The notes: generated by a model from the sequence alone, not told the origin. A stretch of 62,503 nt of DNA, filler included, from Catajapyx aquilonaris (GCA_000934665.2; 2 parts of 2 records of this genome joined end to end with filler, not necessarily neighbours in it), one strand, 5' to 3'. Positions 1 to 62,503 are shown, counted from the first letter of the whole stretch. Made by a program: numbers and translations.

Positions 1-79
1 CATGGGCCTGGTTGCCGCCATCATTTGAGACGAACAGAAGTAGCCAGGGCTACAAATTGCTCCAAGAGCAAGTCACATG

Positions 80-190
80 TGGGGAATTCTCATAGGCCGG
101 GTGGTCATGTTGTTTCCTCTGCATCTGTATCAATCCCTGTCTGCAGCTCTGGTGTTCCAAGGTTGTTGAGAGGTCCTGGACCGTTCTTTT
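80..190 (-). pseudogene. Parvovirus/densovirus-type phospholipase A2 (VP1u) motif remnant, frameshifted
   Basis: Minus-strand translation GPLNNLGTPELQTGIDTDAEE/(frameshift)QHDHPAYEN resembles the parvoviral PLA2 pattern GPGN-L-x-GEP-x-ID-x-DA-x-EHD-x-AY. Confidence 0.45.
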
Positions 191-1099
191 CTGTTTTAAT
201 CCAAAGAAATGCTTCATGGAGCCATCTAACACCTGCATTAATCTCACGAGGGTCTAAAGTATTTCATTTCCATGCAGTCTGCTGAAGTGACTCCATGAGG
301 ATTATTCTCAGGGGAAGGAAATGGAAAATATTAGTAAAAAATTTTTACCCTGGGGTTTTTTAAATATTTCCTCTACAGTCCATTGTAGATTGGGGATGTG
401 AAATCGCTGGTACTGTCCCTATGTCCATATCTGGTTGAAAAAATTCGGCAAGTCCATACCACCATGGCTGCCTTACTGGTGCCACACCTGCTGACCCACT
501 TGCTGACCCACTTGCGGGCCAGCACATACCGCCCAAGTTGGGATCTGAGGTTCTTAATTTTTGTTTGATATTGGCAGGTGAGGTGTGGACATGCACCCGA
601 TGAACAGATAACTCTCATGTTTGTGTTGTATGCATCAATAACTCCTGGCCTAGGTACCCAAATAGCCTGAACCCAAGTAGAGTGGTATAGTCGAGTCCAA
701 AGGTAAAACCGTCTTAAAGTGACAAAAACCTACATCTGAGAAAAACGCATTTGAAAATCTTTTCGATATAGCACTCGTCCCTTTGCTCGGAAGGAAAATA
801 TAATATGAAGAGCGTGCGCGTAAAACCCAATAAATCCGAGTACTCCAATTTTACAGGAAGGGCTGAAAACTGTGCCCGAATGACCATTAGGGTTACAAAT
901 TTCACTTCTGGCATAATATGTAGAACACCTCCGAGAGATGCCTTCTGCAGTCATTACTCACTTCAAAGTTGTCAGGTCAATGAAATATTTGACCTTGAAG
1001 GATGGATATGTGGGTGTTTGTACGCAACACGTAGATTATGGGGTGTCTGATTGGAATACAATCATGGCAAGAGTAGTGCACAGAAAGGAGCTACAGTGC

Positions 1100-1660
1100 A
1101 AAATCAATTTTTTTCTGTCTGGATGAGACAACATCCCTTGGAGTAGCTGTTCCAAGGGAAGGAAATACCCCACACTACCATCATTGCCTAATTGCACTCG
1201 CGATGGTTTGACAAAATGCAAATGTTGTTCATAATATCGCTTTCTCTTTCTGTCGGTTGTTAGTGCTTGCAATTCCACACTTGGAATGCCAGCAGTTTCA
1301 AGAATATCTTGAATGCTTGTGACCACATAAGGAATTACTGTTTTTGCCACTTGGTGGTGCCCCTCCAGGGAAAGACACAAGTTAGTGGTTTGTGCCATGA
1401 CAGAGCTATGCACAGTCTCTTCTTCAGCATCTGTTACAGCAGGTTCACGAGTGTCTTGTTCTATTTCCATTATACTCTCATTTCCCTTGCCCACACATGC
1501 TTTAAAATGCATTTTGTAGTTGGAAAGCTTTCTTACAAATGAGTTACAAACATGACATCTATAAGCTTGTACATTTGATGGATGCTACTGCCGCATATGG
1601 CGACAAAATCTGGACAGTTTGGCACACTGGAAAATGCAATTTGGGACAGGTGTGCTTCCA
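1100..1660 (-). mobile_element. EnSpm/CACTA (CMC)-like transposase N-terminal fragment with two zinc fingers
   Basis: CP/NCIFQCAKLSRFCRHMRQ*H and YRCHVCNSFVRKLSNYKMHFKAC fingers, then LCLSLEGHHQV...TTDRKRKRYYEQHLHFVKPSRVQLG...YFLPLEQLLQGML, typical of the N-terminal region of animal EnSpm-like transposases. Confidence 0.65.
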
Positions 1661-3449
1661 TATGCCACTACTTTGATGCATCACCTTTGACCCAGTAGAT
1701 CCACTTGCACGTTGTTCAGTTCCTCCAGCTCCAAGAATGCTGCTGGATGGCTCTGCTGCTGCACCTGTGAAGATGTTTCGTCTCAAAACAAGAACAAACA
1801 ATTTGCATTTTGCAGGCAGCTAATGACATAGCTGCTAAACAAGAAGGCATGGACAAAGCATCTGAAATTGTGACTGAAACACTTCCTATACTACTTCAAA
1901 GCTTCCGTTGGAGTGATGTGTTAAATAACGGCACAGATCATAATCGTTACATCATGTCTAATTTTTCAATTATCAATATGGATGCCTCTTATGCTCTGGT
2001 GCATTGCACCTAATATGCTGATGTTATACTGAAACCATAAGTGGTCTGAAGCAAGTTACCATATACCTCATGCTTGATCACTTCTCTCTGCATCCGTCTG
2101 AGAACCTTCCTTGCTGAAATGTGCCAGTGATGGCGGATTCAGTTCTGAAAAAATCAAGTTCAAATTATTATCAATAGAACGAAGAATGTGTTTGTCAATG
2201 GGACAATGTTGGTGAGTAACAAATGAAAGCCAAGGACTAAATGGGTGGAAGGAGAGAAATGCTTACACAGAAGAAATTGTGCAAATATCTATGTCCAGGA
2301 AACTGCTGATATCTTTGTCAAACATTTAACTGGGTACAAAGACAGGTGTACGACATCTTACAGGATGCCAACAATGCAAGTGAATCCGGTATGTCTTGTG
2401 GCTCAAACTCCTCAAATGTCTAACAAAATCTCCACTTAATATGCTAACCGATGTGGTCCTTCATTTCACTGCCGGGTGCACAATTTCAGTCTTTGGCGAG
2501 AACCGAGTTCTGAAATCGAAAATTCCGTGGTCAGCGACAATTTCGTTGCAGACTAAATTCGTGACTGACCTCGGATTTATTTATTTTTCAATCGATATAG
2601 GACTACATCATATTTGTTGGGGTGACAAATAGACCTGACCTAGACAGCCTGTCCCTGAATTGAGATGGAATGGACCAGGATATTATTTTTTTAAGGACCA
2701 GCAAAAAAGCTTGAGCTATTTTGAATATTATGTTACGGTCATTTTTTTTGCTGAATCCGATTTTCTACCCAGATGTACTCTGAAGATGAAAACAACTGTC
2801 CCACTGCATATAATGCTTTTATCCAACGGTGGTCAACCCTATATTGTTGAACTTGTCGAGGGTAAAAAGCAACACATGACATGTAATGCCTTTTGCCAAC
2901 AGTCCTGTCGGATGGTAAAGTACTACAATATTTATACCACTTACGAGAAGAAAAACCCTTTTGTGACATTTATATGTGCCAATTAAAAATGCAGGTAATG
3001 ATGGCTATATACTTTCTCAACAGTTACTTACCTCACCTGAATGAAGAGGGATGATGTTCCATTCACCCCACCATCATTCTGTTGTGGTTTGTTGTGAGAA
3101 ATAAATACGAATCGACTCCACGACTGTACAGTTTATGATAGGGAAAATTTATTGACACTCTCTGGACGGTGTGTAAAATATAATGACACCAATGACACTC
3201 ATATATACTGTATAATAGTAGCTGTATATTTCATGGTATGAGAATAATAACTGCCAACATTGCAGCTGTTAGTAAATGACACTGCAACTTCTCAGTCTCC
3301 TACAATTACGTTACTAAGCTGTCAGGTGAATAGGCAGAGGTCAGAGCTCTCATCGCTCTCGGGTAGGTTTTCCCAGAACAACCTCCTGTTGACAGGCATG
3401 CTTGGACAGAGGCTGCTGATGATGATCTTCTTGCTAGGAAGGATGCCTC

Positions 3450-3640
3450 TGGGTTTTTGGTTGGGAGCCATTCAGCCATATCTTGCGGGAATTGTAGTCC
3501 ATATCCCAATACTGCTCGTGGATAATTGCTCGCTCTTCCTCTGATATCTTCTGCGAGCATGAAAACTGGCATTTATCAGCACTTGGAAGCATTGGATGCT
3601 TCTGGAGATCACGTTTCTTCTTTGCCTGGGGGGGTACGGC
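3450..3640 (-). mobile_element. Sola1-type transposase N-terminal fragment
   Basis: KCQFSCSQKISEEERAIIHEQYWDMDYNSRKIWL matches the C-x3-C-ISEEER-x-I-x-FW block that precedes the Sola1-type core. Confidence 0.55.
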
Positions 3641-3659
3641 ATCGAACATGTGACTTTGT

Positions 3660-4210
3660 ACCTGCAGCAGCTGCTGGTACGGCAGGTACTTCAGCTGCTG
3701 CAGCACCCTCTATTCCCACCGCAGCCTCAGGTTCTAGGTGTGCCCCACCTACAGGATCCATGGCTGGCAAATCTTGATACATGACCACGTTTCCACCTAC
3801 AGGAAAGTCGGGAAATAATGTCCATTCTGCTCCATTAATGCGAAATTTACATTAATATAGTATCGCCTGCTAGTCAAATAATCCCTATTTGGCTTCCATT
3901 GATTCTTCATGTACTCTGCAACTTTCAACTGGGCATACTGCTTCATTTGTTGTTTTATACTTGCTGCCAAAGCTGCATCTTGTACCGCACGCCACTGTCC
4001 GGCCATTTGGGCTTTGAGATCCGCAATCACATCCACATGAGCATTGTAGATCAGGCCAGTCCAGCCTAAGCTAACCTGCCTGAAAAAAGGCTTCTCCAAT
4101 GTTCCAAAAACCTGGGCCCAATTCATGGAGGTTTGCAATAACCTGTCGTGTATGTGGTTCCACGACATATAAAGATTGCAGCGCGCCAATATTTCTCTCC
4201 ATGTCATCAC
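3660..4210 (-). pseudogene. Unassigned coding fragment, possibly an endogenous negative-strand RNA virus nucleoprotein
   Basis: Open 137-aa ORF (3797-4210) with helical character (RQVSLGWTGLIYNAHVDVIADL...GQWRAVQDAALAA...DYLTSRRYYINVNFAL), followed after a frameshift by an Ala/Pro/Glu-rich tail. No TE motif recognised. Confidence 0.3.
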
Positions 4211-5204
4211 ATTTATTGCAATAATGCAATTTTTTTATGTACAGATAGAGGAGTCTTTCCGCAACTGTGGTTGAATGGGACGGATTGACGTAAGAGGCCT
4301 TCCATTTTGATCACTTCTGCAAATGGAAGTTCGAACATTTCAAACTCATGATCCGCTTGAAATATGTCTTTTCCCAAAAGTGACGGGTTAACACTGTGGA
4401 TTGCTCTTTAGAAGTTTCCATCTTGACTGGCGAAAATTTTCCAAATATGCAAAAATCCACAGCTTATGTCGATTTTTAGTAGACCATTGATGATAAACCG
4501 GCTGCCGGACAGTTTGCCTTGCCTCGGGTGTCCACAAAGGGGCTTAGGTTATGTAAATAAACCGAGGCACGACAGCCCTCCTCAATAATAATCAACACAT
4601 TTGCAAATCCGGCAGCTGTATTGTTGCGAAACCAGCTCCTCCCGGAATTTGCCAACATCTTCATGATCGATATCACTGCAACGGCAGACTGTATTCTTGG
4701 TCCGATCAAGACCATGGTGGCAGCTCATTTCCCAAGTGACGTTACTACGCTGCACATCGTATTCGTACTGCAAAAGGTATGATTGTGAGACTTGTAGACG
4801 TTCTCCCTGGTGTATTATTGGTCGCGACTCTGAGTGGCAGAGTCCATGCGATATACGTGACCCATGCCTGTAAGGAGGCAGTACTTCTCGTAAGGTCATC
4901 CGTTGACAACTTGGAAACAAGACACGGGTTCGTCTTGCGTTTATCGAGGCCTTCGGGGAATTTAGAAATCAACCACAATTATCCCTAGAAAACCAAGAAG
5001 TTGTGGTGATGCGCAGGAAGTGTCGGAAGAATACAGGTCACATCATTTGACATCAGTTTAAGTAGGATAATGCAAATTTATTCACAGTGGTTTGGTTAAG
5101 TGGCTCTCACTGCACACTAAGGGTTCCGAGGGAGACGGCGTAAGGTTAGAAGAAGAGGGTGGCTCAGCGCATCTTCGGTTCTCCAAATCGACAGTGGGTC
5201 AGCT

Positions 5205-6784
5205 GCCCCTTGAATGGAATAATCTGTTCATCTCTTGATTCTTGCAACTCGGGCTCTGTACAGCTGGCAAATGCCTCATTGAACTTATAAAGTAATGTTC
5301 TGACCTTGTACAATCTGTCGTAGCCTTCCTCTCCCTTTTTCTTAATCAAGGTATTGTCACAAAAATGTAGAACCGACAAAATTTCCTCAAATCTGTTACA
5401 CGTCATATGTGCATCATCAATAAATCCCTGACGTGTAGCAGGAGACCACTACATCCGACGAAAGGGCAGCGCCACTACACTCATGTAAATACATATTCCC
5501 AAGAAACCTCGAATTTCCCTACTTGTTACAGGCTTCATTCTCGTCCTGTTCAGCTGAATGCGAAATCGGTTACATTCAAAGACTATAAAATCAATAATTA
5601 CATCTTGATGAAACTGGGTGTGAAACATGTCAAGTGGTGTTTCAGCTACTAGTGCTGGTCCAAGAAGTACAATATCTTTTTCTGGAGTAATGTGGATTGG
5701 TAGGTCATGTCTCGCCCACTGCCGAGGAGGAGGCTTGCTTTTCTTCTTCCCTCTTGGTTTCTTCATTGAAGTTTTTGCACGGGTTTGACGGTTACCTGCT
5801 TTGTTTGCATCACGTTGTTTACGCACTGTAGCCTTTCTAGGTTGTGCTCTTGCTCTTTTTGGTGCTGACGGAGTACCGGTACTGCAAAGGAAATTATACA
5901 CATGCCATGTAATGAGCATAATACTTATGAAATATTGTAATAAGGCAATAAGCTTACCTTGTAGAAGGTGCAGGCAATTCTTTTACATCTAATTCTGATT
6001 CCTCATGGCCAGAACTTGGCTCATATGTTGGATCGTCAACATCAAGATCCTCTTCAGACGGTGCACCTTCATCACCATCATCAGTGTCCTCGTCATGTGA
6101 TGGGCTGTCATTGCCATTATCTCTGTGATTCTCTTCGAAATTTTGCTCATCTTCATCATCGCTTGCCCGTTCGTCTTCGCTACCCGAAGGCGGGCCATAG
6201 TCCCCACGTAAGAGATCCGCTATGTCTTCTATCTCTTGGCAGTGCATTCCTAAGAAGTGTGTACAGGTTCATTGACAAACAACAATGGCATAATAGGTGG
6301 TAATGGTTACTTTGTTATGTATCTTATAACATATCCTCTTTGACACAGTGTCCAATATAATGGCAGCCCCCAGGTGGCATGAATGTCCCGTACTGCATCA
6401 TGTCCAAAAATATTGGACGCTTGTTATTCTTATCTATGGCTGTTTGGCAACTGCACATGTTTTTATGAATCAGGCGAGAAAGTAACCGGGATAGCCTCAT
6501 AGAAAGTGCAATAACAAAGAGAACCCTGTGTGATTTGAGGAAATGCCATAACTTCACAATTTATTATAGAGAGTCGTATACTTACACGGATTTCTTGGGG
6601 TCGGCCATGTTGCCTGGGGCCTCCAGGGTTACCAATCTCAGTGAGAGGTATCTTAGCGCGAAAGTTCGAAAGCCATTCCGTCCAATATTTTGGACATCAT
6701 GCAAAAAAAGTTCCAGTTGTGCTCATTTCGCGGTAATAAATTTGCAAACTATGTCCGATATATTGGACTATATGCAACAAAGGG
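5205..6784 (-). mobile_element. piggyBac transposon, 5' end plus N-terminal half of transposase (3'-truncated)
   Basis: Acidic N-terminus; GT-AG intron 5882-5957 (phase-compatible); TPLDMFHTQF...EIRGFLGICIYM; MTCNRFEEILSVLHFCDN...DRLYKVRTLL...DEQIIPFKG (first catalytic D) with one in-frame stop. Terminus CCCTTTGTTGCAT at 6784 and GTCC-n-GGAC palindromic subterminal repeats. Confidence 0.9.
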
Positions 6785-7174
6785 TTTGAATATAGGGTCG
6801 TATTTACCTAACAAAATCTTCTGGCATACGCTGGCCGCAAGTCCATATCCCGAAATCAAGGAAAACAGGCATGATACTCTAGGTTTTGAATATACTGCGC
6901 GAGGTATCTTGCATAACCTCGGTTGCCCTTCCTCTCACTCGTTCAAATCCCCTTCTTCCAGCATCATGATTATATGACTGCTTATCCGCCGACACGGCTA
7001 TATATTATGGATGTTCAATCTTAAATGCTACAGAAATGTTCGTTACTGGTACTGGCCACTGTATCGCTCTGTATAAGGTATATCGCTCACTGTCTTAACA
7101 TTTCCTAACTGCATGACTCAAAATGGAACCAGCCATGTCACATGAACTGAGCACTACACACACTAGATGCGCTC

Positions 7175-7605
7175 ACCGTTTTCATCATGAAATTGCCAGC
7201 AATAATTCTTGGATTGGTTCTGGTGGACATATGTTTCGTCAAGCCAGACAATCAGTGGTCGTTCCTCCTCAGGTACAGCCATAACTTCCTTCATCTGCCT
7301 GAGATACACGGCTCCGTGTGCTGCTACATCTTTGCGCTCCATTAGGACATGTCTGTTATCACGTGTTCTGCGGAACTGGAATCCCAAATTCTTCAGAATT
7401 CTGCAAGTGATAATTGCAAGTATTTTTAGTCCATTGTTGAGCCTAGGTTAAAGGATGATACAGACATACCTGTTCATGCTACTGTTGGAGCCTGTCCAGC
7501 CACGCTGCTCCTTTAATTTTTTCGACAATTTGGCTACCGTCACAGTGTCTTTGTTGAGGCACATGTCGATGAAAACTCTCCGCAATAGGCTCCCGTCAAA
7601 GGTTA
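7175..7605 (-). mobile_element. IS630/Tc1/mariner-superfamily transposase fragment (HTH to first catalytic D)
   Basis: FDGSLLRR...VAKLSKKLKEQRGWTGSNSSMNR, intron 7401-7469, then ILKNLGFQFRRTRDNRHVLMERKDV...YLRQM...IVWLDETYVHQN...YCW. Confidence 0.8.
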
Positions 7606-7723
7606 CTTGGCCCTCTAGTTCATAGCCACATTTTTTTTTACATTTGGCCCTTACACCTTTTCTCGCTTCCTTTTTAACTTCATCAAATGACATCCAAACA
7701 ATATCACGTTTTCTACCAGCCAT
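7603..7723 (-). mobile_element. hAT transposase N-terminus (partial BED zinc finger)
   Basis: MAGRKRDIVWMSFDEV...GVRAKCKKKCGYELEGQV fits the BED pattern W-x2-F...AKCK-x-C...G; truncated before the His ligands. Confidence 0.65.
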
Positions 7724-7889
7724 ATTAAATTGGTGAACTTAGCCAAACAGGTCTACACTCTGCCATTAAATGTCACAAGCAGCTCTTTGCTTCAGTACAC
7801 CAGGAAAGAAGAGTGCAATAATATGGTGCAACCACTGCAACGTATGATTGGATATTGCTAAAGGGGATTTCCCATGCAGTGGGAATTCC

Positions 7890-8185
7890 GCCAGAAACTC
7901 ACGGAAGATCTTCATTGAGTGCTCCCACGTCTCGCCTGCTTCCTCCTTCACACCATGCACCAGCAGGTTGTTCCGCCTCGATTGATTCTCCGACCTTTCC
8001 ATCTGCCTCTCCAATGTCGCAATGCGTTGTCTTAGTTCTTCATTTGACTGCTCCAATATAGTGGTCTGTTCCTCTGTTTTCTCCGTCCATCGACCCTCCA
8101 GATCTCCGATTGCTTTACGCACCGTTAGGTCCAGCTCCGACCTGAGCTTGTTGATGCGGTCTAAAGTCGCCAACGGAAAATGGGG
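7890..8185 (-). mobile_element. Non-LTR retrotransposon (CR1/L2-type) ORF1 fragment: coiled coil and start of RRM
   Basis: LEQSNEELRQRIATLERQMERSENQSRRNNLLVHGVKEEAGETWE. Confidence 0.8.
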
Positions 8186-8384
8186 AGACTCCCGTAGATT
8201 ATCAGTCGGCGGGAGCAGAAAAAAGGCGAACCTTCCTGCTCGGGCTCACTGGAGCGAGTCCAATGAGAACTGAATTACAGCAGGCACTTGAGAAAATTTC
8301 TTAGGAGCTTCATAATATATTATTACTGGTGTGTGCTCTCAAGTATTCACATGCATTCCAGATGTGAGCTTAACTGACCTTGAT

Positions 8385-8556
8385 TGAAAATGGTTGATTT
8401 TGCGAATGGCAGCAATCTATTCCTCAGTGTGCTTGAAAATTGGGCATCACTATAATGTACAGCACAAAACCTCACATTCTTGTGCACTTGAATGGATGAC
8501 CCATGGTGTTGCAGTAGGGCACTGCACTCAGTTGCATTCAGCCATTCATCACACCT
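8385..8556 (-). mobile_element. THAP zinc-finger exon (C-terminal half of domain)
   Basis: RCDEWLNA...VRFCAVHYSDAQF...RLLPFAKSTIF fits THAP W...C-x2-HF...L-x3-AVPTIF; preceded by a CAG acceptor. Confidence 0.7.
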
Positions 8557-9049
8557 GTAAGATATAGTAATAATGGTGACTATCACAATTCACTCGTACA
8601 GTACATCAAAATCCCAATAAAAATACAGAAAGTGGTAGGACACTCAACTACATAAGAATACACACACAGAAATGGCAAAGAAGTTTGTTCCTCTCCAGAA
8701 TGTCTGATGTGTCTTAGATCAGACATTCTAGAAAAGAACAAGCTTATTCAGTTCGCTCCTTGTTATGTGCTTCTGCACCTAGCACATAAGGATATGAGTG
8801 GGTACTAATAACACACGTTATGTAAAAGAGCACACTGTATTGGATCTCGAATCTAGTACAAGCAACGGCTATGGAGGCCTGGCCTGCACTGGTGGGCCAC
8901 AGGGAGAGGTCTTGCCTCAGGTGGGGAGAGGTGGAGGAGGATTGCACCACAGCTCGCAACAGCCCAAGCGCTCCACTGGCCGGCCTCGGGTAGGGGGGAA
9001 ACCCCTCGGATCACCAGTGCTGGAAACAATCTGATTATCGTACTACAAC

Positions 9050-9250
9050 ACTCCTTACTGAAGCTTTGTCCTTAAATACCGCTCTCAGGGTGCGTTGCTT
9101 CTAGTAATACTCCAAACGGAGCAGACAATACGCCTGCGACACCTGCATCATAAGCTGATGGGCATGTGGTCGCTCACATCCCAGCTCTTCTTCTATGGGG
9201 TGTGCTCGAAATGGGCATTTGCCTGAACTAATCATCTTATGGACTACTTC
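9050..9250 (-). mobile_element. P-element/THAP9-like transposase C-terminal fragment
   Basis: Manual translation HAHQLMMQVSQAYCLLRLEYY*KQ...KASVR resembles the C-terminal H-x-L-I-x-Y-x-IRL-H-K helix of THAP9-like transposases. Confidence 0.45.
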
Positions 9251-9369
9251 CTTAACTGCTGACCAAAAATGTGGTCATATACGACTACTTCGTCAGTGAC
9301 CACCCACAAGTGGTCATTTCTGACCAACTCCATTTTTATTTTCTGGCTTCTCTTTCTGGGGTTGTTTCA

Positions 9370-9575
9370 ACTCCATGCAATTTGTGGCGCAGACCTGACC
9401 GGTGGCTGAATGTCTTGTCACACACGTGACAAATGTGTGCAACACTCTTTTGTTGCACTGGTGGATCACTGCCCACAATTCTCCCTTGCACTTTCACTTT
9501 ATGTCGGTGTAGACTTGTCCGGTGGCTGAATGTCTTGTCACACACATGACAGATGTGTGCATGTGATGACATCTT
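9370..9575 (-). pseudogene. Two tandem C2H2 zinc-finger repeats (fragment)
   Basis: HICHVCDKTFSHRTSLHRHK and HICHVCDKTFSHRSGLRHK; near-identical ~45-bp DNA duplication at ~9398-9441 and ~9518-9561. Confidence 0.7.
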
Positions 9576-9662
9576 CTTCGGGTTCTTCCTGATGGTCAGG
9601 GGAAGAGAGTATACTGTGTACTGTGCTTGGTCTCCAGGACAGACATCTTCCACCTGACTGGA

Positions 9663-10590
9663 CACGGTTACAGTCGCGGTAGTAACCGCGAGTGCCGCTG
9701 GCGTCGATGCTACATGCTACAAGTTTAGTAGCATATGGAGACGCAGGTATTACAGGAAATCCGCCATTTTGAAAAACCAATCGGCCATCTTTGAAATTCG
9801 CCGGACCTTTTTGGATCGGCCACAGCGGCCACTTCGACACTCGCAATTTCGTTCGCGTTCAGCTTTGCAATTACAGGTTACTAAGTGCAAAATGTTTTCA
9901 GGTGCAGCTTCCTGCAGGGTAGGGACTGGTCTTAGGCCAACCTTCCATCCCCAGTCCAATGGCGGCATTTCCACACCTCGCCACTGCTGCACCTGGTGAA
10001 ACACCCGAAGAGAATGTTGTTTCGCTGCAGCCGTCGTAGGAGGGAGTGTGGCCAAGTTGAAACTGGCATGGACAGGCGACCGTTTTAATGTACGCCCGAT
10101 GCCTCGCGGTGTCCTTGGCTTCTCTCCATACATGGCCAGGAGGAACTCTTCACCTGCCACTGTCACCTCATGTGCTGATGAAATTGGGTTGTTGAACACT
10201 TCCAGCCTGTCACGAAGAGTGGGATTCCTCTTAAGTTTTTTAAAATGCCCCCGTTTTTTTTCTCCTATATGGAGCAGATGTGATGTCGCACCCAGTGACT
10301 GCATGAAGAAAGAGCATAATTATGCCTTGCCATGTCTCCCAAAGATCTTTACAGTCGGCTGCTGCTATACACTTCGTCCGCCCGTTTCTTCGTTCCCGGC
10401 ATGAGCATCCTGATGTCTTGATCCTCCTTCGTTAGGGCAATCAAGATGATAAGATCTGTGTATTCGTTGGTGGGCGAGCAGACAACTCATATTTTAGGTA
10501 ACCAGCAAGCTCGTCGTCACTGCGAAGGGTGCAGATGATGCGGTGAAACAGCTGGTTGGGATTGACTGTTTCCCCCCGTACCATGATATA
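9663..10590 (-). mobile_element. Chapaev/CMC-like large DNA-transposon protein, C-terminal part (PIN/XPG-like motifs plus CXC tail), internally deleted, with probable terminus
   Basis: VNPNQLFHRI...YLKYELSARPP, deletion, EYTDLIILIAL...LFLHAVTGCDITSA, then LATLPPTTAAAKQHSLRVFHQVQQW...PLDWGW...APENILHLVTCNCK...CEC. CACGG at 9663 is a candidate terminus. The superfamily label is less certain than the TE origin. Confidence 0.7.
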
Positions 10591-11510
10591 GGGGCGGATG
10601 ATATGCCAAAAGGAAGGCGGTTCACCTGGAAGAGTCCCTTGTGAGAGTTCAGCGTCAGCAAAGCCTTGGATTCCTCGTCTAGCTCCAACTGTGTATACGC
10701 CTCCGCCAGGTCCATTTTCGAGAAAGTGGTAGCTCCCTCCAGCGTTGCCCTCAATTCCCCTACTGTTGGCAGGGTGTATTGGTCCATCACAAGGGCCTTG
10801 TTAACTGTGGCCTTGTAGTCACCGCAGATACGAATCCCCCCCGATGCCTTCCTTACTGTCACTATAGGCGTAGCCCACTCGGCATGCCGAATGGGGGACA
10901 GTGTACCTGTGGCCACCAGGCGGTCCAGCGCGGCAGCCACTTCGTCCTTCAGTGCGAAAGGAACCGGGCGGCTCTTGCAGAACACTGGTGGGTATTGTGG
11001 ATCCACCCTCATGGACACCGCTGGCCGGCTTCCCATTCCCCTTGGTGGGTTTCTTTGCCCCCTGCTTCTTCCCCTTGCATACCTTGGCAATATGCCCCAC
11101 CTTGCTGCATGCATTGCAGCATACCTCCTTCGCCCAACAGGAGTCCCCCCTGTGGGTTTTCGAGCCGCAACGGTAGCAACGGCTGGTGTCTCTCTCCTGG
11201 TCATTGCTGCTGGGCCCCCGTTTCATCTTGCTTGATGCCACCTTTGTGGCCCTTCGCACCAGGTTGACCTCCCATCTGTGGTCTGCTGGCGGAGTTGCTT
11301 AACATTTAGGCCAGCTGCTTCCATTGCCGTGGCGATGTCGACCGCCTCGCTGAAGGTCAAGCCCGTCTCACCCAACAGTCTCACCTGGGTTTGCTGGTCC
11401 CTCAGCCCCCAGACGAACCTGTCCCTCAGCATCTCCTCCAGCTGGTCCTCGTAGCTGCAGTTTGTCGCCATGCGCCGCAGCTCTGCAGCATACTCTGCCA
11501 GCGTCTAGCG
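10590..11510 (-). mobile_element. Ty3/Gypsy gag-pol fragment (gag, double zinc knuckle, 5' part of RT; protease deleted)
   Basis: LRDRFVWGLRD; CYRCGSKTHRGDSC and CNACSKVGHIAKVC; RPVPFAL...WATPIVTVRK...IRICGDYK...FSKMDLAEAY...RLPFGISSAP, ending before YxDD. Confidence 0.92.
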
Positions 11511-11526
11511 CATCTAATCGCCTCCA

Positions 11527-11790
11527 AGGGGGAGCTATATGAGCAAGGTGACTCCCACCAATCAGCCCGATCACGCCAGGGAACCCAGCACGAGAGAACT
11601 CTTGCTTCATATTCCTGACTTCCTGTGGGGTGCGGGGGTATCTAATCCACCACTGCGGGGCTAGGTGATGGTCGATGGCTGTGGTGACTGAGGTTACCAC
11701 GTTGCTCACTGTCGACTGTGAAACCCCATGGTACAGGTTGGCCGCAACCTCTTCTTGATAGGACCCTGCGGCATAAAACCGCATAGCATT
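11527..11790 (-). mobile_element. PIF/Harbinger (HARBI1-like) transposase fragment
   Basis: LRFYAAGSYQ...GVSQSTVSNVV...IRYP...GFPGVIGLIGGSH (catalytic D degenerate). Confidence 0.85.
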
Positions 11791-12109
11791 CCCAAATTAA
11801 TATCTGGAAGGGCATGATTGAGTACATGCATCAGTCCAGTTTCCCCTCCTGTTTGTGTATTACTTTTGAACCTCAACTTCAATTAGAGCATTAGTAATAA
11901 AATAATTTAAAAGGTGATTTGTGGGGTTCTTGAGGGAAACAATTTTTTTCACAGAGATAAGCAAGTCTTGATTCATTACAAATGCATTATAAAAGCAATG
12001 GAATAATCTAAATGCTAAAAACCTATGCATTGTCGCTATTTATAATTATTTTCAGTCCAACACTACTCGTCTAATTCATCGCAGGCGCTACTGTTGTCGT
12101 CGTCTTCTT

Positions 12110-14080
12110 CATCTTCTTTGGATGACACTAGAACCTTTTGATAATAGGCCTGGCTGGCTGGCTGGCTCTAAGTACTGCAGTAGCATATTCAGGGCATGAA
12201 TTCCCCCCCNNNNNNNNNNNCCCCCCAGATAGAGCCAAAGGTGCATTGTACAGCCTAAGAAAACTGATTTCATTTGGCATGGTTTTCTTATTGCGCACAT
12301 AACAGAAAACCCAAGGTCCTGAAAAAGTACTTGGAACTGCGACTACACCTGGCTGAGTTACTTTATACTGGAGCATACGTGCAGTTTTGAGTGGTACTTT
12401 GGCCCTTGCTTGTTTGAGGAAATAAGGTGATAGGGCATCAGACACATTGTAAACCATGTCTTGATCTACCTGCACAACGGTGAAGGGTGATGGGTTTGCT
12501 CTTTCTGTGGAAATAACATCATACCACTCACTTTCAGTTTCACTCTTTTTGTGTCTTTGTTATCTATCATGCTAAAATCCTGATTATTTGGTAAAAATGA
12601 GTCCCCTCGCACAGGGAAAATGTGTGTGACTGTGTCAAATATCCATAGTGAATGAACAATGGCATACAAAAAGCGCAACATAACATAATTTTTGTTCTGC
12701 CCAGGACAGCTATCGCTCAAGATTACCAGTGAGAGAGCAGAAGGCTTTTTCTCCAACAGCTTTGATGAGAAATTGGAACAACATTGATGTGACGTCGCTT
12801 TGTCCGCGCTTAGCAACTGTCTCATTGTAAGAATACATAGTTGCAGAATCATTCGACAAGTCATGCACCCCAAAAACATACAACCAAGGTTGACGGGAAT
12901 AAAACGCTCGCACTATGGTCCAACAAAGACTGGATCTGTTGATAAACATGGTGTCTATCAGTAGAAGACGGCGGACACAATGCCTGTCCCCGGCCGGCCA
13001 TGACAGCCTTAGGTTTAATAAAGAAAAACAAACCCGGGGTACGCCGCACTTTTAAATAATACTACAGTTCTTTCTCTTTAAAGTCCACTGTGGCTCGGTT
13101 TGTGCGAATATGAGGCAATGGTAGATTTTGCATGAAATCTATGGAAATGACTAAAATGTCATTTGATTCACGACATTTTTGCATGCAAAGGCGACGCAAC
13201 TGGTAAAATTTTTCACTTCTTGCCAGATGCAACTCTTTCTCCTGTTATTCAACCGATTGTACCGCTCTGAATCTCCATCTGTTGTACCAAGGTATCGCAT
13301 GTCCCACATGTGTCACTTCTGGGCATTCCAAACTTTAAATTGAAAGTCTCAGTAAAATCTTTCCAATAGACTTTGTACAGGACATCTGAGAAGTTTGTTT
13401 CTTTCACGAACATTTCATGCATCTTTTTGATGGAAAGGGTTTCTGGGAGGTAGTAGATGTTTGGGTTTTTTTTTCTGCGAGAATAGTGAGATTGCCTTGG
13501 TTTGAAAGACTTGACATGATCTTTTATGGCTTCTGTAACAATACTACTTGTCTTGTTCCACTGCTTTCCGTGCTTTCCTCTCTTGTCCTTTGGTGAAACA
13601 CCCACCTTATTAACAGGATGATGTTGAAGCCGACGTAGTCTATCACTAGTGATGCCATGAAGGCTGCAGAAGGCTTTTGCACATACTGAGATTTCCGATT
13701 CCTCTATGTATGCAGCCAAAATGTTGCTTTTTGAAAATCAGAGGACTGTCGTCTGCATCTGAAGCTTCATTTTCACTTGTCTCCATGTGTTGTGGTTCCT
13801 CGGTGTTGATATCATCTGGTTTCTGCTTACGCCTTCTCTTAGGAACATTATAGGACACCAGTCCTGCAGGTAAAATTCGGGTAATTAATATCGTAATAAT
13901 TTTAACTGCTCAAATTAGGTATGTCAGTATGACTGTTAGTGTTCATACTGTCTCGATAAAAAGCATTTTCCTCACCACACAGGTAATGGTCCTGATCATC
14001 TTTCGATGTCATGTTGTTAAACCTGCTTAACAGCAACAAACGCTTCTCTGGCCCAACTTTTGTGAAGCATTTCAGGCGTG
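12110..14080 (-). mobile_element. Sola1-type transposase, near full length, degenerate
   Basis: QDHYLC, intron 13864-13975, GLV; VCAKAFCSLHGI; DKRGKH; SHYSR; FNLKFGMPRSDTCGTCD; IDFMQNLPLP; AFYSRQ; AKRG; SDSCPGQNKN; FPVRGDSFLP. Contains frameshifts and a 182-bp insertion. Confidence 0.85.
12911..13092. mobile_element. Non-autonomous Transib-like element (182 bp)
   Basis: Termini CACTATGGTC and (reverse complement) CACAGTGGAC; 5-bp TSD GCTCG at 12906-12910 and 13093-13097. Excision restores the host reading RTNRAFYSRQ. Confidence 0.8.
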
Positions 14081-14099
14081 AGCATCAGTCTTTGCAAAG

Positions 14100-14575
14100 C
14101 TGAAGCCAGTGCAGTAGTGACATGGTCATGTGAGAGTCTTTCAAGGCTTCCTATGCCATCAAATATGTGCTGCACTGTCACTTTTGGAATGTGCTTGTCT
14201 GAATATAATTATTCTAAATAAAAATGACCAACAGCCTTATTAAATGCTGATGCATCAGTATTTCCTTCCTCACGAAAATCATCGCCTTCAGTTTCAAAAT
14301 GCACTACTTCATTGTTCCCTGAATTTTGATCTACATCTGCAGTGTCACCTAATGTCTGTTCAGCTTGGTCTGAATTTGTGTGACTATCCTGATGTACTTG
14401 ATAAATGGCGTTAATATCCAGCACGGTAGAGCTGTTATGATGCCTGCTGCACACATGCGAAATGAAAGATGACTTATTTGCATAAGTCCTTGCGAGGTAT
14501 GCCACTATGCCTTCCAACAATACCTGCATAATTGGGAAAATTTTCACATGAAACAATGGTATGGCATGGGGAAAG
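14100..14575 (-). mobile_element. Second EnSpm/CMC-like transposase N-terminal fragment
   Basis: Degenerate finger RTYANKSSFISHVCSRHH, acidic linker, AVGHFYLE*LYSDKHIPKVTVQHIFDGI. Confidence 0.55.
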
Positions 14576-14714
14576 AGATAAAACCAGCATTAATCGCAAG
14601 CAGGTGTTATATGCAGGAGTGTGCATTTGTGGTTTTACTCTATTGAACACATCATATTAGGAAAAATACTGGTGGTAAAAATTCCACATCTTGGATTGTT
14701 CATCAAATCTACTT

Positions 14715-16633
14715 ACGCAACAGCGTGTCATACTCTGCTGCAGGTAGCGGAGTTTTCGTCCCTCGAGACCCTTTGGCCGTCATACCAGGCAGCTCCTCAG
14801 GTGTGTGGAGGGTGGTGAGGAATTTCCTCACCATATGTCCCACAGATGCCGTGGACAGTTCCAGAGCCGTCTTCTGAGGTTGCGTCATCCAAATCCCACA
14901 TCCAGGGAGAATTTCAACCTGTCACGGTACAATTATAAACATTTTGGATTACCAGATAGAGACGGATAATAATTAAAAGATACAGTGATTATGGTTCATT
15001 CAGTTAGTGAGCTGAGACTTGTTTCTGTAGTATAAAAGTACTTATTTGGTCCGCTTTAGATTGCGCGAGGGCGAGGGTCGGTGTCCCTGCGGGAGGGGGC
15101 GGCGGACTCCTGATCACGTGTTGTGGCACTGCGGGACTCCGGAGCTGAGGGAGGCCCGCTCCGAGGTGATGCGGCTGGCCTTGCGGAGCGGTGCTGGCTG
15201 GCCCCCTTCTCCAAGGATGCTCATGGGATCTCTTCTGAGGAGCTTCAATTCTCTTTGTTTGGCGGCTGATGCTTGGCTCCAGGGGATCAATGGATGAATA
15301 TGGTGTGTCACCGTACGGCGAGCTCCGTCGCCGGCGGAGTTTTAAAGTGTACTGGTTTGGTTCTCTTGGTCCCCCTCTCTCGGGTTTGGTTCTCTTGGTC
15401 TCTTGGTTCTCTTGGTTCTCTAAATCTGAGGTGGTGAAGGGTTTCGCTCTAAATTGTATGCGTCTCTGCGCGTTTTGGTGGTTGCTTTTGTGGTCGCGCC
15501 TTGGGGGTTTTCGGTTTTCGGGTTTATCCAGGTTTGTTTGGCTCTTCTTGTTTGTTTATGATGTTGTCACTATTCGGTGATTAGATGTTGATGGAGCCGG
15601 GGGCTGTAGATGGCTATGCCGGGTAAGCCCCCTTATATACATATCTAATACTAAAGTATAAAAGTAATTCCGTAAAGGGTAGGTAAAGGGTAGTTTTCAG
15701 TGCACACCCAGTACCAAAATATTGGAAGTAGGACAGCAAACATGTGATTTCTTCTGATTGATGCTAACTTTTCGTTACTTAGTGTTACTCACAAGTGCAT
15801 AAGTATGTACTGTACTGTATAAAAGCAGAAAGTACCATTCATGCAGATATACCGTACCTTATTCGATGCGGGCGCAGTTGCATCTCTGGGATGTAGCCAT
15901 ACTGACATGGACTGATTCTAAAAGCATTTAAAAACATAAATTAGTACACGTTACTGTTTCAATAACAGTGAAAATAAAAACCATACCAAGTCGGAGCAAG
16001 GTGCCAAACGCCGACTCATTTCGGCCATGAAAATGATAGCTTCAGGAGGTGCTGCGAAGGTTACAAAAAAAAAAATTTAAGCTCATGCAAAATGTCACAG
16101 AAAACACTTAAATTTGTACAACATACATAATTCCCATAACTTTGTTTGAAAAAATTCAGTTCCTCCTGGAGGCTGGCAATGATTTTATTTTTATCCTCAA
16201 TGATCTTCCGCAGCTCATTAACCTCAGCCTGTGGGTCTGGAGCACCTGTTATAGGTGACATACACGGCCCATTGTCCACATCTTCATCTTCGTACACTTC
16301 ATTCAGAAGCTCTTGGGCAGCATGGAACGCACTCGCCACGTCTCTGAGTGTGCTGCTCTCAGTTGAATCATCAATGGTTTCTTGGGTTTCGAAGTCGATT
16401 CTCTTTTTCGCATTTGCAAACTTTGAAATTTGTTTTTTTTTTCTATTTTTTAACTCGTGCAGAGTTTGACTTCTGATACTGTCATTGTCTTCTTCATCGT
16501 CAGAGGGCACCAGAACTGGTTTCTTCTTTTGTGGCCGTAGTGGGTCACGATGCACCAGCTTTCCATCCTCATCAAACGATACTTGGCCATCATATTCACT
16601 TAACTCACCAGGGTCATCTGAAATATTATGCAT
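14715..16633 (-). pseudogene. Multi-exon coiled-coil plus BEN-domain gene fragment (probably a transposon accessory gene)
   Basis: Exon 16130-16633: acidic region and coiled coil EVNELRKIIEDKNKIIASLQEELNFFK. Short GT-AG-bounded exons at ~15987-16050 and ~15857-15910. Exon ~14715-14918: VEILPGCGIWMTQPQKTALELSTASVGHMVRKFLTTLHTPEELPGMTAKG, BEN-like. Confidence 0.55.
15041..15654 (+). mobile_element. 5'-truncated R1-clade non-LTR retrotransposon (ORF2 C-terminal CCHC and 3' UTR)
   Basis: RFRLREGEGRCPCGRGRRTPDHVLWHC...GWP; 12-bp TSD AGTATAAAAGTA at 15029-15040 and 15655-15666. Confidence 0.85.
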
Positions 16634-17379
16634 GTTTAGCCCAGGGTCATAATTAGGACTACAACTGCATTCACATATCGACTATTCTGGCCCAAAAGGT
16701 TGATGTTTGCAGTTGTGTGTAAAGTTTAGAAAGACGGCACTATGGGATATAAAGAAACATTACCCGCTATTGCTGCAATCATTGCTGGCGTCTTTACTGT
16801 TGGAGTGTAGGGCAAGTAGTCCTTTGCACTATGATCTCTCGGTGATCAACTCTGCCTGTTAGCCAACTCAGCAGCGACAGTGGCTGCTGAGTTGAACAAC
16901 GTATGACATTTGTTTTTGCTTTTGAGGGACCATTTTTACATACACTTTTCCTTCTCGTGTCATATTTGATGGTGGGCACTCTAGCTGAACTGGTTAATGA
17001 TTCACTACCCACTTTGCACTCGCGTTGCAGGGCTGGGGTTAAACTGGTTTTCTAGTGGGTGTGAACCCTGGAATGGTGAGGTATTTTCTTCTTCTTCTCG
17101 CCCTGCAGTATTAGCACTTGACACTTTTGCATTGATGATTACGTTGGTAGAGGATGGTGTGACCGCAAGGTTCAATAATGCATAAAACAACGGGATCTCA
17201 CTGGACTGATTCATTCGCATTTGGAACACAACGTAAATAAGGAAAAGGATGGGAGTGAAATATGGAGAGGAGCGGTTTGTGGACGTGACCAATCGCCAGC
17301 ATGGGGCGCTGACGATTTGTGTTTGGGTCATATCCTGAAACACACAGATGGGGACGGAGAAGGCTCGAACAATCTCGGT

Positions 17380-17745
17380 AGAGGTTCCATCCACAGGTGC
17401 CAGGCCCACCAACAGCTGTTTTCCATAGTCCGCGGTGCACTCCCACAATGTAAGGAAGTCAGCTCCCAAAGCGAAGGGGTGAATCTGGGATGGCACAATG
17501 TGGAAAGCCTTTTGGAACACGTACCCAGCCATTTCTACTGGTAGAGAAATTCGTCCGAGGGGCTGCACGATGCTTCCTTCAGCTGTGGCAATCAAGGTTG
17601 TTCCGACTGGTAGAATGATAGGTCGGAGGGCCATCGGGAGTTCGTCCACCACCGACGTAGTCACGGTGGAGGTAGATGCCAACCCAGCTACCGCTGCCTT
17701 GTAGGGCTTCCCGTAAATGGAGATTGATACTGTTGCGCCGGTCTT
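17380..17745 (-). mobile_element. Gypsy-type aspartic protease fragment (catalytic DTG degenerate)
   Basis: ISIYGKPYKAAVAGLASTSTV...IATAEGSIVQPLGRISLPVEMAG...FHIVP...FALGADFL. Confidence 0.75.
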
Positions 17746-18614
17746 CCATCCGCCCATTGACGCGGCCGCGAGAAATGTGGCCATCTCGACTTGAATGTAG
17801 TTCACCAGAGAGCGTCTGTTGGTGCACTCAATCACAACAAGCAACTGATTAAACACATCCCCATCTTGGACATTTTATACACCCGGAAATATGGGGAAAG
17901 GGGAGGCGTCATTTGAACATGCCACTACAACTCCGGTCGGGATGATTTGGAAAATGGACCCTTAGTTTTTGCAAGGCCGTTCTCCACTGGGGTGATTATA
18001 CTCACATACACAACAGATAGCATACTTAAATAGATTTGGCGACGTCAATCCATATATTCGTGTCCTATATTGCACAAACGAATGAATACCGACCACGTCG
18101 GGGATGACGGTGTCGTTATTTCCGGTAACAGCACTTTGATGACAGGCTGTCCAAAAAACCGGGCGTAGCCATACCAAGGCACAACGGCTTCCAGCGGCTC
18201 AGAGGTCTGCCTGTTTAGCAAAACTTGTCCACACGAACCAAGCTGCACAGAGGTCTTCACGTGGATCGGCGATACTTGTCCATCCTTGAAGTCCGGTGAC
18301 TCAGGGATCTGCCCACTTGGCGGCGAGGTTTGTTCACCAGAGAGGGACGGCTCAGAGGTCTGCACACGTCCATAGGAGGACTTCTCGTACGGTTTTTCGG
18401 GTCCATATGCCTCCTCTCCACATTTGAATTTCAGGTTCAACTGGTCGGTTGACCAGTTTCCATTTAGCGACCCACTCCTCTATGAGTCTTCCTTCCAGGC
18501 CGTTTACCCAGGGTGAGGACAGTAAGAGGGGTCAAGAGCGCATGTGCTCAAGGAAAATACGAAATAGTGAAGGTGCCACTATTCCAAAGGAAAGGGGGAG
18601 AGGAATTTGGTATC

Positions 18615-18975
18615 TGAGGTATCTGAGATTTCTACTTTACTTCCTGCAGGAGCTCCTTTTTCCAACTCTGGTGCGTGTCGTTTTCGTTTGAAAATGAACA
18701 TCGGTGGGATCCGGCTGCACTCACACAACATACAACAGTGGTGTTCACTCCTCTCTCCCCACTACTTGCTGCCCCAACCTGATGTTTTCCATTACGGCCG
18801 ACTACTTTTTGTGGCTTCTTTTGGACAGTTGTGTATCCACTCTCATCCGCATTGTAGATTTTTGTGCCACTCAGCTGATGTTTATCCACAAGTCCTTCCA
18901 GAATATAAAAAAATTGACCTTCTCTCTCTCTCTCGGCTGAAGCCCGTCATCCTAGCAATTGGATAGTTGTCTCAT
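18615..18975 (-). mobile_element. pogo/Fot1-like (DDE_1) transposase fragment
   Basis: KIYNADESGYTTVQ...SGERGVNTTVVCCVSAAG/IPPMFIFKRKR...GAPAGS. Confidence 0.88.
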
Positions 18976-18989
18976 GACGTCAACTTGTT

Positions 18990-20419
18990 TCAAAATGGCA
19001 TCTTCGATCATGTCTGGGTTTTTTTCTTTTAGGGGGGGGNGCTGATGGTTTCCATTTCAGTGCTGCTTCTGTTACGTTCTGTTGAATTGCAGCCTCGTCC
19101 ATCGCCAGGTCCAGTGTGTCAGTTTTAAGGGGATCTTCTGGACCATAGTCATCATTCGAGTTTTCACCATCATACCGGCTCTCTCCACCATCGGCCTGGC
19201 TCCCCCCCTCATCTCTCATTATCAATGTAAAAGGTGATAGGGGTTCCCTCCTCCCCTAATGTTGATGAAACATTCCCAGATGTGCTGTAGAGAAAATGTA
19301 TGAATTAGAGCTTGTGCTTTAGCTCACCACCAGTCTATAGTACCTTCTCTCCACTTTCGTGTCCCCTAGAAATCTCATCATTTCGAAACAGGCCCACTTG
19401 GTGACGTACACTTCTGCTGTCCCCGAACCTGATCGCGCCGACATCGCCATCTTCCTTTGCTCTCGGGTGTACCCGTCCCGGAGAGTTTTAAATCATGCCT
19501 TTATGTCAGCTACTAGATTTTAGAAAAGAAAAAAAAGCATGATTAGGAATACGTGACACTTTGCCATTAGTAAATACCCGTATCTGTACTAACTTGTATG
19601 TTATCAATAACTGCATGGAATTTCCTTTTTGGTTACAATCCAGTAAATCAATGGTTACTCTCTAAAAAAAGTAGAGTTAAAAAAAACTCAATAAGAGTTA
19701 ATTTAACTCTTATTTTTTTAGAGAGTAGCTGATTATCATATCATTATAACATTGAGATACGGTACCTAATGATCTTTGAAATATTTGTATGGAACTATGC
19801 AGATTATAACTCAAGTTCAACCTAACCCTTGATTTCAGTATGAGGGCTAACAATGCGCGACTGAATTTTTGGATAATCACACTCTGGCGTGGAATTACCC
19901 TGCACAATACTACTGGTTTGGTTGCTTCCATGGGGTCGCTTCTACTTTATTTATTTTCATGCTTACGTAAGCTACGAGTATGTCAGCCCTTATGATTTTT
20001 TAAATGCTGTACAACATGCCAAATGCTGCCAAAATGGCAGTCCTAATGATTTCATGACACGTGATACCTTTAATAATTCATGACAATAGAGTTCACCCCG
20101 TTCTACGGTATGCAAAATTTATTTATGGGCACCTTTGTATCTCGGTGGCAGCAGAGTTTTTTATTATTATTTTTACTCAAGCAAGTTGAGAGGTGGGGTG
20201 CATTGCAGGAACTGGTAACAATAATTAATACCTACCACTTGCGTGCATTTTCCTGGCAATATCTGCCCACAGCGCATTGACGACGTTTTTTTTGTGGTCC
20301 TTGTTTCTGGGATTCCAGATAGCCTCTGCCTCCGACACGTATTTGGCCAGCACCTCGCAGTCCTCTGCGTACTCGCTCTTCCTGCCTCTCACACGTGTAG
20401 GCGCAATTTTGGGGCCCAT
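18990..20419 (-). mobile_element. Three-exon MADF/Myb-SANT gene fragment (Harbinger ORF2-like)
   Basis: Exon ~20234-20419 VLAKYVSEAEAIWNPRNKDHKKNVVNALWADIARKM; exon ~19345-19495 FKTLRDGYTREQRK...SGSGTAEVYVTKWACFEMMRFL; exon ~18990-19284 TSGNV plus acidic linker and PPKRKKPR. Confidence 0.75.
19658..19725. mobile_element. 68-bp TA-flanked miniature inverted-repeat remnant
   Basis: TA-CTCTCTAAAAAA...TTTTTTAGAGAG-TA with internal AGAGTTAA repeats. Confidence 0.55.
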
Positions 20420-20823
20420 TTTGGCACGGAGAGGGAAGGGAATGGGAAGGGGCGAAGTCGGACAGGAAGGAGATAGGAAGAGGAACACACCCGAGGAGGA
20501 GGAGGAATAGGAAAGAAAGGTTACCCACAATTTGCTCAGGACAAATAAATACAATTCATTCAGTAGTACTACTGAGATAGTAGTAGTGCATTTGGCTAAG
20601 GTCTTACCGCATTCCATGGATATGAAATATAACTACAGAAAGGAGGTAATAAGAGCAGGGCAAGGTAACGGTAAATTTGAAAATGCTAGGATATTGGCTG
20701 TGGAAAAAGGCATATTAACCACACTTGAAAGTATACACATGTGCAATGTAAATATCTTTATTTGATACGTATCAGCTCAGCTCAGATCATTTGTGTAACA
20801 CAGTTGCCCATTTTCGCTTTACA

Positions 20824-22090
20824 TTAGAGCTCCTTGACACGTGGCACAACTCGAAGAGCCTCATTCATTCTAAACCTGAGGAAATAGTGCACCCTCATGT
20901 TTAGATACGCTTTCAGAATACGTTCAGGAAGGTCTTCACAATAGTTGCCTTTCCCAAGGACACCACCATTTCGACACTTAAGTTTGGAAACATGATCCAT
21001 GATTTTCCTCTGTGCTGTTGCAACTAACCCCAACACATGTACATTGCCATTTAAAAACGGGATCAATATTGTATTACACAGGCGGATAAACCGGAACATC
21101 GCTGTAGAAGGCAAGTGAAATGAACCAAAGTCATTGTTATCAGACTGGTTCTGTAGGGACTGGTACGTTTTAGACCTGGTGAATTCTTGATAGAATTTCT
21201 CTGCTTTTCTCACATCATTAAGTAATGCAGCCCTACATTCCTTACAATCATGACATTTCAGCACCCTTTTGCATACCCAACCAGCAATGTAATAGTCAGC
21301 ATTCTGGCTGCATATTTCATTGACATCATCTTAATGTATTGGAAGCTCTTCCTCTTCCAGGGATTCACCATTATCATCTTGCACCAAGTCTGAGGTCAAA
21401 TTACTTTGTGGTACTATCGTACTTGTCAGTGCATGAGCCTTCAAGAGAAACTCTCCCAGGTCATCCTCACAATTTTTGCCCAACCCAACACATGAAAACA
21501 AAGTTGATGTGGAAATTCTTTCCAAGCTGCACCGAAATTCTGATAATCTGGGATTGAACCTGAACCCCCCCGACCCCGAATCTTGGCAAATAAATTCTCT
21601 AAGCAGTCTTGGTTAATATTTCTTGTGGACAAGTACGGCACATTGTGATTTGTTTTTAAATCCTGCTTTCACAATACATTCATCTACATGTGGTGCTACC
21701 TGCCTACCAGTAAGTCCATCTTGTACGGCAAAGTAGCATATTGGCTGCTTCCATTTCCCACACAAAGAACGAAGCATGAAGACTAAAGCATGGTTGGCCA
21801 CTTCTGGAGCCCTATCACCACCTCCAAAATCAACAAATCCCTCTACCTTGTCCGCACTATTGTTGTAACTGAGACCAACCTTGAGTGACACCTCATCAAG
21901 GCAGAGTGTCACCAATTTGTTGATTGCAGGCATATGAGTGACTTTCTTCTTCAGTGCTTGGAATACTGTATCTTGCAGCCCAGCATCTAACCGATATGGT
22001 TTCAGCCAACTCCGCAGGGTTCTTTCCGTGGGCAGCCGGAATAATTTCCTACACATTCTGTAGGCAGCAGGTCCAGCATAATGTAATATA
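20824..22090 (-). mobile_element. P-element superfamily transposase, internally deleted
   Basis: GPAAYRMCRKLFRLPTERTL; LCLDEVSLK; GFVDFG; ANHALVFMLRSLCGKWKQPICYF; deletion near 21650; YLSTRNINQDCLENLFAKIRGRGG; YIAGWV; C-x2-C. Confidence 0.92.
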
Positions 22091-22549
22091 TGATCATACC
22101 CGTATCGTCGCTGCTTTTGAATAAGAGTCTTTGCCCCTCTAATTTCGCCCTTAAGGGGAGGGAACACTGAAACTTTGATTTTGGCTCCTACTTGAGGGAA
22201 TTGCCTAATTTTTGGTGATCTCATAGCAGATGTGTGTGGTATGTTGTACACCATTTTTCATGTTAATGTCTCCCCATACCTGAGATGTGGCACTCTCATT
22301 GCGACTTTTTTACGTTCATGAAAAACGCTCCTTGCGCATTCAATTTTGTTGAAGGTAGCTGAGAATGTGCCATCACTCTGTCAAGACTCTGCACAAACAA
22401 GATTACATGCCACTTTTTTTCAATTTCTTCCTGCATTAATATATTGTAAAAAAATAAGAAGGTATTGTCAATTTCAACAATTACAAATTTTAACAAATGT
22501 TCAGCATTGATGTTGGCAAATTAATTTAAACTTTAAGAGTGGCACTCAC

Positions 22550-23200
22550 CTCTGCAAAAGGTCTTTGTCAGCCATACGCTCATATACAGGTAGAATGTGT
22601 TTCAGCACTGTGCTGTTAATCTTCAGAGACGTGTCGGTGTGGGATTTGCTGTTTTCGTTTTTGGCAGCAGCTCTCTGAAAAAAAACACCATGAGTTCTCT
22701 CCATCAGGGCAAAAGCTATGGTTGTTGGAGCTGTCTGTCGAAGCGCAGTGATGGGGGTGTGGCTAAGACAGCTCGCATCATTTCATCTGGGTCTCCCCTG
22801 TGGTTGATAATGGCAAGGCGGTAGTAGGTACTGAGTTTTCTTATGACCTGTTCGGTGAGCTGGCCTTCACCTCTTCCTCCGAGAGTAATCTTCTTCACCT
22901 TGCAGTCCTTCACAAGTTTTTGAAGACAAGTAAATAACCGTTTGGAAACATGGTTGATGCACTCCTCTTTTGTAAGTTGCACCCCTGGTCCATATGGCTA
23001 CAACTCCTGCAGGCGCCTGCAGGTGGCTGAAGGTGGCTGAAGGTTTTTGAGTCACCGTCACTAAGCATGACAGTGTAACGCATGTTACACACACACACAC
23101 ACTCTCTCTGACCGTCTCCAAAGAATGGCAGCAGCAGCCATTTCCATGGCAGGAGAACTTCCTTCATAGTTCCTGTTGCATTCCGTTGAATCCATGTGCT
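22550..23200 (-). mobile_element. Kolobok (Mutator-like domain) transposase fragment
   Basis: NYEGSSPAMEMAAAAILWRRS; RYTVMLSDGDSKTF; KEECINHVSKRL; LGGRGEGQLT; YYRLAI; HSFCPDGENSWC; ends at a GT donor near 22549. Confidence 0.8.
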
Positions 23201-24739
23201 CCTTCTCCCACTGTCGAAATTCATTAGTGTCAGCACCCGGAGACTTCTCTGCCAACATCTTGGCGGTAGATATACCAATACTGTCATCAAAACCTTACTA
23301 GTTAACATTTCATAACGGTTCATTTTCACTGCCAATATATATTTTGTAACAAACACTAGCTCCGATTCCCAATACTTTCTATAACAGCCATCAGCAGACC
23401 CCCCTTTGCTCTCCCGAATTTAGATAGTTTTTCTCCAGGGGCCTGATACCACGTGTAACCTAACGAGCCATGTAATTCGACTCAGAAGGGCACACGTCGT
23501 GACCAAAGGAAGGTACACAACAAAGGGTTCGTTCCAATCTGTTTTAATGGTCTGCATATGATATGACACAGTATGTGGTGGTGAGTCTAGGAAGGAGGAA
23601 GGAGAGGAATGACGGAGCGACCAGTGGCCCACCCGCGAGGGCGACCAAAGGCCTCGAGGTGTCATAGGACTTCCCTTTTATAGAGGCAGAGGACAACGGT
23701 TTAGGGAAGGCGCAATGCATGATGGTAAATCAGGAAGGCACAATGCATGACGGTAAATCGAACATGAGCGTCATGAAGGGGAGCTACAACAGTCTCAGAA
23801 GGTCGGAATGTTGCATGATGGATCCAGTAGGGAAGGGCCAAGGTTGGATTGGAACAATGATATGATAACGACAGAATGGTATGTACATGTGAGGAGCCGT
23901 GGTGCAGAGGGGCATATGTCCTTGACAAGGAGATTTGGGAAAAACACAAGAAACCGTTGCACTATGATCCCTGCAGCCTAGCTGTTTCATATCCTAGGCT
24001 TACGTAGAGCAACATGATTGCATTAATTACCTGCAGCAACAAGTTACAAATATCAATAGTGACAGAGATATACAACATTGAAAATTGAGATATGCCCCTT
24101 TGCTCCCAAGATGAGTATCTTTGCCCCTTTGCTTGCCAGGCACTGTCACCTTATGCCCCTTTGAATGCATAAAACATCATGAAAATAGTTGTTTTTCCCT
24201 CACTCTTGCTACTGAACCTCAACAATTGGCCTGGAGTATCTTTTAAGATTGGGAAATGAAGAATGGGATGTGATTAAAAATTTATTGGAAGAATAGTAAT
24301 GGTCTACATCTACACAGCCATACAAAGTATAATATCACTTCACGTAATGTGAGCAAAAGTCAACAAATCAAATTTTCACTCCCACGTCTTCTTCATTACA
24401 CATGCAGTCTTCGTTTTCCTCCATACTTTCCCCATCTTTGTCATCAAGGATGCCAACGTACCATGACAAATTTTGCTGGCTCCTCCACTCGTCACCAAAA
24501 CTCTTTGCCAATAGCATGGCCACATCTTTTTTTTTTTTTTAGCTTCAGTAGCCTGCAACTTGCCTGCCCTTCTGCTTGCAAGGGGGGATTTCCCCCAGAG
24601 AATGGAATGGGTACATATGCCCATATGCTCACAATTTACTATTTCCCGGGTAGCCTCCCATGTATTGCACTACTCCACGTGTCCAGGTTATTTTTTTTGT
24701 AAAACATGGACTTATGCCCCTCTTCACCACTGCTCCTCA

Positions 24740-26513
24740 TTTTCTCTTGCAAATAGTTGAATGGCCATGTCTATAACTTTGGAATATCTGTAAGAAATAA
24801 GTTATACAGCCTACATTTGCAGCATTATTTTTTAGCCTTAATTAAAGAGCAAAAAGAAAAGTAATTACCTCGGATTTTCATCAGGACCACCGTCAACACT
24901 GAAAATCACAACTGGCTTCACGTTACCTACAGGATCTCTCATATGAGCACTAAACTCAGGCATCTGACACATGTCAGAAAAATCTCGAGCATGAGATGCT
25001 GCAGTTGATGAGGTATGCTTTCCTGAACGTATGGCAATATACGTAGGTCCAGAGTAAGTCACTGCTGCCCTGTCAAAGTTATTTTCTGCAATGTTCCACA
25101 GAGCATACACCGATGGGATTAACTTATGCCGCTCTGCCAGAACCCAGTTGTGGTCTGGCAGAGTAACACGGTACTCCAAGTGCATTAAGAGTGGTGCCTG
25201 CTTAACTGCGGCAGGCAATCCAATGGGAACCCTGCACTTATTATCCTGGGACAGGAAGACCACTGAGGATGGTCCCAGGAACGAAGCTAGGTCTTCCAGA
25301 CTGTTAATGGTGCTGATACAAACTTTTGCATCAGGATGAGTCTTGTGCTCATTATTACTTGCCCTGTTTAATTTCACTGGGACAGTTGTCACGTGCCGCC
25401 TCCCTTCCAGAGATGCACTGCAACGTGGCAGCAACCTTAAGTACGTTCCACTACGACTAATCGTGTACCCCTTGGTGTGAAGTTCTTTTGTCAAATCATC
25501 CAAGGTTCGACATGAATTTAGTGCCTCCGAGCGTCTTCGGCTCTCAGCTGATGCACCATGGGTGACAATGTCCACTATTGTCTTGAGCAGATCAGGTTGA
25601 TCCTCTTCCAGTGAGGGCCTTCCCCGCTTCTCACGAATCTAATAAAAAATTGTAATGCATTGTACATCACTTTATAGATAATTTTAAATATAATCACAAA
25701 AATTATCCCATTTGATAACAGTATTGGCCAGCATGGCTCACTGAGTATATACAGTACCGACCTTCTGCTTTACGTGGAGCACGCAACAGAATGTGTGGTA
25801 TAAATTCGCCAATTCCGTTCGGACCTACTAACCTTCAATATTTGTCCAATTTCAGGATGATCTTGCATGACTTCTTCAAGAGCCTTGCGCTTTGTCTCTC
25901 GGTAGCCTTTTGCTTTTTCAGTTTGATATACTCGCCGCTGCAATTTTGCTTTCAAGTCTTTTAACCGCTTCTCCTTCATTGCAAGTTCCTGCCTCTCTTG
26001 CCTTTCAAAGCCCAGTCCAATTTCCTTTCGCCTGTAGAGATCAGCAACCTCAGCAGAGATTGTGGAAATGTCAGTTTTCAACTTCTCTTGTCCTGGTGTT
26101 GTCCAGGTTCCGGTAGTGGCAATTTGTTGAACAGCAGCGCCAGTTGCAACGACTGATGTTGCAGTAAAGATACTGATTTGATAATAATTTATTGGAGTGA
26201 CATCGGGGGAACTGCTGCTTCAGATCTGCTACATGTACCTGGGTCCCCTGGTAGTGAAGGTGCAGGACAATCAGTTCTTGGTTTTCCTGCTGGCTTCTCT
26301 GACCCAGGAATGTGGCTGAAGTAATTCTGCATGGTACTCCTCTTTTTTGTACACAGTATGTCGAGCTCCCGTATGGCCTCCTTTACCTTCTTTTCTAACT
26401 GGACATTGTTTCAGTGCAGCCCACTTGCTTCTACACAATAATTCTTGCACCTCCTGACCTGTCTTGGTAGGATATGCCTTCTTGCAGGCGAAGAACAGGT
26501 CGTTGAAGGACAT
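24740..26513 (-). mobile_element. Zator transposase, multi-exon, 3'-truncated
   Basis: GRPSLEEDQPDLLKTIVDI; RRRSE; TLDDL; YLRLLP; FLSQDNKCRVPIG; VTLPDHNW; YSGPTYIAIRSGKH; VDGGPDENPR/YSKVI. Phase-compatible introns 25639-25832 and 24788-24868. Confidence 0.9.
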
Positions 26514-26779
26514 CCCGGGAAATTTCTATGACAGAGGCATACGAAATAATGTGTATAAACTAATGACAATGACCTCAATTTGGCTAGAAACTATTTTTTT
26601 AAAAAAGTAGGCAGTTGAAGCTTTCTGGTGTACATTAATAAAAAATCTGAGTGTTCATTGTTGTGTTTCTGATTTAAAAATCGGAAGTTACCGGTACTTT
26701 CCGGATGAGCTCGTAGTACCTTACTTAATAGACATCTCTGGAAGGGAACTGCCCCGAACGAAGTGCGAATGGTTCCTGT

Positions 26780-27050
26780 AGCCCCAAACCCCTCCTTCGG
26801 CTCCGTGAACCATCTCTTGATCATCTACCTCGCGCTGGAGTTGTTCAAGTGTGTAAAATCGACCGTTGATCTTCGCACGCTCACGCCTCATGACTGCATT
26901 TTTCCCCTCCTCCTTTGCCTGGCTCATGAAGGGAATCAGCTGCCTCCTTATCTCTCTCTCGTCTTCCGCGAGTAATCCTCCGCTAAGCCATGTTGGTATT
27001 TTTCAGCCTGTACGAGTTTGTCATAAGTGCTTCTTTATCCCCATCGCTGG
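26780..27050 (-). mobile_element. CR1/L2-type LINE ORF1 C-terminal fragment
   Basis: EIRRQLIPFMSQAKEEGKNAVMRRERAKINGRFYTLEQL. Confidence 0.65.
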
Positions 27051-27224
27051 ACTTGGCTGCCTTTGAAAGATATGAAGCGCGGATTTGCAACGGATAATGT
27101 TCATTGGCAAGCACCACAATCTTTGCCAGATAATAATTACACTCATTTTCATTTCAATAAATTAAGAAGCATTAATATGGATGATCACCTTCACATGATA
27201 AATTTAGGTGACTTTATTTTCCAT

Positions 27225-27895
27225 CAGATACGGATACATGCACCTTCTGGTTCTGCACACAGGCAGTTCTCCTCATCCATTTGTATATGACCAGCACGCA
27301 ATGTCTTGTAAAAATCGAATGCATGATCCTCTTTCCACTCAGGACCAACATGCTTACAGAGAAGCGTCTCGATGTTGTCCAGTTTCTTGGGATTCACAGG
27401 AATGCCGATAGGAATTTCAGTTTGACGAATTGATCTTTTTCCCTCTCTTGCGCACTGATATAGTGCCTGACCCGTTAAGGAGTAGTATTAATACGACTCT
27501 CCTGACACCTTAACGCTATCGTTGCATTTTGTGAGAACAAATCGTTTGCAGTCTGTGATCTTAAAATGCAGTGCTTGCGGTGATTTCATGACGTTACCTA
27601 CTGCTTCCTTCCATGTCATAGGGATCCAGCTCTCACCTAGTTCCAAAACTGGCAAATTGGCTGATAACCTCTAGATAGCCACCTGCGAAAAGGATTGTGT
27701 CTTTTTTTCCTTAAATCCTTTTCGATGTTTCCAAATACTCTTATCTGCCGGCAAGTATGAGTGTCCAGTGATTGGAAACACCTATTCGACACTCTTCACA
27801 TGGGTGGCTGACTGACCTAGGAGCCACTTGCACAACATTCCGATCATAGTAGATTTTTTGTTTTGCCCCCCACACCCATCAGCTACCAACCTTTG
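27225..27895 (-). mobile_element. Sola1-type transposase C-terminal fragment (different family from 12110-14080)
   Basis: RLVADGCGG/NKKSTMIGMLCKWL...FPITGHSYLPAD/RVFGNIEK...KKLDNIETLLCKHVGPEW...FYK. Confidence 0.8.
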
Positions 27896-28919
27896 GGGAT
27901 ACTTTTTTTTCTTCTATTGAGTCCCAGGTACAGAGGGCTGAATTTTGCCACAAATATCCGACACAAAATATATAATTCGATAGCGGCCGAGGAGCGAGAA
28001 CAAACACGGTAACGAACCAAAGTTTCGAGGGCACGCATTTCTGCACCGGGTTACATTGCGTAATAACTCTGCGAATTCTAAGCGGTTTTGATGGCAGTAT
28101 AGAGATGCTCTAGAGAAGAAAAGTGCGAGGAATCCATTGGTCACCTTGCCGTACCGGTATCTGCTTTTCTTTGCATCGCAGCGCAACAAAACTCTCGGTA
28201 ACGAACCAAGAAAAAAAGTAACGAACCAAGGCGTGCGATTTTCCACCGTTCAGAACCTTTTCACGGGTAGTATTTGTGAGCTGTTTTGCCACTTCACGGC
28301 GTACATAATTAAAACGAGACACATCATGCCACTGACCAGTCATCAGAGGATTCTCGTGTATTGGTCGATTGACATGGCTGGGTTGTATGACCTGGTCATC
28401 GCTGACTATACCTCATCATGGGACTATGCCGTGATGATTGTGTATGTTGGATGTAACCCAGTATATGAAAAGGGTGCTGCCTGCCTACACACCAGCCTTT
28501 GGGGACCAGGTTGACACAGACACATCATATGAACTGACTAGAGGGGAAAACTTTAATAAATGTTTATTCAAAAATTTATAACAACAAAATTGCTATTTGG
28601 CTCGTATGTACAAAAATCATCTCGGGCAGTGAAAGACAAGGACGTTCATCAGTACCACAGACACGTTACCATTTGAAATTAAAAGAATAGACCTTCCATG
28701 AAAATAAACTCTTAGAGATGGCTGACTTTCATTTCATTAACACAAGAAATTCAATAGCAGTGAACAGGGTGAATTATTCATTCTCTCCACAGTTCATCTC
28801 TTCCGCTATTCTGACGCTGATATTAGAGCATATGATTACATCAAATTGATCTCTCAGATTTGTCTTTCCTTTGATTAACACAAGAAATTCATATCAATGA
28901 GCAGACTAAATTCATTTTC

Positions 28920-30400
28920 TCCACAGCAGGATACTTCAGCCACTCTGACAATACATTCACCAACACTATGTACACTGTGGACACGTCGCATGTGTGGAAT
29001 GGACTTTGTTCTCCCAGTGAGTGTTCAGTTCATCCGAATGGCCCTCAATATCTTCCTCAGGGTACAAAGATCACCTTAATGTTGGGGCAAGCCTGAGATG
29101 CCACGGTGGCAAAATCTTGTGCGGTGTCCACTAATGTTCCTGCCCTGGTTCGTCTCCACACAGCGCCTTTGACGGCAGCCCCAATCCCATCAACGACACC
29201 TTTGCCATGCGTAGATGCAAAAAAAAGTGCCAGCTAAGGGTGACTCCAGAGCGCAAAGTGAACACGTGCAGAAGAGACATCAGATACTTCTGTCAGACCA
29301 CCGCAGGTAGTGGCTGAACTAAAGTTAAATGAGATTATAGCAGGATGGAAATAATACCATTCGGGGAAAGATTGATTATAACATTTTTATTTAATGCTTC
29401 GTAATATGTTTTACTGGACTCACAATATACTCTTTTATTTCACTTTAATTCCATACTATGATTTCTGTTCCCAACAGTGGGATCGTATAGATTTGAATAC
29501 ATTTCTCACTGGGCACCATACTGACATCGTTACATTTGACAACTCCGTAATCACACATCAATAATACTAATATCTAATACCTTCACGCTTCACATTGGCT
29601 TCTCTTAATGATACATGTTACATGCTTACACCTACACGTGTATAAAGAAAAATCTTTGTTGATGGAAATTTGTTATAACAGACATGGCTTACCTGGTATC
29701 AAGATGATTGTGATCCAACAGAGGTACACTACGTACTGCTTCTCGTACTGAATGAATGAATGAATGCTGAATGCTCTTTTCTCGTTATCCCCTAGGGCTT
29801 TTATACTTTCCACCCGTATTCCACGGTATTCCAACTTGCTCGCAATGCCTCCCTCAGTGGGCTCTGGCATATTTACGTATCCCGTCTCTTTGAGATAATA
29901 AAAGGGACAGCTAATGTGTTCCATCGCGTGGATATGCAATTCTGGAGTCATTTGGTGGATTAATCAATGTGGTCCATCATATGACTCGTACTTTCTTTGC
30001 ATATCGTTAATGACCTCGGCACAATCCATTATTACTAATAATATCCGTACGCAATGTCCTTTTAAGACTGTGTGTGTCGTTGTGTCATAATAGCATGCAT
30101 GACACTTCTGCTTAAACTGGGAGGCAGCTCCGTCAGAAAAAATGAGGACTTCACGAAAGTCAGGGCAGCTGTCGTTCAGGTCACTGAGGATGACGTCCAC
30201 AAATTTGTATACGCTGATTTTTCCATGGACCAGACAATCCGATATCAGAGAGTAGCTCCTACACATGCTCGGAGAAACCCATGCGTGGCCAGTAAATACG
30301 GTGCACTGTGGGCAAGCCCAGTGGGCTGCCTGAACTTCGCACTGAGTCTTGAGAGTGTAATTCTCTGCGAAATCCACCTGTAGGACAACTCTTGTTCCAT
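28920..30400 (-). mobile_element. Sola2-type transposase core interrupted by a solo LTR
   Basis: QVDFAENY...EVQAAHW...ISDCLVH...FSDGAASQFKQK, insertion, YLMSLL...WHFF/ASTHGKGVVDGIGAAVK. Confidence 0.85.
29291..30104 (-). mobile_element. Solo LTR (814 bp)
   Basis: TGTCA...TGACA termini; 4-bp TSD CTTC at 29287-29290 and 30105-30108; minus-strand AATAAA near 29390; removal restores QFKQKYLMSLL. Confidence 0.85.
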
Positions 30401-30504
30401 CTGCATTATTAGGCTGCGGCAGGCATCTCTCCTCCTCTTCCTCCTCATCCGTCTCCAGCTCATCCTCCTCGATCCTGACCACCCCGGCACGTAGCGCCGT
30501 TCCT

Positions 30505-31060
30505 CCTTGTATCTGGCAGCGGGAGACGGCTGAATGCATCTGTATTTCCATGGTCCTTACCTGGTCGATATACCAGATCGTAGTCATAACCCCCCAGGTG
30601 CAGGTTCCACCTCAGCATCCGTGGAGACAGCATCATATGCGTTGGCTTTGTCGGGTTCATCAACCCCAAAAGCGGTTTGTGGTCCGTGATGATCGTCACC
30701 CTACGGCCTGCCACATACTGGTGGAACTTCTTTAATTACCTCTGCCGCCTCCTAATCAATCTGTGCATTCTTTCAGTTGCCGATAAGGTGCGGGATGCAA
30801 ATGCCACGGGTGCCTCTGACCCGTCTGTCAACTGGTGGTCCAAAACTGCTCCCGCCCCGTATGGCGACGCATCACATGACAACAGCAGCGGCTTCTCTGG
30901 GTCATAGTGTGCAAGGACGACTGGAGCAGGTCCTTGGCTGCCTTGTAGCTGCTGTGCTGGTCTGGCCCCATGTGAATGTCGACTTGTCATCTAATAGCCG
31001 ATGTAGGGGTTCCAGGATGGTCTCCCTCTTGTTCAGGAAACAACCGTAGTAGTTGTGTCG
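30505..31060 (-). mobile_element. Ty3/Gypsy pol fragment (RT connection and RNase H)
   Basis: NYYG...LEPLHRLL...FTWG; LAHYDPEKPLLLSCDASPYGAGAVL; PVAFASRTLS; TDHKPL; RW; YRPGKDHGNTDAFSRLP. Confidence 0.92.
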
Positions 31061-31152
31061 ACCAGAAAGGTGCTGGTCCGTCAGGTGGTGGGAATAATGC
31101 ACGTAACGTCCAGATGCAACTAATAGTTTATTTACACCATATGGAAAGGCAA

Positions 31153-31252
31153 NNNNNNNNNNNNNNNNNNNNNNNNNNNNNNNNNNNNNNNNNNNNTTAA
31201 TTAATTAANNNNNNNNNNNNNNNNNNNNNNNNNNNNNNNNNNNNNNNNNNNN
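31153..31252. other. Artificial contig spacer (N44-TTAATTAATTAA-N44)
   Basis: Exactly 100 bp, symmetric, with a central 12-mer giving stops in all six frames. Confidence 0.95.
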
Positions 31253-33301
31253 ATGAATTTTTTTTGTTCAATAAAAATAAAATTTTGACAAATGTCCTTA
31301 ACTTATAGGTAGAAAAAGAGATAAAAGTGAGCAAATGTAGTTAGCATTGAAATCAAGTGATTTTCATGATTCACTTTGTTTCTCTGCACAAAATCCAGGC
31401 GTGGAACAAAATTCTTGTATAGCTGACACTTTTTGGAATAATCAATACGACGGATACACTAGCAAGATTACGGTTGCAGAATTTCTGAATGTCTTCTACT
31501 TCCACAATGCACCGCACTCCACACTGGAAATTGCCTCAGGTGGTAACGACAAAAACAGACATAAACGTAGAAGGGCAAAAAAAAGATGGTTGCATTACTT
31601 TTTCTACACCAGGAAGACATCTCGAGGAATATGGTTCCTCCACGGTGCATGGCTCCATTACTAGAGATAAAGCAGAAGATGAGAAACATCCTGAAGAAAA
31701 AAGGGAAAGCCTTTCAAGGAACCTAGAGGATGATGTTGTCAGGATCGAAATTTATTCGTGACAAGACCAAAGCCACTGACTGCGTTTTTTTATTTAAGAA
31801 AATGACTGCCCATAAAATATAGTACAACCAATTCCTTTCTCTTTAACTATCCGGTACTTCCTAATGAAGTGCATAATGTTAGGAACTCATTTTGACACAC
31901 CCTGTACTGGACAACCAACAAGAATTCTGTTTGTAACAATCGAATTGTATAGTGGCCGTCACGAAGTTGAACTTTTGGAGAACTGGTGTTAGGTTCGTGT
32001 TGTTTGTACCGGCCAGATCGTTTGATTGCAGTGTCAAGTACAACCATTTTGCTTTCATTTAAATATGTAATGACTGTTGTGAATTGATACTGTCTTGTAC
32101 AGTGGTTCGCAGAAGGAGAGTCATTAACGTGTTTGTTTACCGTGATGGTGATTATAGCCTCCGCGAATTTTTGGTGGCGAAAATTATAGGTTATCAGCTC
32201 AACAATTTGCTGAAGGCGATACTATTTAACTAATGATATAGAACCGCAACAATGTACAGGGTGGTTCGTAATTATTTCCACGTCATGATGAATCGAATAC
32301 ATCACAGAACCAAATGCAGTTGGATTTAAAAAAATGGCGTCGCTCAAGGCGAAATGGCTTAGAGTGGTCCCATTGTTGTTCCCATTCACCGTAATCATAC
32401 ATCATCTTTCTCGTTATTGTAATATTTTGAAAGCTGATCCCCTTGGTTGCTCATTAATCACAGGAGAGGTGATCCTCACTCTAGCTTGAATTTTCTTGAG
32501 CGTCAACCCACGCAGGGCATATGCTTTTAAGGCTGTCAGCTTCTAAATGGAACATGCACCTACTGGTTAAGAGTGCGGAACTAATTTAAGCCGAATGGTA
32601 ATCGACATTTTAAAGAGCACTCTGTGGTTAAACTTTAAAATGTTATTATGATTGCAACTTTTTGCTATATTTCAACAAAGATTTTTCTGCCAATATCCAA
32701 TGGAAGTTATAGCTTTTTTTTCGTAGTTATATCTCTAGTGGGATAAGAGCTTAATAAGAGAGTGACGATCGACTGCACGAGAGTTGACAAAAGCCGATTT
32801 CCAATAGCATCCGCCTCAAAACTTTTTTCTTCGGATTTATCAAACGGACTTGGCCATTTGGAAACCTCATTTGTTCCATTTAATTCGATTTCACGGTGGA
32901 TTTATCGGCATTTAAAGTTTCAAGCACCGCCAGGGTCTTCATAGATGGAAACTTTCAGCTCGCTATCTCTTCAATGACTCATCAGGCGCTGACCTGACAT
33001 AAACAAGGTTGTAAATACTCCTATAACTGGCTACATCTTGGGTAACAGTCCTGCATGTGCCTTCATTTCAGCGATTGTGTTCCTCCATTTTCATAATCAC
33101 TTCCAGAAAGTAATTTCTCCTCCTATTACTGCTCATTCAATTATGCGACACGTCGTCAAAGTTATGACGAGTTAGGCTAGTAGTAAGCTAGCTGGTATTA
33201 AAGCTACCCAAGTAGGAATATTTTAGTACAGGACTTTCCTAGTAGATATCTCTCACACAGATGGCGCACCCTCCCTTTCTGCACGCTCCTGCCATATTTA
33301 A

Positions 33302-33534
33302 TTCTGTCATATTGCTAGCGACATTTTCTGATGCGGCAGACATGCAAATCGAAGCCGTGCGAGTAAGAAGAGGTAGGCTTTGAGTGACGTCACCGGCTGG
33401 GGGGAAATGAAGAAAAGGCTTGTCCCCGGCCAGTGACGTCACCCAAGGGCTACCATTTCTTACACGGCTCGCACTCTATCACTTCGATTTGCATGTCTGC
33501 CGCATTGGAAAATGTCACTAAAAGTATGACAGAA
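33302..33534. mobile_element. Hairpin MITE, family A copy 1
   Basis: Long imperfect inverted arms TTCTGTCATA...TATGACAGAA; related copies at ~52528-52621 and 54426-54790. Confidence 0.75.
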
Positions 33535-36500
33535 GAAGCACTGTACATGTACCTGGCTCATGGCTTATCACGGACAAGTAACGGACAAATAGACAGAGTC
33601 AGTTATTTTAGCACTTATAACCTCTTATTTATGCCCATTGATGTACAGTATTGTGGACATGTTTTTGTTCCTCTTTTATGCCTGCTAGGTGTGTGAATAG
33701 TGTGAAAGGAGGTGTTTAACTAATTAATTACGTAAACACTAATTATTCCACCCAACATGCCGAGAGTTGGACCAAACTAGTTTGCCCAGAAAACAATGCT
33801 ATTCAGGCAACCAGAACAAGCGTGCAAGTGCCATGGTTCATTGTTGCCCGGGCTTCCTCGGACAAACGGAAAACGCTTTGTTTCCTCGCCCACTCCTAGA
33901 ATCGTCCACAAAAAGAGCTCGTATAAAGTATGGACTAATGAATTACAGCAGCTCAGCCAACGATAAAGGAACCAGAAGCAGCCCGCAAATTATTGGTTCC
34001 AGGGACTATACCAAGCCTTCAGATAGTTAAGCTTGAGAATTTCACCGGCCCTGAACTTGGCTTCAGGTCTAATTGATGCCTAGGACTCCGCAGGTCTGCG
34101 GTTGGAGATAAGCGTCTTGACTGCGTCTGTCACGACCAAAAACCTCTATCTGATGGGCGTGAAATTGGAATATCTAAGGGGCTGCAATCATGCTGAGGTG
34201 TACCTGGTAATTTAATATTGGTTTGTTGATTTGGAATCGGGTTGGCTACTGGAGATGCCAAAAATATTCGATCATTTTAAGTTTTATTTTAGAAGCCTCC
34301 TGAGGCTTTTCGTGCTGCCGAAACAGTAGGAGGTAGCGTTGACAACTAAGGTCCATCATAATAATTTGCGGCTTCCTCTGGAGGGGTGATGAAACCCGCC
34401 TGAATCGAAATAAACCTATCAGACGAGATTAGTGGCTCATTACAATTGCAAAGTTCTCCGATCAGGTATTAATCACGCACGGCCATATGCTAATGTGGCA
34501 ATGGATCATTCACACCAGGTGGCCCACCCAACCTGCTGACCATACCGATAACTCAAGACCTTGGAGGAAGAATCAAGGAAGATTGAGAAAGGAATGAAAG
34601 GCGGCTCGGAAATTTTTATTTGCCAAATTTTTTGTTAGTGGAATTTCCTTGACAAAATTTTATTTGCAATCAATTTATTTTAATGCAATTTGCCAGAATT
34701 TTATTGGGTAGTACAGTATTATATTTGCAATAATTTCATCTGTCACAAAATGTTTGATAACATTTTAAAAATAGCCATAGCTGTATTTTTCTGATATTAA
34801 AGTCATAATTTGTTAAATACATTCGGCCAGATTTCAATTTGCATAATTTGCTCAATTTTTAAATTTAAAAATTAGGCCATTTTTAGGAGAATGACAATTT
34901 AGGGCCTATTGTAACAATGAGAATGAAAAACTAACAATTACAGAGTGTTTCCTGATTAAATATTCGGACTTCATTTTAATTTATCAGAATATGATTTGCT
35001 AACATTTTAATCTAATATTCAGAATATTACTATCCAAAAATTAATTTTAAAATATTGTAAGCTACATCCTGTTGTTGTTTTCCTTTGATGCCTGGCTGAT
35101 ATTAAACCTTTGATATTTCATTCACCTTCCTTGCGAGCTGCAGCAAACCAACAATGATTTCAGTCTTCCATTCAGACACAGAGTAAACAACCCCCTCTAG
35201 CTTAATTTGCATCTGATTAGTGGCTGGGGCCTTGCACATCCCCCGCCTCCTTGGCAAAGTCTGAAGATGATCAGACTTGGCTAATACTTCGTCAATGATT
35301 GGCGAACCTGTTTCAGGCAGGGTCTGGAGAAGAAGAGATGGGAACCAGGATTAGCATACAAATCGATATTAAAGTCTTCCATTTGGGGACCACCATGCAA
35401 CGGGGGAATTCGCACAGACCAAAAGCGATTTAGACTCTAGATTTCAAACCAATCCGGTTGGACATCTAGAACTACTCTGGCGTCTAACCAAATGAGACGT
35501 GCAAAGGACGGATTCAGTATATGCACTAATTATGACTGGAAGCAGTTCTGACACTGCAATTAGCGTTGCAACAATTATTCTGTGGAACACATTTTTGCGC
35601 TAAAAATATTATAAGAACATGATATTTCTTTCACTGATTTTGTCATTGTGTTAAATCTTACATCTGAAGGAAAAAAGGGGGTTAGGGAGCGGCCCAGAGT
35701 CGTGATTGTCCTCATGGCCAGTTTTAGCCCCACCCTATACCCCTTATGTCGAAACCCAGCACGACACTTCTCCTCGGCAATGCCCACACTCGTACGATAT
35801 GAAGAGCTTGGAGACATTCTACACACATCCATAACCCAAGGGTTTGGCATATCTGACCATCCAAAAGTCGCGTCCCCTTTGTGCTTGTCACATAAAGAAA
35901 AAGAAGGACTAGATGATTCTATGGACTATTTTACTATTCAGTGATGTATGAATTTATCAACAGCAGGTGGTAAGCCATGTTATGTCAGGCGTGTAAGTTT
36001 CTTAGATCTTAATTTGATTTCAAGTTTATCTAAGTTTACAATCCAAGAGGCGTAACCTCTGTTGTGTTGAAAAATATTTCTCTCGAATGCAAGTAACAAA
36101 TTTAAATCTAAATTTTGAGTTAAATGGCCGATTCAGCTGATAGTGTTTGACCAAAAAAAAACAACTTTATCTGGTCCAAACTCCTGAACTACCTGAACAG
36201 CGTTGTTAAAGGGCAGTGCTTGCTCCGAGAATTTCTTTTGATGCCTGCGACTCGTGACCAGTGTGCACAAGTGCAATTAAGTCATTGTCTGGATTATGGT
36301 GGGCCTGCAATCTGAGCTTTCTAGCCGGCCACAACCAGAAGATCTCATGTGGGAGGAACGAAACACGAGGAATAAAGAGCTGGAGAACTATAAAAAAAGA
36401 GTAGAAAGAGTTACGGATCACTTGGTTCAGGGTGGTTTGAGGACTGACAAGAATTATTCTAGTCCACATGATAGTAATCAAGTCGTGTCTTTCAGGGTTG

Positions 36501-36630
36501 TAACATATGCATGACTTGGTTCAGATTACAAGCAAATTGTCTTATGGCACATGTGGTCGTGGCCGTATGTCAATCAGGTGGTAAATTACATCTGCACTAT
36601 CTCTTTGAACAACGCGAAGAAATCCTTTAA

Positions 36631-37044
36631 AGCGACACTCCACTCAAAAACCAAGTTTGGCTCGAAAAATCGGGCAAAAAATCCTGAATCCGAAGGTGCA
36701 ATCCGTTTTTCGCTACCCGGAACGGTAATCCCAGGGCGAGGGGTCAAAGTGGTGAAATTCAAATAGTGCGCTAGAAGCTGGCCGTTCGCCAGCGACGCCC
36801 CCAGGACCTTGGGAACTGGAGGGCTGCTCCCGCCTGCCCGCGCGCTGAGGCCCATCCCAGAGCGGTGCAGCCCTCCAGTTCCCCTGTTCCCCGCGTGGCG
36901 GCGCAGCTCATTAGCAGACGACACACTTTGACACCTCGCCCTGGGATTACTGTCCCGCGTAGCGAAAAACGGATTGCACATTCGGATTCAGGATTTTTTG
37001 CCCGATTTTTAGAGCCAAACTTGTTTTTTGAGTGGAGTGTCCCT
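36631..37044. mobile_element. TTAA-flanked MITE with ~120-bp TIRs (Kolobok-like termini)
   Basis: TTAA-AGCGACACTCCACTCAAAAA...TTTTTGAGTGGAGTGTCCCT-TTAA; purine-purine start rather than the CCY of piggyBac. Confidence 0.8.
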
Positions 37045-39171
37045 TTAAACACAACTTCTAACTGAATTTGCTGAACTTCCCCAAAATGCAAACATCCTGC
37101 AGAGCCATAATGAACCTTGTTTCTAGCTGGGAAAACCAACAAGTCCACATCTGACAAAGTACTAGCCATTTCCTACCACCGCATCCTAATCACTTATTCA
37201 CGCTCAAAAATTTTATTTATGACTGCCCATACCCTCACGAAGCAACACACTCCCTGGTCATCTGTCAACTCGGCAATAAATGTCACCTCTACTCAATATT
37301 AATTTAGAACCAAGAGGGCGACACCATGACCATCAAACTTTTTTCATCGACTCTATTCTATCATAGTTCGATGCCGTCCTAAAGACGCCGCCGTCAGACA
37401 CCCATAATGATGTCGGTAGAAGATTAATAGGAGAAGAGTCTCCATCAGAATGTCCCTCGAATCATGATGTGGTCTTTATCTTGTGAGAACTTTAGAGGAC
37501 TCTTCGGCGAGCAAGGTTCACTTTGGAAAGAATAGATCGCGAACTAACGCTGTGAGGAAGTGTGACATACACGGTTCAGGATCTATCGGATCTGTCGTAA
37601 ACTGGTGGCGCGTGGTAATAATTCCGGATGGGCTTGACACTGGTGAAGGGCAATAAACCTGGGTTTGAGCGACGGCCGGTCGCCAGAGGAAATTGTCACC
37701 AAATATGACTGCCTTTAATAAGTGTCAGGTTGTGTACTGTAGGATGACAAAATGTATGGACAGGCCCGCTAGTTTAAATTGAGCCCGCTAGGTGTCACTG
37801 GTAGGAAAAAAGCCGTAATTTATTTATTTATATTGCGAACCGAAAGGGTCATTAATATTTGTAAACTATAGCATTTAGCTAAAAGCTGGTTTAGTCAATG
37901 TCAAATCTGACATCTTGTACCATTCATGTTAGACTTAGGAGCATGTGTTCAGGGTTTTTTTTTTTGGGGGGGGGGGAATTACGTGTAATATTTTGACTCG
38001 AGATTCCACAGTGGCATGCTGTGCTGCAAAAGACGTCGTAATACGATCTGGCGATGAAGTCATATTTTTAAAAATATTCTGACTGCCTCCCTTTCTGGAA
38101 CGAGCTAAAAAATTTCTGTAGTTGAAATGACACCCTAATTTTCCTCTCAAACCACTTTTTAAGGAATGCTAAGGGGGGAAATATTAAGGTTGGGCTCGTT
38201 TCCAAGAAAAACTGCCTCTTTCCCCTTACTTTTTTTAAAAAATTCGAGTGGCAGAAAGTGTGGGGAGTCTGATGGCTGTAACGGGCTCTAATGAAGACAA
38301 GATGGTTTTTTGGAAATGCCTATGAATTACTGTCTCTGATAGCAATAAATTAATTCCAGAACTATTTTAAAGATTGATCCAAACCCTCTGCTCATTTCAT
38401 CAAGATGAGAAAAACTTAGAAGGCTCATTAACCCAACCCATCTAAGGTGATCGATCACATTAGGCTGGAAGAAACCCGTTGTCTCCTCCAAAGCGTAAAC
38501 TAGTGATCGTTAGTGATTATCTAAGGAATTATCATACTTGGTATAAGAAAAGGCTCGACCTCAGGTTACATACGACAAAGATTTATTACATTTTCTGAAA
38601 GCTCAATTTTCAAGCATGATTTGCTTATTTTCCTAAGTATGTATATCGATGGCCTTCAAAAATTTGACTTATATTGACTACGAAACTTTTCTAAAAAAAA
38701 TTATTCGCTTTTTATTCCGGTTCGTATGATCTTGGGCTTGAATCAATCCGAATATCCTCGTCTATTTGGAATCGAAAGGCGGCCTACCCTTTTGCCAGGT
38801 CCGGAGTCGGATGCAATCATGATCTCCCGATGTGACTCACTCTAGGGCATCTAGGTCGTTTGTTATGGGATCGAGTCCCCGGAGTGATGAATTGTCCTCA
38901 CCACAAAAAAAGGAAAATCTACAAAAGGCGAAAAAAGGAGGGGTGGAGGAAATGTGCATGGAGCTTTACGATAAGGATTGGAGGTGGCATTGCTGAGTAA
39001 GAAGGATGCTTTTGTCTTACGCGAATTGAACTCTGGCCCGTCAATACTGATAATCTAGGAACAGGATTCGCAATGGCTCATGTCGTCGACACAAACATTG
39101 GCGAATGGCTTGTGTAAATATCTTTACAATACCTTGTTGAATTTATTTACAGTAATGACTGTCTAATAGGA

Positions 39172-39172
<1 letters not shown>

Positions 39173-39263
<91 letters not shown>
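39173..39263. repeat. (TTA)n microsatellite, about 30 units
   Basis: Perfect TTA run. Confidence 0.98.
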
Positions 39264-39264
<1 letters not shown>

Positions 39265-40964
39265 GAGAGAGCAGTCTCAATAAGTAAGGGTGGAGACATC
39301 TAGAAAATATTATCCTGCGTGCTCTGCAACCATTAATTCATTGCGAATCAGTGGTTGTCGTAAGAGCAAGGATACATACTTACAAGGCCAATATTTTGTA
39401 CCGTGTATACGATTATATGCAGTAGTTTCATATTGCTTCAAAATTTGAATTTGTTTTTTGGTTCTCAGCTGAGAGGTATTCTGTTGCTCAAATTACCAAG
39501 TTGTTTGTTGCAGTCATGGAAGACATTTCATATGATCACTACAAACGAAACAGTTTGGCATTCACAAAAGTTTCACAACTGAAATGCTCAACAATCACCA
39601 AAATAAAAGACCATTGCTGCAATACCATCAGAAGAAAGTTATAGGCCAGGGTTAAAAACTCTGGCGAGAATTCTTGGGACGGAAAAGTGTGGATGGATTT
39701 GGCTCGTGACGCGGTATTCCCTTCGCGACATGTATTATTTTACAAAGAGGATTTCGTCTAGAAATGCCGAAAATGGAATTGGAGAATTTTTGCTGCAGTA
39801 AGAAAGGACCCGGACGCGTTTTCCGTTCGTGGAAAATATTACCTCCTTTCGGATGCCCGGAAGCAGCCAGCAAGATTGATCCTATGGGAGTTGAAGACAA
39901 AAAAAATTGGAGAGTAAAAGGGTATGACATTCTCCCAAAAATTCAAGGGGGATGTCACATTATTAGCTTTTTGTACTACAGACATTTTTTTAAACCCAAT
40001 TGTTTACATACCAATGTCGGGTTAACTTGACCCAGTTCCATGAGTCCATTCATCCGTGGTCAAGTTGAGAGTGGTAAGTTATCAGCCGATATCCTGAGAC
40101 AAACCTGGAAGATCAACAAGGGATCGATTCCTCCTTTGGGCCATTTCCTTCCAGACTTTGGCTTCTTTACGAGGTTGGCCTATGGACGGCACTTTGCACG
40201 GCCTGCTTCAAACTTCCCAAACTCCTCTAGGCCCATAAACTGGAGGCTTTTGGGACACTCTTGTGCCCATTTGGTCCTCCTCCTCCTTTTGCATCGTACT
40301 TATCTTGCCTGGGACCTCAGCACTTTGCAGGCTCTAATTGGCACGCAGACAGATTCCCGCCTGCTGCAAATTCTGGCAGGGTGAGACAAAAGGTTCGGAC
40401 AAAGAGAATCAAGGGTTCATCTCAGGTCATGGTCGTCACTTTATTTAAAACAATTGTTCATGATATTCAGGACAAAAGTCACTTTTCATGCATGTCTTTG
40501 ATCCGAAAAGTGGATCAGACTTGATTCGGATCAAAGGTTCTGCGGCCATCCTAAAAAAAGTGGCGCTCGCGAAGCCGCGAATCTAATAAAGTGTCGCGCA
40601 AGTGAATCCGACAGGTCCGTGGTCATCACCGAAGCAAAATCCTGTTCAAATAAGCGTGCAACATGTCCACTATGAGATCGTGCAACTGAAACTGACTCGC
40701 GAGACAACAAAAAAGATGTCTCGGTGAACGTTTGTGACAAGAGTCTCGAGGCATTGTTTGTCAAAACGCATATAGGACAGGAATGCAACGCGGCTACCAA
40801 CACTGATGGATTACGACCACGACCATTGTCTGACTGTCGCCACTATTTTTTTCCCATATATGTACGTGTGTGGACGTGACAAAAATTTATTTTGACGCCC
40901 ACGCCATTTGCTGTTTGATGATACGTTGTAGTCTGTAAGTTCATAGGTCGGTTTGAATGCACTC

Positions 40965-41090
40965 AGAGTGGGGTGGTGGCCGCTTGCTAAGCGAAAGGTC
41001 CCAGGTTCGATCCCCGCCTGGGAGTTCCCTTTCACGTGCGTCAGGAGGGTATTGTGAGGGCCGAAAAATGCCCGGTTGCGCCACCTCCAG
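40965..41090 (+). mobile_element. tRNA-derived SINE-like remnant
   Basis: Pol III B-box GGTTCGATCCC preceded by AAGGTCCCA; no complete cloverleaf. Confidence 0.5.
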
Positions 41091-44000
41091 GAAATATTTT
41101 CTGGTCGGAAAAGATCTAGAAAAGTTTGTTCCTCTCCGGAGAGGCGCCTTTTAACTAACTTTTTTAAAAACTCCCTTTTAAAGGCACCTATTTTTACACG
41201 GGTACAGTAACTTGCCAGAATAGACGCGGCGAGGGAATAGTTACGGCCAACTTTTGCGGCTTTGTTTACTGTAAAATAAACCACACCAGAGGTTGTTCAG
41301 AGGGGAATTCTTCCTGAGACGTCCAAACTTTTCCAATTACGGCGTTAAAGAGCCATAGGCGGAGTGTAAACAAGGGTATTAAGTGAAAGCAAGGAGGGAA
41401 AAAATGGGTATGAAACTGACACAAAACGGAATTTTTTAACGTTAAAAAGTTCCGGACGCAACTATTTTTCTGAAGAGATATTACGCAACCTTGTCACAAC
41501 CTGTTTATACATGCAGTATGAGCATGTAATAACAGGTAATTAATTTCGGCAGGGTGCAAAAGTTAGGAACTGAAACCACGCCTTTCTGTTGTATCTGCGA
41601 CCGATATAATTGTCGTCATAAAATTTTAAAGGCGTCATTGTCAAGTTAGAGGTGGCGGAACAGTTTCGTGTAGGTCCGCACATTGTTACCTGGTCCAGAT
41701 AATAAAAATATTTCATCATTATCCCCTTGCCAAATAGGCATTGAGTCAAATTATCATCAGCTATGGGCGTCCATAAGAGCGTGAGAAGAAGCCTTAAAGA
41801 ACCTGGTGGTATGCGAGATATATTAATGTCATTGTTCACGCACGTCATCACCTGTGCTCATCTCAAAAGCAATCAAGCTGGAGAATGTGCCCATCCGACA
41901 TAATGCGAAGGGTTTTAATACCATGTATGGAGCATGACGCATTAGTTACGGAATAACGAATGAGAGGTATTAAGGAGAGGTACTTTCACATTATGAGGAG
42001 ATTACACATTTTTTATTGTAGCCTATGGTGCATATATGTGTGGTGAAAATAGTGACTCGATACAATAATTTTGGTGTAAATTTGAATAGAGCAAAATTAT
42101 GTGACAGAAAAAATTTGTTCAAAAATTTTATAGCACTTTTCATACACACTGCTATCCAGCAATAAGCTTTGAATTAATCACGTACATACCACTCTATTTA
42201 GACCGGATTCGAATCAATCTCCACTGCATGGCAGGCAAGATGAAGAGCTTCGTCTAATCTTTTTTGTCACCTATTAATCAGATTAACATTCCATCATCAA
42301 AATTCAGCCTGCCATCCGTCTTAAAGCGTGCACAAAAAAATGGAAGCTTATGTATCACTCGAGTTAAATTCGGTGGGACGAATTAAAGTAAGATTAACGA
42401 TCGGCCATACCTTTTGGTAGAAGAATGAATTAGCGGACGTTGGAAGGATGTGATCCGATACAAACCTGTGATAAATGCTGTTGAGATAATCGCCTAGTTT
42501 TGTGCAGGCTACTCACGTCAAGGGCTCTAACCTCTAGGTCATCATTAACAAGTGAGCTAGTAGATACGTAGTTTTAAAGAAAGAAAAACATTAGGACTAT
42601 TAGGCGCCTTTTCGGGACAGCAAGTAGCTCATTAGGAGGTGTCTACAGGTACCACAATCAGAGCACGAAGAGTGATATCTTCAAGTCATGTCATGGGTTG
42701 TACATATGGGGGGGGCGTAATTGGATTTATTTTGCCGCCAAAGTGAGATGCGGATAGATTAGGACAACTTTATTACGTGGGAATCAGACCTGGTTGGCTT
42801 TTGATATCAAGGTATGATTTTTATGTTGGTCGTTTCGAACGGAAATAAAATGAGGAATGTAAGGAGTGTTGTGGACAAGGGAATCTAAAGGTATGGCAGG
42901 TCACATGATATTACAATAAGAAAAGGACACAATTTTATATTGAAAATTTTAAACACAAAATTAAGCACTAGGTGCAGGTAAATAAAATAGTTTTATTCAT
43001 ATTAATGAACAAATATATATTCTGAGTGCATAATGCACCTAGTGAATATTTATGCATTTAAAATAAAATGGATTGTACATAAATATTATGAATTTTGCAC
43101 ATAATGGTGATGCTGAGATATTGACTTAGCTGATATATTTTCATTGTTTTTGTTTTCAATTTTGAGAGCAAGTGTGCCGTTTTTAGATCGGATGCTCCAC
43201 AAATAGTTTGGGCAGATTTATGCATAAGTGCATTTTGGAAAAGGCGTAAAATTTTACGAGTTTGCGAAAAGCTGCACTGTTTGTTCGTCCTGATGGTAAC
43301 GCGAGCTATTGCAGTAAATTACCATCCTTCCAGGGCTAATATTTTTGCTGCGGAGGACTTCAGAAGGTCAAAAAATATAAGTTACGATGCAGTTCAAAAC
43401 CGACGCTTTTTTTTCTGCAAGCAATATTAAAATATTTTATCGCTCTTTTGAAACTGAGTTTTGCCGATGTAAGTTACTGCTTCTAACTACATACATTGGC
43501 ACACGAGTATAGAGGATTGTTGACATATTGCAGTAACATTTCTATAAATTATGATGGACCAAATCGCAATAACAACAACCTTGTGCTATTCCTCTCTCTT
43601 CAATAATAATATTCCGGGGTCAAGAACCATGTAGTTAATATTTCTGTAGATTTAAAACCTGGCTAGAAACCCAATACTAAACTGGAAACATTACAACATC
43701 CACATTATGGCTCATTAGAAAGCAAAATTAGCATGTATTTATTTTAGCCTAACAGTGCACTTAAAGTGATGGTTAGCAGTGTGTTTACCACGTAATTATT
43801 CAAGCAAAACAATGGCATGATTTTTTAAAAAGCAATGTGTGGTTTGCCGAATTAGTAATGACTTGCCAGAGGACACAGAATAATACATGGATTTCCCTTA
43901 CTAATGTTGACTGTGTATTGTGAAATATCGATATTTGCATGGGTTTTTCCTCTGGCAGATTGGTCAATTTTTTTGAAATGAAATTAGTGTACTAGAAGTT

Positions 44001-44244
44001 TAGTCGAAATGAACACTAGATGACAAACACGGTGGGCCCAGTTTTGTGCAATATTCGTCACGTCTCTAACGTACTGGAATGGCCTCATTTTCAACATGTC
44101 ACATGAGAAACATGTCACACTGCATGCAACATGCCACAGCTTGACTGCTGAAGATAACTAGGAAGTTTAGCGTTTTATTGTATGAATTAACCAACGTAAC
44201 CAATGTGTTTAGTATGCCATATATTTTGTTAAAAAATTGCATAC

Positions 44245-44320
44245 AATGAGTACATGGGGGTCGAACCCACGACCTTCTTGTTAGTATCATAACTAACACA
44301 GCCTACCTACCTACACAATT
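44245..44320 (-). mobile_element. tRNA-derived SINE-like remnant
   Basis: Minus strand AAGGTCGTGGGTTCGACCCCC, B-box/T-arm-like. Confidence 0.4.
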
Positions 44321-44606
44321 TATTACCAATTCGCATTATACCTCAACACATATCGCATAGTATTGCCAGCAACAGTGGGCTCCAATTAAAAGAAAGTGAA
44401 TTAGAACTACCCACTACTCTCCCACCAACAAAAGGCCACAACAGTAATTAATGGCAGGCGAACTAACACAATATTTTTCATCTGCTGGAGAAAACGGACC
44501 ATCAGTATAACCCAGTGGGCGGGTATTACGCCTGGTGCAACATACATCAACCCACTGCAGCACAATTAGCCAGACCAGACTTTGGTACGTGCCTCAGTAT
44601 TCAGAG

Positions 44607-44662
44607 GGTACACTCTTAACCATTTACCCTCTCTAGAGAAGGTAAATGGTTAAGAGTGTACC
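44607..44662. repeat. Near-perfect 56-bp palindrome (collapsed TA-flanked mini-element)
   Basis: GGTACACTCTTAACCATTTACC...GGTAAATGGTTAAGAGTGTACC. Confidence 0.75.
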
Positions 44663-47600
44663 AGTCTACAAGATCGAAATACTGATTATAAAAACTGAGC
44701 TTGTGTCATACTAATCAATAGAGCCAAAAATAGATTTTCTGGAACTATTTTTTATCGAAAATAGTTGAATAGTCAGCTGCATAGCCTACTAGAATAAAGG
44801 TAAATCTGATCGACATAGATAGTCTCTATGCCTGGTTTTTCCGAAATAGCAAGCGTGGGCGTCGGTTTGGAGGAGAAAGGGCAGGAAGTGAGTGGGGGGT
44901 GGAGCGGGGAGGTCACACTTCCGGTGGCGCTCCTGTAATTAAAATCCGTGTTGGACGCCAGCCACCGATGTTTTATAACCGAATCAATGTGGCCACTGAG
45001 GATCAAAGGCCAGAAGATGCTGCTTCAAACAATCTTTGATGTGTTATTTGTTGATGGATAATAAAATTAAAGTCAACACTTACGCCTACAGCAATTTAAG
45101 ACGTGAAAAAAAAGTTACGGTTTTTTTTCTATCCAACAGCATCCAATATGTCACATGCAGGGAACAGGAAAGTTGTCACTTGCAAGCCCAGCTGTTCCGA
45201 CCTGTCATAAACGAACACCAGTCTTGCGGAACCATTACGGGTTTTCCCCCGCAAAAAAAAGCTGTTACACCCAGGCCATTAGCCGCTTTATAAAAAATCA
45301 CCAGCTGTCTTGCCTAATATTTGGCTGCTATTTCAATAGCCATTCAGGCCAATTAGTTTATTAGGGAAGTTCTCCGCCTTTTGCACGTACGTTTAAAAAA
45401 ACGAGGGGGGGGGGGGGTACAAAATGGAATTTATTTAGATGAGAGAGGCACAAGCGGCTTTTCTTTGAGGCGGCCCTTTTCGTGCATGGATTGTTGAGAA
45501 GAGTGCCAATGAACTCAGGGCTCATTTTGCACGCGTGTTTTGCAGACGAAATCATAATATTTCCTGCAGACTCCCGACAATAATCTGCGGTTTATTGCTA
45601 TGTGAATGGCGTCAACTGACCTGGACTTGAACTGGACGCATATTTCCTACAGAGGACGTCCCAGCATGTTAGGATGATTCAAGACCAAGTGATAAAATAC
45701 TGACTTGGTTTGTAGTTAAGTGGTTTAGGTAGTGCACGACAAATAAGTTATTTTTAATGAATTTCGACTCACTTTTATTCATATTATTTTTAAAGAGGAA
45801 ATGAGGGATAATATTCCTAAATAGCTTCATTAGACAAGTAGCTAAAATCTAGCAGCTGTAGACTACTAAATAGCTAAATACTAAATTAGCTAAAAATTGT
45901 CACTAATGTTCAATAAAGTAACGACAAAAATTATGTAAAATTTGAATGAAATTAATTTATGAAAATCTACAGTTAATTACTATTATGCCACTGAAGAGTG
46001 TACCTAGTCCTATATAAAGAATATGATATGGGTTAAACGTCACTTCTGCTTGGCCGGGTCTTTTTCCGCTTTTCACCCGATATTCCGGGGCAGAATTGCA
46101 CTCCCTACTCTGCCCAGGGCCAGGAGAAAAGGCCTGGTGTTTTTTAAAAAGGTTATTAGAAATGACTATCGCACAGCGCCCTCCATTGGGAACCTCCCCT
46201 GGGTTAAAATTAGGTAAGTTAAACCCATATAATTGAAAAATTATCAAATTGTAATAAAAATGTTAAATAACTGCCAATTAAAAAAAAGCCAAAAAAAAAG
46301 CTAAAAGTGTTCGCTTCTTCCTATTACGGTACTTAATAAGCGCTTTTCTGTAAGTTTAATCTCAGTTAATTTCAGAGTCGATGTGACTCTAAATATTACA
46401 AAGAGGAGCACCTATAAAAGCAGTTATAAATATTTTATGTTCAAATTCATTCACAATATAATCGAGATGATAGTATCGATTTGCAACATATGCGACGGCT
46501 ATATTTTGCAGGTGGCTCTTCTTTTTGTTCCCCTCCAGGGTAGTTGCTAGTTTACAGCTTAACATTGGTATTAAATTACTAGAGAGTGTGTAATTACTTT
46601 TGGTGCCCGGATCCGCAGTGGACCGTAGCCGCACGCACCCACTATTTTTGCCACGTTTATAAATGGAAAAGAGGGCTATTTCGGCACATTTGCAAAACCC
46701 CCCTAGCTGTTATTTGCCTATTAAATGTGCTGTGGTTTTGGTAGTTCCCAAGTCCTACATTGGAAGTCGATACTCCCCAAAAAGGTTGCGATTCACCGCA
46801 TGTCTGGTCATGTAGAGGACAAAATCGACAATTCAACTCGCATGGTCTTTGCAAGAATGTCTCGGAATGTCAACAGGCCCAAAGTTAGGCCTTCCAGAAA
46901 GGTTGTAGACAAAAGAATTGTGTTAGAAAAATTCCTTCGGTTCAAAGCGTGGGTATCACAGTCATCTATCCCTCCTGCCAGTCAACTAATGAAGCGTTCT
47001 GGCATTGTTTGGAGCTTGATAAATGTCAATCCGAAAGATTTTCGACACGATCGAGCCAAGCGCCCAGAGAGAGAAATCCCGGGGAGTCCACCAGAGGGTC
47101 CTGTCACCCTGTGATGCCTACTCCATTTCACGGTTAGGCATCACCAACCGGAAAACGTTATCAGTTGGGTATCTGAATTATTTGTCTAGGATGTGTGGAT
47201 ATAATGGGGGGTATGTCACAAAAAGAATAGTTCTGGACACATATCGATACATATCGATAATGGGCGTTAACAATATTATTATTATTGTTTAATCTTATAC
47301 ATATTTCACAATGTATGTCCCCTTGTTCCTGATGCAAATCAATACGGAACCCTCGACGTATGCCCCAGGGTGATCATTAGGGGTAGTTTTTAACAGAGAA
47401 GGTTTTTAGCACATTGGACTTGACCTCCGAGATCATCCTTGGCCGCAGGAGGCGAAATGGCAGATCAATACATCGATACAACGATTCATTCAAAGTATTT
47501 CATAACCCCAGCAACGCCGGGTACCCTGCTAGTAATAAACATGCAGGAAGGTTCAATGACGTATGGGACAGAGCATCACGTCGGTCGTAAATGCTCTCAC

Positions 47601-48554
47601 GTTTTCAAATCCGCAATCACAGGTTCCACTCGGCACAAAGCATATCTCACTATGCAAAGCACTAAAAGCTATTGCGGTCCAAACACCCTAGGGAAGCTTT
47701 TGAAACCACTGGGGAAAACCGCAGAGATATAACCCTGCATTCCCGAACATCCTAGCCATTTGTGTGTCCCAACTTTAGTCAGCTAACGCCTCTAACCCAG
47801 GATATTGACCTATGAACTATCCAGCAGGAATTTCACCTGTGTTACACCTGAATTGATCCCCCCCATTTTTAGGCGTGTGGAATCTCTTTTTCATGTATTG
47901 TCTGCTTTATAAATGCCATGTCCCGCCATTTGGAAAACATGGCGATTCATCAGCTTTTGCGGCAGATAAAAGGGCCCCGGCCCGACTCGGGACTAGGATT
48001 GATTGGGAGCCGTTGAGTTAATGTCCCAGGCTTGTTCATCTGGAAAGCACGGCGGTCAGAGTCTTGCCCGGACACTATTTTTACTGCTGATCCGCTCGGA
48101 TTCACGGTTGGAGCTTGATAATGAAGTGTGTCCCAACTGTGAATTGAAATGGCGGTTAGGACGCGGTCTTATCTGCCGCTTGGAGGGAATAGTGTGCAAG
48201 GATCTGTAAACTGATTTTAAATATTTAAACATATAACTGCAAATTTATAATGTGGGAATAAATGAAACAGTGTCTTGTAATAATCTTCTGGTTAAGGCAA
48301 TACCATTTGAGGAGTGAAACCTGGATCGTGTGGCAGGTAGACATGGGCCAGCAGCACCAGTGACATTCACTGCTGACAGTTATCCTCGGTTTCGTTAGCC
48401 AGACACTATCTCTGTTATATCTCCTCGCACTGGATGTAACACCACCAGGGAATGATTGTGACATGACATAAAACATGACCACTGTGTCATGGCTAGAATG
48501 AGGGATGAGGGATATGCTGGGTGTCGTGATCATAAGGGAAATGAAAATTTTTTC

Positions 48555-48912
48555 TCACGTATGTGAACAGTATAACGCATACGTATGAACGTATATACGT
48601 ACTCGTATGCATATACGTATGAACGTATACGTACTCGTATGCATATGCGTAGGAACGCATACATACACGTATGCGTATGCATATACGTATGAACGTATAC
48701 GTACACGTATGCATGTGCATATACGTATGAACGTATACATACACGTATGCGTATGCATAAACGTATGAACGTATACGTACACGTATGCGTATGCATAAAA
48801 GTATGAACGTATAGGTACACGTATGCGTATGCATAAAAGTATGAACGTATAGGTACACGTATGCGTATGCACATACGTATGCGTATGCATATACGTATGA
48901 ACGTATACGTAC
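48555..48912. repeat. Minisatellite, ~38-bp unit, about 9 copies
   Basis: Unit GTATGAACGTATACGTACACGTATGCGTATGCATATAC with variants. Confidence 0.92.
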
Positions 48913-51287
48913 AGTAGAAGTAACAATATTTTTGTTAAAAATCAGTATTTTCACTTGGAGTATCATCACATAATTTACAGTCTGGAAAAGTGTGTTCCAT
49001 TCAGATAAACATGATTCTGATATTTGCCCGGGCCCCGGGAGTTCCAAACCATTTGTCACAGCTAGGCCATTGCATCTGTGCGATCCGAGGAAGCATATTG
49101 TGAGCCTCCAAGTGGGAGTAGGGTTGAAATTGTGTTTTCCTTCCACTTTTCACCTCTCAGGGGCCTGTTTGGATGGGAAGAATATGAAAATCTGGGATCA
49201 CATCTGTTACGCATTGTCACCCACTTCAAAAGAATGAGAGATCGGAGATAGACTCTAGGATTCTAGGCACCTCTCTATGTAAAGTGGCATGTAAAATAAT
49301 GGCAGGTAGTTTTGCTCACTTTACATTGTTTTTGTTTTGATTCTAGCGTCGAAGATGTTTTACTCACTTTGCAAGGTAATAGGATTTGCCAAACGTTGGT
49401 TGACAGGCAGTGAATTTTATCAGCTTGATGAATCTTGAATCTGCCCGTCATATCAAGGCTCTTAAAGTGATTCAACCCGAGTTCTCGTACACAACAATAT
49501 AATACAGGATTTTTTTATTGTCGTAGGTTATTGCTCTTATGTTTAAAAATATATGTAGCGTAGGTTGGAGGTCCTGCCAGGTTTTTTGGTAAAAAGGTGG
49601 AGGTGCCTCACCCTGTGAGGAGATTAGGTCTTGTATCGACCGACCAAGGGGGCAGCTTTGGCCACAAAAAGTGTCAAGGAGCAAGGGGAGGTTCATTCAG
49701 ATTCACGTGAAAGACTTTTAAATCAGGATCGATTTTTCTTTCGGTCACTTTCCTAATGGTCTTTTCATGCACTGAAAACACTATAAGAATGTGCATAAAA
49801 TATTTGGCTAAAATTATTTTGGACGCACTCATAAACACTGCAATAAAGCAACATTATGAACAAAAGTAACAACCTAAAAAATTCAAAAGCTGTCCCATCA
49901 ATAAACATGCGAACTATTACAGCCAGTGTCGTAAAGAGCAGATTTTTTTTGAAGCAATTGACGCTGACATCATTTTGCATGTCGTCTCCTACAGTATTAC
50001 ACTGCTATAAAATACAGCAAAACAAACAAGTTTCCGGGTCATAATACCTGCTGCATGCAAATCGCAGCAGCGTCTGGTTTGTCTAATGATTCTGGTTTAT
50101 TGCACGCCAAAATCACACTGAATTAATTTGTGCCTCACGTGATCTGAATACCATCCTAGATCATTTAACAGGGCGTGTCACCCCCCAAAAAAGTGTCTTA
50201 TCAACTATCTAATAGAAGCCCCCTGATCCACACCTCAATTCAGTCTCAATCAATTATAAAGATGCACGATAACACTTGTAACAAATTATCAGAGTGGCTG
50301 TGAGATATTCACATCACAAATATTTTTAATGAACCCGAGTAAATTTTTTCTAACTCAAAAAAGTGTCTTCTTCTTAAGCAAACATGGTTTAATCTCCCTT
50401 TTCGAGGCGGACCAAACCCAGTGGTTTAATTCCAACCAAAGCGACCCATGCTTGTTCAGGCAGAGTGGAAAATTGGGCAGGCAAAACTCCAGAGAGAGAA
50501 AAGCCGGGGTTTTGGAATAGAACTGCTCATCAGGGAAGCATCATCGAGCCATGTGATCGTCCAGAGCACAATACGACCAGATGCTGGATTAGTCCTGGGT
50601 TCAACTGAGGGAAAAAATTGATCGAGACATTCAAACCAGATCAGAGTTCTGTAACTATATATTTAAAATAATTATGTCTCTCTGAAAACGTTGATTATGG
50701 TAAGCAATGTGTAAATCAAAGAGTGTGGACTAAGATTAATAAGTGTAAAGTCCATCCATCACTCATCCTGCCTGCAAACTGTGAGTTAATAAACGCCAGC
50801 ATTCCTGGTGATGAACGACGCCACGGGTTATCAGCATGGGTCCAGGACTGTGTGACAAAAACTTCAGTACCGGCATACTATGTAATTTTTGTCCCCCCCC
50901 CCACTGTAAACGTCTCAAGTCTCAAGTCGCCATAAACCCATAAATTAACATATCCCCCATTGGACCAACCTGGAACCAAAAACACTTCTCGGGTTTAGCT
51001 GATCGCCATTCCAGCCGTCAGCTTCAAAACCAGGCCATCCAACAAGGGATGACTCCCGAGGTGCTGGGTTGGGCCTTGGAAGGAAGAAAAGGGAAGAAAA
51101 AGAGATTCATGGGTGTGGACCGGTGTTCCGGACACCCCAGCCAGAGTCATTTCTATGCGTGCCAGCAGGCCAGGTTTTTCCAACGGCTATATCCTGGATA
51201 AAAGGTACAGGTCATTGGTCTCGAGTGTCATTGTGTTGGATTAGACATATCGGGCATGGCTAGGCTCACTAGACGGCAGTAGTGTAC

Positions 51288-51531
51288 TACATAGAGCGCC
51301 ATCTATTAGGTTAGGTTAGGTTAGGTTAGGTTAGGTTAGGGTAAGACCTAACCTAACCTTACCTTACCTTACCTAATCTAACCTAACCTAACCTAACCTA
51401 ACCTATCCTAACCTAATAGATGGCGCTCTATGTACAATATATTAGGTTAGGTTAGGTTAGATTAGGTTAGGGTAAGACCTAACCTTACCTTACCTTACCA
51501 AATCTAACCTAACCTAACCTAGGTTAGGTTA
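51288..51531. repeat. Fold-back element with inverted (TTAGG)n/(CCTAA)n arrays, plus partial tandem copy
   Basis: IR TACATAGAGCGCCATCTATTAGG (51288-51310) / CCTAATAGATGGCGCTCTATGTA (51412-51434), arrays inverting at GGTAAGACC; second core at ~51441-51531. Confidence 0.85.
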
Positions 51532-52527
51532 CCATAATATTGGACTAACAGTGTTGCCACCTTAGTTCACTCACCTGCCGGTTGGTCAAACAATGTTTTT
51601 GTTCAATTACAATATAGCGCGGGGTTGATTAGCGTAATGGAAGGCTGGGTATGGGGACTAATTCCCTTTTCTCATTTAGTCAGGCGGAGAAGTGCACAAT
51701 TAGTTGCCGCCTCGACATCCGCAGCCCACCCAATTTCTCTTTGGAAGACACACACAAAAAAAGGTTAGATCCCGAAGAAAATTCGGGGGGGCTGTCCGAC
51801 TGAGTAAATTCTTCATTTGGAAGGGCTTTGTTTCGGAAACTTTGGCCCACCCAATTTGGAAGGGGAAAAAAATCTGAGAAGTGTTTATCGCAATATCTGC
51901 AATTTTCTGAAATAAACACTGTAAATATAATTTTTCTAACAATATGGCGCTCTTGACACATGCAAAATACCTCTTTTTCCCTATTCTGCAAAAAAAGCCC
52001 TTCCTTCAGAAAAGAACACGGTGGCGCCATCAAGATTCGCACTCGCGAAACTTTTGGCGAAATTTTAGCCTCCAGATTTATTGATTGACGGTCGAATAGC
52101 CAGTCACGTTTCTTCAACCAGCTTGGATTGCTAGGGATGGGACAAGATTTAATTACAGAAGAAATAATAGGATGTCCCCCATGGGCTAGTAGCAGTTATT
52201 TTCACGGTCACCAAGCGCATGCCAAGATGAGGTTGTCGAGCAACTTTGAAGGCGTCGTTTTTGTCGCTCGCCGCCTTGTTAATGTCGAGCAGGAGACGGT
52301 TTAAAACCTTTTAATCTCCTATTTTATTGTAGTTCTTACAGTCCCACTGTCTCATCATGTGCGTTGGGACAGTCCTGATTAAAATTTGTTGGCTCAAATG
52401 TTCAGATGGCGCCAGGATGGTTTTTAAGGAATGCTCGACTCATTGTTGTTTGAGTTAGGCAGGGTTGGTTGACATGTTATTTGACGAATTGAACTGTACA
52501 CTGTAAACAGTGCTGGACATTAATTCC

Positions 52528-52621
52528 GTCACACTGCTAGCGACATTTTTCGATGCGGCAGACGCGTACATCGATGTGATAGAATGCGAGCCGTGCGACT
52601 GAGAAATGGTAGCCCTTGGGT
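52528..52621. mobile_element. Family A MITE, single arm
   Basis: CTGCTAGCGACATTTTTCGATGCGGCAGAC...AAATGGTAGCCCTTGGG shared with the other copies. Confidence 0.7.
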
Positions 52622-54425
52622 CAAATTATTTTTAAAAAATCGAAACAATTTCAAGATGCAAACAGGTATACTCGTGCTCAAATTAATTTCGAGAGTACTT
52701 CTGACACTGATAGTGTTTGAATAGCATGTTGGGTTGGCTGGGTATTGTCGTTGTGTGAGCAGAGGTTATGGCATGTGCAAACAATGACTTGTGAGTGAAG
52801 GCTTTTTGCATGTAGGCAAAGTGCAAAGCTCGAAGGTGAGTTAGCAGAATCGAAGGCAGGTGCTAAACACCAGCGCACGTCACGCTACCTTCTCGGTGAT
52901 GAATGGTCATTGGCAGCCAAAGTAGACAGGTCCAGGAAGTGTGGGGTCAAAGGTCAAAATGATCCTTGGGGAATAATTCTGTAGCCATTTTCAGGCTTGA
53001 TCTGTTCACAGACATCAACAGGCAACAGTATGACCAATATTCGTATTGCTAATTTTTGTGTCAAAATAATTTTTGCTACATTGCACATGTTGAGACATAT
53101 TCGGTACAACAGTTTGTCGCCTATCATCAGAACATGTCCATACAAAGGAGGTGTGTCTTTTCATTCCAATTCATATGCCAATCACTGAGACATGTGAGTT
53201 ACACATGTAACGTCCATATTGCAAAAAATGTCTTTGTACCCATTTAATAAATAATTGTACAAAATATTAGTAGATAAATTTCGATTGGGGGGTTAGATTA
53301 TGGACATTTGGATAAAAATCTGTCCGTTAGAAGCGAGTGCCAAAAGCATCCGAGAATTTCAAGTGGGGAATAAACGGAAATAAATTAGAAGATTTATTAC
53401 CATATCGTGCTTTCAACCATGAAGCGATAACAGGTTGCTTCCCAGGGTAATATAGCTCTCACTCTTCATTTTCGCACTTTTTCCTCCCTCAAAAATCTAA
53501 TTAGATCATCAAGAATTGGGCACAAGTTTTCTCATTTGCTTGTTAAATTTGGTGTATTAGAAAACATGAGAAGGCCACATTTTTGAGAAGTTATGTACTG
53601 ATTTATTGATGAGATTTTAGCTTAAATATTATGCTTGCAGGATGTGGTATATTCAAGGCAGAACTCTTGTAAGATGTCGTCTTTGCAATTACAAGCGTGC
53701 CCATTGTTTTAATTAACTGCACCGAATTCCGGGTCTGGAATAGGAAAGCAGCACAAGGCGCGTGCAACAATGAAAATCTATTTGACATGTACTTGTAATA
53801 CAAATTGCCTGGAATAATTAGGAAACTGACTAGCACACATGTTCACAGCATGACATCCATACCACCTGCTAATATTACACCGCAACCGATTTTTTTTACA
53901 TATTCAATTTCACGTTTTCTGAAAATGATATATTCTTTATTTAATTATTGTCGAGTAAAAATGAGCTTAGGAAGCAGGAATACCACAGCTTGGCGTGCGA
54001 TCCCACGCTGTGATGGCCAGACTTTCTGATTATAATACATTGTACCCAGGGCCAGTAATTGCATGGGGATGAGAAAGCAAACTAGCTGCAAATTTAATCA
54101 ACGGTGAGAACAATCGACACCTGACTCCTAGGGAAAACCCCCTGAATTATTTTAAGAGACCGAACCGAGGATAATACCTGGCATAACAAACGAGGTGTCA
54201 TTGTGTATGGGAGCGGCTAGGTGAATGGACGTCTAACTACAGGTAATAAGCTGATACCCGCATGACATTTTAGGTTGGGCAACAATATGGCTTCGGGGGG
54301 TTTGTTGGGCGGTTGCATTGTGGAGCTCAATTAGTAACGCCCATTGATTGACGGCAACAATCACAAAGCTGCTATGTTTGACTGGCAATCGATTTTACTG
54401 GGGCAACTCAGATCTGTAACAATTG

Positions 54426-54790
54426 TGTCATACTGCTAGCGACATTTTCCGATGGGGCATACGTGCAAATCGAAGCCGTGCGAGTAAGAAATGGTAGCCC
54501 TTGGGTGACGTCACTGGCTGGGGACAAGCCTTTCTTCCATTGCCCCATAGCCGGTGACAGGGGCGGATCCCTGTTCTATGGGTTATTTTCCTTTTTGCCA
54601 CAAATTTGGGGTCGCGAGGAAGGGTTGTGACCTTGAACCGAAAAAATTTTCGCCTGCGGCGGGCCCTGCGCCCCCCTAGAAAAACTGGCTGGATCCGCCG
54701 ACGTCACTCAAGGCCTACCTTTTCTTACTCGCATGGCTCACACTCCGATTTGAACTTCTGCCACATCAAAAAATGTCGCAAGCAGTATGA
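54426..54790. mobile_element. Family A MITE copy 2 carrying a nested MITE
   Basis: Same arms as 33302-33534, with the centre in the opposite orientation; interrupted within GGTGACGTCAC. Confidence 0.75.
54559..54699. mobile_element. Nested MITE with GGCGGATCC inverted ends (Harbinger-like)
   Basis: AGGGGCGGATCC...GGATCCGCC flanked by GAC on both sides; right end shortened. Confidence 0.6.
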
Positions 54791-56685
54791 TTAGTGTCCA
54801 ACACTTAACTTGACCTATATATAGTGGATTTTTAAAATTATGAAAACTGCTACATTCACATGCTGGTTGACATACTCTGCAGTCTGCCACAGATGGCGCG
54901 CTTTTACCAGGCTTTTACCCATGAACGGAAGGTGAATCCATCCATTAGTCAGTTTTTATACGGCAATGTTGGACAAAATGTCCATTACAAAATTTTACAC
55001 GCGCCTAAAAGCGTTACTTTCTGAGTCCTAACAGCACGTTTCCTGGGCGGGAACTCATAATGATCCAAACTTTTCTTAATAAAAAAAGTGCTGGAAATAG
55101 AGTAAACATGTGAATGATGTTCCAGCAGCTGAAGTAAACTGGCCGTGATGCTTGTACGGACCGAAAGATTACAGTCTTTTGAAGTAAGGAGAAGGAGATA
55201 ATCGAACTATCCTTCCCCCTAACATCGATTCTCAATCCTACAAAAGCGGGGGGAAAAAAGATTCAAGAACTTCCACAATGCGGCTCAGACCCTGGGAAAA
55301 TCTATTGCAACCTCTTGTAAACAGAATTTAAACCTCCCCTGCATTCATTTGGGATAAGCCAGGAAGTTTCTATTCAAGAAAGTTAGAACCGAGCCTAGAA
55401 ATGATCCTTCCAGAAAAAAACGTAACTGCTTATTTTTTTGCTATATAGCCTACAGTAGTTACATAGTTTCATAATAATGATAAATGTTGGAATAATTTTT
55501 GTGTTCATTTATATGGAAAAGTTAAAACCCAGTTTATAGTCCAAATGAATACGTTTTCACGGAAATAACAGACGATTAAAATTCCAAGATGTCTCTCTGC
55601 ATCTGATTTGCATATGTAAAACCGACTCCTATTTCTTCTCTCGTCACTTTGCTATTTCAGGCGAAGAACTTTAGGTCCAAAAGGTAAAACAGGGTGTAGG
55701 CAATGCATATTGCAGTAGTCCAGTGGCTCGCTTGGAATTTTCGAATGGGGAACACTGCTTGTCTACACGGTAATCCATTACAAGCTGACAGTAACTGTTT
55801 GGAGGATTGGGAATGGCCACTGAATGCCAAGTAACTTAGGGTGTGATCTCAGCCAATTGTGCTCACAACTAGTGGCTCGTAATAACAAGTTTGGCAAACT
55901 TTTGTCAGACTCGAATGCATATTGCAGCAGTGGATCCAAAATGGCGTCACAACAAGTACTGGGGGTGTCAAAAATTGCAGTCTCGCACATTTTCTCCAGC
56001 TAAAAAGTGGCCGGACGTCCTCTTCCTCGATTGCACCGAAATGCTACTGAATCATCTAAAAAGCTTTGTCCATCTTCCCTTATTTTTTTGGGGTGGGTCC
56101 TTCCGGGTCCTTCCGTCCTTATGCCACATACATCCTCATCAGAGCGTCAAATTTGGAGTCGTTTAGCTGACTAAAGTTGAGAAAACAGTTGAGTTGGAAA
56201 ACGTAAAGAAGAGGATGGTCAAGCGGGCTTCCGGACCATCCAAAAAGAAGAGGACGACGACAGGAAGCTCGCACGGAAACGACGGTAAAGAGATGGTGAA
56301 ACAGTCTACGTGGCAGCACCGTCTTGACGCACTTAACCAGTAGTTTGTCAACAAGCAAGGCAGTCAAGAGAAGGGACAAACTTTTGGCTGACATCGACCC
56401 ATCTTGGCGTCTCCGTCTCACATCGGACGTCATCCATGTCACTCTCTCAGAGCCTGTGGGTATGTGCCAGAAGCGCATGAGAAACTTGCAGGGGGCGGAA
56501 ATATCAAAAGACGGGAATGCATTAAAGTAGAGGGAAAAGGATGCGATGCATAATTTAAGCTCAACTTTACCCGTTTACTTACAATAAGGAGGTGCTATAA
56601 AATTTCGAAGGTTCAATAGGACAGTGGATAAATTGCTGAATGTTATGGGTATGAGACAACGAGTAATGAATTTGCCTTGCATTGA

Positions 56686-56820
56686 AGGGTAAGACCTTAT
56701 ACGGTAAGGTAAGACCTTATACGGTAAAGGTAGACGGTAAGGTAAGACCTTATACGGTAAAGGTAGACTGTAAGGTAATACCTTATACGGTAAAGGTAGA
56801 CGGTAAGGCAAGACCTTATA
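56686..56820. repeat. 33-bp tandem repeat, about 4 copies
   Basis: GGTAAGACCTTATACGGTAAAGGTAGACGGTAA. Confidence 0.9.
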
Positions 56821-58099
56821 CTCGTAAATCGTAATATAATGACGGTGGGGATCTGAGTTCAAAATTTTGAAGCTTTACCTGCAGAAAAATTTGAGTTATG
56901 GCAAATAAAAAAACGTAGGAAGAAGACGAAGTTGGAAAATATTAATTGTTGAAATACCCTAAGGTCTTACTAAGGGGCTACCGGCCCTAAAATACATTAT
57001 GTGTACGGTATGTCATTTCCTTATCAAAACCAGGCTATCTTCAGAAACATGTATCAGCTACGTGTATATCAAAAAATATTTTTGATAAAGCCATGTGTTG
57101 TAAGGTTATTTGAATAACTATTAAAAATAACTCAAGTGTTGATTATTTGGCTTCAATTTTTTTACATGCAATATGTACTACAATAACTTTATGAGTAGGA
57201 AATTTCTGATAGTATACATTTGTGATCCATGGTATCAACTTATGCCACGAACAAGAGCGTAGACTATCATACCCCTGGACCCACCTCAATATTTCAACTG
57301 CTCCATAATTCACAATTTAGTCCATGAAACACCCGTGAAGTGTTCCGGAGGAAAAGGAAAAAAAAAGTTAGAGACAAATCCGATTCGTATTTCAAGCCTC
57401 ATCTCAGCCCAAAGCTCCTCCTCCACACTGCCGAAAGTATCAGAATGAAACATCTCTAAAAGTCGCCGTCTCCGCCTCTTTTCCCCGCGTAATCCCCCCC
57501 ATTCCCTCCCTTCTCCCTCGCCCACGCCTTCCCCCCCCCCTCTTTAGCGATTCCCTGCCCTCAAAAACGCGACTCCACAATTTTTCGCAGCCAGTGGCTC
57601 CTTGGAACCTTTAGCAAAGACATCCCTATGCCAGGCGATGTGACAGTGTCGGTGACAGTGTCGGTGACCAAAGATTTGCATATGTGGGACTGTGTACTGT
57701 CTCCAAACCGCTACTGAGGTGTTCGGATAATCTGATACCGGTCTTCGGATAATCTGATACCACCACGAATATCAGACCAACTTTGTTAACGTCACTTTAG
57801 TGCAAACGAGCCATTGTGACATCATATACAATGTCAATTGTCCTGTTGCGATTTCAGTGAGTAATTGAGTCCGGGTCATTGGGTAAGGTTACTCCGGAGT
57901 GGGGTGTAAGAAAGTGGTGGGGAGGAAGGAGGCTGGAGCAACAGTCATCCATCCAGCAGGAGCCAACCGGGGCTCTGATCCGCCGCCAGTCGAGCCTGAG
58001 CCAGTGGACGTTGAGGTTGGTCCTCAATGTGTTGTCCGGTAGTTTCGGTAGTGTCCGGATCGGGTGGATGAAGTGGTGGTGGGGAAAGGAAGGGGAGAC

Positions 58100-58283
58100 A
58101 TGGAGGGGGAAGAGGAAGATGGACACCATTGTCGTCAGGATGTGGTCAAGATGGTCAGAAGCAGGAGTTGGCCATGTTTGGGACACCAGCAGGAAGGAGT
58201 GTCCCAGGAAGAGATGGTGGAGGACGATTATGTCACGGTGGCTGTGGAAAAGACTAGTGGCATCTTCGAGTTTCAGACCGCAA
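58100..58283 (+). CDS. Probable first coding exon of the SLC16/MCT-like gene
   Basis: ATG in GACATGG context; MEGEEEDGHHCRQDVVKMVRSRSWPCLG...FEFQTA; GTAAGG donor at 58284, phase 1, compatible with the acceptor before 59130. Confidence 0.5.
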
Positions 58284-59129
58284 GTAAGGGACATGCTGGG
58301 TCATTTGACTCCTAACACTCCGGACAGTACATCAACCTGCTGCTGCTTGCATTATTGGGCAGCTACAAATTATTTTTTCAGTTGACTAGCCCGGTGGCAA
58401 TGCACATGATTCGGGTATGGCAACAGTACGTATAGGGATTTTGGACTGTGGCCATCAATGTGTCCAACCGGTTGATAGTAATGGACAGGTGAGCTCCAAA
58501 ATTATTGTTGGTAAAAATAATTTTCAGTGAATCCCGCCCATTGTTATCAATATGGACACACCTCTGCATGGCAAATCAATGCTAAATATCACTCAGCCAA
58601 TTGCAAAAATCCGCAATACCTTCCAATCCCTCGTTGTTGTAAACGTAATCTGTTCGGACGCGCTCTACTCGTCCAAATAAGCACTTTGAATGCTACTTTA
58701 CCCCCCTGGGTAATATATCAGAGTCAATAATATAGTGGCCTGACAAGCCCAAGCTGACTGTGCACACTGGGACCCAAGCCTAAATGCTACACTACCCAGC
58801 TTCTGGACCACGTCCAACCGAAACCCATCTTTTTCCTATCACGTCCCAATAAATCTGCAGAAATGCGCAATTTGGAACGGAAATGGCCACGTCCGGAGTA
58901 ACACGGAGTCAAATACCAAGCCTTGTTAGTATAGACCGTCTACGTTGAGGTTGAAACGGAAGTGATGGCGGAAGTTCAGCGAAAAACAATCGACGGTTGT
59001 GTAGGTTTTCTCGGGATTGTCCCGTTTGCACGCGTCCCGTTTGCTCGCGTCCCGTTTACACAACTGGTTGCTGAACTTCCGCTGCTACCTAGACGTAGAC
59101 GGTCTATACCCTTCCTTGACTGTCAAAAG

Positions 59130-59672
59130 GACGTGAGGGTCGTCGAATCAAGCACCACCGTCGGTCAGCACACCTGGATGAGGATGACCACCCGATGTCT
59201 CCGTGCTCTCCGACCACCGATGACCCTTCTTCGTCCATGTCGACGTGGGCAGGCCCCAGTGCGGACCCCAGCAGCGACAGCGGTGTCCACGACAGCATGT
59301 CCAACAGCACCAAGTCCCCTGGAGCATCGGTGTCGACTGGGGCTGCCATGGTGGTTGTGGTGGCCACCTCTGCCCCAGGTCAGGTCACGGAAGAGAGCAG
59401 CAGCATGGACAACTCCATTCCTCTGCATCCTGGGACACCTTTGGGTGACCCGGAGGCCCCTGTCCTGCAGCATCATCACCATGGAGGAAACAAGTGCTTC
59501 AGTGTGAGTGTACGGTTATGGCAACACTACTATCCAGAAGGTGATTGGGGCTGGGTCGTGGTAGCCTGCACTGTCTTAGCACAACTCATCAGTCACGGGT
59601 TGCAGCTCAGCTGGGGGGTCATGGTCACTCCTTTGGACAACAAGTTCGGACACAGGACTGCATACTCAGCAG
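59130..59672 (+). CDS. Monocarboxylate transporter (SLC16/MFS)-like protein, exon with Ser-rich N-terminus and TM1
   Basis: QHYYPEGDWGWVVVACTVLAQLISHGLQLSWG matches the SLC16 P-[DE]-G-G-W-G-W motif and first TM helix; AG acceptor 59128-59129 and GT donor 59673. Later exons not identified in this window. Confidence 0.85.
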
Positions 59673-62503
59673 GTGCGTTTGACCACTAATATGCTTATTC
59701 TCTCCATCTGATGTTTGTCCGACCTGATAGTATCGCACAGGTGGCAGGAGTGTGCAGATTGAGTATGCGCCATCTATGCGTTAAGAATACTACTACGTGG
59801 TAAATCGGTGGGCCATCTCAATTAAAGTTGTTTGATTGTCACTACCACACTGATTATGATATCTTTTGCCAAAATTTGGCAACTGGTTCACTATAGTAGT
59901 GTGAGAAACCCATGACTACAGAAATTCGTAGAGAGAAACAGGTCGATACACTGTACTATTTTTTGTCATAGTTTCTTACTGAAACTGACGTTAAAAAACA
60001 AGTCCGAATTTATTGTTTTTTAAAACGGAAAAAGTAAACAACATTATAACACGGTGTGCCTGCAAGCCTAGAGATAAAATCAATGCTGGTGAGCGGTGTG
60101 ACTGACTTGGGTTTATTAAAAATCGGTCCACGTACAACAAACCGATCAATGATTTTCATCTTGCGAAAAAGGAGGGGGGTAGAATTTCCGCCATTTCCAT
60201 CATAAAATTTCACGCTAGCAGACTAGCATAATTATGTACATTAAGGTCCCAATCTTCCATTAAGATCGCTTTTGTTTATGGAAAAAATTTCATGGAAAAA
60301 AAATATCAAGTACAGGCTGTAAAATGGCGCTTCTGAAGCATCTGTTTTAATTAGCAGAGCTTAAGAAAATTACTGGGGGGCATCAAGCGCAAATTATTAC
60401 ATCCATTAAATTTCACTGTTCATCGCCATAACCTTTATCGCGCCGGTACTTTTCGATCCGTAAATGACATAACTTTGGTCCATAAGTGTTTCAATATCGG
60501 TTAATAATCTACGCTCATTATTTTGTGTTTTTGCTAAGTATGGGCGTGTTTTTTCCACATTTCGGTAAATCTTTTCCTCCATTTTGTATCCGTCTTGCTT
60601 ACAACAATGCACTTACCACCCACAATAAGTCAAGGCCCAGGTTACGCCTCCAGGCTCCCAGCAGCACTGTTTGACTTGTGGCCTGAGTACAAAGAGTGTT
60701 CCGCATGTTGAATGCAATATACCCATGCTGGCCATCATCATCATCCAGCCTTGGTTGGCGTCTCTTGGGCCGAAAAGCGACGGACAGGTTCGTGACCTCC
60801 TCATTGCCTTTTATTCCTTCAAGCCCCGGGTAACTCTCGTGCGTTCCATTCAGGAGCTCAACATCCGCATTACATTGTGGAGGTCCCTTCTTCATTGTGT
60901 TTGTCAACGCAATGAGGATTTGGGATGGGTCAAAGGCACTGTAGACATCCGCAAGGAAAAAAAAGCGGAATTTTAACCGAAAAGTTTTGGTCGCAGTTTT
61001 CCAGTAGCCGCTACTTTAATAGGCAAATGTAGCTGCTCTGCTATTATACGGAAGTGAAAAAATGGCGTCTTAGCAGTGTTTGTGAGCTTCAGAAGTGTTT
61101 GTGGGCTTCAGAAGTGTCTGCCACCTCAATTTTTGACACAAATCCGGTAAATTCAGGACTTCACATCTATAATATTAAAATCCTTGCGGGAGTTGGCCGA
61201 TCCCTCTGATTGGTCCGCCGCATATTGTTACCGCCACCTCCCCATTGGCCCGCGTTCTACTCATGCGCAATGGGGGTGTAAACAACAACTGTTGGGTTGC
61301 CGGGGAAACTGTCCATTCCCCGGCGATATGGTGCGCCGAATAGGTACCCCAGGCCGTAGGCCTAGAAAAGAGCGAGCGTTTTCCTAGTCTTTTTATAAAA
61401 AAATAATTGAAAAGGATATTAGCGGGCTAAAAAATTCATTTGTGAATTACAAGGGCTTTGCAGATGGTCCTAGCCATGAAATGAGAAGATGAAAGGATGA
61501 GGAGGCATGGAGCGAGCTTGATGCTGGCAAAAAGTGCGAAAGTGGTGGGGAGTTTTTTTGAGGGGGGGGGGGGATGCATGCAAATTATATTATTACCTCA
61601 AGGCCCCAAGTAGAACCCTTGGAAATTAATACTTGAAGCTCATTTTCATTATGCGGTGTACTGAAGCAAATGGGTGTCATTTTGGGTGGGTATTGTGCAG
61701 AATCAAATTAGCAAGCTTTTTCAAACTGTGAGATAATATTTTTTTAGTAGTTTGATTAATATTTGCTATCAGTAACTATTTCTTGAAATGGACTGCAAAA
61801 TTGCTGTAAAATACACTTTGCAAAAATTGACTCAAATGAACAGGGTGCTATTGTTGGTTGAGGCACGACAGCGACACCTCTAAATAATTTTTAGTGACAA
61901 CTTCAAGTAATTTTGGAAGAAAATAAGTGAAAACTTCACAGGGAAAATTGCTCGAAAAAATTGCTCAAAAATTACAACATATACAATCTATCCGATGTAA
62001 AATATTATTTCTTGTGGATAGTAAGTTGTATGAACAAAACTATTTGTTTTCAATGAAATTAACATGCAGTTTTTTATTAACAACCGACTGAAGTTCTGCC
62101 ATTTATATTACTATTCTCCTGATGGGCACAGTTATTTGCACTTCTACAATTAAAAGTCTAGCAATAATTTTGAAGACAGGAAGTTTTGCCAGTGTCGCAA
62201 TTTCTCGTTACCGGTGCTTATTTATAGAGCAACCTTTAGCTGAAAGGAAGCAGCGGTATATTGAGTGCCTTCCGCCTCATTGCTTATTTATGAGTTCAAC
62301 AATCTGGAGTAATGCCGATTTATAGCTTCACCCTCGCCAATATTTTACAAAATTTTTTTTCAACACTACGAAAAAGTAGGAACAACAAACAGATTATGCA
62401 CAACTTAAACTTGCATCCTTTCTGAAAACCACTGATTGGGATGTTCCTCCTTGTCCCCATCTGGTTTTTGAGCAGATAATTGCCTGAAAATACGAGACTC
62501 CCT

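What the first reader, a model, noticed from the sequence alone, without database searches (positions are those of the whole stretch)
1..31152. 31-kb array of co-oriented transposon and virus fragments: candidate uni-strand piRNA cluster
Seen: about 28 independently derived fragments abut with little spacer and lie on the minus strand; only one element (R1, 15041-15654) is on the plus strand. If orientations were independent and random, 28:1 has a probability near 1e-7. Established: uni-strand piRNA clusters such as Drosophila flamenco accumulate TE pieces antisense to one long precursor. Inference: this block is transcribed on the plus strand as an antisense silencing library. The promoter is not visible and would lie upstream of position 1.
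Basis: partly seen in the sequence, partly recalled or inferred. Interest (0 to 1): 0.92.

Follow-up and report, generated by a model that had tools for sequence, protein, structure and literature searches.

The report
One-strand transposon graveyard, piRNA candidate
This 31-kb scaffold of an arthropod-like genome is a pile of broken, unrelated transposon genes that nearly all point the same way, the layout of a locus that makes transposon-silencing small RNAs, but no RNA data could be reached to show that it does.

Summary
The co-orientation is real. In 1-31152 all 9 of 150 ORFs with Pfam hits (6 loci) are on the minus strand. Three more minus fragments follow: MADF, a retropepsin-like ORF and a 257-aa DDE transposase piece. 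ORFs of 150 aa or more split 15 minus to 1 plus, against 0.55 and 1.1 in shuffles. The fragments are mutually unrelated and none is intact.

Not confirmed: the count of 28, any virus fragment, and the plus-strand 'R1'. The right edge is not biological. Positions 31153-31252 are a 100-bp joining spacer, so the block is a whole scaffold without flanks, and 31253-62503 is probably unlinked DNA.

Best reading (about 0.5): part of a one-strand piRNA source locus transcribed on the plus strand. Main rival (about 0.3): a long plus-strand intron or non-coding transcript that tolerates only antisense insertions. No RNA run was listed, so these cannot be separated.

The kind is known. The composition, mostly cut-and-paste transposons, differs from flamenco. 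The scan's unchecked notes describe at least eight similar blocks on other pieces of this genome.

The parts
1..31152 (.). Whole first piece (a scaffold with small gaps at 12210-12220 and 19040). It is an array of co-oriented, unrelated, truncated transposon coding fragments. Their sense strand is minus, so the inferred precursor strand is plus.
376..1584 (-). Open frames, including a 182-aa ORF (1039-1584) with a zinc-finger-like start. Transposon-like by eye only; family unknown.
   Evidence: Pfam best E 0.049. Read-through Pfam found nothing.
3800..4968 (-). Three open frames (145, 79 and 128 aa) of unknown origin.
Evidence: Atlas uninformative. No IMG/VR relative.
5167..5982 (-). piggyBac-type transposase fragment (profile positions 1-142 of 349).
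   Evidence: Pfam DDE_Tnp_1_7, E 4.1e-10 and 6.6e-6; 7.4e-13 when read through stops as X.
7166..8245 (-). Three open frames (94, 96 and 159 aa). By eye they hold a DDE-type motif and a LINE ORF1-like coiled coil. No tool supports this.
   Evidence: No Pfam hit at E<=1e-3. PDB search found none.
9339..9716 (-). Two C2H2 zinc fingers (the internal 56-nt direct repeat at 9386/9506). Transposon or host origin is undecided.
   Evidence: Pfam zf-C2H2, E 7.4e-8; repeat family D1.
10444..11504 (-). LTR-retrotransposon fragment: a gag-like ORF, a zinc-knuckle ORF and the N-terminal part of reverse transcriptase (RVT_1 positions 2-130 of 205). G+C rich.
   Evidence: Pfam RVT_1, E 8.6e-7; zf-CCHC only E 0.15; GC 0.528.
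11371..11796 (-). 142-aa ORF, Harbinger/PIF-like by eye.
   Evidence: Only weak Pfam HTH_Tnp_4, E 0.21.
12112..13909 (-). Group of open frames (143, 148, 113, 162 and 87 aa) that probably belong to one DNA-transposon-like element.
   Evidence: Pfam DUF7869, E 0.0019, below the curated cut-off.
15031..15294 (+). It is an 88-aa ORF with a zinc-knuckle-like Cys/His motif as at the end of non-LTR reverse transcriptases (by eye, recalled).
   Evidence: No Pfam hit at E<=1. No homologue among longer proteins.
16064..16681 (-). 206-aa acidic, coiled-coil ORF of unknown family.
   Evidence: Pfam only E>=0.009, unrelated families. No IMG/VR relative.
17008..17874 (-). 289-aa ORF resembling a retroviral-type aspartyl protease (LTR retrotransposon).
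   Evidence: Atlas nearest clusters are RVP_2/RVP, score 0.95, recognition 2350 (a lead, not an alignment). No Pfam hit and no near-length homologue.
18635..18946 (-). 104-aa ORF, pogo/Tigger DDE-like by eye.
   Evidence: No Pfam hit. PDB search found none.
19322..20632 (-). MADF DNA-binding domain in two pieces. Profile positions 49-84 lie at 19367-19492 and positions 2-37 at 20243-20347, about 750 bp apart.
   Evidence: Pfam MADF_DNA_bdg, E 2.7e-4 and E 0.033.
20827..22257 (-). P-element/THAP9-type transposase fragment (HTH, RNase H N- and C-terminal parts). The downstream 168-aa ORF is probably its C-terminal region (by eye).
   Evidence: Pfam TNP-like_RNaseH_N E 5.5e-29, Tnp_P_element E 5.4e-5, TNP-like_RNaseH_C E 3.4e-5.
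22719..23419 (-). Mutator-like transposase fragment (profile positions 264-340 of 357) plus the adjoining 169-aa ORF.
   Evidence: Pfam Mutator, E 3.6e-10.
24739..26160 (-). Internal fragment (aa ~124-491 of ~810) of an unnamed, widespread DDE transposase family.
   Evidence: 446 relatives at E<=1e-3, best 5.8e-98, 53-65% identity. tblastn map. The model of relative P0010 has an RNase H-like core matching Metnase/Mos1 at Z 9.0-9.4.
26274..27487 (-). Several 77-93-aa open frames, transposon-like by eye only.
   Evidence: No Pfam hit.
29676..30611 (-). 96-aa and 215-aa ORFs of unknown family, DNA-transposon-like by eye.
   Evidence: No Pfam hit. No IMG/VR relative.
30463..30990 (-). LTR-retrotransposon RNase H fragment, separate from the one at 10.4-11.5 kb.
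   Evidence: Pfam RT_RNaseH_2 E 6.1e-15, RT_RNaseH E 1.3e-8 and 2.5e-11.
31153..31252 (.). 100-bp joining spacer: 44 N, a 12-base all-frame stop linker, 44 N. It marks the end of the piece, not a biological boundary.

Best explanation
The 31-kb scaffold is part of a one-strand (unidirectional) piRNA source locus.

Inferred mechanism:
- A long RNA is made from the plus strand.
- It starts either at a promoter or by read-through from a gene lying beyond position 1.
- It runs antisense through the transposon remnants and is cut into piRNAs that can pair with transposon mRNAs.
- Insertions in the other orientation are lost. They would yield useless sense piRNAs or would stop the precursor.
- That loss leaves the near-perfect co-orientation.

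What is shown here is the co-oriented, fragmentary, many-family anatomy. Transcription, its direction, processing into piRNAs and selection on orientation are all inferred.
For: 1. All 9 tool-supported fragments from different families lie on minus and none on plus.

2. Long ORFs of 150 aa or more split 15:1, while shuffles give about 0.5-1 per strand.

3. The bias covers cut-and-paste transposons (piggyBac, P-element type, Mutator type, the unnamed DDE family) as well as LTR elements. It is seen in all three gap-free segments.

4. The fragments are unrelated to each other, truncated and without terminal repeats. This is the 'graveyard' make-up described for piRNA clusters (PMC9175491, passage read).

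5. In Drosophila, strand-specific transposon content alone predicts flam-like clusters with median precision 0.76 (PMC11400887, section 16 read).

6. Unidirectional clusters are reported as the rule in arthropods (PMC9175491; mosquito core clusters, 10.1101/2022.08.22.504762, passages read).

7. Selection for antisense insertions once a promoter is present is the published model (PMC10643416, discussion passage).
Against: - There is no RNA evidence of any kind.
- No promoter and no upstream gene are visible, because the scaffold has no flanks.
- AATAAA is not depleted on the proposed transcribed strand. It is enriched: 19 observed against 9.8 +/- 3.0 in shuffles.
- Only 9-10 of about 25 blocks have tool-supported identity.
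- Composition differs from flamenco. Few LTR pieces are present, no env was found, and DNA transposons dominate.
- No non-retroviral virus piece was found, unlike mosquito core clusters.
- Antisense bias of transposons also arises in ordinary introns (PMC3088655, passages read).
Confidence: 0.5

Rival explanations
1. The block lies in an ordinary long plus-strand transcription unit, either a giant intron or a long non-coding RNA, and makes no piRNAs. Insertions whose own promoter, splice and polyadenylation signals point along the host transcript are removed by selection, so only antisense copies persist.
For: - LTR elements and LINEs in mammalian introns are mostly antisense to the gene, and this is ascribed to selection (PMC3088655, passages read).
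- My detection method sees only coding remnants of autonomous elements. These are the ones that carry such signals.
- The scan's unchecked notes report giant introns in this genome (e1-7597246). Two earlier follow-ups raised the same rival for similar blocks (e1-7595484, e1-7596252).
- The scaffold has no flanks, so flanking exons cannot be excluded.
Against: - No plus-strand exon or domain was found in the block. None of the 60 plus ORFs of 70 aa or more had a Pfam hit.
- The bias (9:0 by tools, 15:1 by long ORFs) is stronger than I recall for introns. That figure is my own knowledge; the paper read gives no ratio in its text and left DNA transposons out of its analysis.
- AATAAA on plus is enriched, not depleted. 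This argues equally against strong selection for an uninterrupted host transcript.
Confidence: 0.3
2. The co-orientation has a structural or neutral cause unrelated to transcription. Possibilities are orientation-specific nesting or insertion preference at this site, or chance in a genome scanned at many places.
For: - Only 9-10 fragments have firm identity, so the firm statistic is modest (p about 0.004; 5e-4 for long ORFs).
- Many windows were scanned: 685 windows with notes in this genome. That leaves room for a look-elsewhere effect.
Against: - The fragments belong to at least six different superfamilies with different insertion mechanisms. A shared insertion preference is therefore unlikely.
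- The scan's notes list at least eight further pieces of the same genome with the same pattern (unchecked by me). That is far more than chance at p around 1e-3 would give.
Confidence: 0.1
3. The pattern is an assembly artefact: contigs wrongly joined or wrongly oriented.
For: - The piece is a scaffold with two small gaps, at 12210-12220 and 19040.
- It ends in transposon sequence on both sides.
Against: - The strand bias is present inside each of the three gap-free segments, so it does not depend on how segments were oriented.
- The fragments carry stops and frameshifts and abut within contiguous sequence.
Confidence: 0.03

Closest known systems
Drosophila flamenco and flam-like unistrand piRNA clusters (van Lopik et al. 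2023, PMC10643416, passages read; FlaHMM, PMC11400887, abstract and section 16 read)
   Same: - Tens of kb of transposon fragments with strong strand bias.
- Layout consistent with one long precursor antisense to the transposons.
- Strand-specific transposon content is itself used there to predict such clusters.
   Different: - There the bias is driven by Gypsy-family (retrovirus-like) elements. Here only 3 of the 9 supported fragments are LTR-type, no env was found, and cut-and-paste transposons dominate.
- Promoter, splicing, somatic expression and piRNAs are shown there and are untested here.
- Synteny could not be examined.
Mosquito unidirectional 'core' piRNA clusters fed by read-through from an upstream gene (10.1101/2022.08.22.504762, passages read; A. 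aegypti flamenco-like EVE cluster, PMC7161354, title and start of abstract seen in a search listing only)
   Same: - An arthropod with a repeat-rich genome.
- Unidirectional clusters acting as traps for inserted fragments in antisense orientation.
- Those clusters offer a way to be transcribed without a promoter of their own.
   Different: - Those clusters are enriched in non-retroviral virus fragments. None was found here.
- The upstream gene within 5-10 kb that defines the read-through type cannot be looked for, because the scaffold starts inside the array.
Antisense-biased transposons in long introns (Zhang et al. 2011, PMC3088655, passages read)
   Same: Co-orientation of transposons opposite to a host transcript, explained by selection against sense insertions.
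   Different: - It was reported for LTR elements and LINEs. DNA transposons were excluded from that analysis.
- No host exon was found in this block.
- The bias here is close to complete.

Membership tests
flamenco / flam-like unistrand piRNA cluster (Drosophila) | Strong strand bias of transposon content over tens of kb | tested here: met
   9 supported fragments on minus, 0 on plus. ORFs of 150 aa or more split 15:1, against about 0.5-1 per strand in shuffles.
flamenco / flam-like unistrand piRNA cluster (Drosophila) | Enrichment of Gypsy-family, env-bearing LTR elements as the source of the bias (PMC10643416; PMC11400887) | tested here: not met
   Only three LTR-type pieces were found: RVT_1, RT RNase H and a retropepsin-like ORF. 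No env family appeared. Most supported pieces are DNA transposons.
flamenco / flam-like unistrand piRNA cluster (Drosophila) | piRNAs (5'-U bias, phased) from one strand only | not testable with these tools
flamenco / flam-like unistrand piRNA cluster (Drosophila) | Discrete promoter at the 5' end; spliced precursor | not testable with these tools
   The array runs to position 1 and the piece has no flanks.
Arthropod unidirectional piRNA cluster in the broad sense (mosquito core clusters, Daphnia) | Array of truncated, nested fragments of many transposon families ('graveyard') | tested here: met
   At least six superfamilies are present. The fragments are mutually unrelated and have no terminal repeat pairs. 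The mapped copy is an internal 45% of the protein.
Arthropod unidirectional piRNA cluster in the broad sense (mosquito core clusters, Daphnia) | Small RNAs of piRNA size arising from the locus | not testable with these tools
   One search listed no run. No genome is held.
Arthropod unidirectional piRNA cluster in the broad sense (mosquito core clusters, Daphnia) | [quoted passage not shown] | not testable with these tools
   The upstream flank is absent from the piece.
Arthropod unidirectional piRNA cluster in the broad sense (mosquito core clusters, Daphnia) | Non-retroviral virus fragments in antisense orientation | tested here: inconclusive
   No viral Pfam family was found among the 291 ORFs scanned in piece 1. 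There were no IMG/VR relatives for the 3 unknown ORFs tried. About 15 ORF blocks remain unidentified.
Long intron of a plus-strand gene with antisense transposons | Flanking or internal exons on the plus strand | tested here: inconclusive
   None of the 60 plus ORFs of 70 aa or more had a Pfam hit, and plus ORFs of 150 aa or more are at the shuffle level. The flanks are missing, however.

The most novel reading that the evidence does not exclude
This arthropod-like genome may carry many separate, almost perfectly one-way arrays built mainly from cut-and-paste transposons. This piece would be one of them, alongside at least eight others listed in the scan's unchecked notes. That would be a genome-wide set of unidirectional piRNA sources aimed chiefly at DNA transposons rather than at retrovirus-like elements. 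The orientation purity would be higher than in flamenco, which points to a strong filter against sense insertions.
Probability: 0.2. Interest if true: 0.6.

Novelty: new member of a known kind. Interest (0 to 1): 0.38.

Why it matters
If the block does make piRNAs, it adds a unidirectional cluster from outside the well-studied flies and mosquitoes. Its content is dominated by DNA transposons, which bears on how general the 'antisense archive' design is and on what it is aimed at in different lineages.

Its practical value is as one of a series. With the other similar pieces of this genome, it gives a ready list of loci to check against a single small-RNA data set.

On its own it is an untested candidate of a known kind.

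Tried and rejected
RNA DATA.
- The look-up of sequencing runs on window:19041-29040 (kind rna): no RNA holder listed, none was listed.
- No whole genome is held for this window.

HOMOLOGY SEARCHES THAT GAVE NOTHING.
- 17008-17874(-), near-length proteins.
- 15031-15294(+), longer proteins.
- PDB sequence search for 24868-25638(-), 59120-59686(+), 7769-8245(-), 7166-7447(-) and 18635-18946(-).
- IMG/VR scans for 3800-4234(-), 16064-16681(-) and 29967-30611(-).
- Atlas for 3800-4234(-): recognition 1867, below the useful level.
- Earlier-findings look-ups by sequence.

PFAM.
- A first six-frame read-through scan (stops as X) was too large to print and was not run.
- A smaller one over about 1-6.3 kb added nothing beyond piggyBac. 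I therefore did not extend it.
- I also did not scan the 282 ORFs of 45-69 aa beyond 19520.
- Pfam at E<=1 on 29 long ORFs gave only weak hints: DUF7869 0.0019, MADF 0.033, zf-CCHC 0.15, HTH_Tnp_4 0.21.

OTHER SCANS.
- Rfam, tRNA and tandem-repeat scans found nothing relevant in the block.
- Foldseek on the transposase model gave no match at E<=0.001. Only the VIA-align second look gave Z 9.0-9.4.

IDEAS REJECTED.
- A host gene on plus downstream of the block. The MCT-like exon at about 59.5 kb lies beyond the joining spacer, so linkage is not established.
- One composite mobile element. Too many unrelated superfamilies are present, and there are no terminal repeats.

LITERATURE.
- Lewis et al. 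(10.1101/185694, passages) does not analyse clusters.
- The spider-mite paper (PMC6004056, passages) did not bear on cluster orientation.
- I found no paper on one-way DNA-transposon-rich clusters in non-insect arthropods in searches. These were keyword searches of an open-access library only.

Full report
WHAT THE WINDOW IS

The window is not one continuous stretch. Positions 31153-31252 read 44 N, a 12-base linker made of stop codons in all frames, then 44 N. I read this as a spacer joining two separate pieces of a fragmented assembly. The scan's own index also speaks of 'pieces'.

The finding's block, 1-31152, is therefore one whole scaffold. It has small internal gaps at 12210-12220 and 19040. 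Its right 'edge' is a scaffold end. Both flanks are missing. The second half, 31253-62503, cannot be assumed to be adjacent. No whole genome is held.

Yes in its core. I translated every stop-to-stop ORF of 70 aa or more and scanned them against Pfam.
- In 1-31204, 9 of 150 ORFs (90 minus, 60 plus) had hits at E<=1e-3, and all 9 are on the minus strand.
- They form six loci: piggyBac transposase (5167-5982), C2H2 fingers (9339-9716), reverse transcriptase (10497-11222), P-element/THAP9-type transposase (21444-22257), Mutator-like transposase (22719-22997) and RT-associated RNase H (30463-30990).
- None of the 97 ORFs of the second piece had a hit.
- Among 141 shorter ORFs (45-69 aa) in 1-19520, the only hit was a MADF domain, again on minus.

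Three further checks added minus-strand fragments.
- The 289-aa ORF at 17008-17874 has retroviral aspartyl protease clusters as its nearest Atlas neighbours. The score is 0.95, and this is a lead, not an alignment.
- The 257-aa ORF at 24868-25638 has 446 relatives at E<=1e-3. The best is 5.8e-98, at 53-65% identity. They are unnamed proteins of about 800 aa from beetles, moths, flies, a spider and a snail.
- tblastn with eight of these relatives shows that the window holds only residues ~124-491, at 26160-24739.
- A model of relative P0010 (pLDDT 78) has a core at residues 167-427 that aligns with the Metnase and Mos1 mariner catalytic domains (Z 9.0-9.4, rmsd 3.5-4.0 over 170-193 residues), with retroviral integrases (Z 8.7) and with Sleeping Beauty (Z 8.5).
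- Foldseek alone gave nothing at E<=0.001, and Z near 9 is only a little above the tool's stated background.
- Invariant Asp and Glu residues lie in that core, so I take the family to be a DDE transposase.

The tool-supported tally is thus nine fragments on minus and none on plus.

A database-free check agrees.
- ORFs of 150 aa or more number 15 on minus and 1 on plus. The two strands carry equal numbers of stop triplets, 1372 and 1334.
- In 200 dinucleotide-preserving shuffles the expectation is 0.55 on minus (maximum 3) and 1.1 on plus. The plus strand is at chance level and the minus strand is far above it.
- Minus ORFs of 100 aa or more cover 14.4 kb in 25 merged blocks, against 5.9 kb on plus.
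- The bias is present in each of the three gap-free segments (10:3, 7:2 and 7:3 for ORFs of 120 aa or more). It therefore does not depend on scaffolding.

The fragments are independent.
- Self-BLASTN finds only three short pairs within the block.
- No pair of terminal repeats of 25 nt or more brackets any element.

WHAT I COULD NOT CONFIRM

- The number 28. About 15 of the roughly 25 ORF blocks have no family that any tool would name. My readings of them as Tc1-like, pogo-like, Harbinger-like or LINE ORF1-like rest on motifs I recall, not on a result.
- Any virus-derived piece. No viral Pfam family turned up, and three unknown ORFs had no relatives in IMG/VR.
- The single plus-strand 'R1'. ORF 15031-15294(+) has a Cys/His motif that looks like the end of a non-LTR reverse transcriptase. 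It has no Pfam hit and no homologue.
- The quoted probability near 1e-7. The supported figures are about 0.004 (9:0, my arithmetic) and 5e-4 (15:1).

WHAT IT IS

The scaffold is a graveyard of truncated coding remnants from at least six transposon superfamilies. Most are cut-and-paste elements, with three LTR-type pieces. They are packed with little spacer and all have their sense strand on minus.

HOW IT MOST LIKELY WORKS

The block would be part of a unidirectional piRNA source locus transcribed on the plus strand, so that the RNA is antisense to the transposons.

Three published points support this.
- The published model is that once a cluster has a promoter, selection keeps antisense insertions, and sense insertions may bring terminators (PMC10643416, discussion passage).
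- In Drosophila, strand-specific transposon content alone predicts such clusters with median precision 0.76 (PMC11400887, section 16).
- Unidirectional clusters are described as the rule in arthropods (PMC9175491).

Mosquito core clusters are often transcribed by read-through from an upstream gene (10.1101/2022.08.22.504762). This block therefore need not have a promoter of its own.

None of this is shown here.

One result does not fit a strongly protected plus-strand precursor. AATAAA occurs 19 times on plus against 9.8 +/- 3.0 in shuffles, and 20 times against 14.4 +/- 3.5 on minus. I give this little weight, since known clusters also contain such hexamers (my own knowledge).

RIVALS

- Long plus-strand intron or non-coding transcript without piRNAs (about 0.3). 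LTR elements and LINEs in introns are mostly antisense to the gene (PMC3088655). My method sees only autonomous elements that carry their own signals. This genome is reported to have giant introns (unchecked note). Against it, no plus-strand exon was found, and the bias is nearly complete and includes DNA transposons.
- A structural or chance cause (about 0.1). This is unlikely given the variety of insertion mechanisms and the recurrence of the pattern.
- Assembly artefact (about 0.03). The within-segment bias argues against it.

COMPARISON WITH WHAT IS KNOWN

The block works like, or at least is laid out like, flamenco and the mosquito core clusters. As to membership:
- It meets the strand-bias criterion.
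- It fails the Gypsy/env-enrichment criterion of flam-like clusters.
- It shows no virus fragments of the mosquito kind.
- Every expression-based criterion is untestable here.

I file it as a candidate new member of the broad, known class of arthropod unidirectional piRNA clusters, not as a flam-like cluster.

EARLIER WORK OF THIS SCAN

The index lists at least eight other pieces of the same genome with the same pattern and the same untested verdict. I did not check those. They make chance unlikely. They also mean that this piece is not a new discovery for the scan.

SCORE

Interest is 0.38. The anatomy is clear and statistically sound, but the kind is known, the function is untested and the case has been seen before in this genome. 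The boldest reading still open is a genome-wide set of one-way clusters aimed mainly at DNA transposons. I put it at about 0.2.

Noticed in passing
window 31153-31252: A 100-bp spacer (44 N, a 12-base all-frame stop linker, 44 N) shows that the window is two assembly pieces joined end to end. Features on either side should not be treated as neighbours.
   Followed up: yes
window 59120-59686 (+), second piece: A conserved first coding exon of a monocarboxylate-transporter-like (SLC16) gene. Its last ~55 residues match 586 proteins at E<=1e-3. A profile built from them hits only MCT10 and MCT8 in the PDB, best E 4e-4. The frame ends at a CAG|GTGCGT donor-like site near 59672.
   Followed up: partly
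window 58929-59109, second piece: A 35-nt inverted repeat (86% complementary, 111 nt apart) lies just upstream of the transporter exon. It may be a small foldback or MITE-like insertion, or a promoter-proximal palindrome.
   Followed up: no
window 33302-33534, 36626-37049, 51288-51521, 52509-52621, 54421-54805, second piece: Palindromic or foldback repeats, with related copies in both orientations, probably MITE-like elements. The second piece has no recognisable transposon coding remnant.
   Followed up: no
window 24739-26160 (-) and proteins P0001-P0120: A widespread family of ~800-aa proteins with no Pfam domain. It is 53-65% identical between this genome and beetles, moths, flies, a spider and a snail. 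Its predicted core is RNase H-like and transposase-like. The patchy spread at high identity looks like a horizontally moving DNA transposon family that lacks a curated model.
   Followed up: partly
window 19367-19492 and 20243-20347 (-): The two halves of one MADF domain lie about 750 bp apart on the same strand. This could be an intron of the source gene or a later insertion.
   Followed up: no
window 48577-48899 and 39173-39263, second piece: A 38-bp tandem repeat (about 7 copies, also read as periods of 76 and 114) gives spurious long ORFs in three frames. There is also a perfect (TTA)30 microsatellite.
   Followed up: no
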